The translations under genes and the position numbers were made by a program. The notes beneath the pieces were generated by a model. That model did no database searches, had not been told where the DNA came from, and saw nothing but the letters and a program-made list of their open reading frames with translations. From a virus, in the IMG/VR virus record IMGVR_UViG_3300037294_000405, positions 91,283-155,282 of that record: a DNA stretch of 64,000 bases, one strand, 5' to 3'. Positions 1 through 64,000 of the stretch are shown in pieces (positions within the stretch are counted from its first letter, which is position 1; every line of letters starts with the position of its first letter).

Positions 1-585
1 AAAGATTTAACAAATAATATTTATAAGTTAAATGTTATTAATCAAATATTAAAAAATGGGTTAGAACCCATAATAATAAAAATAGTTGAAGGGTTAGAAG
101 AACAAACCGCTTATGATATTGAAAGTTTATTAATAGATATAATGGGTTTTAGACATAATAAAAGTGGTATTCTAACCAATTTAACTAAAGGTGGGTTAGG
201 TGGTGATACGTTTACTAATAACCCAAATAAAGAAGAAATACGTGAAAAACATAGGTTAAACGCTACTGGTGTTAATAACAATATGTATGGGTTATCTTTA
301 AAAGAACGACCATCACATAAAGCTAAAATAAATGGTAATCATTGGAACTTAGGTAGAAAAGCTAATGATGAAACTTTAAAAAAGATGTCTATTAATAATA
401 CTAGAGAAAATAACCCAAACGCTAAAACTGTTGTTAAAATGAGTGTAAATGGTGAAGAAATTGACACTTACTTAACTACTGTTGAAGCAGCTGAAAAGAA
501 TAATATTAAACATAAGTCTGGAATTAGTAGAGCTTGTAAACAAGGAACCACTGCTGGTGGTTTTAAATGGAAATTTAAAAATTAA
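1..585 (+). CDS. Free-standing homing endonuclease (GIY-YIG-like, C-terminal NUMOD1 HTH); 5' end outside window
   Basis: Frame 1 is open from base 1 (KDLTNNIYKL...EEQTAYDIESLLI..G..NLTKGG). C-terminus EAAEKNNI...ISRACK...TAGGFKWKF is a NUMOD1/IENR1-type tail. Confidence 0.75.
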   Translation, partial: KDLTNNIYKLNVINQILKNGLEPIIIKIVEGLEEQTAYDIESLLIDIMGFRHNKSGILTNLTKGGLGGDTFTNNPNKEEIREKHRLNATGVNNNMYGLSLKERPSHKAKINGNHWNLGRKANDETLKKMSINNTRENNPNAKTVVKMSVNGEEIDTYLTTVEAAEKNNIKHKSGISRACKQGTTAGGFKWKFKN

Positions 586-590
586 AATAA

Positions 591-689
591 ATGATAAAAA
601 TAGAAAAATTAAACGAAAAAATACCAGTATACGATATTACTGTTGAGGATAACCATAATTTTTTTGGTAATGATATATTAGTACATAAT
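591..689 (+). other. Split intein C-fragment (IntC, 33 aa) of NrdA
   Basis: MIKIEKL...VYDITVEDNHNFFGNDILVHN|C: intein blocks F/G with terminal His-Asn and Cys+1, on its own start codon. Confidence 0.93.
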
Positions 690-1745
690 TGTTCGGAAAT
701 TATGGAGACGACCAATGCTGAAACAACAGCTATTTGTACACTTACTAGCATCCCAGTTCAAAAATATATTATAGATGGAGTTTACGACTTCATAGAATTA
801 GGTAAAGTAGCACGTTCAATAACAAAATCATTAAACATAGCTTTAGAGGTTAACGAATATTCAACACCAGAAGGTAGAAAAGGTGGTTTAGAACAAAGAG
901 CATTAGGTATTGGTATACAAGGTTTAGCAGATGTGTTTGCTATATTAAAATTAGCGTTCACTGGTGAAATAGCTAGACAATTAAATAAAGACATATTTGA
1001 AACGATTTATTTTAATGCTTTAAGTGAATCTTGTGCTTTAGCTAAAAAAACTGGGTTAACGTATGATGGTTACGAGGGCTCACCAATTTCTGAAGGCATT
1101 TTCCAATGGCAAATGTGGGGGTTGACTGAAGATAATTTATCTGGTATGCATGATTGGAAAGGGTTAAGAAAAGACATTAAAAAATATGGTGTTAGAAACT
1201 CTTTAGTTACAACATGCCCACCAACAGCTAGTTCAGCTCGTGTAATTGGTTCGAACGAAGCTTTCGAACCGTTCACTTCAAATCTTTATGTTCGAAGAGT
1301 GACTGGTGGTGAATTTGCTATGGTAAACAAACATTTAGTTAAAGATTTAGAGTCGGAAGGTCTATGGAATAGAGAAATTCTTAGTGAATTGATAAAAAAT
1401 AATGGTAGTGTTCAAAACATACCAGTTATTAGTTTAGAGATGAAAGAAAGATATAAAACAGTTTGGGAGATTTCACAAAAAGCGTTAATTGAAATGTCTG
1501 CTGATAGAGCACCATTCATTGACCAATCACAAAGTCTTAATATTTTCTTCAGCACACCTACCGTTGGTAAATTAACGACATCACATAATTTGTCTTGGAA
1601 ATTAGGTCTTAAAACTGGTCAGTATTATTTAAGGAGTGAGTCCGTTGATATGAAAGCTAAACATTTAGCTATTGATATGACAAAACAAAAACAAGTAGAA
1701 AAACCTACCGAAAGTCAATTTGAGTGTGTGGGTTGTTCAAGTTAA
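591..1745 (+). CDS. nrdA: Class Ia ribonucleotide reductase alpha subunit, C-terminal half, preceded by a split-intein C-fragment
   Basis: C-extein starts CSEI (NLCxEI finger loop). Also RALGIGIQG, PTASS, EPF, IDQSQS, LKTGQYYLR and a C-terminal CVGC tail. Confidence 0.95.
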   Translation: MIKIEKLNEKIPVYDITVEDNHNFFGNDILVHNCSEIMETTNAETTAICTLTSIPVQKYIIDGVYDFIELGKVARSITKSLNIALEVNEYSTPEGRKGGLEQRALGIGIQGLADVFAILKLAFTGEIARQLNKDIFETIYFNALSESCALAKKTGLTYDGYEGSPISEGIFQWQMWGLTEDNLSGMHDWKGLRKDIKKYGVRNSLVTTCPPTASSARVIGSNEAFEPFTSNLYVRRVTGGEFAMVNKHLVKDLESEGLWNREILSELIKNNGSVQNIPVISLEMKERYKTVWEISQKALIEMSADRAPFIDQSQSLNIFFSTPTVGKLTTSHNLSWKLGLKTGQYYLRSESVDMKAKHLAIDMTKQKQVEKPTESQFECVGCSS

Positions 1746-1762
1746 TAAAAGATAAATAAATT

Positions 1763-1788
1763 AAAGGGTCCAATAGGGCCCTTTTTTT
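1763..1788 (+). terminator. Intrinsic terminator after nrdA
   Basis: aaagggtcc-aata-gggccc followed by T7. Confidence 0.8.
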
Positions 1789-1847
1789 ATTTCCCATATT
1801 TACTTATAAAAATTGTTTAGTATTATATTTATCAAATAAACACAATT

Positions 1848-2597
1848 ATGGCAAACGGTAAATACATAAACATAAATTACCCCAATATATACATATATGC
1901 TTTGGTTTCAGAAGAAGACCAAAAAAACATTAAATATATTGGAGTAACTTCTAAAACACCTTCAAATCGATTAAGTAATCATATTTATGAAGCAAAAAAA
2001 ACACCTAATAAAACTGATAAAACAAAATGGATTACATCTGTAAATTATAAGTTAAAACAAATAATTTTAGATATTGTTGATTTTGAAACAGCATATTTTT
2101 GGGAACAATATTGGATATCACAATTTAAAACATGGGGTTTTGTTTTAGTAAATTCAAATAATGGTGGTGGTGGTTTAGGTAAAAGAAGCATTGAATTTTC
2201 AGCTTGGTTAAGTAATAGGAATAAAGGTAATAAATATAATTTAGGTAAAACACATTCTGAAGATACTAAATTAAAAATGAGTAATAAAAAACTTGGTAAA
2301 CCATCACCTAGAAAAGGTATTGAAGTGTTAGAAAAAACCAAAGAAAAACAATCTAAAGCTAAAATAGGTAGTGTTGGTAATGCAACTGGTTTTAAACATA
2401 CAGAAGAAACTAAAAATAAGAAAAGAAAAAAAGTTTTACAAATAAGTATTAATGGTCAAATAATAAATGAATTTACATCAGTATCTGATGTCTCAAATTA
2501 TTTTTCTGTAAATATTTCTACTATATCAAAAAGATTAGATAAAAATAAAGAATATAAAGGTTTTATATTCAAAACTAAAATAGAAAACAATGGCTAA
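1848..2597 (+). CDS. GIY-YIG homing endonuclease (NUMOD3/NUMOD1) fused to the original first 12 codons of the gp25 gene
   Basis: YIYAL...YIGVT, WEQYWI, NSNNGG; NUMOD3-like GKTHSEDTK and FKHTEETK. N-terminus MANGKYININYP matches MANGRFININYP of the next gene. Confidence 0.85.
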   Translation: MANGKYININYPNIYIYALVSEEDQKNIKYIGVTSKTPSNRLSNHIYEAKKTPNKTDKTKWITSVNYKLKQIILDIVDFETAYFWEQYWISQFKTWGFVLVNSNNGGGGLGKRSIEFSAWLSNRNKGNKYNLGKTHSEDTKLKMSNKKLGKPSPRKGIEVLEKTKEKQSKAKIGSVGNATGFKHTEETKNKKRKKVLQISINGQIINEFTSVSDVSNYFSVNISTISKRLDKNKEYKGFIFKTKIENNG

Positions 2598-2976
2598 TGG
2601 TCGCTTTATAAACATAAATTACCCCTTTAAGGATAGTAACAAAGGTTTTTTCTTAGATTTGAATGATGAAGATAGTCAAGCGATAAAAGCCGACCTTCTA
2701 CATATAATATTAACTAGAAAAGGTCAAAGACTTTATAAACCAGACTTTGGTACTGATTTATTAAAATTTATCTTTGAACCACAAGATGGAATGACGTTAA
2801 ATGCCGTTAAAGAAGAAATTAAATCAGTAGTAAAACTTTATTTACCAAAATTACAATTAGATGAAATTTTAGTTGAAGAAGCTACCGAAAGCGAATACGC
2901 TGCTGTGTTCACTTTAAAATATACAATAACAGATGCTGTTTTTACAACATCAGACATAGTAGTAGTAAAACTATAA
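2590..2976 (+). CDS. Baseplate wedge subunit, gp25/GPW family
   Basis: IKADLLHIILTRKGQRLYKPDFGTDL..FIFEP is the gp25 signature; 128 aa. Confidence 0.9.
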   Translation: MANGRFININYPFKDSNKGFFLDLNDEDSQAIKADLLHIILTRKGQRLYKPDFGTDLLKFIFEPQDGMTLNAVKEEIKSVVKLYLPKLQLDEILVEEATESEYAAVFTLKYTITDAVFTTSDIVVVKL

Positions 2977-2983
2977 ATAAATT

Positions 2984-4801
2984 ATGGCAAATCAAGGAAT
3001 AAATTATACAGCAAGAAATTTTGCTGATATACGTGCAGAATTAGTCGATATGGTAAGACAATATTACCCAGACATATTTAATGATTTTAATGACGCTAGT
3101 GTTGGTATGATGCTTCTAGAATTAAATGCGGCTGTAGGTGATATGTTATCAGTTAATACTGATAGAATGTTTCAAGAAACACAAATAGATTACGCAAAAG
3201 AAAGAAAATCAGTTTTATCTATGGCTAGAACTTTTGGTTTAAAAATTCCAGGAAAAAGACCTAGTGTTACTATTGTTGATTTTAGTATAACATTACCTGT
3301 ATTAGGTGACACCTTTGATGTTTCTTATGCACCAATTATTACAACTGGTACCCAAGTTTCTGGTGGTGGTAAAATTTTTGAAACAACAAATGACATAGAT
3401 TTCTCAAATCCATTCACTATAGGTGGAGTACCAAATAGATTAATTTTACCAAATTTTGATTCTAATGGTATATTGCTTAACTATACTTTAGTGAAAAGGG
3501 AAATTGTTACAAACGGATATTCAAAAATTTATAAAAGAGTTATCACACAATCTGATGTTAGACCATTTTTAGAAGTTATATTACCAGAAGATAACGTAAT
3601 AAGTATTGAATCTATTATAATGCTTCCTGGTACTAATTTTGTTGGTACACCTAATATTTCTGATTTTGCAAATATAGAAAATAAATGGTTTGAGATGGGT
3701 GCTTTAGCTGAAGACAAAGTGTTTATTTCTGATAATTCAAGAACAACAGATAATGCTGGTGTAAGACCAGGAAAATGGATAACCACTAATAAAAAATTTA
3801 TTAGCGAATACACTGATTTAGGTTTTACTAAAATTATATTTGGTGCTGGTACCCAAGACACTAGTAGTTTATGTGATTTTGATACTAATAAAGAATTAGT
3901 AAATCAAATTGGTGATTTTATAAATAATTTATCTTTAGGTATTGTACCAAATGCAAATACTACGATGTTTATAAGATATAGATTAGGTGGTGGTGCTGAT
4001 AGTAATATAGGTCCAAATGTTTTAAAATCTCTTGGTCTTTTAAATCTAACAATCAATGGACCAAACGAATCAATAAATCAAGCGGTTAGAAGTTCATTAA
4101 AAGTAAATAATTTGTTTCCAGCGTTAGGTGGTAAAGACGTTCCTAGTGTTGAAGAAATTAGGAATATGGTTAAATATAATTTTTCATCACAAAACAGAGC
4201 AGTAACTATTAAAGATTATCAAACTAGAATTGCTCAAATGCCTGGAAATTTTGGGATACCTTTTAGATGTGGGGTAACTGAGGAACAAAATAAAGTTAAA
4301 ATTTATGTTTTAGGTTTAGATTCAGCTGGTAAATTATCAAATAATTCAACTAGTGCTTTAAGAGAAAACATAACAACTTATTTGGCTGATTATAGGATGT
4401 TAAATGATTATGTTCAAGTAGGTAATGGTAGAATAATTAATTTATCTTTTGAGGTGGATTTGTTTATTGATAAAAAAATGCCACAATCACAAATCATTAG
4501 TCAAGTAATTACTGAGGTTAAAAACTATATGGATATTAGTAAATACCAAATGGGTGATAATATTTACATGTCACCATTAGTAGAGGTTATTAATAATGTT
4601 GGAGGCGTTATGAACGTTTTAGATGTTAGAGTTTTTAATAAAGTTAATGGTAACTATAGTTTAAATGAAATATCACAAGAATATTTTGATGTAACAACTA
4701 GACAAATTGATTTAGGTGAAAACTATACTTTATTCGGAGAGTCAAATAGTATGTTCGAAGTTAAAGTGCCAACGTTCGATATTGTTGTTAGAGTTAAATA
4801 A
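2984..4801 (+). CDS. Baseplate wedge protein (T4 gp6/baseplate J-like)
   Basis: YTARNFADIR, DFNDASVGMMLLE, LARTFG-like motif, GG.D..SVEEIR, QNRAVTIKDY; follows gp25. Confidence 0.88.
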   Translation: MANQGINYTARNFADIRAELVDMVRQYYPDIFNDFNDASVGMMLLELNAAVGDMLSVNTDRMFQETQIDYAKERKSVLSMARTFGLKIPGKRPSVTIVDFSITLPVLGDTFDVSYAPIITTGTQVSGGGKIFETTNDIDFSNPFTIGGVPNRLILPNFDSNGILLNYTLVKREIVTNGYSKIYKRVITQSDVRPFLEVILPEDNVISIESIIMLPGTNFVGTPNISDFANIENKWFEMGALAEDKVFISDNSRTTDNAGVRPGKWITTNKKFISEYTDLGFTKIIFGAGTQDTSSLCDFDTNKELVNQIGDFINNLSLGIVPNANTTMFIRYRLGGGADSNIGPNVLKSLGLLNLTINGPNESINQAVRSSLKVNNLFPALGGKDVPSVEEIRNMVKYNFSSQNRAVTIKDYQTRIAQMPGNFGIPFRCGVTEEQNKVKIYVLGLDSAGKLSNNSTSALRENITTYLADYRMLNDYVQVGNGRIINLSFEVDLFIDKKMPQSQIISQVITEVKNYMDISKYQMGDNIYMSPLVEVINNVGGVMNVLDVRVFNKVNGNYSLNEISQEYFDVTTRQIDLGENYTLFGESNSMFEVKVPTFDIVVRVK

Positions 4802-4863
4802 TAGGGTTTCCTTATTAGTGTGTTATAACTATATTTGTTAATAACAAAATAAAAACAAATAAA

Positions 4864-5214
4864 ATGGGATGTAATTGTAAAAATACCGATGGGGCTAAAG
4901 AGTATAATGTATTAACACAAAATGAAGGTGTAACTGCAACGATAATAAAATACCTAGCAAAAACCCTAGGTTTTTTAGTTGGTATGTTATTATTACCAAT
5001 TATAATGTTAGCAATAGTGTGGTTTATGTTCGATACAATCGTATTGAATAAAGATATTGATTTAAGACGTGTAATTAATAGATTTGTGAAAGCAAATAAA
5101 TTTTTCACAAAAGACGATAACGATGAATATGATGATGATGATGATGACGATGAATTAACTGAAGAAGATGTAATCATGCTTAACGTAGAAGATATAACAA
5201 ATAAAAGCAAATAA
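4864..5214 (+). CDS. Small membrane protein (MGCNC start, one TM helix, poly-Asp tail)
   Basis: Hydrophobic stretch GFLVGMLLLPIIMLAIVWFMF and acidic C-terminus. Confidence 0.75.
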   Translation: MGCNCKNTDGAKEYNVLTQNEGVTATIIKYLAKTLGFLVGMLLLPIIMLAIVWFMFDTIVLNKDIDLRRVINRFVKANKFFTKDDNDEYDDDDDDDELTEEDVIMLNVEDITNKSK

Positions 5215-5221
5215 TTAAAAT

Positions 5222-8200
5222 ATGCCTAACAACACTGTTAGAATTAGGACTACACCTAATGGTACCGATAAATATTTAAAAGTAAAACTAGACCAAGAGT
5301 TTGACTTTATTGAGGTTCTTTCTCTAAAGATTTCCCAAGAAGAAGCGTATAGAAATTTTTGTTCTGATTACGGTGTGATTACTGGTAGAGTAATAATTAA
5401 CAGTGGTTTTGGTGTCCCAAATGCTAGGGTTAGCGTTTTCATACCTATTGATGGTATTGATATAAATGACCCAAATATTAAAGGGTTATATCCTTATGAG
5501 ATTATCACGGATAAAGATAGTGATGGTATTAGGTATAATGTACTACCTAGAACTTCTGAAACAGATAATAATTGTTTTACACCAATTGGTACATTTCCAA
5601 ATAAAAGAGAAGTATTAGATAATCCAGAAATGTTGGGTGTTTATTGTAAATATTATAAATTTACAACAACAACAAATCATGCTGGTGATTTTATGGTTTT
5701 TGGAGTACCAGTTGGTACATATACTCTACATGTTGATGCAGATATTTCCGACATAGGTATTGCGTCTCAAAGACCTTACGATAGCATTAGTCAAGGAACA
5801 CCGTTGAAATTTTTCGATTCACCAACAAAATTTAAGGGTGATACTAATTTGGATAAATTAATCCAAGTAAAATCATCTAATATTGGCGTAAATGTACAAC
5901 CTTTTTGGGGTGATATTGATGCGTGTGAAATTGGCATAACTAGGGTGGATATTGATTTAAACTACTCAATAAACCCATCTGCAATATTTATGGGTAGTGT
6001 ATTTGGTGACCAAGATAAAAATAGCGTTAATAAAAATTGTCAACCTAGAAAAGATTTAGGTAACCTTTGCGAACAAGTTGCAAATGAAGGCACTATTGAA
6101 ATGATTAGAGAAACACTTGATGGTACTATTGAAAGTTTTGATGTTGAGGGTGGAAGAGTTATTGACGAAAACGGTGCTTGGGCTTATCAAATTCCAATGA
6201 ATTTAGATTATATGGTTACTGATGAATTTGGTGCTTTGATATTATCTGATGACCCAAATAAAGGTATACCAACTAGAGCTAGTGTTCGATTTAAAATTGG
6301 TATGGACCAAACAGGTGGTGAAGGTAGACTTAGAACTAGAGCTAAATACTTAGTTCCAAACAACCCAAATAATCAAAACGAAATTGATTATGAATTTGGT
6401 GAAAAAACTAAAAAAAGTAGTTTTAGGGATTTATATTGGAATAAAATTTATTCAGTGAGTAATTTCATTTCTAGATTCCAACAGATAACACCATTTAATT
6501 CTGGTGGTTCACGCACTAGAAACATGATGGGTATTAAAGATGTTGATGCCTGTGCTGGTGATAAAACACCGTTTCCTTTTAATAGGGTAGGGAGTCAAAC
6601 ATCACCTATTTTTTTTATTATTTGTTTGATTATTAAAATCATAGGTTTTTTGATTTATGTAATGAATGCACTTATTATACCTTTAATTAATTTGGTTTTA
6701 AAAGTTGTAAATCTTTTAATTAAAGCATGGAATTCTTTGATGAAACCTTTATGTGAAGCTAGTAAAAAAACAATATTAGGTGTTAAAATTTTTGGTTTTT
6801 TAGGTTTTACTTGTAAATTAATTATTGACCCAATTAAATACATACCTTGTATTTTTATTAAATGCCCAACAGATGATAATCCATCTACTTTTGCCCCTGG
6901 GTGTAAAAAAGGTGGTTTAGACGGTGGTGAGGCTTTTGATTCTTTAGTTGACCAAGGTAACACACCAAAATACTATGATGGTGATAGTTTTGGTCATGGC
7001 GGTTTTGGTGATTTATGTGGTTTGGATGATTGTATAGCTTTTCAAATGGCGCAAAAATTAAACCTTTTTGAGTTTGATTTTTATAATGATTGGATAAATG
7101 GTTCATTATATACTTTTTTATTAAAATACAAAATTAGACGTAAAAACTCAGAAAAATTCTGCGAATATGATTGCGGTGATTTTAAAAACTCTACAGATAG
7201 TACAACTGTTGATGGAAACAAAAATGGTGTACCAGATAATGATTGTAGGACTAGTCATTTATTAGATACGTGTTTTAAAGGTGATAGCGAGGACCAACAA
7301 TATTCAAGTAGAAATGTTTTACTTAGAGAAGGTTTAATCAAAAAGAAAAACGATGAGTTCTTTTATGCTGCATCAACACATAACGCTAGTTTTAAGTTAT
7401 TCGCTACAGATATTATTAATTTAGGTGCGGTGTTTAATTGCGACTGGCAAGGCGTACCAAAAGTGCAAGAATATTTAATACCTACAACATATAAAATAGC
7501 ACCAGCTATTCAAGAAATTGCAGCGGATAACACAACAGTGTTAACTACTGGGCAATGTGATATTGATGGAAACACACTTGGTTTGTTTTTTAGTATAAAT
7601 TGTTTAGGGTTACATGTAAATACTAGGCAATGTATGAACCTTAGACATTTATGTGAGTTTGGTGTTGAAATTGACGAATATAGGGGTGTTGGTAATGAAA
7701 CAGATGGTGTGATTGGGTTAAGGGACTTAGATGCTGACGATGCTGACAGACCAAAATGGTTTAGAGATGTTTTCTTAGGGTTAAATTCAACAGTTAATTC
7801 ATGGAATTTACAATTACCTTATACCAGTAATTTTAATTTAGGTGATGCTGGTATATATGATTTTACTAGTCCAGTTCAAAATGGACAGGATTATGTTAAT
7901 TTTAGAAATTATTCGATGGGTAACGGGTCTGTTGGTGAAAATAGTTTTGGTCAACCAAAACACTCATATTATTTTTACTTTGGGATACTTCCTGGGAAAA
8001 GTGGGTTAGATGTTATGAACCAAAGATTTTTTACCGCTTGCGCAACAAAAACTGATTTGGAATTTGTGATTCAAACGTCTACAACACCAACTACAACTAA
8101 TACCACAACAAACGGTACGGTAACATTCACCTTTATAGGCGGTGATGCACCATTTACCGCTACAACTAGTGGGCCTAATGGTTATACTAACGTAACAATC

Positions 8201-9535
8201 GTTGGTCAAAATAACACACAACCAACTGGAACTTTAACTAACCTACCAATTGGTATTTATACAATAACTGGTAACGATAACTTTGGTTCGCCCGTAACGC
8301 AAACATTTATAATTTCTGGACCACCACCATTATCGGTTGATGCTTTAGTTAGTCAAGACTGCACAACAGCCGCTGCTTCTAATGGTGAAATAACAATCTC
8401 GTCAATTATTGGTGGTGTTGGTAGTGTTTATACTTATACTCTTTATAATAGTAATGGTGGTGTTGCTAGTGGTCCGCTTAATATCACTTCTGTACCACAT
8501 GTTATACAAGGTCTGGCTGTGGACACTAGTTTAAACACAACTTTTCCTTTATTTACTGGGCATGGTTATACAATGACGGTAACCGATGGTTTTGAAACGG
8601 TGTATTTAGTTAATTTAGTTTTAAATGGTGCAACACCAATTACTATAACACCTACTGTTACACAAATATTATGTTATGGTCAAAATACGGGTATTATAGA
8701 TATAGATATTAATGGTGGTACACCAACATATTCAGTGAATACAACATCACCTAACGGTTACGTTGGTGGAGGTTTAAATTTGACTAATTTATCTGCTGAC
8801 ACATACACTACAGAAGTGGTTGACGCTATGGGTACGCAATCTTTTTCGACTAATGTATTAACGTATTTGAATCCATTTATGGAAATAGAACCAGCTTCAC
8901 AACAAGTTTTAGAAAAACAGTGTGACCCAAATAATTACCATATTAAGTTATTTGTTACCAGCCCTTATACTGCTGGTTCAAGTGTTTATTTAGATTATGC
9001 TAAAGATTCAGAAGAAGACCCATCTGGAAACCCTATTTGGTACCCATTAGTTTTAAATAATTATATTAATTCTACAACACCATTTGAAATTGTTTTACCT
9101 AGTACTACTATTACCCAGTCGATTATTTTTAGAATGACTAATGCTGCTAAAACATGTTTTAGTGAAGAAATAGAAATATTGTTAAACGAAATTAAACTAC
9201 CACCAAACTTGTTAAGTATTAACACTACAGGTGTTAACACACCTATACAATTAATAGGGGCAAATTTAGTTAAGTTTAAGTTTAATGTTAGTCATTTATT
9301 GTTAGGGCAAACAATAAGAGCACCTTATACTGTAAGTTATTCAGTTAAAGGGATTAATTCACTAGGTATGTTGGTTATAAACCCATCAACATTACCAGTA
9401 ATAAATACAAATCAGCAAGAAATAATTGGAAACGTACCACAACCATTTGGCCAACCAGCAACAACAGTGATTGTTACGATAAGTATAACCGACAATGTAG
9501 GTTGCGTTTCAAATACTATTAATATTTCTACATAA
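5222..9535 (+). CDS. Large Cys-rich virion structural protein with C-terminal SprB-like beta repeats
   Basis: 1437 aa ORF in the baseplate block. Carboxypeptidase-regulatory-like GDFMVFGVPVGTYTLHVD; SprB-like C..NTG.I.I.I.GGTP.Y and NL..GxYT repeats; one hydrophobic segment. Confidence 0.65.
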   Translation: MPNNTVRIRTTPNGTDKYLKVKLDQEFDFIEVLSLKISQEEAYRNFCSDYGVITGRVIINSGFGVPNARVSVFIPIDGIDINDPNIKGLYPYEIITDKDSDGIRYNVLPRTSETDNNCFTPIGTFPNKREVLDNPEMLGVYCKYYKFTTTTNHAGDFMVFGVPVGTYTLHVDADISDIGIASQRPYDSISQGTPLKFFDSPTKFKGDTNLDKLIQVKSSNIGVNVQPFWGDIDACEIGITRVDIDLNYSINPSAIFMGSVFGDQDKNSVNKNCQPRKDLGNLCEQVANEGTIEMIRETLDGTIESFDVEGGRVIDENGAWAYQIPMNLDYMVTDEFGALILSDDPNKGIPTRASVRFKIGMDQTGGEGRLRTRAKYLVPNNPNNQNEIDYEFGEKTKKSSFRDLYWNKIYSVSNFISRFQQITPFNSGGSRTRNMMGIKDVDACAGDKTPFPFNRVGSQTSPIFFIICLIIKIIGFLIYVMNALIIPLINLVLKVVNLLIKAWNSLMKPLCEASKKTILGVKIFGFLGFTCKLIIDPIKYIPCIFIKCPTDDNPSTFAPGCKKGGLDGGEAFDSLVDQGNTPKYYDGDSFGHGGFGDLCGLDDCIAFQMAQKLNLFEFDFYNDWINGSLYTFLLKYKIRRKNSEKFCEYDCGDFKNSTDSTTVDGNKNGVPDNDCRTSHLLDTCFKGDSEDQQYSSRNVLLREGLIKKKNDEFFYAASTHNASFKLFATDIINLGAVFNCDWQGVPKVQEYLIPTTYKIAPAIQEIAADNTTVLTTGQCDIDGNTLGLFFSINCLGLHVNTRQCMNLRHLCEFGVEIDEYRGVGNETDGVIGLRDLDADDADRPKWFRDVFLGLNSTVNSWNLQLPYTSNFNLGDAGIYDFTSPVQNGQDYVNFRNYSMGNGSVGENSFGQPKHSYYFYFGILPGKSGLDVMNQRFFTACATKTDLEFVIQTSTTPTTTNTTTNGTVTFTFIGGDAPFTATTSGPNGYTNVTIVGQNNTQPTGTLTNLPIGIYTITGNDNFGSPVTQTFIISGPPPLSVDALVSQDCTTAAASNGEITISSIIGGVGSVYTYTLYNSNGGVASGPLNITSVPHVIQGLAVDTSLNTTFPLFTGHGYTMTVTDGFETVYLVNLVLNGATPITITPTVTQILCYGQNTGIIDIDINGGTPTYSVNTTSPNGYVGGGLNLTNLSADTYTTEVVDAMGTQSFSTNVLTYLNPFMEIEPASQQVLEKQCDPNNYHIKLFVTSPYTAGSSVYLDYAKDSEEDPSGNPIWYPLVLNNYINSTTPFEIVLPSTTITQSIIFRMTNAAKTCFSEEIEILLNEIKLPPNLLSINTTGVNTPIQLIGANLVKFKFNVSHLLLGQTIRAPYTVSYSVKGINSLGMLVINPSTLPVINTNQQEIIGNVPQPFGQPATTVIVTISITDNVGCVSNTINIST

Positions 9536-9560
9536 TGAAGATAAAAAATATAAATAAATA

Positions 9561-11372
9561 ATGGGTACTGATAGAATAATAAAAAGACTTGGCGTTGAAA
9601 AATCTAAATTAGCTACAAATACTGACGCTTTTTTAAAAATTAGTATTGAAGGTAATGAAAGGTTATTACCCACCAATGAAATTGATAGAATAGTCAATAT
9701 TGCTGATAGGTTTAATGTCGAAAGACAACGAAGTAAATATTATCGATTAATCGGTACAATAAACCCTTTAATTAGTAATCCTTTATTTAATTTGAATGAC
9801 CCATTATTATTAGATAAAAATACATTGGCTGGGTTTAATAATTTAGATTTTTTAGATTGGTCGTACCCAAAAGACGGTGATGTTAATGATGATGGTGATT
9901 TTACATATGCTAAATCGATTAAGTATTATTTAAAAGAAAGAGATGGTTGGTTTGGTTATTTTGACCCAGACATTACAAAATCAAGTTTATGTGGTTATTA
10001 TGATATGGAACCAAAAAGAGAACGTTTTTCTTTTTTACCAGATATCTCACCATACCATTCTCCCTCTAGTCAACCAGTTAAAAATTGGGAGTTAGTGGTA
10101 ACCTACCCAAAGTTAAGTGATAAAACACATAAATTGGTTAATGGTGGTTTATTGATAGTCGAAACGCAAACAACAGTAGTTTCAACTAGAGCAATGACAG
10201 CTATTGGTATGCCTTGTTTACATAACCTATCGATTGGTGATACGGTTAGGATAAGTGGGACTAATGGTTATAATGGTGACCACGAAGTGGTTACTTTAGG
10301 TTTAAGTAACGGTGATTACAAAGATTATTATTTTGTGATTGATGTTCCAAATACTGGGACGATAAATAACCTATCTAGAATTAAAAAACTAGTAAATGGT
10401 GTTGAGTCAGAATATTATTTTAGAAAATTTAGAAAAATTAAAACTAGAGCTACAGCTGTTATTGAAACTGATGATTATGAAACATACCAAGTTGGGTTCA
10501 GTGAAAACTTTTTTAACGACCAAATAACTCAATATGTTTTTAATGAAGATATTGATGTTAGTGATTTAACAGATAATTTAGGTAGACCACTTAGTGAAAT
10601 TTATTTGACAATAATTAAAACTGACAGTAATAATTTATTTGGTAAGGTCTCTTCTGGTATTGAAACACCTTTTATTAATCGTTTAAACACTAGTAATATA
10701 AACCCTTATTTGTTAGATATTCCAGCGATTAATAAAATACACAACGGTGCCCCATTGCCTTTTCAATCACATACACCATTAGAAAACAACGTTAAAATTA
10801 CTGACAACAATGGATTACCAAGTAATATTGATTATTATGGTGATTTAGTTGAATACAATATTGAAACATTAAATGAAATAATTTTAGCAACTGTTTCTCA
10901 TAGATTTAACACAATAAGCAGAGAAACACCAGCAACGATTAATTATGTTTTATCAACACCAACAGACGTTAATGGTCAACCAACATATGCTCAGACCAAT
11001 TTGGGGCCTAGACAAGAAGGGTACCATTATCAAGCACATCACCAAATTAAAATTAGAGAATTTTCTAACTACGTTGAAGAAGGTGATGAATTTACTGAAG
11101 GTATGCCAGATTACGTTGTAAATATGGGTGATGGTAGGTATTTATGGAGAGACTTATTAGATATTGGTTTCAATCAAACAGATGAAAGACCATTGAACTA
11201 CCCATTTTTAAATGGTAGTCATTATATGTACCAAAATCATTGTTTTTATTTAAGAAGACAAGACCAATTTTCTTTATGGAACCTCTACTATAGTAAGTTC
11301 CCAGCTGACCCAGTTGGTGAAAGAATAACAGATAATTTTACAGTAAATACAGCCAATCCAGATGTTTGTTAA
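9561..11372 (+). CDS. Putative virion structural protein
   Basis: 603 aa ORF with the same codon bias, within the structural operon. Confidence 0.65.
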   Translation: MGTDRIIKRLGVEKSKLATNTDAFLKISIEGNERLLPTNEIDRIVNIADRFNVERQRSKYYRLIGTINPLISNPLFNLNDPLLLDKNTLAGFNNLDFLDWSYPKDGDVNDDGDFTYAKSIKYYLKERDGWFGYFDPDITKSSLCGYYDMEPKRERFSFLPDISPYHSPSSQPVKNWELVVTYPKLSDKTHKLVNGGLLIVETQTTVVSTRAMTAIGMPCLHNLSIGDTVRISGTNGYNGDHEVVTLGLSNGDYKDYYFVIDVPNTGTINNLSRIKKLVNGVESEYYFRKFRKIKTRATAVIETDDYETYQVGFSENFFNDQITQYVFNEDIDVSDLTDNLGRPLSEIYLTIIKTDSNNLFGKVSSGIETPFINRLNTSNINPYLLDIPAINKIHNGAPLPFQSHTPLENNVKITDNNGLPSNIDYYGDLVEYNIETLNEIILATVSHRFNTISRETPATINYVLSTPTDVNGQPTYAQTNLGPRQEGYHYQAHHQIKIREFSNYVEEGDEFTEGMPDYVVNMGDGRYLWRDLLDIGFNQTDERPLNYPFLNGSHYMYQNHCFYLRRQDQFSLWNLYYSKFPADPVGERITDNFTVNTANPDVC

Positions 11373-12216
11373 TAAATTTAAAATAAACCTATCAACACTA
11401 GCTAGTGGTTCAACAGCTACCACTATTAATTTCCCTATTGATATGGAATACCAAATTGTGGATAATACCGAACTTATTGAAGAAGTTTTTGTTAAAACTG
11501 AAATAGAAAATTCAATTAACCCAATATTAGATTATGATAGAATTAGGTTTTTACCTTTAGATTTACAAAATAATCAAATAAATAAAATAATTTATGATGT
11601 TAAGTTGTTCGGAACAGCAAATAACTATGTTGATTATTATGGTCTTATTGGTTTTAATAATAATGATATAAAATTTAGGAAAAATAGTTTTAAAGAAACA
11701 TTTTTAAATCTATCTTTTTATGATAATGATAACCCATTAACACAAAAACTAGTAACTTTTTTAACTCTTTATGCTAATTTGAATAAAACTGATTATTTAC
11801 CTATTTCGACAACAAATGGTGTGCCTGGACAACCAGTTGATGTTTCACAAATTCCAGTTAATTTTGTGGTAGAAAACCCATTAATTAACCCTAGAGGTTT
11901 TGCTGAAGGATTTCATTTATATGATTACAAAGATAGCTTAGATATCGGTGAATCAAAACATATTTATATGAGAGCTAGTTTTAAAAACGCAAAGACTGGT
12001 AAATCGGTAAACCTTATGGTTAAAAATATCGCACAACCAATCGATAAATTAGTTCATGAATTATATACAAGATATAGAATGACTAGAACATCTACGGGTT
12101 ATTATTATGAAATAGATAATGTATACCATGGTAATACAGGTACTAGTAGGGCTAATAACGTAACTTATAATGGTAATACTTGTAAAGTTACATTGTATGA
12201 AATAAAAGCAACATAA
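11362..12216 (+). CDS. Putative virion structural protein
   Basis: 284 aa ORF overlapping both neighbours (translational coupling). Confidence 0.65.
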   Translation: MFVNKFKINLSTLASGSTATTINFPIDMEYQIVDNTELIEEVFVKTEIENSINPILDYDRIRFLPLDLQNNQINKIIYDVKLFGTANNYVDYYGLIGFNNNDIKFRKNSFKETFLNLSFYDNDNPLTQKLVTFLTLYANLNKTDYLPISTTNGVPGQPVDVSQIPVNFVVENPLINPRGFAEGFHLYDYKDSLDIGESKHIYMRASFKNAKTGKSVNLMVKNIAQPIDKLVHELYTRYRMTRTSTGYYYEIDNVYHGNTGTSRANNVTYNGNTCKVTLYEIKAT

Positions 12217-13088
12217 TGGAAATAATTAAAAGAAAAATATTGTTAGAGGATAGTATTGATAGAGGTAATGGTAGCGATAAATGGGGTACTATTACAGCAT
12301 CTACTTTTTATTTGAATATTTTATTAACTCAAAATATTGATGATATGGGGTTATTTACTGATTCAGAATTTATCTCACAAGACAAGGAAAATACATCTGT
12401 TGATTATGGTGTTTTAATTTCTAAATTAAACACGTTAGGTTATTCTTTTCCTTTTATGCTTGGAGCTGTACCTCAAACATTAACAAATTTGTATGGTACC
12501 GATAAATTAACTGTTAGGTTACCAAATTCAAATGAATCGGATTATTATATTTTTGGTAATTTACCAATTACTGGTAAAACCGATAGTAAAATTGAAGACG
12601 TAAAATCTTACAAAAGTAACGACCAATTTAGGATTAATTTTAACACAGCGACAGAAACTTATGAAAACTACAATGGTTTAACGGTTATGGGTGTTGATAG
12701 AATAAAATCAATGGGTGAACCTAAGATTTATGTTTTTGATACTGAAAACGATGTTAATTTAGGTACTATAAATCAAACAACAGGTATTCAATACATGGAT
12801 TATAGCGGTAATACTGAAATAAATATTAATGGTGTTTTAGAATTTATACCTTTAAATACTTTTAGGTTTATAGGTGAAGGTTGGAATAAAACAAATGTTT
12901 CTTTATCTGCATTAACCAAAGAAGAATATTTATTTGGTATTATTTCTCCACCAGAAGTACAAAGTGATGTATTTATAGATAGAGGTTCAACCAGTGTGTT
13001 GGATATGCATTTAAAATTATCTGAAATAGGTAATATTTCAGAGTTAACTAGATACGGAAACGGTTATTATAAATTAAATAAACAATAA
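12216..13088 (+). CDS. Putative virion structural protein
   Basis: 290 aa ORF, TAATG-coupled to the upstream gene. Confidence 0.65.
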   Translation: MEIIKRKILLEDSIDRGNGSDKWGTITASTFYLNILLTQNIDDMGLFTDSEFISQDKENTSVDYGVLISKLNTLGYSFPFMLGAVPQTLTNLYGTDKLTVRLPNSNESDYYIFGNLPITGKTDSKIEDVKSYKSNDQFRINFNTATETYENYNGLTVMGVDRIKSMGEPKIYVFDTENDVNLGTINQTTGIQYMDYSGNTEININGVLEFIPLNTFRFIGEGWNKTNVSLSALTKEEYLFGIISPPEVQSDVFIDRGSTSVLDMHLKLSEIGNISELTRYGNGYYKLNKQ

Positions 13089-13226
13089 AAATATACTTTT
13101 AAAAAAAAATGTTATATTAAATAAAAACAAAACAATACGAAAAAATAAATTGGGTTAATAAAATGTAAACCAGTTAAAATTTTAGTAGTTGATAAAAATA
13201 ACAAAATTATTAATAAACAAATATAA

Positions 13227-14165
13227 ATGTATTTTGCAACAGGAACATATGGAGTAGTTAGACCAGCAGATATATCACCAGAAGACGTAGAGATATTTTA
13301 TCATTTTACACCATCTAGAGATACAATCGGTGATGAAAAATTAAATAAATTAGACCCATCAGAGGTTTTAATAAAAATAGATAATCCAAACAAAGGGCAA
13401 TCAAATGTAACTGGTTTTGAGGTTTTTGGTGGTATGTATACACTTAAATTACCTGTAGCCACATTCGGTGTTAAAGGATTTTACACTATAATTATAAAAC
13501 CAATTGAAATAAGAACATCAATAGTTGATGTTGGTGTTTTATCAGCTTATCCAGATATCAAAGGTTTGGTATTTGATATGTCAAACATCCCAGCAAATTT
13601 TTTAAATAGATTTGAAAATAACGGTTTGGTTGGTTATAGGGTTGAATATTTAAACACTGATGGTTCAGCTAATTCGGTTACTGACGCTAAGATAAATAAT
13701 TTTTTTAGAGTTATCACTTCAAATAATAGAGCTGAACCAGTTAATCAAAACCTTACTAATTCCAACCAAAAAGCTATTAGATATAGGTTTAATGACAATT
13801 CAACACTTACTTTTTGTACTGTATCACCAGCTTCAGCCTCCAATGTAAAACCAAATGCGTTACCTTTTATCGGGCAACCAAACCAAAAAGTTATTATAAC
13901 AAATACTTACTTTAACCCAGTTATGCTTGAAGTTGAGATGGTAGAACATGACATAGAAACAATCGCATTTGCGTTATTTGGTAATCAAAGCAAAAGTCTT
14001 GATGATGGGATTTATACTATATACAATTTCAATAACGATATTTACAAACAATACAACTTATATGAAATAAAAGATAAGTTTACTGGTAAACCATTATTTG
14101 AAGTTAGAGAGGAACGTGCTAGTATAGATTTTAACAAAACATTTAATAATATAACAACAATCTAA
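13227..14165 (+). CDS. Putative virion structural protein
   Basis: 312 aa ORF in the structural block. Confidence 0.65.
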   Translation: MYFATGTYGVVRPADISPEDVEIFYHFTPSRDTIGDEKLNKLDPSEVLIKIDNPNKGQSNVTGFEVFGGMYTLKLPVATFGVKGFYTIIIKPIEIRTSIVDVGVLSAYPDIKGLVFDMSNIPANFLNRFENNGLVGYRVEYLNTDGSANSVTDAKINNFFRVITSNNRAEPVNQNLTNSNQKAIRYRFNDNSTLTFCTVSPASASNVKPNALPFIGQPNQKVIITNTYFNPVMLEVEMVEHDIETIAFALFGNQSKSLDDGIYTIYNFNNDIYKQYNLYEIKDKFTGKPLFEVREERASIDFNKTFNNITTI

Positions 14166-14173
14166 CATAAAAA

Positions 14174-17173
14174 ATGAGTGATAACATTAAAGTAGCTGGA
14201 TATGTAAAAAAAGAAACTTACAACGGTAATATAGAGTATAGAAATTTTAGCCCAGACCTAGTTGGTCTTCAACTAACTAGTGATGAGGCGTTGTTTACTA
14301 TGGGTAATTTTTCTATCACTACAAATATGGACCCTAAAAAAGATAAGTCTTATAATACGGGTAAATTTTCTGATTATTATTCTTTAGAAAACTTAAATTT
14401 AACGGTTCAACAAACACAAACCCTTTTAAATAACAACGCTGGTGTCATATTAAATTTAGATAAAACTAAATTAAAATATTACGCTATGTTTGGTTCTTTG
14501 GTTGAATTTGTGCGTGTTAGTTTAGAAGAAATAATAACTAAATGGCCAGCATCTTTATTTTTATCTCCTTTCATTATTAATGATTTAGGGCAATCAATAG
14601 TTGATAACACATATTCTGATTATTCTTATGATTTAATTTCTAATTCAGCAACTTTTAAAATAAACACATCATTAATCACCAACAAATTCAATATTAATTA
14701 TTTAAAAAATGGAACTATTGTTAACACATTTAATGAAACAAACGATATTAGAAATTTAACAGTTAACTATGGTTCGTATGTTATATTAAGAGATAATTTA
14801 GAATATGATGTGATAGGTTTTACTGGTTCTACTGAATTAACTAATGATTATATTTATTTTAAAGTTAAAGGTGATGTTTTTTCTGGTCAACAAACAACAA
14901 TTAATTACCATATAAAACCTAGTAAGATAAATGAAGATTTATTTTTCAATGGTTTAAGTAATTTTGAAGGTTATTTATTAAATAGAAAATCATCTCCAAA
15001 ATATAAAGCAACTTTTAATTCACCTATTATTTCAGAACAAGGTATAGTACTTTACGTAGATAAAGATATAATTTGGCCAGTATCTGATGGGTATAATATT
15101 GATTTTGATAGTGGTGAATATATTGATTATGTTTCACAATTACTAAAAATTTCAGAAGATAATGACTTAAGTAATAGTAATTTAATGAATAGATTCTTAG
15201 TGTCTGAGTCTATTTCTGATTTTGATACGACTCCAGTTCATTTAGCTGAAGAACATTTGGATACTTCTGGTCAAAAAATTAATAAAACACTTAGCATTTA
15301 TGGTAGGTCTTTTGATGATATAAACACATTTATTTACAGTATTTCATTTGCGAATGTTGTTACTTATAATAAACAAGATAACATGCCAGACAAATACTTA
15401 AAAGATTTGGCAAACGTTTTGGGATGGGATTTAATTTCTTCTATTTTAGAAAATAATTTACTGAAGAATTACGTTAAAACTTCAAAGTCAATATATTCTG
15501 GTGAAGAAGTTGGTTTAACCGACATTGAAGCTGATGTAGAATTATGGAGAAGAATTATATTAAACTCTCCTTGGATATGGAAATCGAAAGGTGCACGTAA
15601 ATCTGTTGAGTTTTTACTTAAATTTATTGGTACACCAAAAGGTTTAATTGAGTTTAATGAGTATGTTTATTTAGCGGATGCACCTATAAATACTGAACTT
15701 TTCCAAAAAATATTAGAGTTAAATAATTTAGATAATGATTTGAGTCTTTATCCAATAGATAATGATGGGTACCCTAAATTTTTCGAAGATAACCCAAACA
15801 TGTATTTCCAATCCGATGGTCTTTGGTATAGGGAAACTGGTGGAAGCGGTTCAACAATAGATATTCTAAACGGAAATAACCCACACGCTGGCCCATACGA
15901 TGGTGGTAGTAAATACATCAATCAATTAAGAAAACTTATACCTAATTTTTCGGCAGTAACTATTACTGCTGAAACAGTATCTAGTGGGTCAACTAATTTG
16001 TTTATTAATTATGATTTAGGTCAAATTACTGATTATGTTGGTGATACTTATGTGGATGTTATTAACACTGATGGTACAAACTTAAGTGATTGTATTGTAT
16101 ATACTGCCGAAATAGTAAAAGACCCAATACCAGAAGATGTTTTAACAGCTTGTGGTTGTCCACGTGGTTTAGGTGATGATGCTTTGAGTGTTTGTGTTAA
16201 GAAAATAGAAAAACCACAACCAAAACCATGTAGTGGGTTTATTTTCACACCAAAAAAAAATACCGATACAGGTTATTATGTTTTCAGTTATTACCAATAT
16301 AACCAAGATGGTTCAGTGTTCGAATCAAATGGTCAACCCATAATTAGAACGTCTAATTTTACTGACAGAGAATGTTGTAAAGCACTAAACGGAAAATCAG
16401 TATATAGTGAATTTGTCGACCCAATAACTAATAATGTGGAAAGCGGTTATGTTTGTTGTTTTAGTGAAAAATGTGGGTGTAGTACATCATGTAATTGGGT
16501 GTTAAATAATGAACCATTATATTTAGATAACAACGCTTTTTTATCGTTTATAACTCTTTACGGTGCTGGAGTAAACAAAGTGACTTTACCAGACGCATCA
16601 GCTTGCCCAGTTGGATGGACAACACCTGTGACAAATATAGTGGACCCATTTACAAATGAAATAGGTGTTGGTTGTAAATTAACAACATATGGTTTACAAA
16701 ATTACCAAACATTAGTAACTTTATTTGCGAATAGAGCTGATAAGGGTGATTGTTGTAATTTTAATTGGCCAACATTATCAGCACCATCTATTGTTTATAG
16801 AATATATTCTAAGGTAGTTTATCCTAACAAAGATAATTCACAAATGATGGTTTATGAGTTTAACAACGCAACAATAGAACAAGTTAAGTGTGTAACGTTA
16901 AATTATGGAACATTATATGTTAGTAGCGGTATAATCGGTCAAACTCCATTACCATGGAGTTTTACACCAATTACTGTGGGTACACAATTATATGTTTCAA
17001 ACACTTTAGGTGCTGCACCATATAATACATTAAACGGTAACTTTTCAATAGATGTTACTAGTGTAAATAGTACAATAAATACTGGTTTACAATTAAACCA
17101 AAAATACGTTATTCAAGTTAATAACGGTGTGGTTACAAACATTATTAATTTTAATACGCTACCAGCGTGTTAA
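14174..17173 (+). CDS. Putative baseplate/tail protein with Cys-rich C-terminal region
   Basis: 999 aa. L..LANVLGW and WKSKGARKSVEFLL resemble tail protein I/baseplate wedge motifs. Confidence 0.6.
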   Translation: MSDNIKVAGYVKKETYNGNIEYRNFSPDLVGLQLTSDEALFTMGNFSITTNMDPKKDKSYNTGKFSDYYSLENLNLTVQQTQTLLNNNAGVILNLDKTKLKYYAMFGSLVEFVRVSLEEIITKWPASLFLSPFIINDLGQSIVDNTYSDYSYDLISNSATFKINTSLITNKFNINYLKNGTIVNTFNETNDIRNLTVNYGSYVILRDNLEYDVIGFTGSTELTNDYIYFKVKGDVFSGQQTTINYHIKPSKINEDLFFNGLSNFEGYLLNRKSSPKYKATFNSPIISEQGIVLYVDKDIIWPVSDGYNIDFDSGEYIDYVSQLLKISEDNDLSNSNLMNRFLVSESISDFDTTPVHLAEEHLDTSGQKINKTLSIYGRSFDDINTFIYSISFANVVTYNKQDNMPDKYLKDLANVLGWDLISSILENNLLKNYVKTSKSIYSGEEVGLTDIEADVELWRRIILNSPWIWKSKGARKSVEFLLKFIGTPKGLIEFNEYVYLADAPINTELFQKILELNNLDNDLSLYPIDNDGYPKFFEDNPNMYFQSDGLWYRETGGSGSTIDILNGNNPHAGPYDGGSKYINQLRKLIPNFSAVTITAETVSSGSTNLFINYDLGQITDYVGDTYVDVINTDGTNLSDCIVYTAEIVKDPIPEDVLTACGCPRGLGDDALSVCVKKIEKPQPKPCSGFIFTPKKNTDTGYYVFSYYQYNQDGSVFESNGQPIIRTSNFTDRECCKALNGKSVYSEFVDPITNNVESGYVCCFSEKCGCSTSCNWVLNNEPLYLDNNAFLSFITLYGAGVNKVTLPDASACPVGWTTPVTNIVDPFTNEIGVGCKLTTYGLQNYQTLVTLFANRADKGDCCNFNWPTLSAPSIVYRIYSKVVYPNKDNSQMMVYEFNNATIEQVKCVTLNYGTLYVSSGIIGQTPLPWSFTPITVGTQLYVSNTLGAAPYNTLNGNFSIDVTSVNSTINTGLQLNQKYVIQVNNGVVTNIINFNTLPAC

Positions 17174-17208
17174 AAAAAAATTAAAGAATATTTATAATAA
17201 AAAATAAA

Positions 17209-19830
17209 ATGGGAATAAACCTAACAGATATAATCAGAGGGTGTAATGTATTTTGGAGTTCCGTTATAGCGCAAAATGGTTTGGTTAAAAATACAGACGG
17301 CACTATTTCTGTATATTTACCCAATAGTAATGGTGCACCATCACCAACATATGTATCGCAACAATGTTGTAGTGTTTTGGCTGAAATAACAAGCGAACCA
17401 TATTATTATGATTTAGACGCTCAAAAATGTAGATGGTCTGATAAGTCTAGTATAGATTGTGCGGATAACCAACCAATTAAAATAGTCTTAAATCCAAAGG
17501 GTAATGACGGAACTATTTTCTATCTTCAAGATAATGAAAAATGTTCTTTGGTTGTCGATTTTGATTATTTGTTTAAACTAGACTGCGAAATGCTTAGTAA
17601 AGTATTATCACAAACTAGTGTTAGTAACCCAATTTTACACAACCAAATTTTTATATTACAACAACAAATTGATGAACAAACAGTTAGGTGTGAGGAGATA
17701 AACACGCAGTTACTTTATTTGCTAGACCAATATGATAAAACAAGTTATTCGATAACATGCGATAGATTCCCATCTATGGCAATCATTGATTTGGAAGCAA
17801 TCGAATATTTGCCAAGTGAAATTATAAAACCAACACAAACACAAAAAGAGCCTTTTACTAGAACTGGGTTTAACGGAGGGTTAGCACCTTTTTCTTTTCC
17901 TAGGATAAAACACACTAGTGTTAATTTTTGTTTAACAACTGAGGGTCTTACTATTTGGCAAAATATTTTGGGTCCTAATAAATACCAACAGTTTTTAAAT
18001 GGTGACCCATCATCTTATACATGCGAAGATGTCATCAATATATACAATCAAAATCAAACATTATTATCAATAACCAGAAACGTTAACCCACTTATTTTAG
18101 AATGTACAACGCTTTTTGGTACTAAAACAGAAATTAAAAATAAAATAGATGCACTTGTAGTTAAACAAACTGAATGTAATGATTTATTGCTAACCTTACA
18201 AACAGAATTGGATAATTTACTAACGCAGCAACAAGACTTAACTGTTAGTTGTAGTACACCGATTGGTGTTATGGAAAATTTAAGTGTTTCTATGAGTATA
18301 GATATTGTCGATGATGACGGTAATCTAACAACAGCTTATGAAGATAATTTTTTTCCATCTATAGGTGCTGGTAATTTATATAATTATTTAACTTCCAACC
18401 CAACAAATAGTGGTTTCTTTGTTTGTGGTGAACCTAGCGCTAACGAATCTTGGGCTACTGGGTGCACACCATTAAGTTACCCAGAATTATCACCACAAAT
18501 TCAAGGTGATAATGTTATTGATGGTCAAACAAACGTTTCAAACTGTTTAAGGATTAGAGATTACATTTTACAAGAGTTATTTAACCAATCTGAATTGGGT
18601 GGACAAACAAATGGCCAATCAGTGTTTAATAATTCATTATCGCCAACAATATTATCTTCTTCGTGGTTACAATACACCAATTTTATTGATGATGTTGACG
18701 TAATTAATATGATTACCAACAAAAAAATTAAGTTAAGTCTTAATATTAATAGTAGTTGTGGTGATTTTTGTGTTATGATTGATAGGATTTCGTTAACAAA
18801 ACAATGTGTTGATGTTGACGGTACTAATCTGTTTATCAGTCAATCACCAGGTTTTAATATAACTAGAGTTGTCGACAATAAAAAATCTTGGGTGAATAAC
18901 ACAGATTTAGTAAATAGAGAATTTGATATTAAAAACGTTAGTGGTTTTAATAGTATTAGACAAACAGATTATGATGTATTTGATGAAAGATTGGTAATCA
19001 ACACCAAAGAAATTGATTTAGATATGAATATCGCTTCTGCGGTGGAACATGATGTTTGGTGTTATTTATCAGATAACCCATGTTTATTGACTGGTGTAAC
19101 ATATTGTGACCCATGCGTTCTTTGTGGTGATAAAACTTTTCAAGATGACGAATGTTTTAATTTTCAAGATTCTAACGTTTATGATTTTATGGACAGCACG
19201 TCAAATAATATCCAATTATTTTCACAATCATATTGTTGTGGTGACAACCAAATAGATTTTACTAGTTTGTTTACAACTGATTTATCAACAATTAAAACAA
19301 TTGATAAATTCCAAAATTTATTGGTTTCCGAATTAATAAATGTTAAAAACAGACAAACAATATCTGGGTATCCAACACTTAAAGCACTATACGAAAGATA
19401 CTTAAATAGTTTAGATTATTGTATTACAAAAAGTTCTGCTTTTGACTATTATACAATGGACCAATTTGCTAATCTTATAGGTGATTATTGGGTTGATGTA
19501 ATCGAACAAGTTATTCCAGCGACAACAATTTGGGGTAGTGTTAAAATTTATACCAATACAATATTTGACCAACAGAAGTTTAAATATAAACAATATTCCT
19601 CATTATTCGGTAGTAACCCTTTTGAATATTTAAACGTATTAAGTCCGATAAATGGAGTTTCTGGTCAGTGTCAAAACATCGATGTTGTTACAAGTGTTAT
19701 TTCAACACCAAAAGAAGGTGAGTTAAGACCAAAACCAGTATATAATCATTTAGATAAACTTTGTGTTTCGCAGATGAATTGGGGTTCTGAATTTATAGGT
19801 AGCGTGGCTATTATAGAGATTAAAGATTAA
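17209..19830 (+). CDS. Putative virion structural protein (Cys-rich, coiled-coil segments)
   Basis: 873 aa ORF preceded by ATATTTATA (17188). Confidence 0.6.
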   Translation: MGINLTDIIRGCNVFWSSVIAQNGLVKNTDGTISVYLPNSNGAPSPTYVSQQCCSVLAEITSEPYYYDLDAQKCRWSDKSSIDCADNQPIKIVLNPKGNDGTIFYLQDNEKCSLVVDFDYLFKLDCEMLSKVLSQTSVSNPILHNQIFILQQQIDEQTVRCEEINTQLLYLLDQYDKTSYSITCDRFPSMAIIDLEAIEYLPSEIIKPTQTQKEPFTRTGFNGGLAPFSFPRIKHTSVNFCLTTEGLTIWQNILGPNKYQQFLNGDPSSYTCEDVINIYNQNQTLLSITRNVNPLILECTTLFGTKTEIKNKIDALVVKQTECNDLLLTLQTELDNLLTQQQDLTVSCSTPIGVMENLSVSMSIDIVDDDGNLTTAYEDNFFPSIGAGNLYNYLTSNPTNSGFFVCGEPSANESWATGCTPLSYPELSPQIQGDNVIDGQTNVSNCLRIRDYILQELFNQSELGGQTNGQSVFNNSLSPTILSSSWLQYTNFIDDVDVINMITNKKIKLSLNINSSCGDFCVMIDRISLTKQCVDVDGTNLFISQSPGFNITRVVDNKKSWVNNTDLVNREFDIKNVSGFNSIRQTDYDVFDERLVINTKEIDLDMNIASAVEHDVWCYLSDNPCLLTGVTYCDPCVLCGDKTFQDDECFNFQDSNVYDFMDSTSNNIQLFSQSYCCGDNQIDFTSLFTTDLSTIKTIDKFQNLLVSELINVKNRQTISGYPTLKALYERYLNSLDYCITKSSAFDYYTMDQFANLIGDYWVDVIEQVIPATTIWGSVKIYTNTIFDQQKFKYKQYSSLFGSNPFEYLNVLSPINGVSGQCQNIDVVTSVISTPKEGELRPKPVYNHLDKLCVSQMNWGSEFIGSVAIIEIKD

Positions 19831-19929
19831 TAAAAAAATAAATTTAAAAACAAATGTGTTTTTAATTAAATGAAATAAAGACCTTGTTTCAATAAAATAA
19901 TATATTTATATATAAAAGAAAAGAAAAAA

Positions 19930-21030
19930 ATGAAATTAACTAGTAGAAACATAGCCCCTTCAGTTGGTTTGGACGATATTCTCCACATCGTTTTGGTAAA
20001 CGACCAATCACAAGACCCTTACGGTAGTTCTTATAAAGCTACGGTTCAACAACTTTTGAACAATATAGCTTTACCCACTGACGTAACAGTTACTGGCGGT
20101 ACTTATAATTCTGGGATAGCAACATTCGCCAATAACACAGGTGGTACGTTTAATGTAACAGGTTTTTTAACTGGTGATAGTCTTTGGGAAGTTGGTTCAA
20201 CGGGTGTCGCCTCAATCAAAGCCATTAATGGTACTGGATTAGATGCGACAGGTGATTATGCAGTTGCTGAAGGTAATGGGACACAAGCTAATGGTGAAGC
20301 ATCACACGCTGAAGGTTTTGAATCGGTAGCTGTTGGGAGCGCATCACACGCTGAAGGTAATGGGGCACAAGCTAATGGTGAAGCATCACACGCTGAAGGT
20401 GATACAACACAAGCTAATGGTAATTATTCACACGCTGAAGGTATATACACACTAGCTAATGGTGAAGCATCACACGCTGAAGGTGATACAACACAAGCTA
20501 ATGGTAATTATTCACACGCTGAAGGTATATACACACTAGCTAGTGGTAATGGTTCACATGCCGAAGGTGGTAATTTCATTCTAGGTATTTTCCCAACACC
20601 AAATGTTTGGATATCTGGAGGTACAGCTTCTGGTAGTGGCTCTCACGCTGAGGGGTTAGGAACTAAAGCTAGTGGTATATCTAGTCACGCTGAAGGCTTT
20701 GGGGCGATAGCTGGTGGTGATGCATCACATGCTGAAGGTACTGGCACAATGGCAATGGGTATTTCATCACATGCTGGTGGTATTGAAAGCATTGCTAGTG
20801 GTAGTTATTCATTTGTTCATGGTTATGGTTCAACGGCTAGTCATGTTAATACGATTGTTTTAGGTGCCGAAATTAATAGTACTGTGGATAATGCAACATA
20901 TGTTGATAGATTAAGTATTAAAACATACGGACCATACGATGATGACGCTCAAGCTGATGCAGATACATCGATGCCTTCTGGTGGTCTTTATTTGTTAATA
21001 GGTTCTAGAGCAGTTTATCTAAAACCATAA
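19930..21030 (+). CDS. Tail fibre/adhesin-like protein with 14-aa SHAEG beta-roll repeats (YadA-head-like)
   Basis: About 12 repeats of A.G..SHAEG..T. Confidence 0.7.
   Translation: MKLTSRNIAPSVGLDDILHIVLVNDQSQDPYGSSYKATVQQLLNNIALPTDVTVTGGTYNSGIATFANNTGGTFNVTGFLTGDSLWEVGSTGVASIKAINGTGLDATGDYAVAEGNGTQANGEASHAEGFESVAVGSASHAEGNGAQANGEASHAEGDTTQANGNYSHAEGIYTLANGEASHAEGDTTQANGNYSHAEGIYTLASGNGSHAEGGNFILGIFPTPNVWISGGTASGSGSHAEGLGTKASGISSHAEGFGAIAGGDASHAEGTGTMAMGISSHAGGIESIASGSYSFVHGYGSTASHVNTIVLGAEINSTVDNATYVDRLSIKTYGPYDDDAQADADTSMPSGGLYLLIGSRAVYLKP
20371..20538 (+). repeat. Perfect 84-bp tandem duplication inside the SHAEG-repeat gene
   Basis: 20371-20454 is identical to 20455-20538. Confidence 0.9.
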
Positions 21031-21034
21031 TATT

Positions 21035-21277
21035 ATGCCTAAATTAATCAAAAACATACAAGGTGAAGTGTTAACGAATGTTATAGATAATATTAGTTAT
21101 ATTTCCACAATTACAGGTGAGATACAACAAGAAGATTTCATTAACTTGAACGGTTTTGTTGCGTATTTACAGAATTTAACAAAAGCAGAAGAAACAACTG
21201 CTTTGACTATTCCACAATCTTTTGGTTTACAGAATAGTTATAATAAAACAATGATTACACTAGAAATAAATTACTAA
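21035..21277 (+). CDS. Hypothetical protein
   Basis: 80 aa ORF coupled to the next gene. Confidence 0.65.
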   Translation: MPKLIKNIQGEVLTNVIDNISYISTITGEIQQEDFINLNGFVAYLQNLTKAEETTALTIPQSFGLQNSYNKTMITLEINY

Positions 21278-22707
21278 TGAGATATCAAGAACCAATATAC
21301 ATTCAAAATGAAAACGGTGCGGTAAGAAACAAAGATATTCTGAATGTCAACATGAGTTCAGATATTTGTGTTTTTCAAAGCCCACAATATTCACTTAGTG
21401 GTGCATCTAAAATAGATTGTTCTGGTTCAACTAGCGGCACTTCTTATATTATTACTGCTACGATACAAAATATTCCTCTAACTTTTGATTTTACTGCGAA
21501 CACTATTTCATTTATTGATACTGGTGCTTTGTTTAGGTTTGAGGTTTATAAATATTCAGATATTTTTAGTGGGTTTAGTTCAACACCTGTATATAAATCA
21601 GAAACACTAAATTATTCGACATTTAGCGCTACTAATATGACTACACAATATGTTCCATCTAGTGGTTTAACTCTTGATGGTGAATACATAATTAAACCAT
21701 ATTATTCTTTTGGTGTATGTACTGATTTTTTGAGTAAATTAAACAAAACTGTCGACACATCGACATTCATTTCTGGAACAGAATACGGTATTTATGACAA
21801 AGAATTTGATTATTATTTTATGGCGATGAAACAAGCCGAAATACCTGTTTTAACACAAAATAGTAGTAATTCAGCTGAAATAGGTCAATTAACACAACAA
21901 GTAATTATACCTAGTGATGGGCAAGTAACCTTTAATATTCAAAACGGTGTTATTGGTGATTTTGTTGTTACGTTAAACGGTTTGGTGTTAGCTTTAGGTG
22001 AAGATTATTCTTTTTCTGGTAATGTAGTATATTTGAGTGGTGAAACTTTTTCTGACGACATAATTACAGCTATTTATTCAACTAGTGGTGGTTACAATAT
22101 GGTAAGTGATAACATAAATATAAAAACACCTATTGTGAGTGGTTTTACTGATAGTCAAGGTTCTAATGATGTTTATTTTAACACAAACACTGATAAATAC
22201 GAAATATATGCTTCAATTACACCACAGGATGGTGGTAGTGTTATAGTGATGTTAAATGGAGCTACGTTAGCAAATAATATAGACTATTTCCAATCAATTA
22301 CTAACCCAAAAAGAATTATCCTTCAAGGTACGTTGATAGTTAACGATATTATAACAATAGTGTATTTTCCTAGAGCCACCTCTTCTATGGGTTTAAATAC
22401 AAACACACCAATTGTATCTTGGGGTATAAACGAATCACCAACGATTCAAAATGGTTATTTTACCCTAGAGGTATCGACTGGTGATACATTTAATTCATTA
22501 TATTATAGTGGTATTACGGATTATCAAGTCGGTGTTAGTTATTATAGTCAAGGTTTCGTTGCTGATGGAACAGTAGGTACTACTTTATACTATAGAGTAA
22601 AAAATGAAAAAAATTACATAACTATTTGTGGTGATAACGTTAACAGTACATCGTATAGTGAAATAATTCCAGTGATAATTCAAAGTAATTCGATAAATTC
22701 GTATTAA
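21277..22707 (+). CDS. Putative virion structural protein (beta-rich)
   Basis: 476 aa with repeated V.LNG..L....DY modules. Confidence 0.65.
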   Translation: MRYQEPIYIQNENGAVRNKDILNVNMSSDICVFQSPQYSLSGASKIDCSGSTSGTSYIITATIQNIPLTFDFTANTISFIDTGALFRFEVYKYSDIFSGFSSTPVYKSETLNYSTFSATNMTTQYVPSSGLTLDGEYIIKPYYSFGVCTDFLSKLNKTVDTSTFISGTEYGIYDKEFDYYFMAMKQAEIPVLTQNSSNSAEIGQLTQQVIIPSDGQVTFNIQNGVIGDFVVTLNGLVLALGEDYSFSGNVVYLSGETFSDDIITAIYSTSGGYNMVSDNINIKTPIVSGFTDSQGSNDVYFNTNTDKYEIYASITPQDGGSVIVMLNGATLANNIDYFQSITNPKRIILQGTLIVNDIITIVYFPRATSSMGLNTNTPIVSWGINESPTIQNGYFTLEVSTGDTFNSLYYSGITDYQVGVSYYSQGFVADGTVGTTLYYRVKNEKNYITICGDNVNSTSYSEIIPVIIQSNSINSY

Positions 22708-22763
22708 TATTATTTACTATTGGATATTTATAAGTAAAATAAAGAAAAAGATATTTATAAAAT

Positions 22764-24899
22764 ATGAGTTACATAATTAAAAACACAAGTCCGTTTGTTA
22801 GCATAAAGTTAACACAAAAAGGACGTGAGCAATTGGCCCAAGGTAAATTAAATTTTAATTACTGGGCAATTGGAGATTCTGAAATTAACTACAATAGAGA
22901 AGCTATTGTGGACGCAAACCCTACTGACGTAACATTATCAGCAACTAGTGCTGTGTTTAGACCATTTGATAAACAACCAAATATAAAAACATTTATCACA
23001 CCAAACGGTACCATCGACCCATTTCAAACGGTTAATGGTTCGGTTTTAAATGTTGTCAAAGCGATTGTTAATAATGAAGCTGATGAAAGAGGGTTTTTTC
23101 AACGTTCTGGTTCAACATTTACAACACTTACTGATTCAACTTATACTCTATTCTCAACAAACTTATCAAATTCAGTGTTTACTGGTGGTACTAGTTTTAA
23201 CATTACAAGTACGGATATAAATGTTGGTGATGTTATTTTAATCAAATTAGTGAATGACACAATTGGTAACATTATTAATAATGAAAACAGTAGAGCACTT
23301 CCAAATCTTTGGTTTAAAGTTCAAGCAACTGGAATTGGGTATGTTACTGTAGATAGAAACTTACCAAATTTATCTGCTCAAACTGCATCAAGCCAAGTTA
23401 TTGTTTATAGAGGTGGTGAGGTTTACGAAACTATAGCTACTGGAACAACAACGGCTTATTGGGATTCTGGTACTTTATCTTTTGATTCAAACGTAAATGT
23501 TACGTGTCAAGATGTCCCAGTTTGGAATATGAATAATGTTTGGTGTGAAGATATTGCTGGTGTTACTGGTTTGTCTACTACTAACTTATACGAAAACTAC
23601 ACTAAGTTTGGTTCGTATAGATATTTAGGCGCTAAAAACCCTTATATGGAATATCTTTGTCAATCAACTGGTCAAACTCTAACATTTAATTGTAACGGTC
23701 CAGGTGTAAGTTATCCAGATGATGTGGTTAAATCTATTTCTATTATTCACTACACAAATAATACTATATCTAATTTATATGGTGAATTCTTTTACACTGA
23801 TTCAGTATCTGGTAAGTATTTGAGTTTGCATATGCCAGATTTAATGTATCATAGGCATTCTGGTACTACTGGTAGTGGAACATCTATGGGTATGACATTT
23901 ATAGCTACAGGTGCAACACAAGTAATGACTAATAGTGATATAGAATATATTGATTTAATTGAAGACCCTACACTAATCGCTTTGGCATCGACACCTAAAG
24001 TTGTTGGTAGAATTTACCCGCAATTAAAAACATGTGTTATTCATGACGATGAAATTGTTGCGGCAACTTCTTATAAATCAAACAGAAACTGGACACTCCC
24101 AGAATTAGCTGCAACATTACAAGCACCTACTGGTGGTACATCTAATGGTGTATTAGCCATTAACGATACAATGTATTTAACGTACATTTTAGAAAACACT
24201 ACAGGTACTGGTTTAACGACTTCTATGTCTTGCCAAGAATATATCAAAATAACAAATAATACTTCATCTGCTAAAGATGTTGCATTTAGAATCAACGAAA
24301 CTGATTTATTACCTTACATGCGTAAATTAGAATCTGGTTATGATGGTTACGGTTTTTATGCTGATAAATTCACATTAGTTTATCAAATGGTACAAGACCC
24401 AACTGACCGTCCAGACCCAGGAGCGTGGAAAGCTTTTGATTTTACAACAACAGCAATTACTGGTGGTGCTGGTGAAACTATTGACCCTAAATTATTAGAA
24501 GGTCAAACACCAACAACGACTGGGTTTATTATTGATAAATTAAAAGACTTGTCAGCAACAACATTTAGTCTTATCGCTGCGTTAAATTTACCAGCAAACA
24601 CACAACCAGAAGAATTACAATTCGGTGATGAAAGATTCTTTTACGGAAATTTAACAACATTCATCGGTGCAACAATATACAAAACAATCTTCGATATTAG
24701 AGTTGACGCTAGCCTGTTTAATACGACTACTAACCCAACTAGAAGCAAAGATTTGTTAACAAACCCACCAAATATTAAAATTACTGAGGTAGGAATTTAC
24801 GATACGGATAAAAATCTTGTATGTATTGGTAAATTATCTAATCCAGTTCCTTTGGTTGGTGGTAATATAATAATGATTGAATTATCAATGGACTTTTAA
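22764..24899 (+). CDS. Putative tail/baseplate fibre-attachment protein
   Basis: N-terminal KLTQKGREQLA and C-terminal ITEVGIYD..NLVCIGKL, a tail-collar-like signature. Confidence 0.65.
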   Translation: MSYIIKNTSPFVSIKLTQKGREQLAQGKLNFNYWAIGDSEINYNREAIVDANPTDVTLSATSAVFRPFDKQPNIKTFITPNGTIDPFQTVNGSVLNVVKAIVNNEADERGFFQRSGSTFTTLTDSTYTLFSTNLSNSVFTGGTSFNITSTDINVGDVILIKLVNDTIGNIINNENSRALPNLWFKVQATGIGYVTVDRNLPNLSAQTASSQVIVYRGGEVYETIATGTTTAYWDSGTLSFDSNVNVTCQDVPVWNMNNVWCEDIAGVTGLSTTNLYENYTKFGSYRYLGAKNPYMEYLCQSTGQTLTFNCNGPGVSYPDDVVKSISIIHYTNNTISNLYGEFFYTDSVSGKYLSLHMPDLMYHRHSGTTGSGTSMGMTFIATGATQVMTNSDIEYIDLIEDPTLIALASTPKVVGRIYPQLKTCVIHDDEIVAATSYKSNRNWTLPELAATLQAPTGGTSNGVLAINDTMYLTYILENTTGTGLTTSMSCQEYIKITNNTSSAKDVAFRINETDLLPYMRKLESGYDGYGFYADKFTLVYQMVQDPTDRPDPGAWKAFDFTTTAITGGAGETIDPKLLEGQTPTTTGFIIDKLKDLSATTFSLIAALNLPANTQPEELQFGDERFFYGNLTTFIGATIYKTIFDIRVDASLFNTTTNPTRSKDLLTNPPNIKITEVGIYDTDKNLVCIGKLSNPVPLVGGNIIMIELSMDF

Positions 24900-24900
24900 T

Positions 24901-26103
24901 ATGGGATTTAATAACACTGCAACAACACTTACGCTAACGGCTAAGTTAACTCCACTTGGTAGACAAAAAATTGTATCTACCAATAATGCATTAATCAAAA
25001 CTTTTAGTCTTGGTGACTCAGATGCTAATTACCACACTAACTTAACACTAGGTACTGGTCAAATACCTGGAATTGGTGGTGATATTGGTACTAACTCTAC
25101 AATTAGTAATAGTACAACACAGTCTATTGGTATGAAAACTATGCTTATAGTAAACTCTAGTGGTGTGTTAACCAAACCTGTTTCTTCTCAATCAATTAAT
25201 GTTTTGTCCGAAATAATACCTAATGGTGTGGTTACGGTTAATGCTGCTAATATATCACAATCTTTAGTTAATAGAAACGACATAACTACTGATAACTTGG
25301 TTAATTTATTTTATTCATTTGGTTTACCTTTAAACACTAATGATGACACAAAATATACTGGTATTACTTACACGAATGGTGGTTACTCCGATACTGCTTT
25401 AAGTGCTTTTAGTGCAACAAAAATACTTGTAATTGCGATAAATAATAATAACTACGGTGAGTGTATTGATGGTAAAACATTTAAACTTGAACTACCAACA
25501 TCTGCTGGGACGTATACTATTTATTCTACTTATTTAGGTGGGAACAATACATTGGTAACATTAGATAATCTTATTTCAGATAACGCATTGCAAACTAATC
25601 AATTTGGTAATAATGTGGCTGCTTTGGTTTCTGATGATATCATGAAACCAAATGGCGGTGATGCGGCTAAAAGTTGGGCTACGGGTTATAATACTGAAAA
25701 ACCGTTCTCGTTAAACCAAAAACAAACATACAATTTTCAAACAAATTCTAATTTAGGTGTTACGGCTGACACATTGGTTGGTATGGTTTATTTAGATAAA
25801 GGGTTTGCTGTCATTACTGACCAAACAATAGTAAATAATTTCAATCAATCTGCTTCAACAGCAACGACAGTAATGTTTAATAGTGTTTCAACAAATGTAT
25901 ATCAAAGTATAACATGTATTGCTGATAGAGGTGAGTTCGGTTCAACAACAAACCCTACTTTTGATATTGGAGATATCCCTAGAATTAGTGAAGTTGGTTT
26001 ATTTGATGATGCTGGTAATTTAATTGCTGTCGCTAAAACAGACCGTCACATAATAAAAAACGTTAACGAATTTTTGGCTTTGGGAATAAAAATAACTCTT
26101 TAA
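24901..26103 (+). CDS. Putative tail/baseplate protein, paralogous in its termini to the upstream gene
   Basis: KLTPLGRQK...FSLGDSDANY and ISEVGLFD..GNLIAVAK. The ATG at 24901 directly follows the upstream stop. Confidence 0.65.
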   Translation: MGFNNTATTLTLTAKLTPLGRQKIVSTNNALIKTFSLGDSDANYHTNLTLGTGQIPGIGGDIGTNSTISNSTTQSIGMKTMLIVNSSGVLTKPVSSQSINVLSEIIPNGVVTVNAANISQSLVNRNDITTDNLVNLFYSFGLPLNTNDDTKYTGITYTNGGYSDTALSAFSATKILVIAINNNNYGECIDGKTFKLELPTSAGTYTIYSTYLGGNNTLVTLDNLISDNALQTNQFGNNVAALVSDDIMKPNGGDAAKSWATGYNTEKPFSLNQKQTYNFQTNSNLGVTADTLVGMVYLDKGFAVITDQTIVNNFNQSASTATTVMFNSVSTNVYQSITCIADRGEFGSTTNPTFDIGDIPRISEVGLFDDAGNLIAVAKTDRHIIKNVNEFLALGIKITL

Positions 26104-26148
26104 GGTTTATTTTTTTTGTTTATAGGTTAAATTAATGTAAAAAGTGTT

Positions 26149-26211
26149 ATGATTAAAGAACCAGAATTTTTATTGGCGTTAGATGTATCAACATCAAAAT
26201 TATTTAATTAA
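26149..26211 (+). pseudogene. Stranded original N-terminus of the RuvC-like gene
   Basis: MIKEPEFLLALDVSTSKLFN* versus KEPEFLLSLDVSTS at 27149+. Confidence 0.85.
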
Positions 26212-26270
26212 AGTGTCATTAAAATACAACTTTTTATTTTATCGTGATATTTATAATAAACAAAAATATT

Positions 26271-26420
26271 ATGGCAAGACCAAAATTAAAAGAAGAAGAT
26301 AAAAAAATTAGACTAGGTGTAACAATATCTAGAGAACTATATAAAAAAATTGATTCGGAAACAAACAATAAATCTGAATTTATTGAGAAACTATTAACTA
26401 AATATTTTTATGAAAAGTAA
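26271..26420 (+). CDS. Small ribbon-helix-helix-like DNA-binding protein (49 aa; absent from ORF track)
   Basis: MARPKLKEEDKKIRLGVTISRELYKKIDSETNNKSEFIEKLL...; ATATTTATA at 26247; overlaps the endonuclease start. Confidence 0.7.
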   Translation: MARPKLKEEDKKIRLGVTISRELYKKIDSETNNKSEFIEKLLTKYFYEK

Positions 26421-27159
26421 TGGTATTTATAGGATAGTTAATAATATAAACGGTAAAGTTTATATTGGAAGTACTGGAAGCAAAGGTGGTTTTAAAAAAA
26501 GATGGTCATATCATTTAACTGATTTGAAACAAAATAAACACCATTCCAGACATTTACAAAGAGCTTGGAATAAATATGGTGAAAATTCATTTGTATTTGG
26601 AATAATAGAAATAATTGAAAATTTTACTAAAGAAACGTTATTAATTAGAGAACAATATTATTTAGATTTATATAAATCATATGATGTTAATTTAGGTTAT
26701 AATATATGTAAGAATGCTGGTAGTTCTTTAGGTGTTAAAAAAACACCAGAACAAATAAAACAAATGTCTGAGTTAAGAAAAGGAAAACCAATACCATGGT
26801 TGAATAATGGTCAACCAAGAAGTAAAGAGCATATAGAAAATTTAAAAAATGCCTGTATTGGTAAAATATCTGAGAAATTAGATAAGACATATGAAGAAAT
26901 TTACGGTGAGGAAAAAGCTATAAAATTAAAGAAAAAATTAAGTGAATCACATATTGGGGTTAATACTGGTGAAAAACACCCGAAAGCAAAATTAGTACAA
27001 CAATTTGATATGGATAATAATTTAATTAACGAATTCAGTTGTTCAATTACAGCTAGCGAAGTATTAAATATACCAGCAAAAAGTATAAGAATGTGTTGTG
27101 GTGGGTTTGCAAAAACAGCATATGGTTTTAAATGGAAATATAAAAATTATGAAAAATAA
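26410..27159 (+). CDS. GIY-YIG homing endonuclease with NUMOD1 tail
   Basis: GIYRI...YIGST, HLQRAWNKYG, REQYY, GYNI; C-terminal TAYGFKWKY. Confidence 0.92.
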   Translation: MKSNGIYRIVNNINGKVYIGSTGSKGGFKKRWSYHLTDLKQNKHHSRHLQRAWNKYGENSFVFGIIEIIENFTKETLLIREQYYLDLYKSYDVNLGYNICKNAGSSLGVKKTPEQIKQMSELRKGKPIPWLNNGQPRSKEHIENLKNACIGKISEKLDKTYEEIYGEEKAIKLKKKLSESHIGVNTGEKHPKAKLVQQFDMDNNLINEFSCSITASEVLNIPAKSIRMCCGGFAKTAYGFKWKYKNYEK

Positions 27160-27811
27160 AATAGAAAAAGAACCAGAATTTCTTTTAAGTCTGGATGTAT
27201 CAACTTCAACCATTGGTATTGCATTATTTGAAGATATGGGTAACAAGGGTGAATTAAAACTTTTACACCATGTATCACCAAAAGTTAAACCAAAACCAGA
27301 AACAAAAACGGAAGAATTGTTTAGGAAAATTGAAATATTTGAAAATGAATTTCTTTCACACTATAGTGATTTTGGTATTACTAGGGTTGTTATCGAAGAA
27401 CCACTACTTCAGTCAAACAATGTTTACACGATTGCCACCTTATTAAGGTTTAATGGTATGATTTCAAAATCTATTTACGATACTTTAGGTATTGTACCAG
27501 AGTTCATCTCTTCTTATGATGCACGTAAATACGCATTTCCAGAGCTTATGGACGTTAGAAAAGCAAAAAAGGATGGAACACCTTTAGCTGATAAACAAAT
27601 AGCTAAAAACGCTCCTGTGTTGTTTGGGGGTTATCCATTTAATGTTGACAAGAAAATGGTGATTTTCGAAAATGTATGTGATTTAGAACCGCAAATAAAA
27701 TGGATGTTAGATAAAAAAAATAAACTAAAAAAAGAAAATTTCGACATGAGTGATGCCTATGCTTGTGGGTTAGCTTGGTTTAACCTTAGAAAGATAAAAA
27801 GAGATAATTAA
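27149..27811 (+). CDS. RuvC-like Holliday junction resolvase
   Basis: LDVSTSTIG (catalytic Asp), VIEEP, DMSDAY: RNase H-fold D/E/D/D set. Likely start is the ATG at 27149. Confidence 0.8.
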   Translation: MKNKIEKEPEFLLSLDVSTSTIGIALFEDMGNKGELKLLHHVSPKVKPKPETKTEELFRKIEIFENEFLSHYSDFGITRVVIEEPLLQSNNVYTIATLLRFNGMISKSIYDTLGIVPEFISSYDARKYAFPELMDVRKAKKDGTPLADKQIAKNAPVLFGGYPFNVDKKMVIFENVCDLEPQIKWMLDKKNKLKKENFDMSDAYACGLAWFNLRKIKRDN

Positions 27812-27825
27812 TTATCTCTTTTTAT
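27794..27825. repeat. Perfect 32-bp palindrome centred on the shared TTAA stops of two convergent genes
   Basis: ataaaaagagataatt|aattatctctttttat. Confidence 0.9.
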
Positions 27826-28554
27826 TACTCTATTTATATAACCACATAATGGTTTAAGGTTAGTATAGTGGTTAAGTTTAATTAATTCGTCTTCACACAT
27901 TGCTTTTGATTGTGGTATGATATGGTCAATATCCCAACCATAATTTTTTGTCCCATTATATATTCCTCTATTATCCCAAGTCATCCATGATTCCCAAAGT
28001 GATTCAATATGTTGTTTAAAATATTCATAAGAACATCCTAATATTTCATGTGACCTAGATTTTTTAGTAAACCCATTCTTTTTTAATGCGCTGTTAATCA
28101 TTCGATTCATATAACATCTTAAATTAAAAACTGGGTCGATTTTTTTTCTTTCTTTTGTTTTTTCATTTCGAATCTGTTTATATTGTTCGTTATACTCTTT
28201 GTAGTATTCTGGATTTTTATTATTCCATTCTTTTTTATAATTCGGGTTATTAATAACCCATTCTTTTTGCTTTTCTTTTATGTTAAGAATATTTTCCTCT
28301 CTATATTTTTTTGATGTCTCTTTTATATTTTCTATGTTATTATAATAATAACTTTTACTTTTTTGTTTAATTATTTCGCTGTTATCCTTATAATATTCTT
28401 TAATTGTTTCGCTGTTATCCTTATAATATTCTTTAGAATAATTCGAATTACATATTTTACATATTGTTCTTAATCCATCTTTAGTAATTTTATGTTTACC
28501 AAATTCTGTTATTGGTTTTAATACTTCACATTTTTTACATTTTTTAATTTCCAT
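27808..28554 (-). CDS. HNH homing endonuclease (minus strand; track label '+' is wrong)
   Basis: The + strand reads CAT at 28552-28554. CxxC...CxxC zinc ribbon, WDIDHIIP, HYTNLKPL..N. Confidence 0.88.
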   Translation of the reverse strand: MEIKKCKKCEVLKPITEFGKHKITKDGLRTICKICNSNYSKEYYKDNSETIKEYYKDNSEIIKQKSKSYYYNNIENIKETSKKYREENILNIKEKQKEWVINNPNYKKEWNNKNPEYYKEYNEQYKQIRNEKTKERKKIDPVFNLRCYMNRMINSALKKNGFTKKSRSHEILGCSYEYFKQHIESLWESWMTWDNRGIYNGTKNYGWDIDHIIPQSKAMCEDELIKLNHYTNLKPLCGYINRVIKRDN

Positions 28555-28616
28555 AATCTTGTTTTATTATAAATATATTGAAATTACAAAAAAACATATT
28601 TTTTTAAGTTTGTGAT

Positions 28617-28792
28617 ACAAGAAATATGTTTTATGGGAAAAAGTTGCTGAATTAGAACCACAAGTTACTTGGTTTTATGATAAAAACAACAAATTAAAAA
28701 AGGAAACATTCGATACATCTGACGCATACGTTTGTGCTATAGGTTATATGAATAAAATAGGTCTTTGGCCTAGGCAACCAAATCAATTCTAA
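28617..28792 (+). pseudogene. Stranded original C-terminus of the RuvC-like gene
   Basis: KKYVLWEKVAELEPQVTWFYDKNNKLKKETFDTSDAYVCAIG... aligns without gaps to KKMVIFENVCDLEPQIKWMLDKKNKLKKENFDMSDAYACGL. No start codon at the homology boundary. Confidence 0.88.
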
Positions 28793-28798
28793 AATTAT

Positions 28799-28829
28799 TT
28801 GGAAAAACAGTTTTAATTTCGTACCTTTG
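28799..28829 (+). promoter_or_regulatory. Bacteroidota-type housekeeping promoter TTG-N20-TAnnTTTG (representative copy)
   Basis: Same spacing recurs at 30196, 36829, 54471, 55073, 58856, 60079, 61754 and 63525. Confidence 0.85.
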
Positions 28830-28833
28830 TCGA

Positions 28834-29790
28834 ATGGCAATGTTATTAGTTAACATATTAGAAAGTTTTTTAGGTGAAACTAGAAAACATAATGAAGACA
28901 CTGGGCAAATCGCATTTGATTGTCCAGCATGTTCTGCTGAAAAAGGTTTAATAGATGGTGATGGTAAAGGTAATCTAGAGATTAACTATCAAATGAACAA
29001 GTTTAAATGTTGGTCATGTCATGAAATTAACCATATGCGTGGCCCAGTTTTAAAACTTTTAAAAAAATACGCAACACCTAAAAATATTCGAGATTATTTA
29101 TTGGTAAAACCAGATGCTGAATTTATTACCAATATAGAACGTGAACGAGTATTATTAACCCTACCAGAAGGGTATAAACGACTGTCTGATTGCACAGAAA
29201 AAGACTACAAAGCAAATTTAGCGTTAAATTATTTAAAAACCAGAGGTATTACAGATGATATCATAGATGAATACGATATTGGTTATACTTATCGTGGTAA
29301 ATTCTTCAATAGGATAATTATTCCGTCTTACGATTCGGAAGGTGAATTAAATTATTTTATCGCTAGATGGTTTGATAAAGAATACACAAAATTAAAGTAT
29401 CTAAATCCAGACGCTGAAAAACAAGAAATCATATTTAACGAAGGGCGATTGAACTTAGATGCAACAATTTATTTAGTTGAGGGCGCAACTGACCACATAG
29501 TAACACCAAATTCTATTCCATTACTAGGTAAATTCCTTTCAAATAATCTTTTAGAGTTATTGCATGATAAGTCAGCTGGTTTTGTTGTGATTGTTTTAGA
29601 TGATGATGCGTGGGAAGATGCTAAAATTTTGTATCAACAACTAAATTTTGGTAACTTAAGAGGTAGAATAAAATTAGTTAGACCACCAGAGGGTTATGAC
29701 CCATCTAAGATTTATGAAAATTTAGGTAATAAGGGTATGACTAAACTTCTTATGGGTGCTTTTAAACCAGAGGATAAAGATGTATATTAA
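28834..29790 (+). CDS. DNA primase (DnaG-like, Zn finger + TOPRIM)
   Basis: CPAC...CWSC, YLKTRGI, RIIIP, KYLNP, LVEGATD, LDDDA. Confidence 0.88.
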   Translation: MAMLLVNILESFLGETRKHNEDTGQIAFDCPACSAEKGLIDGDGKGNLEINYQMNKFKCWSCHEINHMRGPVLKLLKKYATPKNIRDYLLVKPDAEFITNIERERVLLTLPEGYKRLSDCTEKDYKANLALNYLKTRGITDDIIDEYDIGYTYRGKFFNRIIIPSYDSEGELNYFIARWFDKEYTKLKYLNPDAEKQEIIFNEGRLNLDATIYLVEGATDHIVTPNSIPLLGKFLSNNLLELLHDKSAGFVVIVLDDDAWEDAKILYQQLNFGNLRGRIKLVRPPEGYDPSKIYENLGNKGMTKLLMGAFKPEDKDVY

Positions 29791-30173
29791 ATTGAGACAA
29801 AACCAGTATCCGTAGTGGTTGCAAAACCATTAGAGACTAAACTACCCCATACATTTTCTGCATCTGGTGATAAATAATCATCAGAATATAATTTTTTATC
29901 TTCTTTGGCGAGTGTTCTAATAATGTATTTATACATACCTTTACCCAAGCCTTGGTTTCTAAATTTATCATAAAGAACCACCCCAAATATTTTATAACCG
30001 TCTTCAAATGGTTTAAGTCTAAAACCACCCATTCTTTCGTTTTCGTAAAAAGGTATAAAAACTAACAAATTATTCACTATTTGTCTTTTTATTTTTATCT
30101 TAGATGTATCAATTTTTTCGTTTTCAGATTCTAATATTGCTTTTCTAAACTGTTCTTTAATAAAATCTTTCAT
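29787..30173 (-). CDS. GNAT-fold acetyltransferase-like protein (minus strand; track label '+' is wrong)
   Basis: The + strand reads CAT at 30171-30173. FRNQGLGK is an acetyl-CoA-binding motif. Confidence 0.7.
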   Translation of the reverse strand: MKDFIKEQFRKAILESENEKIDTSKIKIKRQIVNNLLVFIPFYENERMGGFRLKPFEDGYKIFGVVLYDKFRNQGLGKGMYKYIIRTLAKEDKKLYSDDYLSPDAENVWGSLVSNGFATTTDTGFVSI

Positions 30174-30240
30174 GGTATTCTTTTAATATAAATACTTGCA
30201 ATATAGAATAAAATTTCGTACCTTTGTAATAAAAGTAAAT

Positions 30241-31023
30241 ATGAGTAAAGCTAAATTATGGGAAGGTCCAGTATTTCTAGAACCAATAGAACATAAATAC
30301 CATCACAGGGTAACTGGTAAGACTTATAAGTCAGTTACGACAACCCTTTCATCGATTGAACCTCACTTTGATTCAGAGGCGGTTTCAGCTGCTATCGTAA
30401 ACCAATTAGATAACGTTAAACAAGAACGTTATATCGGTTTAACACAACAACAAATACTTGATTTTTGGCAAATGCTTAATGATGAAGCGAATGTATATGG
30501 TACTAAGGTCCATGACATCGTTGAGCGTTATTTATTAGCTAACAAATGGTATTTTCCAACAGATGATGAAGAAGGTGAGTTTGAACAATGCGTTATAGAT
30601 GGTTTTAATGCGTTAAAAATTGATGAGGGTGTGGCAATGTGGCCAGAACGTATATTGTTTTCTGAACAATACGAGTTAGCTGGTATGTCTGACCTTATTA
30701 TAGATATTGATGAAAAATACTTTGATGTGTGGGATTGGAAAACAAATAGAGAGTTTAACTTCTTTAACCAATACGGTAATGAAACGTTGTTTAAACCTTT
30801 TGACCACTTACAAGCGTGTCAATGGTCAATTTATACGCTTCAGTTAAGTGTTTATACATATATGTATGAATTAGAGTTTACTGGGCGTAAATGTAGACAA
30901 ATATGTATTGGGTATTGGGATAAAGAGAAAAAAACTTTTGAAAAAATTCAAATTATGTATTTGAAACATGAAGCTAAAAAGCTTATTGAGATGCATCACT
31001 ATAACTTAATGAAAAACTTATAA
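30241..31023 (+). CDS. PD-(D/E)XK nuclease (RecB/Cas4-like exonuclease)
   Basis: SVTT, GTKVH, E..L, AGMSDL, DWKT, Y..QLSVY. The track's TTG start overlaps the promoter, so the ATG at 30241 is preferred. Confidence 0.82.
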   Translation: MSKAKLWEGPVFLEPIEHKYHHRVTGKTYKSVTTTLSSIEPHFDSEAVSAAIVNQLDNVKQERYIGLTQQQILDFWQMLNDEANVYGTKVHDIVERYLLANKWYFPTDDEEGEFEQCVIDGFNALKIDEGVAMWPERILFSEQYELAGMSDLIIDIDEKYFDVWDWKTNREFNFFNQYGNETLFKPFDHLQACQWSIYTLQLSVYTYMYELEFTGRKCRQICIGYWDKEKKTFEKIQIMYLKHEAKKLIEMHHYNLMKNL

Positions 31024-31024
31024 T

Positions 31025-32407
31025 ATGATATTAGAGGAAAATTTTTTGAAACTACCAAAAATAGTTGACGGATTGACGGTTAAAAAAACCACAATTATAC
31101 AAAAACCTAATATTGACACGTTAACTAAAGAACAATTAGAAATATTTAACGAGATAACTAAAATTTCAACTAATGTGTTTTCACAATCTTTATTGACGGG
31201 TTATTCTGGTACTGGAAAATCTTTTTTGGTGTCTAAGATAATTGAAGAATTGTTATTTATGAAAAAATCGATTAGGATAGCGATAACTGCACCTACAAAT
31301 AAAGCTGTTAGAGTGTTAAAAAATCTATCGATGATTAGTGATGATAATGTTAGGGTTGATTTTATTACGTTACATTCATTATTAGGTCTTAAACGTAATA
31401 TAACGCATGAGGGTAAGGAAGAATATAAACAATTATTTAATGGTGGCAACTTGGATGAATATAGTGTTGTTTTAGTTGATGAGGTTTCTATGTTAGATAA
31501 TGAACTTTACGGGGTCTTAAAATCTCAAGCAGAAATAAATAAAATAATGCTTTTGTTTATTGGAGATAGAGGTCAAATACCACCAGTTAATGGTGGTGAA
31601 TCAATTTTGTTTAATAGTTTGTTAGATAATAATTACAATTTAACTGAAATTATTCGTCAATCTAATGGAAACCCAATAATTAAATTGGCTCAAACTATTA
31701 GACAAAACGAAAAGTTTGAAAAAGAAACTATAATAGATGAAAAGAACAATGGGGTTGCGTATTTGAAAATAAACACTGAACAATTATTGTTAGATACATA
31801 TTTTAATTCTGAACATTTTAGAAAAAACGCTAATTTTGTTAAAGTATTAGCGTGGACCAATAGTGCTGTTAATTATTATAATTCTAAAATCAGAACATTA
31901 ATTTATGGTGAAAATTGCGGTAAATTATGTGTTGGTGAAAAAATGGTTTGTAATAAACCTATCACCAACAGTAAAAACCAAGTAATATTAAATAATAACG
32001 ATGAATTTGAGGTCATATCTTTTGTTATGAAAAAAGAAACTAGAAGTTATGATTTTTCATATTATGAAGTGACTATTAATTGTGATGGGAATATCCTCAA
32101 GATTAAATTATTGGCCGAAAAATCTGAAACCGCTTTTTCTAAACAAGTTAATGTTTTAAAAAAAGCCGCTGAAAACGCCAAAGTTATGGGTAGAAGAAGC
32201 GCTTGGACAAAATACTATAGATTTTTAGAAAGATATGCTGATGTTAAATACAACTACGCTTTAACTGTTCATAAATCACAAGGTAGTACGTTTGATAATG
32301 TTATAGTCATTAATGTAGATATAAATAGGGTTTTAAACCAAATCGAACGAAATAAATTGTTATATACAGCTATAACTAGAGCTAAGAATAGGTTATTTGT
32401 TATTTAA
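31025..32407 (+). CDS. SF1B DNA helicase (Dda/RecD-like)
   Basis: GYSGTGKS, APTNKA, DEVSM, GDRGQIPPV, YALTVHKSQGST, YTAITRA. Confidence 0.92.
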   Translation: MILEENFLKLPKIVDGLTVKKTTIIQKPNIDTLTKEQLEIFNEITKISTNVFSQSLLTGYSGTGKSFLVSKIIEELLFMKKSIRIAITAPTNKAVRVLKNLSMISDDNVRVDFITLHSLLGLKRNITHEGKEEYKQLFNGGNLDEYSVVLVDEVSMLDNELYGVLKSQAEINKIMLLFIGDRGQIPPVNGGESILFNSLLDNNYNLTEIIRQSNGNPIIKLAQTIRQNEKFEKETIIDEKNNGVAYLKINTEQLLLDTYFNSEHFRKNANFVKVLAWTNSAVNYYNSKIRTLIYGENCGKLCVGEKMVCNKPITNSKNQVILNNNDEFEVISFVMKKETRSYDFSYYEVTINCDGNILKIKLLAEKSETAFSKQVNVLKKAAENAKVMGRRSAWTKYYRFLERYADVKYNYALTVHKSQGSTFDNVIVINVDINRVLNQIERNKLLYTAITRAKNRLFVI

Positions 32408-32432
32408 TACATTAAAAAATAAAAAAAAATAT

Positions 32433-33254
32433 ATGGAGAATAAAATAAAAAAATGTGTTCATCTTGCGGATATTCATATTAGGACGTTTAGATTACACGA
32501 TGAATATAAAGATTCTTTTAACACTCTTTTAAAAGAGTTAGGTGAATTGTTGGAAGGATATAAAAGAGAAGAAATTAGAATAGTAATCGCTGGTGACCTT
32601 GTTCACCAAAAAATTGTTATTTCTAACGAACAATTGATGTTAGGTACTTGGTTTTTGAGAGAATTAGAAAAAATAGGGCCAGTTGTTATTATTGCTGGTA
32701 ACCACGATTTATTAGAAAATAATAAAGACCGAATGGATAGTATTAGCCCGATGGTTCAATTTTTACCAGACCAAAACATAAACTATTTTAAAGAATCTAA
32801 ATGTTATTTAGATGGTGATGTTGTATGGTGCGTGTATTCAATTTTTGAAGAAAATACAAGACCAGATATTGAATCAGCTAGATTACAGTTTGGTGATGAT
32901 AAAACATATATTGGTTTATTTCATGCTCCAGTATTAAACGCTAAAACAGATATTGGTTATGAAATTGACCATGGTGCTGGGTTAGAAATATTCGAAGGTT
33001 GTGATATTGTAATGTTAGGTGATATACATAAAAGACAAGTGTTCAACCACAAAGGTATATTAATAGCTTACCCATCATCGTTGATACAACAAAATTTTGG
33101 TGAAAACATAACAAAACATGGGTTTTTATTGTGGGATATTCCAACTAAAACATATACAGAACACGATGTTGAAAATAAGTTTCCTTATTATCAATTTAAA
33201 ATTAAATCGATTGAGGATATTGAAAACGGTACAGAAAAAATAACAAATTTATGA
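32433..33254 (+). CDS. SbcD/Mre11 (gp47-like) metallophosphoesterase nuclease domain
   Basis: ADIH, AGDL, GNHD, H, LGDIH motifs. Confidence 0.9.
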   Translation: MENKIKKCVHLADIHIRTFRLHDEYKDSFNTLLKELGELLEGYKREEIRIVIAGDLVHQKIVISNEQLMLGTWFLRELEKIGPVVIIAGNHDLLENNKDRMDSISPMVQFLPDQNINYFKESKCYLDGDVVWCVYSIFEENTRPDIESARLQFGDDKTYIGLFHAPVLNAKTDIGYEIDHGAGLEIFEGCDIVMLGDIHKRQVFNHKGILIAYPSSLIQQNFGENITKHGFLLWDIPTKTYTEHDVENKFPYYQFKIKSIEDIENGTEKITNL

Positions 33255-33484
33255 TGCTAAAAGAGTTAAAAACGTTCATCAATAGTATACCAGAAAATAT
33301 GGATGAATTTGAGATGGTTAATGGTGAATTTGGTTTGGGTTCTGATGGTAACACGTTTGTAATGACAAACAATTCAATTATGACAATCTATGTAGATGAA
33401 AATAACGGTGAAATTCAATTCCTACATCAAACAGATAAAGATGTAAAAAACATATTACTAGATGGAGATTCCGAAAAAAATTAA
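33251..33484 (+). CDS. Hypothetical protein
   Basis: 77 aa coupled ORF. Confidence 0.6.
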   Translation: MMLKELKTFINSIPENMDEFEMVNGEFGLGSDGNTFVMTNNSIMTIYVDENNGEIQFLHQTDKDVKNILLDGDSEKN

Positions 33485-33911
33485 AGATGAAATTTGGGAT
33501 TATTGTCGTTTGAACAATGTAACCAATATCGATGAGTTTACTATAAAATTAGTTAAGCAAGGTTTTACGGTTGAGAAATTTGGTGCCACACCATCCGTTG
33601 CTGAAAAAATAGTGAAAAAGATAGTAGAAAAGATGGTTGAAGTACCTGTTGAAGTTGAAAAAGTGGTTGAAAAAGTGGTTGAAAAAATTGTTGAGGTAAT
33701 GGTTGAAAAAGAAGTTTATATTACTGATGATTCACAAACAAAAAAAATGGTTGATAAAATTGCTAAATTACAAAAAGAATCAACAACTAATAATAGTGTA
33801 CAAAGCAAATTAAAAGAACAAATATCAAAATTAACTGAACAGTTAAAAACAGTTAATAAAGAATTAGAAAAAGAAAAAAATAAAAGTAAAACTGACATTT
33901 ATGGCGAATAA
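33462..33911 (+). CDS. Hypothetical coiled-coil protein with VEK repeats
   Basis: 149 aa with (I/V)VEK repeats. Confidence 0.65.
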   Translation: MEIPKKIKDEIWDYCRLNNVTNIDEFTIKLVKQGFTVEKFGATPSVAEKIVKKIVEKMVEVPVEVEKVVEKVVEKIVEVMVEKEVYITDDSQTKKMVDKIAKLQKESTTNNSVQSKLKEQISKLTEQLKTVNKELEKEKNKSKTDIYGE

Positions 33912-34494
33912 CACAGATACCGCAGATAACACATTAATATCACCGTACTCCAAGATTAAAGTGTATTGGGATGACCAGCCGCACAACTACAGCAAAGAGG
34001 CTAAAAATAAGATTAGAAACTACATAGCTAACAAGTACGGTGTTCAAAAAAACAATATAACTGTTGTTTATAGACCAGTTAGGTTCAATACCGATGGTGA
34101 TGCCATTGAAATCACTGGTGCTGGTATAGAAAATATCATGGATATTAACTATCAAAGAGCGCTTATGAAAGAGTTAATTACTAGAGATGGTAAGAATATT
34201 GACTTCAACCGTATTGTTGCTTTAGATGACAAGGTAAACGGTGAATTAAATGTTGATTTAACGCAAACAACACATAGGAGCTGGTCAATTAAATGGGTCA
34301 TGATAGATAATTTCTTATCCTTTGGTGAAAGTAATTACGTTCCTTTTAGTAAATTAAAAGGTTTAACTATAGTAAATTCAGTTCCAGCTAATCAAGGTGG
34401 GAAATGTGTTAGGTCTGACACTCAAGTAGTTATATCTTATAATCAAGATGAAATCATTAAAAAACTAGGTTTTTTACCAGATGAATTAAAATAA
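33901..34494 (+). CDS. SbcC/Rad50 (gp46-like) N-terminal fragment ending in a 29-aa split-intein N-fragment
   Basis: IDNFLSFG, GLTIV..PANQGGK (Walker A up to the Lys), then CVRSDTQVVI (intein block A). Confidence 0.88.
   Translation: MANNTDTADNTLISPYSKIKVYWDDQPHNYSKEAKNKIRNYIANKYGVQKNNITVVYRPVRFNTDGDAIEITGAGIENIMDINYQRALMKELITRDGKNIDFNRIVALDDKVNGELNVDLTQTTHRSWSIKWVMIDNFLSFGESNYVPFSKLKGLTIVNSVPANQGGKCVRSDTQVVISYNQDEIIKKLGFLPDELK
34405..34491 (+). other. Atypically short IntN (29 aa)
   Basis: CVRSDTQVVISYNQDEIIKKLGFLPDELK immediately after GGK. Confidence 0.85.
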
Positions 34495-34590
34495 TTTAAC
34501 AAATACTTTACCTTCTTGGTTAATTGGTTATCATGAATTATTAAGGACATTATATGAAATAAGTTTAGAAATTTAAAAATAAAAAAGTAT

Positions 34591-34962
34591 ATGAATAAAG
34601 AAATTACGATAGGTGAATTACATGAAATTTACCAAAAATACGGAGACCTAGATTTTAAAGTTGATACACCATACGGTTTTAAAGATATTGAATGGTGTGG
34701 TATTACGGAAGAAAATGCTGATGTTTATAGATGTGAACTTGAAAATGGTATGTTTGTTGAAGGTGCTGATTATCATCGTTTAAAGAAAACGGATGGTGAG
34801 TTTGTTGTACTTAAAGAAATTAAAGTTGGTGAAATAATCCAAACTAATAATGGTGATAGTGCAGTTGCTAGTATTAAGTTATTAGAAGAAAAAGATACGT
34901 TATATGATATTCAAGTAGCGGAAGTTCACCAATATTATACAAATGGTATTGTATCACACAAT
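34591..34962 (+). other. Long IntC (124 aa)
   Basis: ITIGEL, VDTPYGF, GADYH (block B-like), LYDIQV..HQYYTNGIVSHN|T. Confidence 0.9.
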
Positions 34963-36828
34963 ACAACTTTAACTATTGATGCTATTAAATTTTTGTTACA
35001 TGGTAACACAACAAAAACAGATACAAACGAACAAATCTTTAACACCTACAGTAATAAGAACGAACTAGTTGTAAGGGGTATGATTGAAATCGAGGGTGAA
35101 GAAACTATCATTGAACGTAAAATGAGACGTACAGCTAAAAAAGATGGTGGTTGGACTGTTACAAATAGAGTTAACTACTACAGAATACTTCCAGATGGTG
35201 AAGAAGAAGCGTTAAATGAGGAAGATGCTACTCAAACAACTAAAAGTCTTAAAGAAACTATTGGTAGTGAAAAAGATTTTGAGATGTTAGTGTTGGCAAC
35301 GGAAAAAAACTTAGATGAACTTATTGGTTTGACCACAACTGAATCTGGAAAAGTTCTAACTAGACTTATTGGTTTAGAAATACTAGAACTTAAAGAAAAA
35401 GCGGCTAGAGAAATGTATAATGAATTTGCTAGGAAGAAAAAATCTAATGAATATGATGTTATTACTCTAGGCGAAGAAATAGACGACCATAACGATAAAA
35501 TTATTTTGGGTGAAGAATTAGAGGTTGAGCTAAAACAAAAATTGGAGGATACTAAATCTGAAATTCAAACGCTTACTGATAGTAAAGAGTCATTAATCAA
35601 TAGCAAAGAAAAAATTGATGTTACCATTTCAGAACTTAACCCAGAAAAATTAGAAAGCGAAGTTGCTAAATTAATCGAGAAAGGTGTCGAATTTAAAGAA
35701 AATGTTGCTGGTTTAAAAGTTAAGATAATTGCAATTGGTGAAATTGAATTTGATGAAGATAAACATTTAGAATTATCTAAAGATTTTAATACAAACACTA
35801 CGAACAAAGCGTTAAAAGAAGCTGAGATGACAAGACTTAAAAAAGTTGTGTCTGGTTTGATTTCTGGTGGTATTTGTCAATCGTGTAATAGAAAATTAGA
35901 TGATGTAGACAACTCACTACACATAACTAAACATGAATTGGAAATAGAAAAGTTAAGGAAGGAACTTTTGGGTGTTGATGAAACGTTAAAATCATTATCT
36001 GGTAATTTGACTATTTTAAATGAAAACAAATTGTTAATCGATAATAAAAATAAACTAGAGTTAAATGTTGATAGAATAGAAGTTGAAATGGGGTCATTGA
36101 GAAATGATGTAACCGCAAAGAAAAATGACCTTAAAAAATATCAGCTTAATTTGCATGCTATTGAGTTTAATAAAAAAATAGAGATTAAAGTTATCGACAT
36201 TAAAACAAAATTGGCAGTATGCGAATATTCAAAAGACCAAACAATTGTAAATATACAAAGGGTTCAAACAGATATACAAACTAATAAAACTAGTGTTGTT
36301 ACTAAAACAAAATTAATCGAAACAATAAAAAAAGAAGAAGAAGTTGATAAGATTTTCAAGGTTTATATTGAGTTGGTTGGTAAGAAAGGTATTAGTAAAT
36401 TAGTTTTGCGTTCTGTTTTACCTATTATTAATTCTGAAGCACAAAGATTGTTAGAAGATGTTGTAGATTTTGATATTGAGATATTTATGAATGATAAGAA
36501 TGATGTTCAATTTTTAATGGTTAAAGATGGTGTTTCTAAATTGTTAAAATCTGGTTCTGGTTTAGAAAAAACAGCAGCTAGTTTAGCACTTAGAGCGGTG
36601 TTAGGTAAGTTATCTACTTTACCTATGCCTAACTTTATTACTTTTGACGAAGTATTGGGTAAAGTGGCACCAGAAAATTTAGAAAAATTGAAAAATCTCT
36701 TTGATAAAATAAAAGATATGTATGAAATTGTTTTCTTTATTACACACAATGACTTGGTTAAAGATTGGTCTACAAATAACATTACCGTTATTAAAGAAAA
36801 TAATATCTCTAGTGTTGCTATAAAATAG
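34591..36828 (+). CDS. SbcC/Rad50 ATPase C-terminal part preceded by IntC
   Basis: Extein starts TTL (completing GGK-TT). Coiled coil with CQSC zinc hook, SGLE signature, FDEV Walker B, ITH. Confidence 0.92.
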   Translation: MNKEITIGELHEIYQKYGDLDFKVDTPYGFKDIEWCGITEENADVYRCELENGMFVEGADYHRLKKTDGEFVVLKEIKVGEIIQTNNGDSAVASIKLLEEKDTLYDIQVAEVHQYYTNGIVSHNTTLTIDAIKFLLHGNTTKTDTNEQIFNTYSNKNELVVRGMIEIEGEETIIERKMRRTAKKDGGWTVTNRVNYYRILPDGEEEALNEEDATQTTKSLKETIGSEKDFEMLVLATEKNLDELIGLTTTESGKVLTRLIGLEILELKEKAAREMYNEFARKKKSNEYDVITLGEEIDDHNDKIILGEELEVELKQKLEDTKSEIQTLTDSKESLINSKEKIDVTISELNPEKLESEVAKLIEKGVEFKENVAGLKVKIIAIGEIEFDEDKHLELSKDFNTNTTNKALKEAEMTRLKKVVSGLISGGICQSCNRKLDDVDNSLHITKHELEIEKLRKELLGVDETLKSLSGNLTILNENKLLIDNKNKLELNVDRIEVEMGSLRNDVTAKKNDLKKYQLNLHAIEFNKKIEIKVIDIKTKLAVCEYSKDQTIVNIQRVQTDIQTNKTSVVTKTKLIETIKKEEEVDKIFKVYIELVGKKGISKLVLRSVLPIINSEAQRLLEDVVDFDIEIFMNDKNDVQFLMVKDGVSKLLKSGSGLEKTAASLALRAVLGKLSTLPMPNFITFDEVLGKVAPENLEKLKNLFDKIKDMYEIVFFITHNDLVKDWSTNNITVIKENNISSVAIK

Positions 36829-36875
36829 TTGCAATTGTTAGTTAATTGTAGTATCTTTGTATAAAATAACGATAT

Positions 36876-37406
36876 ATGAAATTTAAGAATTATTGTGTGA
36901 TTATCATGGGTGATACCAATGGTGCGGTTAAGGAAATTGAAAAAATTAGTGATTCTAAACCCAACATATTGGATGCTAAAGGTATAATCATAGGCACGTT
37001 CACTTCTTTTGTCGATGTTAAAGAAATATCGGCTTGGTTTACTTTAAATAACAGAAGTTTTATGGTCTTTGATTTAGACCCAACAAACTCTGGGTATTTA
37101 ATAATCAAAAAAGAAGTTCATGATGGTTTATTCGGCTTTATGGATAAAATAACGAATAATGAACTTGACGCAAAAACGATTGAGTTTTTAAAAACCATGG
37201 CTTATAAACCAAACCCCACCAACGTAGAAGAAATTGAAGATGCTGTAATCGAAAACCAAACAAACAAAGAAAAAGTTGTTAATGAGGTTGATATTGAAAA
37301 TATGACTAAAAAAGAAAGAGAAAATTTGATAAATCAAATTATGGATAATGGTTTAGAAAATATGAGCGAATACGATAAAAAAATATTACCATTATTGGTA
37401 AAATAA
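36876..37406 (+). CDS. Hypothetical protein
   Basis: 176 aa ORF behind a host-type promoter. Confidence 0.65.
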   Translation: MKFKNYCVIIMGDTNGAVKEIEKISDSKPNILDAKGIIIGTFTSFVDVKEISAWFTLNNRSFMVFDLDPTNSGYLIIKKEVHDGLFGFMDKITNNELDAKTIEFLKTMAYKPNPTNVEEIEDAVIENQTNKEKVVNEVDIENMTKKERENLINQIMDNGLENMSEYDKKILPLLVK

Positions 37407-37493
37407 TAAGCAAAAACCCTTGACTTTATTGGGGTTTTTAGTATATTTGTAATGTTAAAACATAACAAAATAAGATTAAAATGAAACAGTTTA

Positions 37494-38324
37494 ATGAACA
37501 AAAGATTTACAAATTTTGAAACAGATGATAGCATCGCAAAATATTTTAAGGAAGTAAGAAAATCGGTGTTATTAACACCAGAAGAGGAAGTTAATTTAGC
37601 AAAAAGAATTAAAGACGGTGACGTTAATGCCACCGAAGAATTAGTAAAAGCAAATTTAAAGTTTGTTGTTTCAATCGCAAAAGAATATCAAAACCAAGGT
37701 TTGGCTTTATCTGATTTGATTAGTGAAGGGAATTACGGTTTAATTAAAGCAGCGAGTAGGTTTGACCATAATAGAGGGTTTAGATTTATATCATACGCTG
37801 TTTGGTGGATTAAACAATCTATTATACAAGGTCTTAACGATAACGCTAGGGTGGTTAGATTACCAGCTAACGTTATTAATAAGATAACAAAATTGAATAA
37901 AGAAATTTCTAGATTTGAAAATGACAATGAAAGACAACCAGTTTTTGGTGAGATTTTAAAAGGTGACAGTCAAATAGCTGCGACTTTAAATTTTCCAAGA
38001 GCAACTTCTCTAAACCAATTAATAAATGAAGATGGTGATGAGTTAATTGAATTGATTCCATCTGAATCAATTGATGTTGATGAATTAGAAATAAGTGAAA
38101 AAATAAAAGATGAATTAACTAAAACTTTAGATGTCTTAGATAACAGAGAACGAATGATAATTGAGTGTTATTTCGGTATAAATACCGAATGTGAGTCAAT
38201 GACTTTAGAAGCAATCGGTGAAAATTACGGGTTGACAAAAGAAAGGATTCGTCAAATAAAAGAGAAGGCTATACGAAAATTAAGACATAACGCACAAGGT
38301 TTACAAATATTAATGAACGAATAA
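37494..38324 (+). CDS. Sigma70-family factor (RpoD/SigA-like, lacking region 1.1)
   Basis: ANLKFVVSIAK, DLISEGN.GL, RFISYAVWWIKQ, RLP, TLEAIG..GLTKERIRQI. Confidence 0.93.
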   Translation: MNKRFTNFETDDSIAKYFKEVRKSVLLTPEEEVNLAKRIKDGDVNATEELVKANLKFVVSIAKEYQNQGLALSDLISEGNYGLIKAASRFDHNRGFRFISYAVWWIKQSIIQGLNDNARVVRLPANVINKITKLNKEISRFENDNERQPVFGEILKGDSQIAATLNFPRATSLNQLINEDGDELIELIPSESIDVDELEISEKIKDELTKTLDVLDNRERMIIECYFGINTECESMTLEAIGENYGLTKERIRQIKEKAIRKLRHNAQGLQILMNE

Positions 38325-38326
38325 AG

Positions 38327-38351
38327 AAAAGGGTTTTGGAACCCTTTTTTT
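38327..38351 (+). terminator. Intrinsic terminator
   Basis: aaaagggtt-ttgg-aaccc followed by T7. Confidence 0.75.
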
Positions 38352-38384
38352 GTAATTGGTATATTTATAATAAAACAAAAAAGC

Positions 38385-38462
38385 ATGAAAATTAAGTTTA
38401 GATATATAATGTTATTTTTAGCGTTATCAGTTGCTGGCTGTGCTGCATACTTTTCGGTTTAA
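38385..38462 (+). pseudogene. Stranded original N-terminus of the membrane protein gene at 39411
   Basis: MKIKFRYIMLFLALSVAGCAAYFSV* versus MNFKYIMLITAIIIAITSAGFSI. Confidence 0.78.
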
Positions 38463-38505
38463 AATAATTTAAGTAATTTTTTGTGGTTGCTATATATTTA
38501 TTAAT

Positions 38506-39414
38506 GTGGGAAAGAAAAAAACTAAAGAAGAATTCATTAATGATTCTAAAATAATTTATGGTGATAAATACGATTATTCATTAGTTGAATATGTAAATAA
38601 TAAAACTAAAATTAAAATAATTTGCCCAATACATGGGGTATTTGAAAAAACACCAGATAAACATTTGTATGGTAAAAGTGGTTGTTTAAAATGTGATAAT
38701 TACCATACAAAAAATATTAATAATCACAAAAGAACAGTTGTTGATAGGATGAATGTTAAACATAATAATTTTTATGATTATTCATTAGTTGAATATGTAA
38801 ATAATAAAACTAAAATTAAAATAATTTGCCCAATACATGGGGTATTTGAACAAACACCAAATAATCATTTACAAGGTAATGGTTGTTTAAAATGTGGTGG
38901 TACTGAAAAGATGTCGACACAAGATTTTATAAATAAAGCTAAATTAGTTCATGGTGATAAATATGATTATTCATTAGTTAATTATGTTAATTATAAAAAT
39001 AAAGTAAAAATAATTTGTTCACTTCACGGAGTATTTAATCAATCATTTATTAAACATTGTAATCGAAAAAATGGTTGTCCTATTTGTAAAGAATCAAAAG
39101 GTGAAAAACAGATAAGGGTTTTTTTAGAAAATAATAAAATTAATTTTACACCACAATATAGATTTAATAATTGTATAAATAAATACCCATTACCATTTGA
39201 TTTTTATTTACCAGATTATAATATGTGTATTGAATTTAATGGTGAACAACACTATAAAAGCTTTAAATTTTTTGGTGGTAGTGAAAAATTTAAACAACAA
39301 TTAATTAATGATAATATTAAATTAAAGTTTTGTGAAAATAACAAAATACAATTGTTAATTATAAAGTATGACGAAAACGTTATTAATAAATTAAAAAAAA
39401 AATATAAAAAATGA
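38506..39414 (+). CDS. Endonuclease with DUF723-like Zn-binding repeats and C-terminal Vsr/PD-(D/E)XK-like domain
   Basis: Three YDYS..Y....K..IIC..HG.F...H..GC.KC repeats; SKGE, FDFY, IEFNGEQH. Confidence 0.82.
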   Translation: MGKKKTKEEFINDSKIIYGDKYDYSLVEYVNNKTKIKIICPIHGVFEKTPDKHLYGKSGCLKCDNYHTKNINNHKRTVVDRMNVKHNNFYDYSLVEYVNNKTKIKIICPIHGVFEQTPNNHLQGNGCLKCGGTEKMSTQDFINKAKLVHGDKYDYSLVNYVNYKNKVKIICSLHGVFNQSFIKHCNRKNGCPICKESKGEKQIRVFLENNKINFTPQYRFNNCINKYPLPFDFYLPDYNMCIEFNGEQHYKSFKFFGGSEKFKQQLINDNIKLKFCENNKIQLLIIKYDENVINKLKKKYKK

Positions 39415-40571
39415 ATTTTAAATATATTATGTTAATTACAGCTATTATAATAGCTATTACTAGTGCTGGGTTTTCAATTTTTGGGCTTAGTCAATTATTT
39501 GCGGGTGCTAGTACTGCTGTTATCGTAATGACATCGATACTAGAATTGGGTAAGATTGTTACCACGACAGCGCTACACACATATTGGGATAAACTAGCCA
39601 AAGGCCTTAGAATATATTTAACTATTAGTGTTGGGGTTCTTATGATAATCACATCTGCTGGTATCTACGGTTTTCTATCAAATGCTTACCAAAAAACAGC
39701 TAATAAATTAGAAATACATGAAGGTGAACTAGGTGTATTAGACGGTAAAAAAATAGTATTTGAAAAAAGCCTAGTCGATAACCAAAAAATTATTGATGGT
39801 AAAACAAAACGTTTAGACCAATTATCGAATCTTAGAACTAACCAAGAGTCACGTTTGGATGGTTCAACGTCAAACAGGGCTAGAAATAGCGTTAGAAGTG
39901 ATATTGCGACTGCTAATTCAGAGATTCAAAAATTAACGCTAGATATTGACGAATTAAACGCTAAAAATTCTGTGTTGTCAGATTCTATTAGTTCGTATAA
40001 CGTTAAAGGCTTAGAAAAAAAGGCAAATAGTGATGTCGCTGGTGAAGTTGGTCCATTGAAGTATATATCTGAGCTTACAGGTGTCCCTATGTCAAACGTA
40101 GTTAACTATATGATATTATTGTTGATATTTGTGTTTGACCCATTGGCTGTTGCTTTAATCCTTATAACAAATAAAGTGTTTATGTTAGAAACTGGTCAAA
40201 CTGTTGAAGAAGAAACAAAAGTTGTTAAAAATGAAAAAGTTATCGGTAAAAAATGGTTAGATTATCTTAAAAATAACTTAAAAAAAACTGAAATTAAAAA
40301 AGACACAACAAAAGACATTTTAGAAACCCTTGTTGAAAACTTACAAGGTGAGGGAGTAAAAGAAGAAATTGAAACAAAAACCATTAAAAAAGAACCAGTT
40401 GTTGCCAAAGGTAAAATAGAATTAGAAGATATCAAAGAAATAAAAGAAGGAAACAGAGGGTTTTCTGTTAAAGTTCCAGAACCAAAAACTACTAATATGG
40501 TGGAAAGAATTGGTTCTAATAAGATAGTTAAAGATGGTGATAACAATAAAGTTATTTTTAGACGTGATTAA
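39411..40571 (+). CDS. Multi-pass membrane protein with coiled coil
   Basis: Three N-terminal TM segments, GFLS motif, coiled coil, EVGPLKY, IFVFDPLAV. Confidence 0.75.
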   Translation: MNFKYIMLITAIIIAITSAGFSIFGLSQLFAGASTAVIVMTSILELGKIVTTTALHTYWDKLAKGLRIYLTISVGVLMIITSAGIYGFLSNAYQKTANKLEIHEGELGVLDGKKIVFEKSLVDNQKIIDGKTKRLDQLSNLRTNQESRLDGSTSNRARNSVRSDIATANSEIQKLTLDIDELNAKNSVLSDSISSYNVKGLEKKANSDVAGEVGPLKYISELTGVPMSNVVNYMILLLIFVFDPLAVALILITNKVFMLETGQTVEEETKVVKNEKVIGKKWLDYLKNNLKKTEIKKDTTKDILETLVENLQGEGVKEEIETKTIKKEPVVAKGKIELEDIKEIKEGNRGFSVKVPEPKTTNMVERIGSNKIVKDGDNNKVIFRRD

Positions 40572-41179
40572 TGGATATTAATAAAGATTATATTTTAACT
40601 AAAAATAATTACGTACCTATTGATAGTGTGAAAACTCAAATAGTTTTAGGTAGTACGTTTAATCATGATATGAAACATGTTATTGGGTGGCAAAATAGAC
40701 ACAATGGAAATTACAAAAAAACAGCTGCATTCACTATAAATTCGGCTGGTGTTATTTATAATCATTTTGACCCAAAACATTATTCTAATTTTTTTGGTGA
40801 AAAAGAACAAGATTCCAAATCAATAGTTATTCTTTTGGAAAATGATGGTTGGTTAATAAAAGACGAAGAAAAAAAACAATTTATTACTTGGATTGGTAAT
40901 ATTTATAATAAACCAAATGAAGTTTTTGAAAAAAGATGGAGAAACTATCGCTATTGGGCACCACACACGGAAATACAATTTGATTCGGCCTTAAAGCTAG
41001 TTAAAAAATTATGTGATGAATTTTATATACCTTTAGAGGTTATTGGTCATAATACAAAAGTGGATTCCTTATCTGATTTTCAAGGGGTGATTTATAAAAG
41101 CAATATTGAAAAACATTATACAGATTTAAACCCATCATGGAATTGTGTTGAGTTTAAAAATAAACTAGAAGAAATATGA
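40571..41179 (+). CDS. Amidase_2-fold protein, apparently lacking Zn ligands
   Basis: KTQIVL, F.I...G.IY, Q...A.KLV..LC..F.IP, D.NP layout, with GST in place of the HHT motif. Confidence 0.55.
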   Translation: MDINKDYILTKNNYVPIDSVKTQIVLGSTFNHDMKHVIGWQNRHNGNYKKTAAFTINSAGVIYNHFDPKHYSNFFGEKEQDSKSIVILLENDGWLIKDEEKKQFITWIGNIYNKPNEVFEKRWRNYRYWAPHTEIQFDSALKLVKKLCDEFYIPLEVIGHNTKVDSLSDFQGVIYKSNIEKHYTDLNPSWNCVEFKNKLEEI

Positions 41180-41658
41180 GAGAAAATATTAACGAACATG
41201 ATATGACCAAAAAAATGATGGATATCATGAGAGGTGGATTTAAACCACTTTTAAAAGAAGAGGAACAATCTATGGTACCTGTTGAAGGTGATGAAGGTTC
41301 AGAACCTAAAAAAGTAGAAGATGTGGTTACACCAGTAGCTGGTGATGCGGTATTTAATGACGAACTAAAAAAATTAAGAGACACAGTTACTCCTAGAATT
41401 AAATTAACTAGCTTTAAGATATTTCCAACTGATGAAAACGTGATTATTGATGGTGTTATGGAATATAAAGAGTCAGAAGGAACTGGTATAAGATTTAAAA
41501 TGTCTTTGGCTGCTGGTGAGGTTGAAACTACTATGAATGATATTGAATTAAACGACAACATCAGTGTTTTACTGCAAAAGTTAAAAGGTTACTATGAAAA
41601 CTTTAGACTTGAGTGGTCAAAAAAATTACCTAACGAATATAGGCCAAAACAAAACTAA
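41176..41658 (+). CDS. Hypothetical protein
   Basis: 160 aa coupled ORF. Confidence 0.65.
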   Translation: MRENINEHDMTKKMMDIMRGGFKPLLKEEEQSMVPVEGDEGSEPKKVEDVVTPVAGDAVFNDELKKLRDTVTPRIKLTSFKIFPTDENVIIDGVMEYKESEGTGIRFKMSLAAGEVETTMNDIELNDNISVLLQKLKGYYENFRLEWSKKLPNEYRPKQN

Positions 41659-42017
41659 TGAAAAAATCTCTAGATATTAAATCGATTTTTATTATTGTTT
41701 TAGGTGTGTTATTGTTGATTGCTATTTTTGTTGGTCAAAAAAACAACCCTAGCGATTATCAAAAACAAATTCGTGTGTTAGATAAAGACAACAAAAAGTT
41801 AGTTTCTAGAAATGATAGTTTAAAAAGTGAAAATATTAAATTAGACACATTCATTATTAGTATAGAAAATAAAATCAAAGAGAATGATGTAAAACTATCT
41901 CAAACACAATCACAATTAAATGATTTAAAAAAGAAAAAAAATGAAACACCTATTTATGTTAATAGTTTGTCTGCTAATGGTGTCGCAAACGCATTCTCAG
42001 ACTATCTCGAAGAATAA
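41658..42017 (+). CDS. N-terminally anchored coiled-coil membrane protein
   Basis: TM helix then heptad repeats. Confidence 0.65.
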   Translation: MKKSLDIKSIFIIVLGVLLLIAIFVGQKNNPSDYQKQIRVLDKDNKKLVSRNDSLKSENIKLDTFIISIENKIKENDVKLSQTQSQLNDLKKKKNETPIYVNSLSANGVANAFSDYLEE

Positions 42018-42399
42018 ACCTAGAGTTACAACTGTAGTAACAACACAAGGCGATACCTTAATACAATTCCACATAAAAGACGCTAAAAAAATATTAGCCG
42101 ATGTGTTGGATAAGAAAATTGTTGATAGTCTTGTAAATGTTTACGTGTTAAGAGATAGTTTACAAAAAAATACAATTGATTTGCAAGTATCAAAGATAAA
42201 AGTGATGCAACAAAAAAGCGATAACCAAGCACAGCAAGTTATAAATTTAGAAAAAATTATAGCAAATAAAAATGAAGAAGTTGCTATTTTAAATAACACA
42301 ATTGAAGACCAAAATAAAGAAATAAAAAAACAAAAAAGACTTAAAACATTAGGTTTTATTGGTTCTATTGTTCTTCCAATATTAGTTTTATTATTATAA
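41941..42399 (+). CDS. Signal peptide + coiled coil + C-terminal TM protein
   Basis: MKHLFMLIVCLLMVSQTHSQ signal peptide; hydrophobic C-terminus; overlaps the upstream gene by 77 nt. Confidence 0.65.
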   Translation: MKHLFMLIVCLLMVSQTHSQTISKNKPRVTTVVTTQGDTLIQFHIKDAKKILADVLDKKIVDSLVNVYVLRDSLQKNTIDLQVSKIKVMQQKSDNQAQQVINLEKIIANKNEEVAILNNTIEDQNKEIKKQKRLKTLGFIGSIVLPILVLLL

Positions 42400-42556
42400 A
42401 TATGAAAAAAGAGTTTCCAATAAAGCTTCAACGATAAAAGAAGGTAAAGCAAAAAGTAATACAAAGAAAAGTGGTGGTAAAGGTACACAACCACCACCAA
42501 TTAATAACAAAAAAGATATTCCATTATTTGACTCAAACACTGGTGAACCAAACCCA

Positions 42557-43033
42557 TTGTATGAATCTTTAACTGGTGAACCAAATCCGTTATTAAATAA
42601 ATGGAAGAAAGAAGATTTTCATAACATTCCACAAAATTTTGAACCAATACTAAAAAATAGATTTTTAGTTATATTCCCAGAAGAATTGGGTATTGAACCA
42701 TATTTAATTAGTGAAATTAAACTACCAAGTGTTTCAATTAAAGTTAATCGTTGGGGTAGTGTTAATTATAATACTAGTGATTTAGAATTTAAGATGATTG
42801 ATTCAGTGAATAACCCTAAATTACCCTTGATTCACTCAATATTTAGAAAATACACTAAATTTGATATGGTAGTTGAACAATTAGACGCAAAAAATATTTC
42901 GTGTAAACGTTTTGAACTAAAAGATTGTTGTATATCTAGAATTGATTGTGAAACTATGGGTTACTCTAACCCAGACAATGAGATGTATAATTATAGGGTG
43001 ACAATCACACCAAACGATATTACCATCAAGTAA
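42557..43033 (+). CDS. Tail tube (gp19)-like paralogue; true start probably 42402 via an A-run frameshift
   Basis: FEP..KNRFLV.FP..LGI..Y.I....LPS and LD motifs of tube-fold proteins. Confidence 0.55.
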   Translation: MYESLTGEPNPLLNKWKKEDFHNIPQNFEPILKNRFLVIFPEELGIEPYLISEIKLPSVSIKVNRWGSVNYNTSDLEFKMIDSVNNPKLPLIHSIFRKYTKFDMVVEQLDAKNISCKRFELKDCCISRIDCETMGYSNPDNEMYNYRVTITPNDITIK

Positions 43034-43053
43034 CTATTTATAAGACAATAAAT

Positions 43054-43078
43054 AAAAGCCTTTAATAGGGCTTTTTTT
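43054..43078 (+). terminator. Intrinsic terminator
   Basis: aaaagcct-ttaata-gggc followed by T7. Confidence 0.75.
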
Positions 43079-43088
43079 GTTATTCTTA

Positions 43089-43097
43089 ATATTTATA
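43089..43097 (+). promoter_or_regulatory. Putative phage late promoter ATATTTATA (representative copy)
   Basis: Recurs just upstream of starts at 17188, 22751, 26247, 38361, 45235, 48197, 52982 and 61827, and on the minus strand at 28568-28576. Confidence 0.7.
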
Positions 43098-43111
43098 ATA
43101 AAAACATTATA

Positions 43112-43363
43112 ATGGTCGAAAACAATAAAAAAATTAACGAAAATCTTAGTAAAGCCGATATGTCCAAAGAAATAAAAGTTTACATGGATAGTGAGGCTTT
43201 CAAATCAAAAGTTGAAAAGATAGTTAAGGATAGACTTAAAAATGAAAAAGAACTAGAAGATAAAGTAGTGGAGATAACTAAAAACGTTCTTACACAGTTA
43301 TTCAAAGCTCTTTGGATTAAAAAAAGTTTTTGGAGAGATAATTTAAGTAATAAAACAAATTAA
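43112..43363 (+). CDS. Hypothetical protein
   Basis: 83 aa ORF after the late motif. Confidence 0.65.
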   Translation: MVENNKKINENLSKADMSKEIKVYMDSEAFKSKVEKIVKDRLKNEKELEDKVVEITKNVLTQLFKALWIKKSFWRDNLSNKTN

Positions 43364-43366
43364 ACT

Positions 43367-45214
43367 ATGAATAACGATTCAAATAAAAACAAATTGAAAA
43401 TAACCAAAGAACAATACAATAGAATTTTTGTTTCTGGTTTAATCAAAGAAAATATTAGTGAGGCGCAGTTTCCAAAAGTTAAAGGTGGGTTAACTAGAGT
43501 CGATAAAGAATTTAAAAAAGTAATGGGTAACACGCTTAATGAGGGTGAAGACCAATTAAAAAAAGAAACACTAGAATTAATAAAATACCTTTACCGTAAA
43601 TCAGATGAATTTTCTTCATTTTGGGGTGACAACGATTTAACTTATGATGATATTTGTGATGCTTTGGAGGCTAGTAAGTTAGTTGTTAAAAAAGATGGTG
43701 GTTATGAATTATCTAAAACTTTAGGTTCTCCAGATAAAGCAATAAACGCTGTTGAAGAAGAATTAAGAGCTATGCTTGGAAATGATAAAACACCTAAAGA
43801 TGAACTTGAAGAAGGTGATTGGTTCGACAGTTTATCCAACCACCCAGCAAACCAACCAGATTCAAAATATAGTAAAGGTAGAGACGTTAAAAACCCTAAA
43901 TTACAAGTGTTAGGTTATAATGGCGAATTTGCTTTTGTTAAAAGTGATGATGGTGGGTTATATGCTTTTTATTATGACAATATTGATAGAGATAGTTTTT
44001 TGGATTATGTTGATAGAGAAATAATTGATTCAGAACCAGATGGTGAAGGTGGTTACGATTATGAATATAGCGATGATTGGGATATTGATGGTGAAGTATT
44101 AACGGATTACATCAACGATTACCTTTCTGGGTTTAAAGTTGGTGAAGGTTTGGCTGCATGGGAAAGTGGTGATTTTAATTTGGTTAAAATTGATGATGAA
44201 TTAAAACAAGACTTTTTAGAAATGTATGATAAAGACCCTATGGTTACTAAAACATTAGGTGGTATTAATGAAAACGAAACAGAAGACGATAAAATGGCTA
44301 GAATTAAAGCTGTAACCGCACAAAGAAGAGCCGATTCACAAAGATACGAAGATGAGTTTTTTAAAAGGAGAGACGCACAAAACAAATTAGATTCTAAAAA
44401 CGCTAAAAAAGCGATGAAACTTAAAGATATACCCGAACCAGATTCAATACCAGAACCTAAAAAACCAGTTGGACAATACAACGTGTTTGGTGGTGTTGAT
44501 GAAATGGAAGGTGGTGCTATGGGTGGTACAAATACTATGTCTGTGGGTGGTCAATTTACCCCATCACTAAGTACGGGTGATTCTTCTATTGTAAAAAGAG
44601 AAATGCCAGATGTTCCAGTTGTAAAAGAAGATTTAGGTTTAGGTTATACGCATTTCGCTATCTTTAAATCTGACGGTAAAATCGCTGATGGTTGGGATTA
44701 TACAGATATTGACAATGAAAGTATAAAATATTACACCAAAGAAGATTTAATTAATAATTTCCCAGAAAATAGACCATCTGATTTTAAAGTTGTAACTATA
44801 AATGTTTTAAATAGAATGGGTATTGACCCATCTGATACGAATAATTGGTACAAACCAACTATGAACGAAACCACGGATGTTGCTTCTGCTGGTAATTTCC
44901 AGTATGACACACCTGGTGGGTTGACAATGGATTTGGGTAAAAATAATCCAAAAACAAAAGCTGAAAAGAAAACACAATGGGCTGGTGGTGCGTTTGTTGA
45001 TTTTAACGATTGTGTTAAAATGAATAACAAACCAGCTGGTGCTGGTTGTAGTGCTGGGGCTGTTGATAACGTTGTTAAACTTAAAAAAACAAAAGGTAAT
45101 GTAAACGCACCTTCTTTGAGTGAAAACAAAATATACGAGGCTATTGCCAAAAAAACAGGTAAAACGATTGATGAGGTAAAAGCTATCATTACCGCAAAAA
45201 ACACTAAAGGTTAA
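43367..45214 (+). CDS. Acidic modular protein, putative head-internal protein
   Basis: 615 aa with repeated (L/I/M/V)xE junction motifs. Confidence 0.6.
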   Translation: MNNDSNKNKLKITKEQYNRIFVSGLIKENISEAQFPKVKGGLTRVDKEFKKVMGNTLNEGEDQLKKETLELIKYLYRKSDEFSSFWGDNDLTYDDICDALEASKLVVKKDGGYELSKTLGSPDKAINAVEEELRAMLGNDKTPKDELEEGDWFDSLSNHPANQPDSKYSKGRDVKNPKLQVLGYNGEFAFVKSDDGGLYAFYYDNIDRDSFLDYVDREIIDSEPDGEGGYDYEYSDDWDIDGEVLTDYINDYLSGFKVGEGLAAWESGDFNLVKIDDELKQDFLEMYDKDPMVTKTLGGINENETEDDKMARIKAVTAQRRADSQRYEDEFFKRRDAQNKLDSKNAKKAMKLKDIPEPDSIPEPKKPVGQYNVFGGVDEMEGGAMGGTNTMSVGGQFTPSLSTGDSSIVKREMPDVPVVKEDLGLGYTHFAIFKSDGKIADGWDYTDIDNESIKYYTKEDLINNFPENRPSDFKVVTINVLNRMGIDPSDTNNWYKPTMNETTDVASAGNFQYDTPGGLTMDLGKNNPKTKAEKKTQWAGGAFVDFNDCVKMNNKPAGAGCSAGAVDNVVKLKKTKGNVNAPSLSENKIYEAIAKKTGKTIDEVKAIITAKNTKG

Positions 45215-45258
45215 TAACTTTACATAAAACTAAGATATTTATAATAAAATCATAAAAG

Positions 45259-47394
45259 ATGGATAAAAATATAATTAAAAATCACTTAACTCAAAGATTT
45301 GTATCTGAAGCAAATGGTCAGACTAATACTCCTGGTATTACAGTGACTAACGCTATTCAAAAAAAATCTGGTGAAGAAAACAAAGCTGGTCTTAAAGCTA
45401 TTGAAAAAGATTTAACTACTTATAGTAAAAATGTTAAAAAAGACAAAGATATGTCTAAAATAGTTCAAAACAAATTTAACTACGAAGATGGCGAACTCGA
45501 ATATCATAACCAAATGGAAATCATGAACGGTCAAGAAATGATTGAATATGATAGAGAACCAAACAAAACTTTTAAGGATAGAGCTAAAGAAGCTATTGAG
45601 GGTAGTTCTAGAATGGGTAACAAAGGCGGTAAAGATATGGGTAACGCTGAAGCGATGGATAATGTTTCTTCTGATGATTTCGGTAAAGAAAGAATTAAAA
45701 ATGCTGTAGCCTCAACAAAGAAAAGACAAGACGCTGTGAAGGGTGTTATTAGTTTTGGTGACGATATTGAAACCGTATCTAAAAATTATGCTCCAATGTC
45801 GAAACACTCAGCACTTAATGAGAACATATCAGACAAATTAAAAGAAAACTTGACCAATTTAGTTAATAAACTTGGTGCGAATGAAACAGCTATTAAGTTA
45901 GTTAATAAATTAAGTCAAACAGGTATGGTTTCTGATTCTCCAGATAGTATGGAATATGGTAGCGGTATCAATAGAGTAGCTAGTATGTTAGAAAAAGGTG
46001 ATTTTGAAATGGCAGTTAAATCTGCTAAATCATTAGCGATTAAACTAGAAAAAAAAGCTATGAAAGATATGGGTATGTTTGAAAACAATGATAATAATAA
46101 ACCACAAATAAAAGAAACAATGAAAAGATTAAAGTTTAATAAGAATGGTGACAAACCATTTGAAGGTGTTAATATAACACAAAAATTGGGTCACGCTTTA
46201 ACGTTAATCCCAGAAAGTTATAAAGTAGATAGTAAAGAATTTGAAATGACTGATGGTTCAGTTTCATGTAAAGTTCGTTGGGAAGGTACGTTGAACGAAG
46301 GTAAAGCCGTAGTTCTTTTAGCTTCAGATAAATCTATGGTTAATGAAGATATGCAAAAAATGAAACACCTTATGGGTTACAAATCTCAAGAAACTTTAGG
46401 TACTGTAAAAGGTATGGCTAGACTTGATGAAAATGTTGCGTTTGGTGATATTTGGAATAAAACAAAAATCCTTTTAGAGGGTGAAGATATAGAAAGTGCT
46501 AAAGCTAAAACTGGTAATTTTGATGATGTAAAGAAAAAAGCCCCAGAAGCTACTAAACACGTACAAGGTTCGGTATCTACAGATAAAGGAACGAAAGCGC
46601 CATCCGTTAAAGAAGGTGATTTAGACGATGCAGTATCACATGCAGCTGAAGCTACTAAACACGTACAAGGTTCGGTATCTACAGATAAAGGAACAAAAGA
46701 GCCATCCGTTAAAGAAGGTGATTTAGAAGATATCAAGAAAAAAGCCCCAGAAGCTACTAAACATGTTACAATGAAAGAATCTATGTATGAAAGTGATGAA
46801 GAGGAATCTGAAGAAGGCGAAGAAGAAGGAATGGTTAAAGAAGTTTCTAGTTCTAACAATATTGAAGGTACCAAAGCGGCTAACGGTCACTGGGAAGATA
46901 TAAGTGTCCCTCACGCTGCTGAAGCTAAAAAACATGTTCACATGGGTAAAGAATCAGCTGCTAAAGTAGAAACTGAAGCTAAAGAAGAATCAATCAGTGA
47001 AGGTATCGAATTAAACGGTACTATCTTTAATTTCATTAATGAAAATTATATGGAAGAAGAAGAAGAAGAAGAAGAAGAAGAAATTGATGTTGATGCTGAA
47101 CCAGCGGATGACGAAATTGCTTCAGATATACCTAGTGTTGATGGAGAAGACGAAGAAGATGATGTTAAAGTTCCATCTGTACCAGTAGCTAAAGCTGGTC
47201 CTAGACTTATGGTTAGTCAATCAACTGGTGAATACTTCATTGTAGGTGCTGGTCCAAAACCAGTTCCAGTTCCATTGGAAGATAAAGAAATGGCAAAAAG
47301 AAACCCAGCAAAATATTTAGAAAGCATTATGGGTGATGAAGATTCCTTGTTTGAAGAAGACATGATTGAAAAAAAAAATATAATTCAGAAGTAG
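45259..47394 (+). CDS. Low-complexity acidic protein with internal repeats, putative head-internal/scaffold protein
   Basis: 711 aa; poly-Glu tracts; 34-aa repeat EATKHVQGSVSTDKGTK. Confidence 0.6.
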   Translation: MDKNIIKNHLTQRFVSEANGQTNTPGITVTNAIQKKSGEENKAGLKAIEKDLTTYSKNVKKDKDMSKIVQNKFNYEDGELEYHNQMEIMNGQEMIEYDREPNKTFKDRAKEAIEGSSRMGNKGGKDMGNAEAMDNVSSDDFGKERIKNAVASTKKRQDAVKGVISFGDDIETVSKNYAPMSKHSALNENISDKLKENLTNLVNKLGANETAIKLVNKLSQTGMVSDSPDSMEYGSGINRVASMLEKGDFEMAVKSAKSLAIKLEKKAMKDMGMFENNDNNKPQIKETMKRLKFNKNGDKPFEGVNITQKLGHALTLIPESYKVDSKEFEMTDGSVSCKVRWEGTLNEGKAVVLLASDKSMVNEDMQKMKHLMGYKSQETLGTVKGMARLDENVAFGDIWNKTKILLEGEDIESAKAKTGNFDDVKKKAPEATKHVQGSVSTDKGTKAPSVKEGDLDDAVSHAAEATKHVQGSVSTDKGTKEPSVKEGDLEDIKKKAPEATKHVTMKESMYESDEEESEEGEEEGMVKEVSSSNNIEGTKAANGHWEDISVPHAAEAKKHVHMGKESAAKVETEAKEESISEGIELNGTIFNFINENYMEEEEEEEEEEIDVDAEPADDEIASDIPSVDGEDEEDDVKVPSVPVAKAGPRLMVSQSTGEYFIVGAGPKPVPVPLEDKEMAKRNPAKYLESIMGDEDSLFEEDMIEKKNIIQK
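46546..46767 (+). repeat. 102-bp tandem repeat (about 2.2 copies)
   Basis: gaagctactaaacacgtacaaggttcggtatct... at 46546 and 46648, partial copy at 46750. Confidence 0.85.
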
Positions 47395-47438
47395 AAGAGG
47401 GTTTTGGTGATGCTTTTAGAAGCTATGATAGAATCTTT

Positions 47439-47642
47439 ATGCGAGATAACAAAGATATGATTGAAGCAGTTAAATCAATGCCGCAAAGTGAAGAAAAAAT
47501 CATTAAAGCTAAAGAAGTGATTCGAAAAGCAAATGAATTTATCAAAACAAAAGGAATTGAAGTTGGTTCAGCTAATAGTCTTAAAAATGAAATTAAGAGA
47601 GCTATGGGTTACAACGTTAAAACTGGTATGAGTCAATCTTAA
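47439..47642 (+). CDS. Small ORF, possibly the frameshifted C-terminus of the upstream gene
   Basis: Its frame is open back to the A10 run at 47369-47378. Confidence 0.5.
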   Translation: MRDNKDMIEAVKSMPQSEEKIIKAKEVIRKANEFIKTKGIEVGSANSLKNEIKRAMGYNVKTGMSQS

Positions 47643-47662
47643 TAAAAAAAAATAAAAACACT

Positions 47663-47692
47663 AAAACCTCATAGCAATATGGGGTTTTTTTT
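47663..47692. terminator. Bidirectional terminator between convergent genes
   Basis: aaaacctcata-gcaa-tatggggtttttttt. Confidence 0.8.
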
Positions 47693-48122
47693 ATTTTAGT
47701 ACTTTATAGTCACGTTCAGTCAACGACTCAAACCCACATTCGTTCGCTTTATCTAAAATAGTATCGATAGTTACGTTTTTATCGTAAAATTCATTAATAA
47801 GTTCATCAAACTCAACGTTATAATCTAAAACAAACTGTTCTTTGAAAGTATCTAATTTGTTGGATACTATGATTTCAAGTAAATTTTCTGTAAAATCAAA
47901 CTCTACGAACAATTTAATCCGATATTCTTTAATAAGTTTTATAAAATCGTTTATTTGTTGGGTGGGTAGAAAAACGTATAGGTATTCATATTTAGTACAA
48001 GGACTTTCCTTCACCAATAAGAAATCACTCATATCTATTTCGTGTAAATCTTTAAACTCTTCTAAAACATCAAAATATAAGCTAGCGCAAGCTAAGTTTT
48101 CGATTTTAAGTAATGCAACCAT
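47691..48122 (-). CDS. Hypothetical protein
   Basis: 143 aa; TACCTTTG promoter on the minus strand upstream. C-terminal ILDKANECGFESLTE resembles the tail of 36876..37406. Confidence 0.7.
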   Translation of the reverse strand: MVALLKIENLACASLYFDVLEEFKDLHEIDMSDFLLVKESPCTKYEYLYVFLPTQQINDFIKLIKEYRIKLFVEFDFTENLLEIIVSNKLDTFKEQFVLDYNVEFDELINEFYDKNVTIDTILDKANECGFESLTERDYKVLK

Positions 48123-48220
48123 ATAATTAATTTCTTACAAAGGTAACATTTATATGGTGAATAAACAAATTTTTTAACGTTTTTAATTACATAAAGATAT
48201 TTATAGATAAACATAAAATT

Positions 48221-48835
48221 ATGAGCTTAAAAAAACTACAAGAAAAAATAGGTGTAACAGCAGATGGGGCCTTTGGACCAGCAACACTTAAAGCCGCTAT
48301 GGTTTATTATAAAATGACTCCAGAAAGAGCAGCACATTTCTTCGCCCAAACATCTCACGAAACAGGTGGTTTTAAATTATTTGTTGAAAATTTGAATTAT
48401 TCAGCTAAAGGGTTGCAAAGTATCTTTGGAAAATATTTTCCAGGCAATCTAGAGGAATCATACGCTAGACAACCAGAAAAAATTGCCAGTAGAGTATATG
48501 CCAATAGAATGGGTAATGGTAATGAATCGTCAATGGAAGGTTGGATTTTTCGTGGGCGAGGGGCTATCCAAACCACTGGAAAATCAAACTATAAATCTTT
48601 TTCCGACTCAATTAAAAAACCAGAAATAATGACAAACCCAGAATTAGTTGGTACTGATTACGCTTTTGAATCAGCTATGTTCTTTTTTACTAAAAATAAA
48701 ATTTGGGATGTTTGTGATAAAGGTGTTTCTTTAGAAACAATAACTAGGGTTAGTAGAATAATAAATGGTGGTACAAATGGTTTAGAAGATAGAATCGAAA
48801 AAACTAACTTATACTATAGTTGGTTAAAAAAATAA
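48221..48835 (+). CDS. GH19-family endolysin with short N-terminal peptidoglycan-binding motif
   Basis: ADGAFGPAT, HFFAQ..HETGG, ENLNYS, FRGRG.IQ.TGKSNY, INGG.NGL.DR. Confidence 0.9.
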   Translation: MSLKKLQEKIGVTADGAFGPATLKAAMVYYKMTPERAAHFFAQTSHETGGFKLFVENLNYSAKGLQSIFGKYFPGNLEESYARQPEKIASRVYANRMGNGNESSMEGWIFRGRGAIQTTGKSNYKSFSDSIKKPEIMTNPELVGTDYAFESAMFFFTKNKIWDVCDKGVSLETITRVSRIINGGTNGLEDRIEKTNLYYSWLKK

Positions 48836-48840
48836 AAAAA

Positions 48841-49071
48841 ATGAAAACATATAGAATGTGGATAGTAACTATTATGGTTATAATTACTTTTTGTTTAATT
48901 ATATTAGGTGTATTAGGTTCAATACATACAAACACTGAAGTTGCTGGTGAATGGAAAGAAATTTTGTTATTACTTTTAGGTGCTTTTATTGGTTCATATG
49001 GTAAAATAATTGACTATTGGTTTGGTGGTAAAGAAACTAACAATTATGATAACAAAGAAAATAATGAATAA
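48841..49071 (+). CDS. Two-TM membrane protein, holin candidate
   Basis: Two hydrophobic helices, IIDYWFG, directly after the endolysin. Confidence 0.55.
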   Translation: MKTYRMWIVTIMVIITFCLIILGVLGSIHTNTEVAGEWKEILLLLLGAFIGSYGKIIDYWFGGKETNNYDNKENNE

Positions 49072-49088
49072 TATTAAATAAGTGTAAA

Positions 49089-49988
49089 ATGGGTTTTTGG
49101 AAGAAAATGAAAAAAGGTGTTAGTAATGTAACTAACACAGTAGTTAATACAACTACAAACGTAGTTAACACAGTAGTTAATACAACTACAAACGTAGCTA
49201 ATACAGCGGTTAATACAACTACAAACAATTTAAAACAAGGTGTTTGCCTTGTTAACGATTCAGTTGATGCAGCTACAAATAAACTAAAAAAAGATGCTGT
49301 TAAAATCAATGAAGAATCAAATAAAGCTTTAGGTAAAATTAACGAGACTGTATTAACCCAAGTAGGTGAGTCCGTAGTCAATACCGCAAAACAAACATCT
49401 AAATCATTAGGTGATTCTGGTGAGACATTTTTGGCTGGTGCGACAATTGTTGGTGAAGGTTTTGAGTGTGCTGGTGATTTTGTTGTTAACACAGCAGAAG
49501 CGGCTGCTGAATGGATAGATGAAAACGCATGTGAAATTGGTATGGGTGTTGCTTTTGGTGCGTTATTTGGTGCTATGTTATATAGACCAGAACCAGAATC
49601 GGTAGCACAAACATCTGCTACTATGGCACCATTAAGCTGTACAGCGGTAGCTTATATTGCAGCAAAAGAAATTGGTCAAGAGGCAGTAATGGGTGCTATT
49701 ATTGGTGTTGCGTGCGACTTAACCGCAACGTCTTTTGTTGAATTAATCTGGCAAATACCAGAAGTTAAAAAAGGTGTTGGGAATAAAAATAAAGAAATAT
49801 TAACTTCAGCGATATCTTTTACAATTGCTAAATCATTAGACGCATATGCTGGCGCTTACGTCATCCCTCAAAGTGGTGCTGCCGTTATTTGTGGTATAGT
49901 TGGTAGTATGGCAACACGTTTAATATGTAGTGGTACAGTACCAAAAAATTGGAGAGATTGGGCTGAAACGGCATCAGCTGGTGCATAA
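49089..49988 (+). CDS. Hypothetical protein with 11-aa NTVVNTTTNVV repeats and hydrophobic C-terminal half
   Basis: 33-bp tandem repeat, about 3 copies, at 49134-49226. Confidence 0.65.
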   Translation: MGFWKKMKKGVSNVTNTVVNTTTNVVNTVVNTTTNVANTAVNTTTNNLKQGVCLVNDSVDAATNKLKKDAVKINEESNKALGKINETVLTQVGESVVNTAKQTSKSLGDSGETFLAGATIVGEGFECAGDFVVNTAEAAAEWIDENACEIGMGVAFGALFGAMLYRPEPESVAQTSATMAPLSCTAVAYIAAKEIGQEAVMGAIIGVACDLTATSFVELIWQIPEVKKGVGNKNKEILTSAISFTIAKSLDAYAGAYVIPQSGAAVICGIVGSMATRLICSGTVPKNWRDWAETASAGA

Positions 49989-50012
49989 TAAATTTATTTA
50001 ATAACTAAAGTA

Positions 50013-50600
50013 ATGTATAATAAAGAAAAAATAGAAAAAGCTGTAAAGGCTAAAGGATATGTTTGGTTCGAAGGGGCCAAAGATTTTGATGTAAATATAG
50101 TTGGTGTTAGAACGTCAGAAACTGGTGATAAAGTAACAAATGTTTTTGATGATTTTATCACTGTTTCTTATAAAGAAGGTGGTGAATGGAAATTCAAATC
50201 TTGGCCTTGTACCACAGACCCAGGCACAAAAGGTGTTAGAGAATTCAAAAACGCTGCTGGTGTTGCTAGATTAGTTGAAGGCCAATATAGGGGTTCACAC
50301 ACATTAGGGTTACATCAAGGTAAATATGAGGCTCTTAGACAGGTTAAAAAAGTTAAAGTTTATAGAGACGCTAATAAAAATATGATTTATGATGAAAGTA
50401 AAATACAAGAAGGTGTTTTTGGTATTAACATACATAAAGCTGGTTTTAATTCTACATTTGTAGAAAACTGGTCAGAAGGATGTCAAGTATTTAAAAAAGC
50501 TGCTGACTTTGAAGAATTTATGGTTATTTGTCGTAAAGCGGCTGCGATTCATGGAAAATCATTTAGTTACACATTAATTGAGTCATCTGACTTAAATTAA
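50013..50600 (+). CDS. Putative cell-wall enzyme with L,D-transpeptidase-like His/Cys motif
   Basis: GINIH....NWSEGCQV fits the HX14-17(S/T)xGC pattern. Confidence 0.6.
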   Translation: MYNKEKIEKAVKAKGYVWFEGAKDFDVNIVGVRTSETGDKVTNVFDDFITVSYKEGGEWKFKSWPCTTDPGTKGVREFKNAAGVARLVEGQYRGSHTLGLHQGKYEALRQVKKVKVYRDANKNMIYDESKIQEGVFGINIHKAGFNSTFVENWSEGCQVFKKAADFEEFMVICRKAAAIHGKSFSYTLIESSDLN

Positions 50601-50642
50601 TGTTTATTTTTTTAATGTGTTTATTATATTAAAATAAAGAAT

Positions 50643-51116
50643 ATGAACAAAAAATATGATAGAACAAATTTCTTAGCGTATATTCACAACCCTATGAGTA
50701 AAGAGAGTGTGTCGGTATTGCTTGCGGCAAATAATATAAAGTTTGAAAAAAGTGAACTTTATAGTGATTTTGTGCAATCACTTCTGATGCGTATCTTTGA
50801 CACATATTTAGGTGATGAAGTTATGGATTACGATTCACAACTCAAACATTTTAAATGGTGTTGGGAAAAAACCGTTGATGATTTTGCTAAAGAAAGTATC
50901 AATATAAAAAACCCCAAGTTGTATAACTACTTTTTAGAGTTTACGATTGAGGTTTTTTATTCATATAAAGAAAAAAAACCATTCGAATACGCTGATAAGG
51001 TAATACTTAGGATATGGTCAGACATATTCAATTTTACTAAAACAAAAACGAACTCAGACATCGATACCCTTATCGAAATTTACACAATTTTTGAAAAATC
51101 CTTGAAAATAATATAA
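50643..51116 (+). CDS. Hypothetical protein
   Basis: 157 aa ORF. Confidence 0.65.
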   Translation: MNKKYDRTNFLAYIHNPMSKESVSVLLAANNIKFEKSELYSDFVQSLLMRIFDTYLGDEVMDYDSQLKHFKWCWEKTVDDFAKESINIKNPKLYNYFLEFTIEVFYSYKEKKPFEYADKVILRIWSDIFNFTKTKTNSDIDTLIEIYTIFEKSLKII

Positions 51117-51167
51117 ATTTTTAGGTTTAACTATTTATTTTCGGAAATAATTGTGTAATATTGACTT

Positions 51168-51392
51168 ATGAACACACAAAGACTTTTTAACGTAGTACTT
51201 TTAGAATGGTCAACCGAGAAATTAAAAATCGAGGATGATTTAGAAAGAGTAATAGCTTCTGATGACAACATTGAAAGCAAATCATCTAAAATTAGAGGAT
51301 TAGTTGCTAGATTAGCAGCAGTAGAAACTAATATTGAAAAATTCAATACAATGGTTTCGGCAAATAATAACGGACAAGAAAAAAAAGATTAA
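51168..51392 (+). CDS. Hypothetical protein
   Basis: 74 aa ORF. Confidence 0.6.
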   Translation: MNTQRLFNVVLLEWSTEKLKIEDDLERVIASDDNIESKSSKIRGLVARLAAVETNIEKFNTMVSANNNGQEKKD

Positions 51393-51569
51393 ATGGAAAA
51401 TTTTAACGAATTAAAAACACTTATCTCTTCGATGGAAGAAGATGTGACAAAATTTTACGAAAAAGGCAATAAAGCTGCTGGAGTAAGAGTTAGAAAAATG
51501 TTACAAGAGGTTAGAACTTTAGCTCAAACTATGAGATTAGAGGTTTCTAGTAAAAATAAAGAAGCTTAA
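51393..51569 (+). CDS. Histone H1-like protein, Hc1 family (58 aa; absent from ORF track)
   Basis: MENFNELK...EDVTKFYEKGNKAAGVRVRK.LQEVR.LAQ.MR matches the Bacteroidota Hc1 signature KGNKAAG.R.RK. Confidence 0.85.
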   Translation: MENFNELKTLISSMEEDVTKFYEKGNKAAGVRVRKMLQEVRTLAQTMRLEVSSKNKEA

Positions 51570-51580
51570 CTATTAAAAAT

Positions 51581-51793
51581 ATGCTAACACTTATAATTAA
51601 TAAAATTTTAATAATGTTTTTGTTTATGGCGTGTCTTAATGCTATTAGACATTTATATTTTTTTATTCAATCATTATTCCCATCGGTAGAGGAAGAACCA
51701 ACTAAATATAGGTTACCAAAAACATCGTTGGTTTTATTGGGTGTGTCTATTGCGTATATTTTAACAGTAGCTTTCACTGGTATTAAATTATAA
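51581..51793 (+). CDS. Small two-TM membrane protein
   Basis: 70 aa with two hydrophobic segments. Confidence 0.6.
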   Translation: MLTLIINKILIMFLFMACLNAIRHLYFFIQSLFPSVEEEPTKYRLPKTSLVLLGVSIAYILTVAFTGIKL

Positions 51794-51796
51794 AGA

Positions 51797-52546
51797 ATGT
51801 CAAATATACAAAAAACATTAGACTTACTTCAACCATATGTAATTGGTATACGATATGTAGAGGGTACACCAGTAGTTGATGTTGTATTTAAAGAAGGTTG
51901 GTCGGTCCCACCCGATAACAACATAAAACTAGTCAAAGGCGATGAATCAATGAACTACTATATGTTATTCAGTGATTCAACAAATATTGGTTTAGATGAT
52001 TTATTAGCTTATGTTGATAAAGTGATTAAATTAAATTTAGAACGAGAAAAAAAACATGAGCTTTTACGTGTAAAAGTAAATGAATTAAAAGAGGTCTTTA
52101 AAAAGAACACTTTAGCAAAGTTAACTAGACTTAAATTTACTTTTTCTGAAGAAGAGTTGATTGGCGACTTAAATGACTTCGATATAGATATAGATATAGA
52201 CATAGACTCACAACAATCACTAGAAACTTTTGAGGAAGAGGTAATAGAAGAAACGATAGAAACAAAAACTAACCCAGCTCAATACTTAGATGAAGAAGGC
52301 AACCCTATTGAACTTACTGAGGACGAACGTGAAATTTTAGAAGAAGAAGCCAGAGCTGAACGAAATATTAGGGTGATTCGAAATAAACAAAAATCAACCG
52401 TTCAAACAAAAGTACAGAATAAAATTGAGTTACCACCTAAAAGGAAAACAGAGATGGTGTTAAATGAATCTTATGATAATGACACCGATTGTGAATGCGG
52501 ACCAGATGAAGCATGTAATAAATGCATGGATTCAAAAGGATTTTAA
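51797..52546 (+). CDS. Hypothetical protein with C-terminal CxC...CxxC
   Basis: 249 aa ORF. Confidence 0.65.
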   Translation: MSNIQKTLDLLQPYVIGIRYVEGTPVVDVVFKEGWSVPPDNNIKLVKGDESMNYYMLFSDSTNIGLDDLLAYVDKVIKLNLEREKKHELLRVKVNELKEVFKKNTLAKLTRLKFTFSEEELIGDLNDFDIDIDIDIDSQQSLETFEEEVIEETIETKTNPAQYLDEEGNPIELTEDEREILEEEARAERNIRVIRNKQKSTVQTKVQNKIELPPKRKTEMVLNESYDNDTDCECGPDEACNKCMDSKGF

Positions 52547-52548
52547 AT

Positions 52549-52578
52549 AAAAAAAAGCCCCTATATGGGGGCTTTTTT
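52549..52578. terminator. Bidirectional terminator
   Basis: A8-gcccc-tatatg-ggggc-T6. Confidence 0.8.
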
Positions 52579-52597
52579 ATTTTTGTGGGTGTTTGTA

Positions 52598-52939
52598 TTA
52601 CTTTTCAGTAAAAGCTCGTTCAAACGCTTCTTGTACTGTGTGAATTAACCACACACCACCAGAAGCTAATAACCCATTTAAGAAAACTATCAAGTAAATA
52701 TTTTCAACTCCGATTGAACCAATTGGTGTTAAGTTTGAATACCCGAAATAGGACATAATTGCCGATATGGCAAACCCTATCCAAGTGCCTAAGCACATAA
52801 AACATGTAAATAATTTATGGAAACTGTAACCTCCAGTTCCAAATTTGGTTAGAAATTTTCTCCAACCTTCAAAGATGGACCCGTAAATCAAATTATTACA
52901 GGCACCATAGCAAATTAAGATAAAAATAAGTGTTGTCAT
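52598..52939 (-). CDS. Membrane protein, DUF1360-like
   Basis: LFTCFMCLGTW motif flanked by TM helices. Confidence 0.65.
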   Translation of the reverse strand: MTTLIFILICYGACNNLIYGSIFEGWRKFLTKFGTGGYSFHKLFTCFMCLGTWIGFAISAIMSYFGYSNLTPIGSIGVENIYLIVFLNGLLASGGVWLIHTVQEAFERAFTEK

Positions 52940-53004
52940 ATGTTTTTATATCAAAGATAGTACTATTTATACTAATAGTCAATATTTATAATAAAATATA
53001 ATTA

Positions 53005-53196
53005 ATGAAAGGATTTATAAGGGAAAGGTTGGTTTATTTATTATCCGAAAGTAAATCCAAAGAATACCAATATCAATTACGAGATATTGGTGGTTCTGAT
53101 GTTTACTATAAAAGAAAAAAAGGTGATAAACTTTGGTCGTTCACTAATGAAGTAGATTTCTTTAAAAATTCTAACGAGAAAAATATTATTAAATAA
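53005..53196 (+). CDS. Small protein with MKxFI...LLSE leader
   Basis: 63 aa; late motif at 52982. Confidence 0.6.
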   Translation: MKGFIRERLVYLLSESKSKEYQYQLRDIGGSDVYYKRKKGDKLWSFTNEVDFFKNSNEKNIIK

Positions 53197-53261
53197 ATCT
53201 ATACCAATAAAACTCTTTACATGTTGGTTAAAAACAACTATATTAAAAAAAAAGTTATATT

Positions 53262-53480
53262 ATGAATGACAAAATGATAGGTAGAGAAACTAGTCAAGCA
53301 GAAAAAGGTATGCTTGTTGAAAAATACAAAACAGCGCTTAAAAAAAATCAATTCATTAATGAATTAAAAACTGGCTTGGGTCAAGAAATTAAAAAAAATC
53401 CAAGTAAAGTAAAAATAATAAAAAAAACTTTTGGTGAGCGTTTCATGTTAAGTTTAAGAAAAATATTTACTAAATTCTAA
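53262..53480 (+). CDS. Hypothetical basic protein
   Basis: 72 aa ORF. Confidence 0.6.
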   Translation: MNDKMIGRETSQAEKGMLVEKYKTALKKNQFINELKTGLGQEIKKNPSKVKIIKKTFGERFMLSLRKIFTKF

Positions 53481-53707
53481 TGAAATACAACGATTTAATA
53501 ACAACAGTTATGTCAATAGTAAACGATGAAACTATACACAAAAATGGGTTAACTTTAACCTATGAATTGTCCGAAAATGACCATATTAACTTAAACGAAG
53601 AAATTTTTCATATGTTCAACCCAATGAGCGTAGATTTTATACCTAACGATGAATTTGAAATAGCTATTGGCGGTATCATAGTTAAATTAATCAAAAATAT
53701 TGTATAA
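53480..53707 (+). CDS. Hypothetical protein
   Basis: 75 aa coupled ORF. Confidence 0.6.
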   Translation: MKYNDLITTVMSIVNDETIHKNGLTLTYELSENDHINLNEEIFHMFNPMSVDFIPNDEFEIAIGGIIVKLIKNIV

Positions 53708-53779
53708 TTAAAAAAATATTAGTACCTTTGTGTTTTGAATTTAATTTATTTGAATAGTTCTTTATAAAAAAAAACAAAA

Positions 53780-54469
53780 ATGGCTAAAGAAAAGAAGATA
53801 CTTGAAGATTATGGTGATTTTGACTTAGTTGTTGGTATAGACGAAGTAGGTCGTGGTTGTGGTGCTGGTCCAGTTGTGACCGCAGCAGTAATACTACCCA
53901 AAGGTTTTTCATCACCGTTGATTAGAGATTCAAAGAAACTATCCGATAAACAACGTAACGAAGCTTACCAACTAATACTAGATAACGCAATTGCTATTTC
54001 TTGTAACGCTGGCTCAGTGAATGAAATTAATGAACTTGGTATAAATCCAGCTACCTTCAAAACTATGGTTAAAAATATAGATGAAATATCCGAAAGTTTA
54101 GCAAAAAGTTATTATACCAATGAAACTGTTTGGGACCAAGAAAAACAACTTAGAATGTATAAAGACCCAAATAGAGAACCTTTTAAAATAGGTGCTATTT
54201 TAGTTGACGGTACTGAATGGATTAAAGATTCAGATATTAAAGTAATATTAGTACCCAAAGGTGATGACACCTACACATGTATTGCAGCCGCAGCCATAGT
54301 GGCCAAAGTAAGACGTGATGAATACATGAGTAAGTTAAGTGAAAAATACCCACAATATAATTGGGTTGGTAATAAAGGGTATTTAACTCCAGACCATATC
54401 TCTGCACTTAAAGAATTTGGTCCGAATAGATACCACAGAACAAAATATATTAGAAATTTTGTGAAATAA
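53780..54469 (+). CDS. rnhB: Ribonuclease HII
   Basis: GIDEVGRG..AGPV, DSKKL, VDG, KGD...IAAAAIVAKV.RD, NKGY, HR. Confidence 0.93.
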   Translation: MAKEKKILEDYGDFDLVVGIDEVGRGCGAGPVVTAAVILPKGFSSPLIRDSKKLSDKQRNEAYQLILDNAIAISCNAGSVNEINELGINPATFKTMVKNIDEISESLAKSYYTNETVWDQEKQLRMYKDPNREPFKIGAILVDGTEWIKDSDIKVILVPKGDDTYTCIAAAAIVAKVRRDEYMSKLSEKYPQYNWVGNKGYLTPDHISALKEFGPNRYHRTKYIRNFVK

Positions 54470-54554
54470 TTTGGTGGTTACAAAAATTTTATTTACCTTT
54501 GTAATCTAAATTCATAAAAATGGAGAATAAAAAAACAAAGATTTCACGGTTATT

Positions 54555-55043
54555 ATGATTATATCTATCATATTAGCTTTTATATTTACATCGTGTAGTA
54601 AAGAAGAAATAACACCTGGGAGTTACAGTGCTGGTATACCACCACCTACCGTTACACCAAACTGGCAAAACCAGTATAGTAATGGAGGTACTTTACCTAA
54701 TTGGGGTAATGTGCCAAGTAATAATGAGTTGGTTGGTACTACATGGGTGTTAACAAAAGTAGTCACTGCTTTTTCTACATCATACCCTAACGATACTATT
54801 CGTTTCGTTTCAAATAATAATTATACACTAAATAGCGGTGCCGTCAGACCTTATCAAATAACAGCTGGTGTTGCTTCAACAAACAAAACCCTTTCTTTGT
54901 ATCATTTCCAACCTTTCGGTGGTAGTCATTACAGTGGACAAGTAGGTTATTATTTTGTATCAGATAACATGATATCTCAAGCTGAGTTTCATAACATTCA
55001 AAACTCAACAAACACAGTAATAGCTTGGTTTACAAGAATTTAA
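54555..55043 (+). CDS. Lipoprotein (true start probably 54520 via an A-run frameshift)
   Basis: Lipobox FTSC followed by SKEE; LVGTTW lipocalin-like strand. Confidence 0.7.
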   Translation: MIISIILAFIFTSCSKEEITPGSYSAGIPPPTVTPNWQNQYSNGGTLPNWGNVPSNNELVGTTWVLTKVVTAFSTSYPNDTIRFVSNNNYTLNSGAVRPYQITAGVASTNKTLSLYHFQPFGGSHYSGQVGYYFVSDNMISQAEFHNIQNSTNTVIAWFTRI

Positions 55044-55072
55044 AGATATTTTAAAAAAAAGTTAAAAAAAAC

Positions 55073-55103
55073 TTGCAAAAAGAGAATTAAGTTCGTACCT
55101 TTG
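55073..55103 (+). promoter_or_regulatory. Host-type promoter driving the DUF2828 operon
   Basis: TTGCA-N18-TACCTTTG. Confidence 0.85.
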
Positions 55104-55140
55104 TACCACTTAATTAAATAACAAACTAAAATTATTAATC

Positions 55141-55626
55141 ATGAGTACATTATTAAATGCTATGCAAACAAAAAATTCGTTAACTGAAAACGGGATGTCT
55201 ACTAATTCTTCTTCGCTGAACCACTGTGTTGATTTATTCTTCCAAATTGGAGCTATGAGAGGTCAAGATAAACAACGTTTAATAAATGTGTTTACCAAAG
55301 CGTTTAGTGAAGATACATTGACTGCAATGCGTCTTTTATTCTGGGCACGTGACGTAAGAGGTGGTGCTGGAGAACGTAAAGTTTTCAGAGACATCATCGA
55401 ATACTTAGCTGAAAACAGAACGGAAACGTTACGTAAAAACTTGAACTTGATTAATGAGTTTGGTCGTTGGGATGACTTATTAGTACTAGTAGGTACACCT
55501 TTGGAGTCTGATGCTTTAGCGTTAATTGCTACGGCTTTAAACGCTAAAAATAAAGCGCATGAAATATTAAATAATCTTGATTCATTAAGTGAAGAAGAAT
55601 GCGGTGAAATATTAATAAATTTTTAA
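55141..55626 (+). CDS. DUF2828 (TROVE/Ro60-like) protein, N-terminal part
   Basis: TENG, DLFF, FWARDVRGGAGER..FR, EFGRWDDL. Confidence 0.88.
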   Translation: MSTLLNAMQTKNSLTENGMSTNSSSLNHCVDLFFQIGAMRGQDKQRLINVFTKAFSEDTLTAMRLLFWARDVRGGAGERKVFRDIIEYLAENRTETLRKNLNLINEFGRWDDLLVLVGTPLESDALALIATALNAKNKAHEILNNLDSLSEEECGEILINF

Positions 55627-55632
55627 ATAAAA

Positions 55633-56742
55633 ATGAAAAATATCATGACAAATAGAGAAAAACTTAGAAATTTATGTAATCAAAAGATAATGACAGGGAA
55701 ACTTACTGCTAAATGGATGCCACGTCCAAATGTGGATAACCGTGAAAAGAAAAGATGGGCAACCGCTTTGAGAAAATATTTAGGGTTAACACCAAAAGAG
55801 TACCGTAAATTGTTAGCTGAAAACTCTAACACCGTTGAGCAATTGATGTGTGCTAAAGAGTGGTCTAAAATCGAGTATTCTAAATTGCCTTCAAAAGCGA
55901 TGAGTGATTTGATGAAAGCGTTCTCAAAAAATGACTTGGAACGTTTCCAAACTTACTTAACTTCGGTTGAAAAAGGGGAAGCGAAAATTAACGCTGGTGC
56001 TGTGTACCCATACGACATCGTAAAAAACCTTAAACAAGGTAACGCCAAAGGTGCTAATGTACAATGGGATGCTTTACCTAACTTTATGGAGGGTAGTGCA
56101 GAAAGAGTACTTCCAGTTGTTGACGTTTCTGGGTCAATGGGAACTGCTGCGGGTGGAAACGCTAATGTAACTTGTATGGATGTTGCAATCTCTTTGGGGT
56201 TATATATTTCTGAAAGAAACGTTGGTCCATTCCAAGATGCTTTCGTAACGTTTTCTGAATATCCAACTCTTCAAATTCTTAAGGGTTCGTTGAACGAGAG
56301 ATACAATCAATTAGCGAGAGCTGATTGGGCAATGTCTACAAACTTAGAAGCGGTATTCAAGCTTGTGTTATCAAAAGCAAAAGCTTCGAATGTTTCTGAG
56401 GACGAGATGCCGACTATGATTCTTATCTTGTCAGATATGGAGTTCAATTCGGCAACCATGACCAATTACAGTAGCCAAGGTTCTTGGAACCCAACCGCTC
56501 AAAAGATGATTAGTACAATGTATGAAGATGCTGGGTACAAAATGCCTAACATCGTATATTGGAATATCCAATCTAGAGGTGATAACAACAAACCAGTTCA
56601 CTTCGATACGAATGGCACTGCTTTGGTATCTGGTTTTAGCCCAGCTTTACTTACTAACTTGTTAGGTGGTAAAGACATGACACCAATCTCAATGATGATG
56701 TCAGTTATTGACTCTGAACGTTACTCTGTAGTAACGGTTTAA
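55633..56742 (+). CDS. DUF2828 protein, C-terminal part with vWA domain
   Basis: AKWMPR, YRK, VEQLMC, MIDAS-like DVSGSM, TFS, ILSDMEF, YWN, VSGFS. Confidence 0.9.
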   Translation: MKNIMTNREKLRNLCNQKIMTGKLTAKWMPRPNVDNREKKRWATALRKYLGLTPKEYRKLLAENSNTVEQLMCAKEWSKIEYSKLPSKAMSDLMKAFSKNDLERFQTYLTSVEKGEAKINAGAVYPYDIVKNLKQGNAKGANVQWDALPNFMEGSAERVLPVVDVSGSMGTAAGGNANVTCMDVAISLGLYISERNVGPFQDAFVTFSEYPTLQILKGSLNERYNQLARADWAMSTNLEAVFKLVLSKAKASNVSEDEMPTMILILSDMEFNSATMTNYSSQGSWNPTAQKMISTMYEDAGYKMPNIVYWNIQSRGDNNKPVHFDTNGTALVSGFSPALLTNLLGGKDMTPISMMMSVIDSERYSVVTV

Positions 56743-56779
56743 TAAGGGTGGGGTAGGAAACTGCCCCGCAACTTATCTA

Positions 56780-56937
56780 ATACTAACTCAGCTAAAAGAT
56801 GTATGCAGCAAGCAAACAACAAAATTCAATTAGCTACATAGACAACCTAGGTGTACACGACCTATAACATTTTTTTTAATGTGTAAACCTTCTAACAGGG
56901 TTTGAAGTAAACACCCCCGCATCTTGTGAATTAGTAT
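56780..56937 (+). ncRNA. Candidate structured ncRNA with paired ends (copy 1)
   Basis: 5' atactaactca/aagatgt pairs with 3' gcatctt-g-tgaattagtat; ATGCAGCAA follows the stem; terminator immediately downstream. Confidence 0.6.
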
Positions 56938-56962
56938 AAAAAACCTCTTTATGGGGTTTTTT
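56938..56962 (+). terminator. Intrinsic terminator closing the DUF2828-ncRNA unit
   Basis: aaaaaacctc-tttat-gggg followed by T7. Confidence 0.7.
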
Positions 56963-57019
56963 ATATTTATAGACTTTACATGTTTAAAATTTTTGGTTAC
57001 TTTTGTTGAAATTAAAACA

Positions 57020-57259
57020 ATGGAAAAAATTATAATAAAAGAAATTGACCGATTTTATAGTCGAAAAAGGGGAAAAAATTACATTAGTGAGTATTTAATA
57101 TATCTAACTGTTGACGGAATTAATATCCAATGCTTTAACGAAATTGGTTATGAAGCAAAAAAAGAAAGGGTTAATATGCTTCTTTTAGAGATGGCTAAAC
57201 CATTGAATAAATCAGTCTTAAAAGAAATGATTGAAGAAATAACGACATATAATAAATAA
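57020..57259 (+). CDS. Hypothetical protein
   Basis: ATG at 57020 follows a TACTTTTG promoter; the track's start lies inside the terminator. Confidence 0.6.
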   Translation: MEKIIIKEIDRFYSRKRGKNYISEYLIYLTVDGINIQCFNEIGYEAKKERVNMLLLEMAKPLNKSVLKEMIEEITTYNK

Positions 57260-57264
57260 AACAA

Positions 57265-57618
57265 ATGAAAGAAGGTTATCCGCTAATCATAGTATTCTAC
57301 TTGGATGCAGACATGATGAAAATGCCAGAAATTATTCAGCCATTCGCTGAATCGGTAAACAATTTGTTAGCCCATAAAAACGCTAACGCTTTAGCATTCT
57401 TCTTACCAACCAAAGGTGAGGAAAGAATTGAGTGCATTAATCCACTTGTTGTAGCGGAAGCTGACATGGAAAAAATCAATAAGATGGTTGAAGAAATAAA
57501 AGAAAGTTTTGCTGTAGGGTTAGATATCGATGTCGCAGATGAAGATATTGAGATAGGTGAAGAAGTAAAACCATGTGATTGTGGTAATAACCCAGATGGT
57601 AAATGTAAATGCGATTAA
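57265..57618 (+). CDS. Hypothetical protein with C-terminal CxC...CxC
   Basis: 117 aa ORF. Confidence 0.65.
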   Translation: MKEGYPLIIVFYLDADMMKMPEIIQPFAESVNNLLAHKNANALAFFLPTKGEERIECINPLVVAEADMEKINKMVEEIKESFAVGLDIDVADEDIEIGEEVKPCDCGNNPDGKCKCD

Positions 57619-57992
57619 TGAAAACAAAAATTGCGTTAACGTGGGATTATTTAGGTTGGAAAGAATCTTGGCCCACAATAGATTCATATACCGCACAATT
57701 TGATTGGAACTCTAATTTATTGACTATGGTCAATATGTTAAGAAACAAAATAGCGATGGTTTTTAAAGAAACAGTTATTGAGTTTGATACTATAACAACT
57801 CACCCGATTGTTCACGATTTAATACTTAAACATATGTTATTTTATAGAACAGAAGGTGAAAATAAATATCTATCACGTTACAAAATAGCATTCGATGAAA
57901 ACCTAAACAATAATGAAATTATTTTATCCAGTGAAAATAAAACTGGGTTTGATGGTTCAATAAAAATACAAAACTTTTTAAATAATGGATAA
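57618..57992 (+). CDS. Hypothetical protein
   Basis: TAATG-coupled ORF. Confidence 0.6.
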   Translation: MKTKIALTWDYLGWKESWPTIDSYTAQFDWNSNLLTMVNMLRNKIAMVFKETVIEFDTITTHPIVHDLILKHMLFYRTEGENKYLSRYKIAFDENLNNNEIILSSENKTGFDGSIKIQNFLNNG

Positions 57993-58173
57993 TAACCAAA
58001 AAGCAGCTATCTATGACGAATGTGTTAGAGAAAGCGATAGATTACAAAGAGAAAATTCTAAAATCAAATCAGAATATGTCACTAATATTCCTCAGAACCT
58101 TCAAGAGGTGATTAATCGAAACGATGCTAGAATTGCTGTTTTGGTTGGAAAACTAGAAGGACTTTTCAAATAA
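57985..58173 (+). CDS. Hypothetical protein
   Basis: 62 aa coupled ORF. Confidence 0.6.
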   Translation: MDNNQKAAIYDECVRESDRLQRENSKIKSEYVTNIPQNLQEVINRNDARIAVLVGKLEGLFK

Positions 58174-58188
58174 AATTAAGGACCAGTA

Positions 58189-58848
58189 CTACGGACGTGT
58201 ACTGGTCCTCCTTATTTTAATGTAAGGCCAACCAGTTTTTTCATGTATCATATCATATATTCTGCTTATGGTTGCCGCTGATGCTGTACCCATAAACATA
58301 AGACTTTTAATTTTTTGTTTCTTAGCAATCTTAGCCAAGGTATGGTGTAATCTTTGTGCGTCTACTAAGTTTTTACATAAAACCATATCAAATTGGTCTT
58401 CATTATAAATTATTAATTTGTTATAAACCACAATAATTTGTTTTACAGCTTTTTTTGCGTGAGCATTTACCATAAGCCTTTTAACTATTTCAGTGATGTT
58501 TGGTCTTTTAGTGTTATTTGGTTCATACCCGTAAATATAAAATGTTTCTTCTAATTGATAACTGTCCGAATCTATTATCGTCCAATCACCTATTGGTTTT
58601 TCTGTGTATAATTTACCATAATCATCTCTAAGTAATCTAAACGTGTCACCTTCCTCTGTTGTTTTTGTTACACAAATTTGGTACTTAACTGGTTTTATAC
58701 CTAAACTATTTATAAATTTTTTAGGGTACAAGACATTATTCTCTTCTTTAAGCTTGTGGTAGTTAAGAAAAGCTGTTTGTGGTGTTTTAGAGACATGTAA
58801 AGTCTTTTTAAAAACACCATTAGATAATAAAATCACTCGATATTCCAT
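58189..58848 (-). CDS. Hypothetical basic protein
   Basis: 219 aa minus-strand ORF with no competing ORF. Confidence 0.7.
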   Translation of the reverse strand: MEYRVILLSNGVFKKTLHVSKTPQTAFLNYHKLKEENNVLYPKKFINSLGIKPVKYQICVTKTTEEGDTFRLLRDDYGKLYTEKPIGDWTIIDSDSYQLEETFYIYGYEPNNTKRPNITEIVKRLMVNAHAKKAVKQIIVVYNKLIIYNEDQFDMVLCKNLVDAQRLHHTLAKIAKKQKIKSLMFMGTASAATISRIYDMIHEKTGWPYIKIRRTSTRP

Positions 58849-58907
58849 TAAAAATTTGTTTTATTAAATAAATTTACGTACTTTTGTATAAAAAATAAAG
58901 ACTTACT

Positions 58908-59951
58908 ATGAGCAAAAGAGATTATTACGAAGTTTTAGTGTTAAAAAAAGGTGCACAACCAGATGAAATTAAGAAAGCTTACCGAAAATTAGCTAAAGAG
59001 TTTCACCCAGATAAAAACCAAGGTGATAAAGAGGCTGAAAACAAGTTCAAAGAAATATTAGAAGCTTATGAACACCTATCAGATACTGACAAGAGAGCAA
59101 AATACGATAGGTTCGGTCACAATCAAGGTGGTGGTTTTGGTGATAGAAATATGGAAGATATGTTTGAACAATTCGGTCATGTGTTCGGAGGACAATCAAA
59201 CAAACCAAGAGTTAGGGTAGGTGATAATATGAGCTTACTTTTAAAATTAACACTAGAGGAAATTTTTACTGGTGTTAAAAAAACATACAAATATTCTAGA
59301 AATGTTGGATGTACTGATTGTGGAGGTCATGGTGGTACCGATATACATGATTGTTCAGATTGTAATGGTTCTGGTATGAGAACACAAGTATACCAAACAC
59401 CTATGGGTTACGTTCAACAACAATCTGCTTGTACATCATGTGGTGCCACTGGTAAAAAATATACGACTATTTGTACATCATGTGGTGGTAAAGGATTAAA
59501 AAATGTTGAAGAAACTGTTGATGTTGAAGTACCAGCTGGTGTTCAAGAAGGTATGACTTTTGTCATGGATAAAAAAGGTCATGGTGTTAAATCTGGTATT
59601 GAAGGTGACTTACATATCAAAATAATGGAGCAAAAACATAAAACATATGTTAGAAGTGGTGCCGATTTAAAGCTTAACTTAAAACTACAATACCCACAAT
59701 TAGTATTAGGTGATAAAGTTGAAATAGAAACTATCGATGGTGATAAGATTAGAATTAGCATACCAGAATACAGTGATGTTGGTAATAATTTAAGAATCCC
59801 ATACAAAGGGGTTACTATTTATGGAAAAGAAGGTCGTGGAGACGTTATAATTACTTTAGTTGTAGATATGCCAAAAGAATTAAGTGATGATGTTAAAGAG
59901 GCTGTAATTAACTTAAAAGATAAGATAAATGACTATAAGCTTGAATCATGA
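58908..59951 (+). CDS. dnaJ: Chaperone DnaJ (class A)
   Basis: J domain with HPD, G/F region, four CxxCxGxG-type motifs, C-terminal domain. Confidence 0.95.
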
Positions 59952-60075
59952 TTTACATGTCTTACTAACTAAACACGTAAATGAGTTGGTTAAGTGTTTA
60001 ATAGTCAAATCACTAAAACCAACAATAGAAGAAACACTTGAAAATAATAAAGATTTTATAGATTTTTTTATTTAA
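59929..60075 (+). CDS. Possible 48-aa ORF (absent from track)
   Basis: [13 protein letters not shown]...DFFI* fills the gap after dnaJ. Confidence 0.35.
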
Positions 60076-60146
60076 AGGTTGCAAATAGAGAAATAAAATA
60101 GTACCTTTGTATAAATCATAACAAATATAAATAAAGAAAAAAAAAA

Positions 60147-60581
60147 ATGGCAAAGTACGAAGAACCGTTTGAGGAAACTCAAGATTTGTATAACCAGTTA
60201 GTTGAACAAGCTGGGTTATCTAATTTCGTTAACATTACAATCTTAACTAACAACAAAGCTAAAGAGATTTTTAAAGTTAACAAAGCTAACGAATTATTAA
60301 AATACAGAACTGGTGATGATATTATCATCGTTTTGAATGAGAAAATTTTCGACCAATTAACTGAAGAACAAAGAACAATCGTTGCTGAAGAATCATTATC
60401 AAGTATTCATTTCGATGGAGAAAAAGATAGAATCATTATTAGTAAACCAGATGTTGTTACTTTTAGTGGAATATTGGCAAAACACTCTTTTGATAAATGG
60501 AATGTGTTAAGAGAATCGATTACAACTCTTTATAACGCTGAAAAGAGAGAAGATGATGAAGTAGCTGCTATCACCAGATAA
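60147..60581 (+). CDS. Phage metallopeptidase-like fold protein lacking HExxH
   Basis: DIIIVLNE..FDQL..EQR...EESLSSI...KPDV..FSGIL layout. Confidence 0.5.
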   Translation: MAKYEEPFEETQDLYNQLVEQAGLSNFVNITILTNNKAKEIFKVNKANELLKYRTGDDIIIVLNEKIFDQLTEEQRTIVAEESLSSIHFDGEKDRIIISKPDVVTFSGILAKHSFDKWNVLRESITTLYNAEKREDDEVAAITR

Positions 60582-61006
60582 TGACTAGGGATGAAGTAGC
60601 AAGTTTAAGTCCTAACTCGATTTTATGGGATGACTTAGACGAAGCAATTGTAGGGTTAGCCGAAAGAAGTGATTTCGGTCCCCTAGTTGTTTACGATACT
60701 AACGGTGAAATACCTGTTAAATTAGACCAAGAATTTTATGAACCATTTGAGGAAGATGAGGATAAATATGATTATTGGGGTAGAGCAACATTTGAAGGTG
60801 TGGTAGTTTATGATACGAACAAGATAATTGGGTTGTTGATGAAAGACATGGAAGTTGATGAAACTGAATTATTTGAAGGTGAAACAATCGATACAGCAAA
60901 ATACATGATGGCGTTAGAGTATTTCGATTACAACATTGCTGGTGGGTTTGTTGGGCCAATGACACCAATTCATTTAATGTTTGAATCACCAGAAGAATTA
61001 AATTAA
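60581..61006 (+). CDS. Hypothetical conserved phage protein
   Basis: LDEAIVG...VYD...ALEYFDYNIAG.FVG..TP. Confidence 0.65.
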   Translation: MTRDEVASLSPNSILWDDLDEAIVGLAERSDFGPLVVYDTNGEIPVKLDQEFYEPFEEDEDKYDYWGRATFEGVVVYDTNKIIGLLMKDMEVDETELFEGETIDTAKYMMALEYFDYNIAGGFVGPMTPIHLMFESPEELN

Positions 61007-61020
61007 TCTAAAACAAAAAT

Positions 61021-61743
61021 ATGAATTATACAAACGAATTTAAAGATTACGCCACCAAACATATTGGTGTTACTGAATATGAGTTTGCTAATTGGGAACG
61101 ATTACAAAACTCAATATATAATCCAACTGTTATGTCGACATTCCAAGGAGCAAACGCTTCTTTGACACCATACATTTTGGAAGAAAGAGAAATGCGTGTA
61201 ACGCAAATGGATATTTTTTCTAGATTAATGATGGATAGAATCATTTGGTTAGCTGGTCCAGTAAACGATAGAATGAGTACTGTGGTACAAGCACAATTGA
61301 TGTTTATGGATAACTTAGAAGTAAGAGACATCACACTTCACGTAGACAGTCCAGGTGGTTCAGTAAAATCTGGTTTATCAATTGTTGATGTTATGAACTA
61401 TATATCATCTGATATTGTCACCATCAACACAGGTATGGCTGCAAGTATGGGAAGTATCCTTTTAGGTGCTGGAACCAAAGGTAAACGTTATATGTTGCCT
61501 AACTCTAGAGTTATGTTACACCAAGTATCGACTGGTGCTTCTGGTAACATTCAAGATATTAGAGTATCAATAGCTGAAGGTGAAAAATATAACGATAAGT
61601 TATTCGGCTTGTTAGGTCAATATACTGATAAAGACCCAAAACAAGTTATGGAAGATGCTAGTCGTGATTTATGGTTAGATGCTGAAGAAGCATTAGCTTA
61701 CGGTATAGTTGATGGTGTTATTACAACAAAAGCAAAAAAATAA
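61021..61743 (+). CDS. clpP: ATP-dependent Clp protease proteolytic subunit
   Basis: DIFSRL..DRII, SPGG, GMAASMGS (Ser), MLHQ (His), RD (Asp). Confidence 0.96.
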   Translation: MNYTNEFKDYATKHIGVTEYEFANWERLQNSIYNPTVMSTFQGANASLTPYILEEREMRVTQMDIFSRLMMDRIIWLAGPVNDRMSTVVQAQLMFMDNLEVRDITLHVDSPGGSVKSGLSIVDVMNYISSDIVTINTGMAASMGSILLGAGTKGKRYMLPNSRVMLHQVSTGASGNIQDIRVSIAEGEKYNDKLFGLLGQYTDKDPKQVMEDASRDLWLDAEEALAYGIVDGVITTKAKK

Positions 61744-61753
61744 TACAAAATAC

Positions 61754-61858
61754 TTGCATTTTATTAAAAATGTTCGTACCTTTGTAAAAACATTTAGAAT
61801 ATGTGAGTTTTTTAATCGGAACTCACATATTTATAAATAACAAGTTCTTTAATTTTAT
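61754..61858 (+). promoter_or_regulatory. tmRNA leader: host-type promoter, late motif and boxA-like element
   Basis: TTG-N20-TACCTTTG (61754-61784), ATATTTATA (61827), GTTCTTTAATTTTAT (61844-61858). Confidence 0.7.
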
Positions 61859-62216
61859 GGGGATACCACGGTATTGACTGAATATAGTCGTAAACTGTAA
61901 GCATGTAGTGCTAGATTGGAAGCACTTTAATCTGTCTATTAAAACAATGAATTGACAACGATTTTATCGTATCAGAAAATTTCCTTACTGAAGCTACATG
62001 TAGCTTCGCTGGAGAGGTAGCAGTAGCCTAATTATTGCAAATAGTGGTAAACCACTAGATAATGGTAGTCCATTGATGATGGTAATCCATGTGGTGAGAA
62101 GCTTAAATTTCACGGTAAAAGAGGTAGCAAAGATTGCCAGTTAATGAATTGGATAAACATGTAGAAAGCTTTTGAAGAATGTTCAACACAGGGGTTCGAT
62201 TCCCCTTATCTCCACC
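61859..62216 (+). ncRNA. ssrA: tmRNA
   Basis: Acceptor stem GGGGATA/TATCTCC-A with G3:U70; GG-TATTGAC D-loop analogue; T-arm GGGG-TTCGATT-CCCC; internal tag ORF ending AVA*; 358 nt. Confidence 0.93.
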
Positions 62217-62271
62217 TAAACTTTTTTGTACTTTTCAGTTTTCTGAGATATTTATTATTAAAGAAACTGAA

Positions 62272-62907
62272 ATGGCAAGAAAAGAAAAAACAATACATTA
62301 CATATATAAGACAACATGTAATATAACAGGACGATGGTACATCGGAATGCACTCAACAAATAATCTGGAAGATGGTTATATGGGTAGTGGTAAAATTCTT
62401 AGACATAGTATTAGGAAATATGGTGTTGAAAACCATACCAAAGAAATACTTGAATATCTTCCATCAAGGGAAGAATTGATTCTTAGAGAACAAAAAATTG
62501 TAAACAAAGAATTAATTGGTGATGGAAAATGTATGAACCTTAGAGAAGGTGGTGGTGGTTTCGGTGATGCGGAGCACCAACTAAAATGTTCAAAGGCTGG
62601 TAATGAAGCATTTTTAAAACGTTTTAAAACTGATAAATCATTAAGAATTGAAACATCAGAAAGAATGTCTTTTATTATGAGAAAAAAACATGCAAATAAT
62701 GAATTAAAATATGATAACTTTAAAGGTGAAAAACATTTAGATGAAACTAAACAAAAAATGTCTGAATCATCTAAATGTACTGGTGTCGGTGAAACAAATA
62801 GCCAATACGGTACTTGTTGGATAACCAAAGACAATGTGAATAAAAAAATTAAGAAAGAAGACTTTGAAACCTATCTAAATGAAGGTTGGGTCAAAGGAAG
62901 AAGTTAA
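62272..62907 (+). CDS. Seg-like GIY-YIG homing endonuclease
   Basis: YIYKTT...YIGMHST...DGYMGSG, RE, MNL..GG. ATG at 62272 preferred because the track's start lies inside the tmRNA. Confidence 0.88.
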   Translation: MARKEKTIHYIYKTTCNITGRWYIGMHSTNNLEDGYMGSGKILRHSIRKYGVENHTKEILEYLPSREELILREQKIVNKELIGDGKCMNLREGGGGFGDAEHQLKCSKAGNEAFLKRFKTDKSLRIETSERMSFIMRKKHANNELKYDNFKGEKHLDETKQKMSESSKCTGVGETNSQYGTCWITKDNVNKKIKKEDFETYLNEGWVKGRS

Positions 62908-63004
62908 CAATTATTGTTTATAACTACTGCCCCTTACCATGGATAACAGTAATAATATGCCTAATATAATCGCTTATATTAGGCATTTTCGTTTTATTTA
63001 GGAA

Positions 63005-63031
63005 TAAAAAAAGGACCCCGAAAGGTCCTTT
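63005..63031 (-). terminator. Terminator hairpin for the minus-strand microprotein (possibly bidirectional)
   Basis: A8-ggacc-ccgaaa-ggtcc-ttt. Confidence 0.7.
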
Positions 63032-63047
63032 AAATTTTTAAGGGGTA

Positions 63048-63116
63048 TTATTTACTTGGGGGTGTTGTTGGTACCCCGCCTACTCCTGGTTTTGGTTTTC
63101 CGCATCCGCATCCCAT
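63048..63116 (-). CDS. 22-aa microprotein MGCGCGKPKPGVGGVPTTPPSK (absent from track)
   Basis: GC-rich island with an upstream TATTTAT motif and a downstream hairpin on the same strand. Confidence 0.6.
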   Translation of the reverse strand: MGCGCGKPKPGVGGVPTTPPSK

Positions 63117-63193
63117 GTTTTCTAAGTTTTTATTTAAGTGTTATTTTTTATAATAAATACTTGATTAAATTAAATTAAATCGTATATTTGAGT

Positions 63194-63409
63194 ATGTTTA
63201 AAAAGAAATATAGTATATCCATGTTAGATAGTAAATGGATTCCGTTAAAAAGAAATATAAAATTAAGTATTATCCCAAGAAGAGACGAATATATTTGGAT
63301 TGATGAAAAATATTTTATTGTTCTTAATATTGTACATTCAATAACCAATAAGCAAGAGGTTTTTATCGTTGTTGAGGAACAAGAAAATAATGGGTTACGA
63401 TTTAATTAA
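63194..63409 (+). CDS. Hypothetical protein
   Basis: 71 aa from the ATG at 63194. Confidence 0.55.
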   Translation: MFKKKYSISMLDSKWIPLKRNIKLSIIPRRDEYIWIDEKYFIVLNIVHSITNKQEVFIVVEEQENNGLRFN

Positions 63410-63524
63410 AATATTTATGAAGACCTAAAAGAAATCAATGGGTGTGAATATCGTTGTTTTTATAGGGTTTTTGGTTGATTATATAGACCAAGTTAAAAAA
63501 AAATAAAAATAATTGAAAAAAAAC

Positions 63525-63588
63525 TTGACATAGAAGTAAATAATTCGTACCTTTGTGTATATTTATTTTAAAACGTTCTTAATTTTAT
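63525..63588 (+). promoter_or_regulatory. Stable-RNA-type leader: host promoter, late motif and boxA-like element
   Basis: TTG-N20-TACCTTTG (63525-63555), ATATTTAT, GTTCTTAATTTTAT (63575-63588); same order as before the tmRNA. Confidence 0.7.
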
Positions 63589-63597
63589 TAAAAAACA

Positions 63598-63886
63598 TTA
63601 TCTAAAAAAGATGGATTCTGCAACCAAAACAGACACAACTATGATTCTAACCAGTTTGTGTTAACAACTATAACCTTTGATGAAAAGGACTTGGACGTTG
63701 AGTAACCAACAGAGTAAGAAGAGGTGGAAAGGTTACCACTAAAAAAAATATCTACCGTCATTACCACCCCAATAGGTGCAAGTAGGATGTAGTCGAAGTA
63801 TAGTAGACTCTCGCCAAAGCGAAGCCGAAGACGTAAAAAGGGTTAATCCGCTGGGATGAAAAACGCAAAAAACCATCTTGAGATAA
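63598..63886 (+). ncRNA. Candidate structured ncRNA with paired ends (copy 2)
   Basis: ttatct-aaaa-aagatgg pairs with ccatctt-g-agataa; ATTCTGCAA follows the stem; GC-elevated with no credible ORF. Confidence 0.62.
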
Positions 63887-63967
63887 GATATTATGGGATA
63901 GGGTTATTATCTGGACAGTCTGAAAAAGACAGGGTATAAAATCTGGACAGTTCCAAAACACATTGAC

Positions 63968-64000
63968 TAAAGAATCTATTCAGCAATTAACAAAAAAAAA
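63968..64000 (+). ncRNA. 5' end of candidate ncRNA copy 3 (truncated by window)
   Basis: taaagaatct-ATTCAGCAA. Confidence 0.45.

Follow-up and report, generated by a model that had tools for sequence, protein, structure and literature searches.

Free-standing homing endonuclease cassettes that probably enter genes of an uncultured jumbo phage with a replacement gene end

In an uncultured jumbo phage, free-standing homing endonuclease cassettes probably spread by intronless homing and carry with them a replacement end for the gene that is entered. Homing endonucleases are usually described as entering essential genes only under cover of an intron or an intein, or as staying between genes. The sequence analyzed was a window of 64,000 nt (IMGVR_UViG_3300037294_000405, positions 91,283 to 155,282), and the comparison sample consisted of 181 related loci from viral metagenome contigs. 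The phage family is uncultured and has genomes of about 360 kb. A protein search with the baseplate gene gave no match above 30% identity, and hence no cultured relative; a DNA search of a phage collection with the RuvC region gave no near relative, only short matches of 72–75%.

An initial annotation of the window had claimed four duplicated gene termini, and all four were found in place. Each duplicate pair flanks an ORF of a homing endonuclease family: two GIY-YIG, one HNH and one zinc-finger protein with a Vsr/I-Bth0305I-like domain. The claim of three nuclease families at four sites was thus supported by Pfam, by PHROG and, for the zinc-finger protein, by a fold match. In a six-frame self-comparison the four duplicates were the strongest short-range protein repeats of the window; the best same-strand repeats in two separate frames at a spacing of 300–4000 nt had E values of 4.5e-14, 1e-5, 1.3e-4 and 3e-3, and the sole comparable match was a domain repeat within a single ORF (19930–21030). 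This screen was run without low-complexity masking and composition correction; with both settings on, three of the four duplicates were missed. The two weakest E values alone fail multiple-test correction, and these repeats were accepted because, in each case, the native gene end found at the orthologous position in nuclease-less relatives matches the stub. The host genes were intact, as had been claimed, and full length when aligned to relatives. Occupied, empty and remnant alleles were present among the relatives at all four sites. Since the same structures were observed in independent metagenome assemblies, they are not an assembly artefact.

The cassette-less allele had been expected to equal the stranded terminus plus the gene body, and this was observed across the 181 related loci for gp25, the RuvC 5′ end and the membrane gene. 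The opposite arrangement, the in-gene terminus in relatives without the nuclease, was absent at these three sites and was found in 12 of 58 relatives at the RuvC 3′ end.

At the gp25 site, the native start codon and codons 1–12 of the gene (stub 1, 1848..1883, + strand) now form the opening 12 codons of the nuclease ORF (1848..2597, + strand). The intact gp25-like baseplate wedge gene (2590..2976, + strand; Pfam GPW_gp25, residues 1–128 aligned to relatives) begins with a recoded replacement terminus of 12 codons (2590–2625, + strand). Stub and gene start are identical in 10 of 12 residues, and the stub is identical in 33 of 36 nt to the gp25 start of the closest relative with an empty allele, L083. 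The native gp25 5′ leader, near-identical to that of L083, lies directly upstream of the stub. The ORF encodes a GIY-YIG and NUMOD3 homing endonuclease (Pfam GIY-YIG 29.1 bits, above the cut-off, and NUMOD3 30.2 bits; PHROG 314 “homing endonuclease”, E 7e-12), the GIY-YIG match begins at residue 14, and the ORF has no alternative start codon. In relatives this nuclease was present, absent or a remnant at the same site, and in every occupied lineage it was fused to the native gp25 start.

The recoded gp25 start was linked to the nuclease 3′ end in relatives: all 13 loci with the nuclease or a 3′ remnant of it had this start, as against none of the 65 loci without. The stub-type codons open every cassette-free allele, also those of the closest relatives (95% identical). 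The gp25 bodies of the cassette-bearing alleles are only 63–80% identical, yet the recoded start is common to them. The loci L102, L109 and L149 have kept only the nuclease 3′ end and the recoded gp25 start. Two synonymous changes in the recoded start create the stop codon of the nuclease, which the gp25 start overlaps. The divergence of the nuclease between lineages (63–71% at the amino acid level) was about equal to that of the host genes, which would also fit long vertical residence with repeated loss. No CNNNG motif of the I-TevI kind was found by eye in the native gp25 start.

The RuvC-like resolvase gene (27149..27811, + strand; PHROG 159) was intact in a full-length alignment to 80 relatives, with both of its ends replaced: the 5′ end, and the 3′ tail from position 27767. 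The orphan 5′ end (stub 2, 26149..26211, + strand) is a 20-codon ORF that repeats the RuvC N-terminus (27149–27214; E 1e-5); its native codons run until 26196, and a stop follows after four foreign ones. Three lineages (the window, L006 and L049) have this boundary behind the same codon, and the stub of L006 matches the native RuvC start of its empty relative L005. Between stub and gene lie a small ORF of 49 aa (26271..26420, + strand), the first gene of the cassette, and a GIY-YIG homing endonuclease gene (26410..27159, + strand; Pfam GIY-YIG 35.7 bits, above the cut-off; PHROG 314, E 1e-32), whose stop overlaps the RuvC start at 27149. This cassette had been annotated as RHH plus GIY-YIG; the GIY-YIG assignment was borne out, and the small ORF is RHH-like by residue pattern only, with no Pfam or PHROG match.

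The DNA of this cassette was more conserved than its flanks. Over its left ~600 nt the window was 85–96% identical to L006 and L049, versus 60–75% in the flanks; the small ORF was 90–96% identical in these two loci, against about 60% for their flanking genes. Within the GIY-YIG gene the catalytic half was 85–96% identical at the nucleotide level and the DNA-binding half 40–70%. In L003 a deletion that begins within the stub has removed the small ORF together with the nuclease’s catalytic half. Relatives without the nuclease have the stub sequence as gene end, and the in-gene copy was found in none of them. At the junction itself the in-gene copy almost equals the empty alleles (1 nt different from L022), and therefore immunity by recoding is not evident there.

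At the RuvC 3′ end, the inserted HNH endonuclease gene (27808..28554, − strand) runs antisense to RuvC. It matched PHROG 1035, 2340 and 7091 (E down to 8e-15) and scored 20 bits with Pfam HNH, just under the cut-off of 21.4. A hairpin with a perfect 15-bp stem (27793..27826) straddles the convergent RuvC and HNH stop codons; with a dG of −17.9 kcal/mol (z −5.8; none of 200 shuffles folded equally well), it looks like a bidirectional terminator. The orphan RuvC 3′ end (stub 3, 28616..28792, + strand) has 58 open codons without a start codon, is 58% identical to RuvC residues 168–212 (E 7.8e-14 and 4.5e-14), and has lost the native stop by a 1-nt deletion. It shares 84–92% identity with the C-terminus in many relatives that lack the HNH gene, and from 28736 on the sequence is about 95% identical at the nucleotide level to L003 until the primase start.

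Among the 58 distinct HNH-less relatives, the RuvC tail was of the stub type in 44 and of the in-gene type in 12. All distant relatives had the stub-type tail, which is therefore ancestral. One of the relatives with an in-gene-type tail, L006, retains 36 nt of the HNH gene (its last 11 codons) together with the hairpin and is therefore a loss derivative; it is the only one of the 12 with an HNH footprint behind the tail. The closest relative, L003, tracks the in-gene RuvC copy up to 27766 and then the stub copy, and the stub of the window differs from L003 upstream of this boundary. The pair of window and L003 would fit L003 as an empty ancestor or as a deletion derivative, and cannot decide between them by itself. 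HNH homologues in other relatives follow primase or PD-(D/E)XK genes, again with duplicated 3′ ends.

At the membrane-protein gene, the orphan N-terminus (stub 4, 38385..38462, + strand) consists of 25 codons followed by a stop, and is 76–92% identical to the N-termini of empty alleles. The stub stops exactly where the empty alleles at the orthologous place run on into the gene body; all 19 empty alleles have the stub-type N-terminus, and none has the in-gene one. The nuclease (38506..39414, + strand) carries three DUF723/treble-clef zinc-finger repeats and a C-terminal Vsr/EDxHD-like nuclease domain. Matches were obtained with Pfam DUF723 and DUF4379 and with PHROG 559, 9084 and 7140 (E down to 5e-78), with no Pfam match for the C-terminal domain and no match in a phmmer search against PDB sequences. 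The AlphaFold model of the protein (pLDDT 89.5) had as its best Foldseek match the catalytic domain of I-Bth0305I (3r3p; TM 0.69 on the target), and Vsr (1vsr) was also matched, so the predicted C-terminal domain best resembles the Vsr/I-Bth0305I type. At this site the nuclease was found in the window and in L163/L164 only. The intact membrane-protein gene (39411..40571, + strand; residues 1–386 aligned to L163 at 91%) opens with about 25 codons of strongly diverged replacement, and its start and the nuclease stop have 4 nt in common, as read directly.

The same pattern of terminus replacement was observed at ten or more sites within the phage family. Near-isogenic pairs of occupied and empty alleles (L009 versus L008/L010, L005 versus L064, and L154 versus L150) have flanks that are 98–99.9% identical and inserts of 915–1730 bp; in these pairs the stub is identical to the native sequence and the in-gene copy is recoded. 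The backgrounds differ by 0.1–2%, versus about 20% between in-gene copy and stub. The in-gene copy at the PD-(D/E)XK 3′ end is recoded in 12 of 60 nt. Recoding of the primase 5′ end extends about 12 nt beyond the end of the stub, and the first residue past that end is T, T, A, C or S in five of five distinct cassette alleles versus I, V or M in most empty alleles. In L031 the in-gene primase C-terminus is atypical precisely where the stub is canonical, and the replacement N-terminus of its 720-aa gene matches a natural variant of another lineage. Two young insertions in relatives are flanked by exact repeats, of 26 bp in one and about 110 bp in the other, and recoding is therefore not obligatory. 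The reversed form of the small-ORF and GIY-YIG cassette lies between genes in L016–19 and has no stub there, so that the stub looks like a scar of arrival and not like a required part. The initial proposal that the mobile unit is a nuclease plus a recoded terminus was thus supported by the relatives in its main part and needs to be relaxed in two respects, as recoding is not universal and some copies are stub-less.

No intron or intein had been visible in the initial annotation, and the searches agreed with this at the four sites. Group I and II introns were not found at Rfam gathering scores in the whole window, nor at E≤1 in three cassette regions, and no HINT/intein domain was found at the four sites, either in the host genes or in the nuclease ORFs. 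Inteins do occur elsewhere in the window: a split-intein RNR lies at 1–1745, and SbcC (about 33901–36828) is probably a second split-intein fractured gene. None of the four sites has the pair of ORFs bearing IntN and IntC by which fractured genes with split inteins are recognized (Dassa et al. 2009). Two candidates in relatives were rejected: a suspected mid-gene duplication in the L083 RNR was actually a second split intein, and a group I intron suspected to split the L003 PD-(D/E)XK gene was a full LAGLIDADG intein with no Rfam match.

The following course of events is proposed from these comparisons. The nuclease would initially have been intergenic, as the stub-less cassette in some relatives still is. 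In a mixed infection, it would cut the cassette-free allele within the first or last 12–55 codons of a conserved gene, and the break would be repaired from the cassette-bearing genome, so that the nuclease gene and a diverged copy of the gene end are transferred together. When the recipient genome is diverged, the gene-body side would be repaired by homology and the other side joined without it, giving recipient stub, cassette and donor gene end in this order. The host gene would remain intact, and its altered copy, with the cleavage site removed, would presumably escape cleavage; the recipient’s own gene end, up to the break, would be stranded on the far side as a dead stub. Later, the nuclease may decay or be deleted while the replacement end persists. 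Cleavage at the junction, homing, the immunity of the recoded copy and the one-sided use of homology are what we infer from the alleles. At the three 5′-end sites the nuclease lies behind the native leader, and at gp25 it is fused to the native first 12 codons; the start codon of the restored gene overlaps the nuclease stop codon at all three, which suggests coupled translation.

Three other explanations were weighed against terminus replacement by homing. The cassettes could be ordinary intergenic nucleases, the stubs accidental repair scars and the replacement terminus the usual co-conversion tract, with no strategy of gene entry. The stub-less intergenic cassettes point this way, as do stubs deleted in some lineages without harm and a degree of recoding that resembles ordinary divergence between lineages. 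To a large extent this is the same mechanism seen from another angle, but it leaves unexplained the start/stop overlaps at all three 5′ sites, the finding that all occupied lineages have the nuclease fused to the native start of gp25, and the family-atypical residues next to the junction in cassette alleles, and we consider it unlikely. A local tandem duplication of the gene end might instead have come earlier, with the nuclease landing between the copies and the copies diverging in place, so that the gene end itself was never mobile. The two insertions with exact flanking repeats indicate that a duplication can arise without recoding. Nevertheless, copies that differ by about 20% within backgrounds differing by 0.1–2% have diverged too far for this, the recoded gp25 start spans bodies of 63–80% identity and is missing from all cassette-free alleles, and the replacement N-terminus in the L031 720-aa gene matches a natural variant of another lineage. 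A tandem duplication without nuclease or remnant was absent among about 180 loci, and a duplication that preceded the nuclease is accordingly quite improbable.

Splicing could also be hidden, with the nuclease inside an unrecognised intron or intein and the stub as a genuine exon or extein that becomes joined to the body of the gene. This phage family does harbor split inteins (RNR, SbcC) and a full intein (the L003 PD-(D/E)XK gene) in other genes. At the four sites, however, neither an intron family match at E≤1 nor a HINT domain was obtained, the stubs are closed by stop codons, except for one that has no start codon, and the complete second gene end makes splicing unnecessary, as joining stub to body would duplicate residues. 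Duplicated ends and stub stop codons are incompatible with group I intron or intein splicing, and this explanation has almost no probability left. Terminus replacement by homing is thus the reading retained.

We regard it as an even call whether terminus replacement is a general and widespread splicing-free way for homing endonucleases to colonize conserved phage genes, at both ends and with at least three unrelated nuclease families. The stub would then show where cleavage occurred and, at 5′ ends, pass the expression signals of the gene to the nuclease. The elements would keep swapping core-gene ends between diverged phage lineages, and “foreign” termini would outlast the nuclease. In this uncultured phage family, the reading retained amounts to a third route of entry, known from fungal mitochondria and here used repeatedly, at both gene ends and by several nuclease families. 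It explains small orphan ORFs and odd lineage-hopping gene termini in phage genomes, and it calls for caution in annotation and tree building, since core genes can have foreign ends. The model is testable, as the stub should end at the cut site and repair homology should be one-sided, and the natural pairs of occupied and empty alleles allow target sites to be deduced by comparison and then tested. Duplicated gene termini beside phage homing endonucleases were not found described in the literature searched, the coverage of which was incomplete.

Some integrating elements bring along a spare 3′ end that makes the entered gene whole again, in tRNA genes and, for e14 and phage 21, in icd. Like these, the cassettes carry a diverged end of the target gene, leave the gene functional and displace the native end; those elements use an integrase and att sites in a host chromosome, whereas here there is no integrase and the nucleases are of homing types. 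In phage T4, the seg and mob genes encode GIY-YIG and HNH endonucleases outside introns and are polymorphic between related phages; their products are believed to cleave, close by, the allele that lacks the nuclease, and the genes spread with co-conversion of flanking markers. They are intergenic, and we know of no displaced gene-end duplicate described for them. The present cassettes likewise include intron-free GIY-YIG and HNH genes that are polymorphic among related phages, but here the insertion is inside coding sequence and a stub remains. According to work cited in PMC8351571, the free-standing Seg and Mob endonucleases of T4 are a case of intronless homing (Belle, Landthaler and Shub 2002), and mobE splits the nrdA gene of Aeromonas phage Aeh1 (Friedrich et al. 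2007). Another such arrangement is that of the “fractured genes” with split inteins, in which the Vsr/EDxHD-like nuclease type was first noted (PMC2677866). With Aeh1 nrdA and the fractured genes, our sites share a free-standing nuclease within an essential phage gene that stays functional. Those genes are in two pieces, acting as subunits or by protein trans-splicing; here, in contrast, the replaced end has left the host gene as one intact ORF.

The analogy with fungal mitochondria made in the initial annotation was borne out by mORFs with a foreign gene C-terminus, described for atp6 of Allomyces macrogynus and for atp6, atp9, cox2 and nad3 of Glomus (PMC3630166; also PMC6279837). In these, the gene body is followed by an inserted foreign C-terminus, then by the endonuclease ORF and the displaced native C*-terminus; the native copy matches a close relative, the inserted copy is 64–81% identical in DNA and near-identical in protein, and the nucleases are LAGLIDADG or GIY-YIG (PMC3630166). 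The 5′-end mirror form is not described for fungi in that work. The 3′-end cases of the phage (RuvC, and PD-(D/E)XK and primase in relatives) share this layout, and the features that mark a fungal-type mORF were found: a diverged end on the gene body, an adjoining nuclease, and a displaced native end that matches close relatives. Unlike the fungal mORFs, which are in phase with the gene and in an organelle, the cassettes lie in a phage genome and their HNH genes are antisense. They also include the 5′-end form, where the native leader or start codon has passed to the nuclease and the start of the restored gene overlaps the stop of the nuclease. Their nuclease families extend to HNH and the Vsr/EDxHD-like type. 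Compared with the fungal mORFs, the phage case offers many occupied, empty and decayed alleles from natural populations.

The gene-end duplications proposed in the initial annotation were checked by a stop-to-stop reading of the window, and all four were present where claimed. At the gp25 site, the first 12 codons of a GIY-YIG ORF (1848-2597, plus strand) repeated the first 12 codons of gp25 (2590-2976, plus strand). Further along the same strand, an orphan copy of the RuvC start, 20 codons long (26149-26211), preceded a 49-aa ORF, a GIY-YIG gene (26410-27159) and RuvC itself (27149-27811). Downstream of RuvC, and antisense to it, lay an HNH gene (27808-28554, minus strand), beyond which an orphan copy of the RuvC 3' end was found (28616-28792, plus strand). 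Finally, an orphan start of 25 codons (38385-38462) repeated that of a membrane gene (39411-40571), with a Zn-finger nuclease gene (38506-39414) between them, all on the plus strand. These displaced copies, hereafter stubs, ended in stop codons, except for one that lacked a start instead. In a six-frame self-comparison of the window, the best short-range same-strand repeats in separate frames were these four duplicates (E-values of 4.5e-14, 1e-5, 1.3e-4 and 3e-3). No further homing-type nuclease was found in the rest of the window, except for a GIY-YIG gene (1-585) between the split-intein halves of the ribonucleotide reductase (RNR).

The window (bases 91283-155282), with a GC content of about 30%, is part of a viral metagenome contig of 155 kb whose completeness is rated at 44%. 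Related contigs were as large as 360-380 kb and, therefore, the source was considered an uncultured jumbo phage. No cultured close relative was found by protein search, the baseplate protein being less than 30% identical to that of any cultured phage. The gene content included RNR, the baseplate genes gp25 and gpJ, a RuvC-like resolvase, a DnaG-type primase, a PD-(D/E)XK nuclease, an SF1 helicase, SbcCD, a sigma-70 factor, an amidase, RNase HII and a phage-encoded tmRNA (61859-62217; Rfam RF00023, 68 bits) near ClpP (61021-61743) and DnaJ (58908-59951). Of two adjacent ORFs at 55141-56742, one matched the N-part and the other the C-part of a single Pfam model, DUF2828 (TROVE-like), and they may represent a frameshift or a split gene. 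Within ORF 19930-21030, a stretch of about 38 residues was repeated at a spacing of about 430 nt (20229-20804), and this repeat was stronger in the minus-strand frames (E 7e-11) than in the plus-strand frames. Additionally, a conserved short motif, GTA-(T/C)-(A/C)-TTTG-(C/T), lay 10-40 nt before the start codon of many genes in the window and the related loci, as in the case of primase (28800-28833). It was also observed at those edges of the cassettes that face the gene downstream, and possibly represents a phage promoter or leader element.

Both GIY-YIG domains scored above the Pfam cut-off. The HNH motif scored 20 bits, below its cut-off of 21.4, but its assignment was backed by PHROG endonuclease families. 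The Zn-finger nuclease belonged to a very large family, with at least 8000 database matches, many of them labelled "very-short-patch-repair endonuclease" by JGI. Its structure was modelled with 30 homologues as input (pLDDT 89.5), and the best fold matches of the C-terminal domain were the catalytic domain of I-Bth0305I (TM 0.69 on target) and E. coli Vsr. Hence, the earlier "Vsr-like" label was right, and the modelled fold places the protein more precisely in the EDxHD-type homing family. The RHH label given to the 49-aa ORF found no database support.

The initial annotation had also predicted that alleles without the nuclease (empty alleles) should consist of the stranded terminus joined to the gene body, and this was analyzed in related loci from viral metagenome contigs, of which 80 covered the surroundings of RuvC, 80 those of gp25 and 21 those of the membrane gene. 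The prediction was borne out at gp25 and the membrane gene. Most relatives, including the closest ones (95% identical), carried gp25 with no nuclease and with stub-type first codons. The recoded gp25 start was present in all 13 loci that had the nuclease or just its last 20-60 codons, and absent from the 65 loci that had neither. The nuclease lacked a start of its own; in every occupied lineage it relied on the leader, the start codon and the first 12 codons native to gp25. Its stop codon, inside gp25 codons 2-3, was created by two of the synonymous changes. The membrane-gene nuclease was confined to the window and its closest relatives, among which it was 100% identical. All 19 empty alleles started with the stub-type 25 residues, followed directly by the gene body at the end point of the stub, and the in-gene N-terminus was found in none of them.

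At the RuvC 5' end, the cassette was common to the window and two other loci, L006 and L049, with an identical left boundary directly after the catalytic Asp motif codons. Here too the expectation was upheld, the stub of L006 being nearly identical to the native start of its empty relative L005. In L003, the closest relative of the window, a deletion that began within the stub had removed all of the GIY-YIG gene but its last 68 codons, which were 100% identical; L003 is therefore a decayed descendant. The left 600 nt of the cassette were 85-96% identical between the window and L006 or L049, against 60-75% for the flanking genes, and the DNA-binding half of the nuclease was just 40-70% identical. 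The signal of movement was weaker for the gp25 cassette, which was 70-80% identical between lineages with a peak of 92-93% at the nuclease end and recoded start.

At the RuvC 3' end, the tail was closer to the stub in 44 of 58 distinct relatives and closer to the in-gene copy in 12. All distant relatives carried the stub-type tail, which was therefore considered ancestral. At this position, an HNH gene was present in no other locus among the 80 around RuvC. Besides an in-gene type tail, L006 had the hairpin that spans the convergent RuvC and HNH stop codons (27793..27826 in the window) and 36 nt from the 3' end of HNH, which ties this type of tail to the HNH cassette. L003 tracked the in-gene copy to 27766; from there into the primase gene it matched the stub copy at about 95% identity, a pattern compatible with an empty ancestor as well as with a deletion between the repeats. 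In the window, the native stop codon of the 3' stub had been lost through a 1-nt deletion.

Splicing was not apparent at the cassettes, as the initial annotation had stated. No introns were detected in the window at Rfam gathering scores, nor in the three cassette regions even at E<=1, and the HINT domain was absent from the four host genes and the nucleases. Inteins were observed elsewhere. The RNR large subunit was fractured (1-1745), with ORF 591-1745 opening with an intein C-piece of about 33 aa and a free-standing GIY-YIG/NUMOD3 gene (1-585) in the gap; a second split-intein fracture further along the gene in a close relative, L083, was absent from the window. In the SbcC-like gene 34591-36828 (region 33901-36828), the SbcC part was preceded by about 124 residues with a weak match to intein/HINT models, which makes this gene a probable second case of a split intein. 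In L003, the PD-(D/E)XK nuclease gene (8071-9912, 613-aa ORF) contained a full-length intein with LAGLIDADG motifs, at a split position also seen in L004, L006, L007 and L080; the window gene (30196-31023) had no intein.

At least 10 such duplicated-end sites were found in the phage family, including another in the genome of the window itself (46058-46139 versus 47076-47157). The clearest picture came from near-isogenic pairs. Between L009 and L010 (flanks 99.3-99.9% identical), a 1505-bp insert contained an HNH gene in antisense orientation; beyond this nuclease lay the native PD-(D/E)XK 3' end, from which the in-gene copy differed at 12 of 60 nt, with just 3 residue changes. Comparisons of L005 with L064 and of L009 with L008 revealed a reversed cassette of a small ORF plus GIY-YIG in the primase 5' end, with a stub made of the native leader and 21-27 codons. 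The recoding extended about 12 nt past the stub end, and the primase residue directly after the stub end was T, T, A, C or S in the five distinct cassette alleles and I, V or M in most empty alleles. In another locus, L031, the primase 3' end held an HNH gene, and a Zn-finger nuclease was located within the 5' end of a 720-aa gene. Furthermore, a gene for a 547-aa Zn-finger nuclease lay antisense between gp25 and gpJ in L150 (5383-7112) and L157 (2889-4532), surrounded by exact direct repeats of 26 bp and about 110 bp, respectively. The L150 insertion looks recent, its flanks being 99.6-99.98% identical to those of the empty relative L154.

In four loci (L016-19), the reversed cassette was located between RuvC and primase and had no stub, and the in-gene copy and an empty allele were separated by 1 nt at the RuvC 5' junction. 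Taken with the exact repeats of L150 and L157, these observations are most readily explained if the stub is a scar marking the break point of the recipient. The gene-body side of the break would be repaired by homology and the other side by a non-homologous join. The "recoded" end is most readily explained as the form that the gene end has in the donor lineage, in some cases sharpened through selection acting on the target site.

The Seg and Mob enzymes of T4 home without introns, but their genes are located between genes. A survey of phage homing nucleases places them close to or inside essential genes and does not describe duplicated gene ends (PMC10448857), and no description of duplicated termini beside such nucleases in phages was found in the literature searched. 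The same plan as in the phage cassettes is known at 3' ends from fungal mitochondrial mORFs, where an inserted foreign C-terminus is followed first by an endonuclease ORF and then by the native C*-terminus, which resembles that of the close relative (PMC3630166, PMC6279837). To the known systems, the phage cassettes add the mirror form at 5' ends, further nuclease families and a rich natural series of alleles.

What the first reader, a model, noticed from the sequence alone, without database searches (positions are those of the whole stretch)
63525..63886. Second ncRNA copy sits behind the same three-part leader as the tmRNA
Seen: both loci have host promoter, then ATATTTAT, then GTTCTT(T)AATTTTAT, then the RNA; I noticed the last motif only at these two places. 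Established: boxA-type elements mark stable-RNA operons. Inference: 63598 onward is an abundant RNA operon expressed early and late, independent support that the end-paired elements are real RNAs. The ~260-nt interior has several short hairpins (e.g. gtgg-aaaggtta-ccac, cgc-caaa-gcg) and is not tRNA-like by eye.
Basis: partly seen in the sequence, partly recalled or inferred. Interest (0 to 1): 0.72.

Follow-up and report, generated by a model that had tools for sequence, protein, structure and literature searches.

The report
Phage Y-RNA-like gene with boxA leader
This stretch of an uncultured lake phage encodes a real, folded, 289-base non-coding RNA that opens a small operon of stable RNAs, and it is probably a partner of the phage's own Ro60-like RNA-binding protein, from an RNA family that I found in neither Rfam nor the papers I could search.

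Summary
Both 61859 (a true tmRNA) and 63598 lie behind a Bacteroidetes-type promoter, an ATATTTAT box and a GTTCTT(T)AA box. The GTTC box is kept in 28 of 35 relatives before this RNA and in 19 of 20 before the tmRNA. It is absent before tRNAs and fits the published BoxA consensus GYTCTTTAANA.

Bases 63598-63886 are a genuine structured RNA. I collected 39 distinct homologues. Five helices keep pairing through compensatory changes. No family was found in Rfam, and there is no ORF. Relatives' copies reach very high depth in lake metatranscriptomes.

In relatives the RNA is followed by two small RNAs with the same "handle" and by tRNA genes. It therefore opens a stable-RNA operon that this contig cuts off at 64000.

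The handle is a terminal stem, an A-rich bulge, AAGAUGG/CCAUCUU, then UUCUGCAA. The RNA just downstream of the DUF2828 gene carries the same handle, and a model of that protein matches Ro60 structures best.

My best reading is a large Y-RNA-like partner RNA with a nearly invariant cargo of about 110 nt and unknown role. Binding is inferred, not shown. This scan has reported the same handle-RNA and DUF2828 pairing before on other phage DNA.

The parts
63525..63555 (+). Host-type promoter: TTGACA, 17 nt, TACCTTTG (Bacteroidetes -7 box TAnnTTTG)
   Evidence: Read from the sequence. TTCGTACCTTTGT has 5 exact copies in the window; with up to 2 mismatches there are 10 matches against 3.0 expected, and 0 of 100 shuffles reach that. 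TAnnTTTG is kept in 25 of 35 relatives. The TAnnTTTG consensus is from my own knowledge.
63559..63566 (+). ATATTTAT box, a possible phage promoter element
   Evidence: 36 copies in the window against 18.7 expected. Many + strand copies lie 12-28 nt before start codons (my reading). Its function is inferred.
63575..63588 (+). BoxA-like leader box GTTCTTAATTTTAT (conserved core ACGTTCTT)
   Evidence: Conserved before RNA2 and before the tmRNA in relatives. It fits GYTCTTTAANA, with one T missing in this phage.
63598..63886 (+). RNA2, a 289-nt end-paired structured non-coding RNA
   Evidence: 39 distinct homologues. 15 pairs have changes on both sides against 8.2 in shuffles, with 0 of 500 shuffles as high. 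No Rfam match.
63598..63623 (+). 5' half of the handle: P0 TTATCT (63598-63603), A-rich bulge, P1 AAGATGG (63608-63614), motif ATTCTGCAA (63615-63623)
   Evidence: The bases T..C.GCAA are invariant in the 39 sequences.
63873..63886 (+). 3' half of the handle: P1 CCATCTT (63873-63879), single G 63880, P0 AGATAA (63881-63886)
   Evidence: P1 is 98.5% paired and 5 of its 7 pairs have double changes. One P0 pair occurs as UA, AU and CG.
63756..63864 (+). Nearly invariant cargo domain. Helix Py is CGTC 63756-63759 with GACG 63830-63833. It encloses hairpins Pa (63765-63778), Pb (63791-63809) and Pc (63812-63821). Hairpin Pd (63846-63857) follows.
   Evidence: Py is kept in all 39 sequences with two independent compensatory variants, CATC/GATG and AGTC/GACT. 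Pb and Pd covary. Pa is invariant, but it was part of my search pattern.
63624..63755 (+). Variable region with lineage-specific hairpins, including GTGG 63724-63727 with CCAC 63736-63739
   Evidence: It carries insertions and deletions of varied length; the hairpin covaries.
63970..64000 (+). Head of the next handle RNA (AAGAATC + TATTCAGCAA), cut off by the end of the contig
   Evidence: Relatives have the complete 50-60-nt unit with the complementary AGATTCT or TGATTCT.
61754..62217 (+). Comparison locus: promoter, conserved hairpin, ATATTTAT, BoxA-like GTTCTTTAATTTTAT (61844-61858), tmRNA (61859-62217)
55141..56945 (+). Ro60-like gene (DUF2828 + DUF7788, split here into 55141-55626 and 55633-56742) and RNA1 (about 56775-56945), which carries the same handle (AAGATGT + ATGCAGCAA ... 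GCATCTT)
   Evidence: Pfam. The structure model of the unsplit relative has Ro60/TROVE as its top 13 PDB matches. Handle.

Best explanation
Bases 63598-63886 encode a stable, structured 289-nt RNA (RNA2). It is the first gene of a phage stable-RNA operon. A host-type promoter drives the operon, possibly together with a phage ATATTTAT element. The operon starts with a BoxA-like box. That box would let the long untranslated transcript escape Rho-dependent termination, as in rRNA operons. The neighbouring tmRNA gene uses the same leader design. In relatives the transcript runs on into two small RNAs with the same handle and into tRNA genes. The units must therefore be cut out of a common precursor.

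RNA2 belongs to a family of RNAs that share one handle: a terminal stem, an A-rich bulge opposite a single G, a second stem AAGAUGG/CCAUCUU, then UUCUGCAA. Each member carries a different interior. One member lies directly behind the phage's Ro60-like gene (DUF2828/vWA). The handle is therefore most likely that protein's binding site, and RNA2 is a large Y-RNA-like partner. Its nearly invariant cargo of about 110 nt would be the working end, acting as a tether or decoy for a conserved partner that is still unknown.

Shown here: the RNA structure, its conservation, the operon order in relatives, the Ro60-like fold and the shared handle. Inferred: protein binding, BoxA function, processing and the role of the cargo.
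For: - RNA structure: 39 distinct homologues. 15 of 35 pairs have changes on both sides against 8.2 in shuffles, with 0 of 500 shuffles as high. 89% of cells are paired against 32-43% when the partners are slid. Py is kept in all 39 sequences with two independent compensatory variants.
- No known family: Rfam finds nothing, even at E up to 10 on short stretches. ARAGORN finds nothing. There is no ORF.
- Operon: in relatives RNA2 is followed by handle RNAs 3 and 4 and by tRNA-Met, sometimes with further tRNAs. The next protein gene is roughly 250 to 1,200 nt further on.
- Leader: the box is conserved and specific to these two RNA genes. It matches BoxA GYTCTTTAANA at 10 of 11 positions before the tmRNA, including the critical C4.
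- Expression: in the RNA libraries X19 and X21, contigs of RNA2 relatives have depths of 136-296 and 7,985-13,541. The tmRNA-like contigs in the same runs have depths of 37 and 26. One 258-nt RNA contig begins exactly at the first base of P0.
- Protein: DUF2828 plus DUF7788. The model of the 483-aa relative has mean pLDDT 71. Its top 13 PDB matches are Ro60/TROVE proteins over about 500 columns, with E-values from 3e-8 to 9e-5.
- Shared handle: RNA1 and RNA2 here, and RNA1 to RNA4 in L002, L028 and L012 (RNA2 to RNA4 in L003), all carry it.
- Precedent: phage Ro60 with two Y-like RNAs is published (PMC12135203).
Against: - No binding data exist.
- RNA2 lies 6.9 kb from the Ro60-like gene, not within 4 kb.
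- The handle has no similarity to the Ro60-binding motifs GGUCCGA or GNCGAAN0-1G. RNA2 has no tRNA-like domain and is about twice the size of known Y RNAs.
- The Ro60-like gene is split in this phage.
- BoxA was defined in gamma-proteobacteria, whereas this host is probably from the Bacteroidota. The window copy lacks one T, and GYTCTTTAA is not enriched in the window.
- The box lies at a fixed distance from the tmRNA 5' end, which would also suit a processing signal.
- The RNA evidence comes from assembled contigs of relatives, not from reads of this phage.
- Conservation of Pa is partly an effect of my search pattern.
Confidence: 0.6

Rival explanations
1. RNA2 is an independent functional RNA, such as a regulator, scaffold or decoy for a translation factor, and does not work with the Ro60-like protein. 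On this reading the shared handle is a processing signal. A host or phage nuclease would use it to cut each unit out of the polycistronic precursor, as tRNAs punctuate transcripts.
For: Handle RNAs lie in tandem with tRNAs in one unit, with no terminators between them. An RNA contig starts exactly at P0. The cargo is far more conserved than the handle stems. RNA2 is 6.9 kb from the Ro60-like gene, which is split here.
Against: The same handle sits directly behind the Ro60-like gene in every relative with enough flank. A processing signal alone would not need the invariant single-stranded UUCUGCAA. The two readings are also not mutually exclusive.
Confidence: 0.2
2. The shared GTTCTT(T)AA box is not a BoxA. 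It could be part of a phage-specific promoter or initially transcribed region downstream of ATATTTAT. It could also be a 5' leader signal for maturation, for example by RNase P or RNase E.
For: The box lies 14-15 nt before the tmRNA 5' end in 18 of 20 relatives, and a fixed 18-20 nt after the -7 box before RNA2. ATATTTAT is enriched and lies before genes. Two relatives keep the box before the tmRNA with no host-type promoter nearby.
Against: Its distance to the RNA2 body varies from 2 to 17 nt, which suits neither a promoter nor a cleavage ruler for RNA2. It matches the BoxA consensus at 10 of 11 positions. It is absent from the short suppressor-tRNA genes that have their own promoters, which would not need antitermination.
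Confidence: 0.3
3. The region is a 5' untranslated leader or riboswitch of a downstream protein gene, or degenerate non-functional spacer DNA.
For: The contig ends 114 nt after the RNA, so what follows in this phage itself is unknown.
Against: In relatives other RNA genes follow at varied distances. The ends pair to close the element. The core is nearly invariant among phages whose ClpP proteins are down to about 75% identical. Relatives' copies accumulate in RNA libraries.
Confidence: 0.03

Closest known systems
Ro60 (Rsr) with Y RNAs: bacterial and phage YrlA/YrlB (Chen et al. 2014, PMC4201824) and Thermus phage phiLo Ro60 with Yrl1/Yrl2 (PMC12135203)
   Same: A ring-type Ro60-fold protein (TROVE-like helical repeats plus vWA) is encoded in the same genome and on the same strand. 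There are several RNAs per genome, and their 5' and 3' ends pair into a stem with a bulge. Each RNA is modular: a constant stem module and a variable effector module. A phage precedent exists.
   Different: No Rfam match. The motifs GNCGAAN0-1G and GGUCCGA are absent from the 5' strand. There is no T-arm or D-arm mimic. RNA2 is 289 nt against 80-130 nt. It lies 6.9 kb from the protein gene. The protein is Pfam DUF2828/DUF7788, not TROVE, with no sequence-level match to solved Ro60.
BoxA antitermination leaders of rRNA operons and lambdoid nut sites (consensus GYTCTTTAANA, bioRxiv 10.1101/091223)
   Same: The sequence matches at 10 of 11 positions before the tmRNA. It lies in the transcribed leader of long untranslated RNA genes. 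Before the tmRNA a conserved hairpin lies upstream of it, as boxB does in rrn leaders (the rrn order is from my own knowledge).
   Different: The genes are phage tmRNA and Y-like RNA genes, not rRNA. The host is probably from the Bacteroidota, whose BoxA I could not check. One T is missing in the RNA2 copy. Nus factor binding is untested.
Stable RNAs C and D (species 1 and 2) in the phage T4 tRNA gene cluster (from my own knowledge)
   Same: They are phage-encoded stable RNAs of unknown function, co-transcribed with tRNA genes and processed from a common precursor.
   Different: I know of no sequence or structural relation. T4 has no Ro60-like gene that I know of, and no shared handle.
Class I RNAs of dictyostelid amoebae (PMC7919456)
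   Same: The architecture is the same: a short terminal stem whose pairing but not sequence is kept, a conserved single-stranded motif directly 3' of the 5' strand, a variable remainder, and high abundance.
   Different: They are eukaryotic and 42-65 nt long. The paper's text does not give the motif letters, so the resemblance to ..CAGCAA rests on my memory and on earlier notes of this scan. I did not test it.

Membership tests
Y RNA / YrlA (Rfam family; Chen et al. 2014) | The 5' and 3' ends pair into a long stem | tested here: met
   P0 and P1 are kept, with compensatory changes, across 39 sequences.
Y RNA / YrlA (Rfam family; Chen et al. 2014) | Match to the Rfam covariance model | tested here: not met
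   No Y RNA or YrlA match at the gathering score or at E up to 10.
Y RNA / YrlA (Rfam family; Chen et al. 2014) | GNCGAAN0-1G (vertebrates: GGUCCGA) near the 5' end, in the stem | tested here: not met
   The motif is absent from 63598-63623. GCCGAAG occurs, but inside the cargo at 63824-63830.
Y RNA / YrlA (Rfam family; Chen et al. 2014) | tRNA-like domain (T and D arms) | tested here: not met
   ARAGORN finds nothing. There is no tRNA-clan match at E up to 10.
Y RNA / YrlA (Rfam family; Chen et al. 2014) | Within 4 kb of the Ro60 gene and on the same strand; size 80-130 nt | tested here: not met
   Same strand, but 6.9 kb downstream and 289 nt long. RNA1 at about 56775-56945 does meet the distance rule.
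Y RNA / YrlA (Rfam family; Chen et al. 2014) | Bound by the Ro60 protein | not testable with these tools
   This needs EMSA or co-purification.
Handle RNAs travelling with DUF2828 Ro60-like genes (seen by this scan; I found no publication) | A terminal stem with covariation, directly followed by a single-stranded ..Y-N-GCAA motif | tested here: met
   AAGATGG + ATTCTGCAA ... CCATCTT. GCAA is invariant in 39 sequences.
Handle RNAs travelling with DUF2828 Ro60-like genes (seen by this scan; I found no publication) | A DUF2828 gene with a Ro60-like fold in the same genome, with a handle RNA beside it | tested here: met
   The only bacterial-assembly contig that holds RNA2 also holds DUF2828.
BoxA (Nus-factor antitermination element) | Sequence GYTCTTTAANA with C at position 4, in the transcribed leader | tested here: inconclusive
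   The tmRNA leader has GTTCTTTAATT (10 of 11). The RNA2 leader has GTTCTTAATTT (one T missing). Relatives have GTTCTTTAA[CAT]T. The consensus comes from gamma-proteobacteria.
BoxA (Nus-factor antitermination element) | Binds NusB-NusE and suppresses Rho termination | not testable with these tools
   This needs biochemistry or a reporter assay.
rRNA look-alike cargo (16S helix 44 base, or 23S parts) | Significant similarity of sequence or structure to rRNA | tested here: inconclusive
   There is no SSU or LSU match in Rfam. nhmmer gives E = 10 (16S) and 1.9 (23S). A chained alignment of the window's cargo falls on 16S 1395-1496 with z = 2.2 (5 of 200 shuffles as high). Two other family members give z = 1.1 and -0.5. 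23S gives z near 0.

The most novel reading that the evidence does not exclude
The invariant cargo of RNA2 would be a shrunken look-alike of the ribosome's decoding site, the base of 16S helix 44. In this reading CGUCA..ACC plus GGUG corresponds to 16S 1404-1412 and 1488-1491. GAAGACGUAAAAAGG corresponds to 1491-1505, paired as in the ribosome. The look-alike is mounted on a Ro60-type handle. The phage would use it as a decoy or tether for something that recognises the decoding centre. Candidates are a defence nuclease that cuts rRNA, or a translation or rescue factor. The gene neighbourhood fits: tmRNA, ClpP, DnaJ and, in relatives, release-factor-like genes.
Probability: 0.07. Interest if true: 0.85.

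Novelty: new variant of a known kind. Interest (0 to 1): 0.62.

Why it matters
If the reading is right, a large group of freshwater phages of Bacteroidota-type hosts carries its own Ro60/Y-RNA-like particle. Its protein (DUF2828) is not recognised as Ro60 by sequence, and its RNAs are in no catalogue. More than 7,900 close relatives of the protein were found in public data. RNA2-type transcripts are among the deepest contigs laid from lake metatranscriptomes. This would therefore explain an abundant, unannotated environmental RNA.

RNA2 is the largest member of its family in this genome. Its cargo of about 110 nt is almost unchanged among phages whose ClpP proteins are down to about 75% identical. 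That points to a conserved and so far unknown target.

The BoxA-like leader shared with the tmRNA gene would be a case of a phage using rRNA-style antitermination for its own stable RNAs. It also gives a simple sequence mark for finding such operons.

Tried and rejected
- Known RNA families: Rfam at gathering score and at E up to 10 on 3 kb, 321 nt and 125 nt gave nothing for RNA2. ARAGORN found nothing.
- RNase P RNA, SRP RNA, 6S RNA and group I intron were considered by eye. I dropped them because the supposed P4-like piece is a variable hairpin and no model matches.
- GenBank phages: no DNA match in distant mode.
- Solved structures by sequence: no Ro60 match for either half of the DUF2828 protein. 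Only the fold search found Ro60.
Metagenome loci could not be used as handles.
- 23S look-alike (GTPase centre, 1127-1151, the helix 68/69 area): resemblances seen by eye and leads from earlier notes. nhmmer gave E = 1.9 and the chained alignment gave z near 0. Rejected for this RNA.
- 16S look-alike: marginal. Kept only as the novel case.
- A helix between GUUCUGC and GUAGGAU, proposed by RNAalifold, was dropped. In sister RNAs the same bases form a local hairpin instead, and the proposed helix would cross Py, which covariation supports.
- Protein-gene stretches between the two RNAs had no cover in the RNA runs. I do not use this, because those runs hold relatives and protein genes diverge faster.
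- Paper searches for DUF2828 found only plant and tardigrade mentions. One review could not be fetched.

Full report
**Setting.** The window is the last 64 kb of a single 155,282-bp virus contig with 30.8% G+C. The contig starts inside an intein-bearing gene, so it is not closed and whatever follows base 64000 is missing. The genes are phage-like: a ClpP-type protease, a GIY-YIG homing endonuclease and SbcC. The recurring promoter has TTG at -33/-35, a 17-nt spacer and TACCTTTG. TTCGTACCTTTGT has 5 exact copies; with up to 2 mismatches there are 10 matches against 3.0 expected. From my own knowledge, this fits the Bacteroidetes -7 box TAnnTTTG.

**The observation.** Bases 61859-62217 are a true tmRNA (Rfam, 68 bits), although ARAGORN misses it.

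Inside this window the short motifs are not rare. GYTCTTTAA occurs 3 times against 2.9 expected. ATATTTAT is enriched twofold (36 against 18.7, 0 of 100 shuffles) and lies mostly on the + strand. By my reading, it often lies 12-28 nt before start codons.

What makes the shared leader more than chance is conservation. I fetched 80 related loci through ClpP and 48 more through DNA patterns.

- GYTC[TA]T is present in 28 of 35 distinct regions upstream of RNA2, 18-20 nt after the -7 box.
- It is present in 19 of 20 distinct regions upstream of the tmRNA, 14-15 nt before the first G.
- Only 11% of random windows of the same length have it.
- No tRNA gene of eight relatives has it directly upstream.

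**The RNA is real.** There is no + strand ORF of 30 aa or more from 63410 to 64000. A profile search found full-length homologues, and 39 distinct sequences were aligned. I counted pairs on the helices I proposed.

- 89% of cells pair, against 32-43% when the partners are slid.
- 15 of 35 pairs have changes on both sides, against 8.2 in shuffles, and 0 of 500 shuffles reach that.
- P1 (AAGAUGG/CCAUCUU) is 98.5% paired with five covarying pairs.
- One P0 pair is found as U-A, A-U and C-G.
- Hairpins Pb and Pd covary.

MAFFT misaligned helix Py, so I read it directly from the sequences. CGUC/GACG is kept in all 39, with two independent compensatory variants: CAUC/GAUG and AGUC/GACU. Hairpin Pa is invariant, but it was part of my search pattern, so that says little.

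The anatomy is as follows.

- **Handle:** P0, an A-rich bulge opposite one invariant G, P1, then single-stranded UUCUGCAA.
- **Variable region:** lineage-specific hairpins.
- **Cargo:** about 110 nt, nearly invariant, from 63756 to 63864.

No Rfam family matches even at E = 10.

**Context in relatives.** The gene order is ClpP, tmRNA, a small membrane protein, a protein of about 70-90 aa, then RNA2. After RNA2 come a GGACAG-repeat element, a handle RNA of 50-60 nt (RNA3), tRNA-Met (sometimes with further tRNAs) and another small handle RNA (RNA4). Only then do protein genes resume.

The head AAGAATC+TATTCAGCAA at 63970-63986 is therefore RNA3, cut off by the contig end. Relatives have the predicted complement. 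RNA2 is not a 5' UTR of a protein gene. This contig holds no tRNA at all, which fits a missing piece after 64000.

**Expression.** Only assembled contigs of relatives were available, so this evidence is of moderate weight. In two metatranscriptome runs, contigs matching the RNA2 cargo have depths of 136-296 (X19) and 7,985-13,541 (X21). The tmRNA-like contigs in the same runs have depths of 37 and 26. Their flanks identify the deepest ones as the divergent L122/L095 subgroup of RNA2. One 258-nt RNA contig begins exactly at the first base of P0.

**Link to a Ro60-like protein.** The gene at 55141-56742 is DUF2828 plus DUF7788, split in two here. Relatives have an unsplit gene of 475-484 aa, and more than 7,900 close relatives exist in public data. 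A model of the L002 protein has mean pLDDT 71. It shows helical repeats followed by an alpha/beta domain. Its top 13 PDB matches are all Ro60/TROVE proteins, aligned over about 500 columns with E-values from 3e-8 to 9e-5: Thermus phage phiLo, Deinococcus Rsr, Xenopus and human. Sequence search alone finds no Ro60.

Directly behind this gene lies RNA1, which has the same handle: stem, bulge, AAGAUGU/GCAUCUU, then AUGCAGCAA. Its interior is a different one, a covarying pseudoknot.

In other relatives, RNAs at the RNA2 position keep the handle but carry an unrelated cargo. The handle is thus the constant module and the cargo can be exchanged. Y RNAs are built the same way, and phage Ro60 with two Y-like RNAs is published. 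RNA2 still fails the formal YrlA tests (motif, tRNA-like domain, size, distance, model). I therefore call it Y-RNA-like in how it works, not a member of that family.

**The leader.** The box fits the BoxA consensus GYTCTTTAANA. Before the tmRNA the match is 10 of 11 positions, including the critical C4. A conserved, covarying hairpin lies upstream of it. From my own knowledge, this recalls the boxB-boxA order of rrn leaders.

Long untranslated transcripts are natural Rho targets, so antitermination makes sense here. The short suppressor-tRNA genes with their own promoters lack the box. This remains inference: the host's own BoxA is unknown to me, and a role in processing or initiation is not excluded.

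**Cargo.** By eye the cargo resembles the base of 16S helix 44 and also several 23S sites. Objective tests do not support this. There is no SSU or LSU match in Rfam. nhmmer gives E = 10 and 1.9. A gap-tolerant alignment places the window's cargo on 16S 1395-1496 with z = 2.2 (5 of 200 shuffles as high), but two other family members give z = 1.1 and -0.5, and 23S gives nothing. I keep the 16S idea only as a low-odds lead.

**Earlier notes of this scan.** The scan reported the same handle RNAs with DUF2828 in other phages, including a look-alike of this 280-nt RNA. I tested the Ro60-like fold, the shared handle and the operon order myself. Their rRNA-mimic reading did not hold for this RNA on 23S.

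**Verdict.** The element is a new, large variant of a Y-RNA-like partner RNA. Protein binding and the role of the cargo remain unproven.

Noticed in passing
window 62272-62907 (with 62214-63007): A GIY-YIG homing endonuclease gene sits directly after the 3' end of the tmRNA. Contigs of relatives join 62214/62215 to 62898/63007 and skip it, so it looks like a mobile insertion at the tmRNA end.
   Followed up: partly
window 63887-63969; L002:12767-12833: Between RNA2 and RNA3 lies a conserved element with two or three GGACAG repeats around a small covarying hairpin. The hairpin is GUCU-GAAAA-AGAC here, and GCC-GCAA-GGC or GCC-AAAA-GGC in relatives. Its function is unknown.
   Followed up: partly
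L002:15039-15111, L025:14050-14121, L028:14760-14833, L007:16276-16351, L012:14658-14729: Relatives carry a tRNA with anticodon CTA (an amber suppressor, which ARAGORN calls Pyl). Each has its own host-type promoter right before it. This hints at TAG read-through or recoding in this phage group. This contig has no tRNA at all.
   Followed up: no
L028:12521-12922; L007:12973-13515: In some relatives, small proteins with a GGQ-type release-factor or peptidyl-tRNA-hydrolase-like motif lie just after the RNA operon. This adds to the cluster of tmRNA, ClpP and DnaJ.
   Followed up: no
genome contig bases 1-2500 (outside the window): The contig begins inside an intein with a LAGLIDADG endonuclease, and a second intein follows in the same host gene. 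The N-terminal part of that gene is missing, so the assembly is incomplete.
   Followed up: partly
L001:5934-6010: In the closest relative (ClpP 98% identical) the DUF2828 gene is unsplit. However, the RNA1 behind it lacks its 5' handle and cargo; only the 3' part (GGGTTTGAAG...GCATCTTG) remains. This may be a deletion or an assembly effect.
   Followed up: no
window 61799-61830: A conserved hairpin lies in the tmRNA leader between the promoter and the BoxA-like box. It covaries in relatives (GUGAG/CUCAC against GUGGG/CCCAC) and resembles a boxB-like element.
   Followed up: partly
L023, L013, L024, L015, L012, L016, L004 (for example L012:12024-12169): Other relatives have, at the RNA2 position, an RNA with the same handle but a different conserved cargo. 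That cargo has hairpins whose loops read UUGUGAGG and UAAACGNNAGU. Its identity is unknown.
   Followed up: partly
L002:12940-13030 and L026/L012, upstream of the second tRNA-Met: Stretches with a T-arm-like GGTTCGAGTCC, and a conserved block GGCCCAGTAAAGCCTCTTACCTTAGTGGTAACG, lie between the called tRNAs. ARAGORN's list has no gene there. They may be odd tRNA-like RNAs.
   Followed up: no
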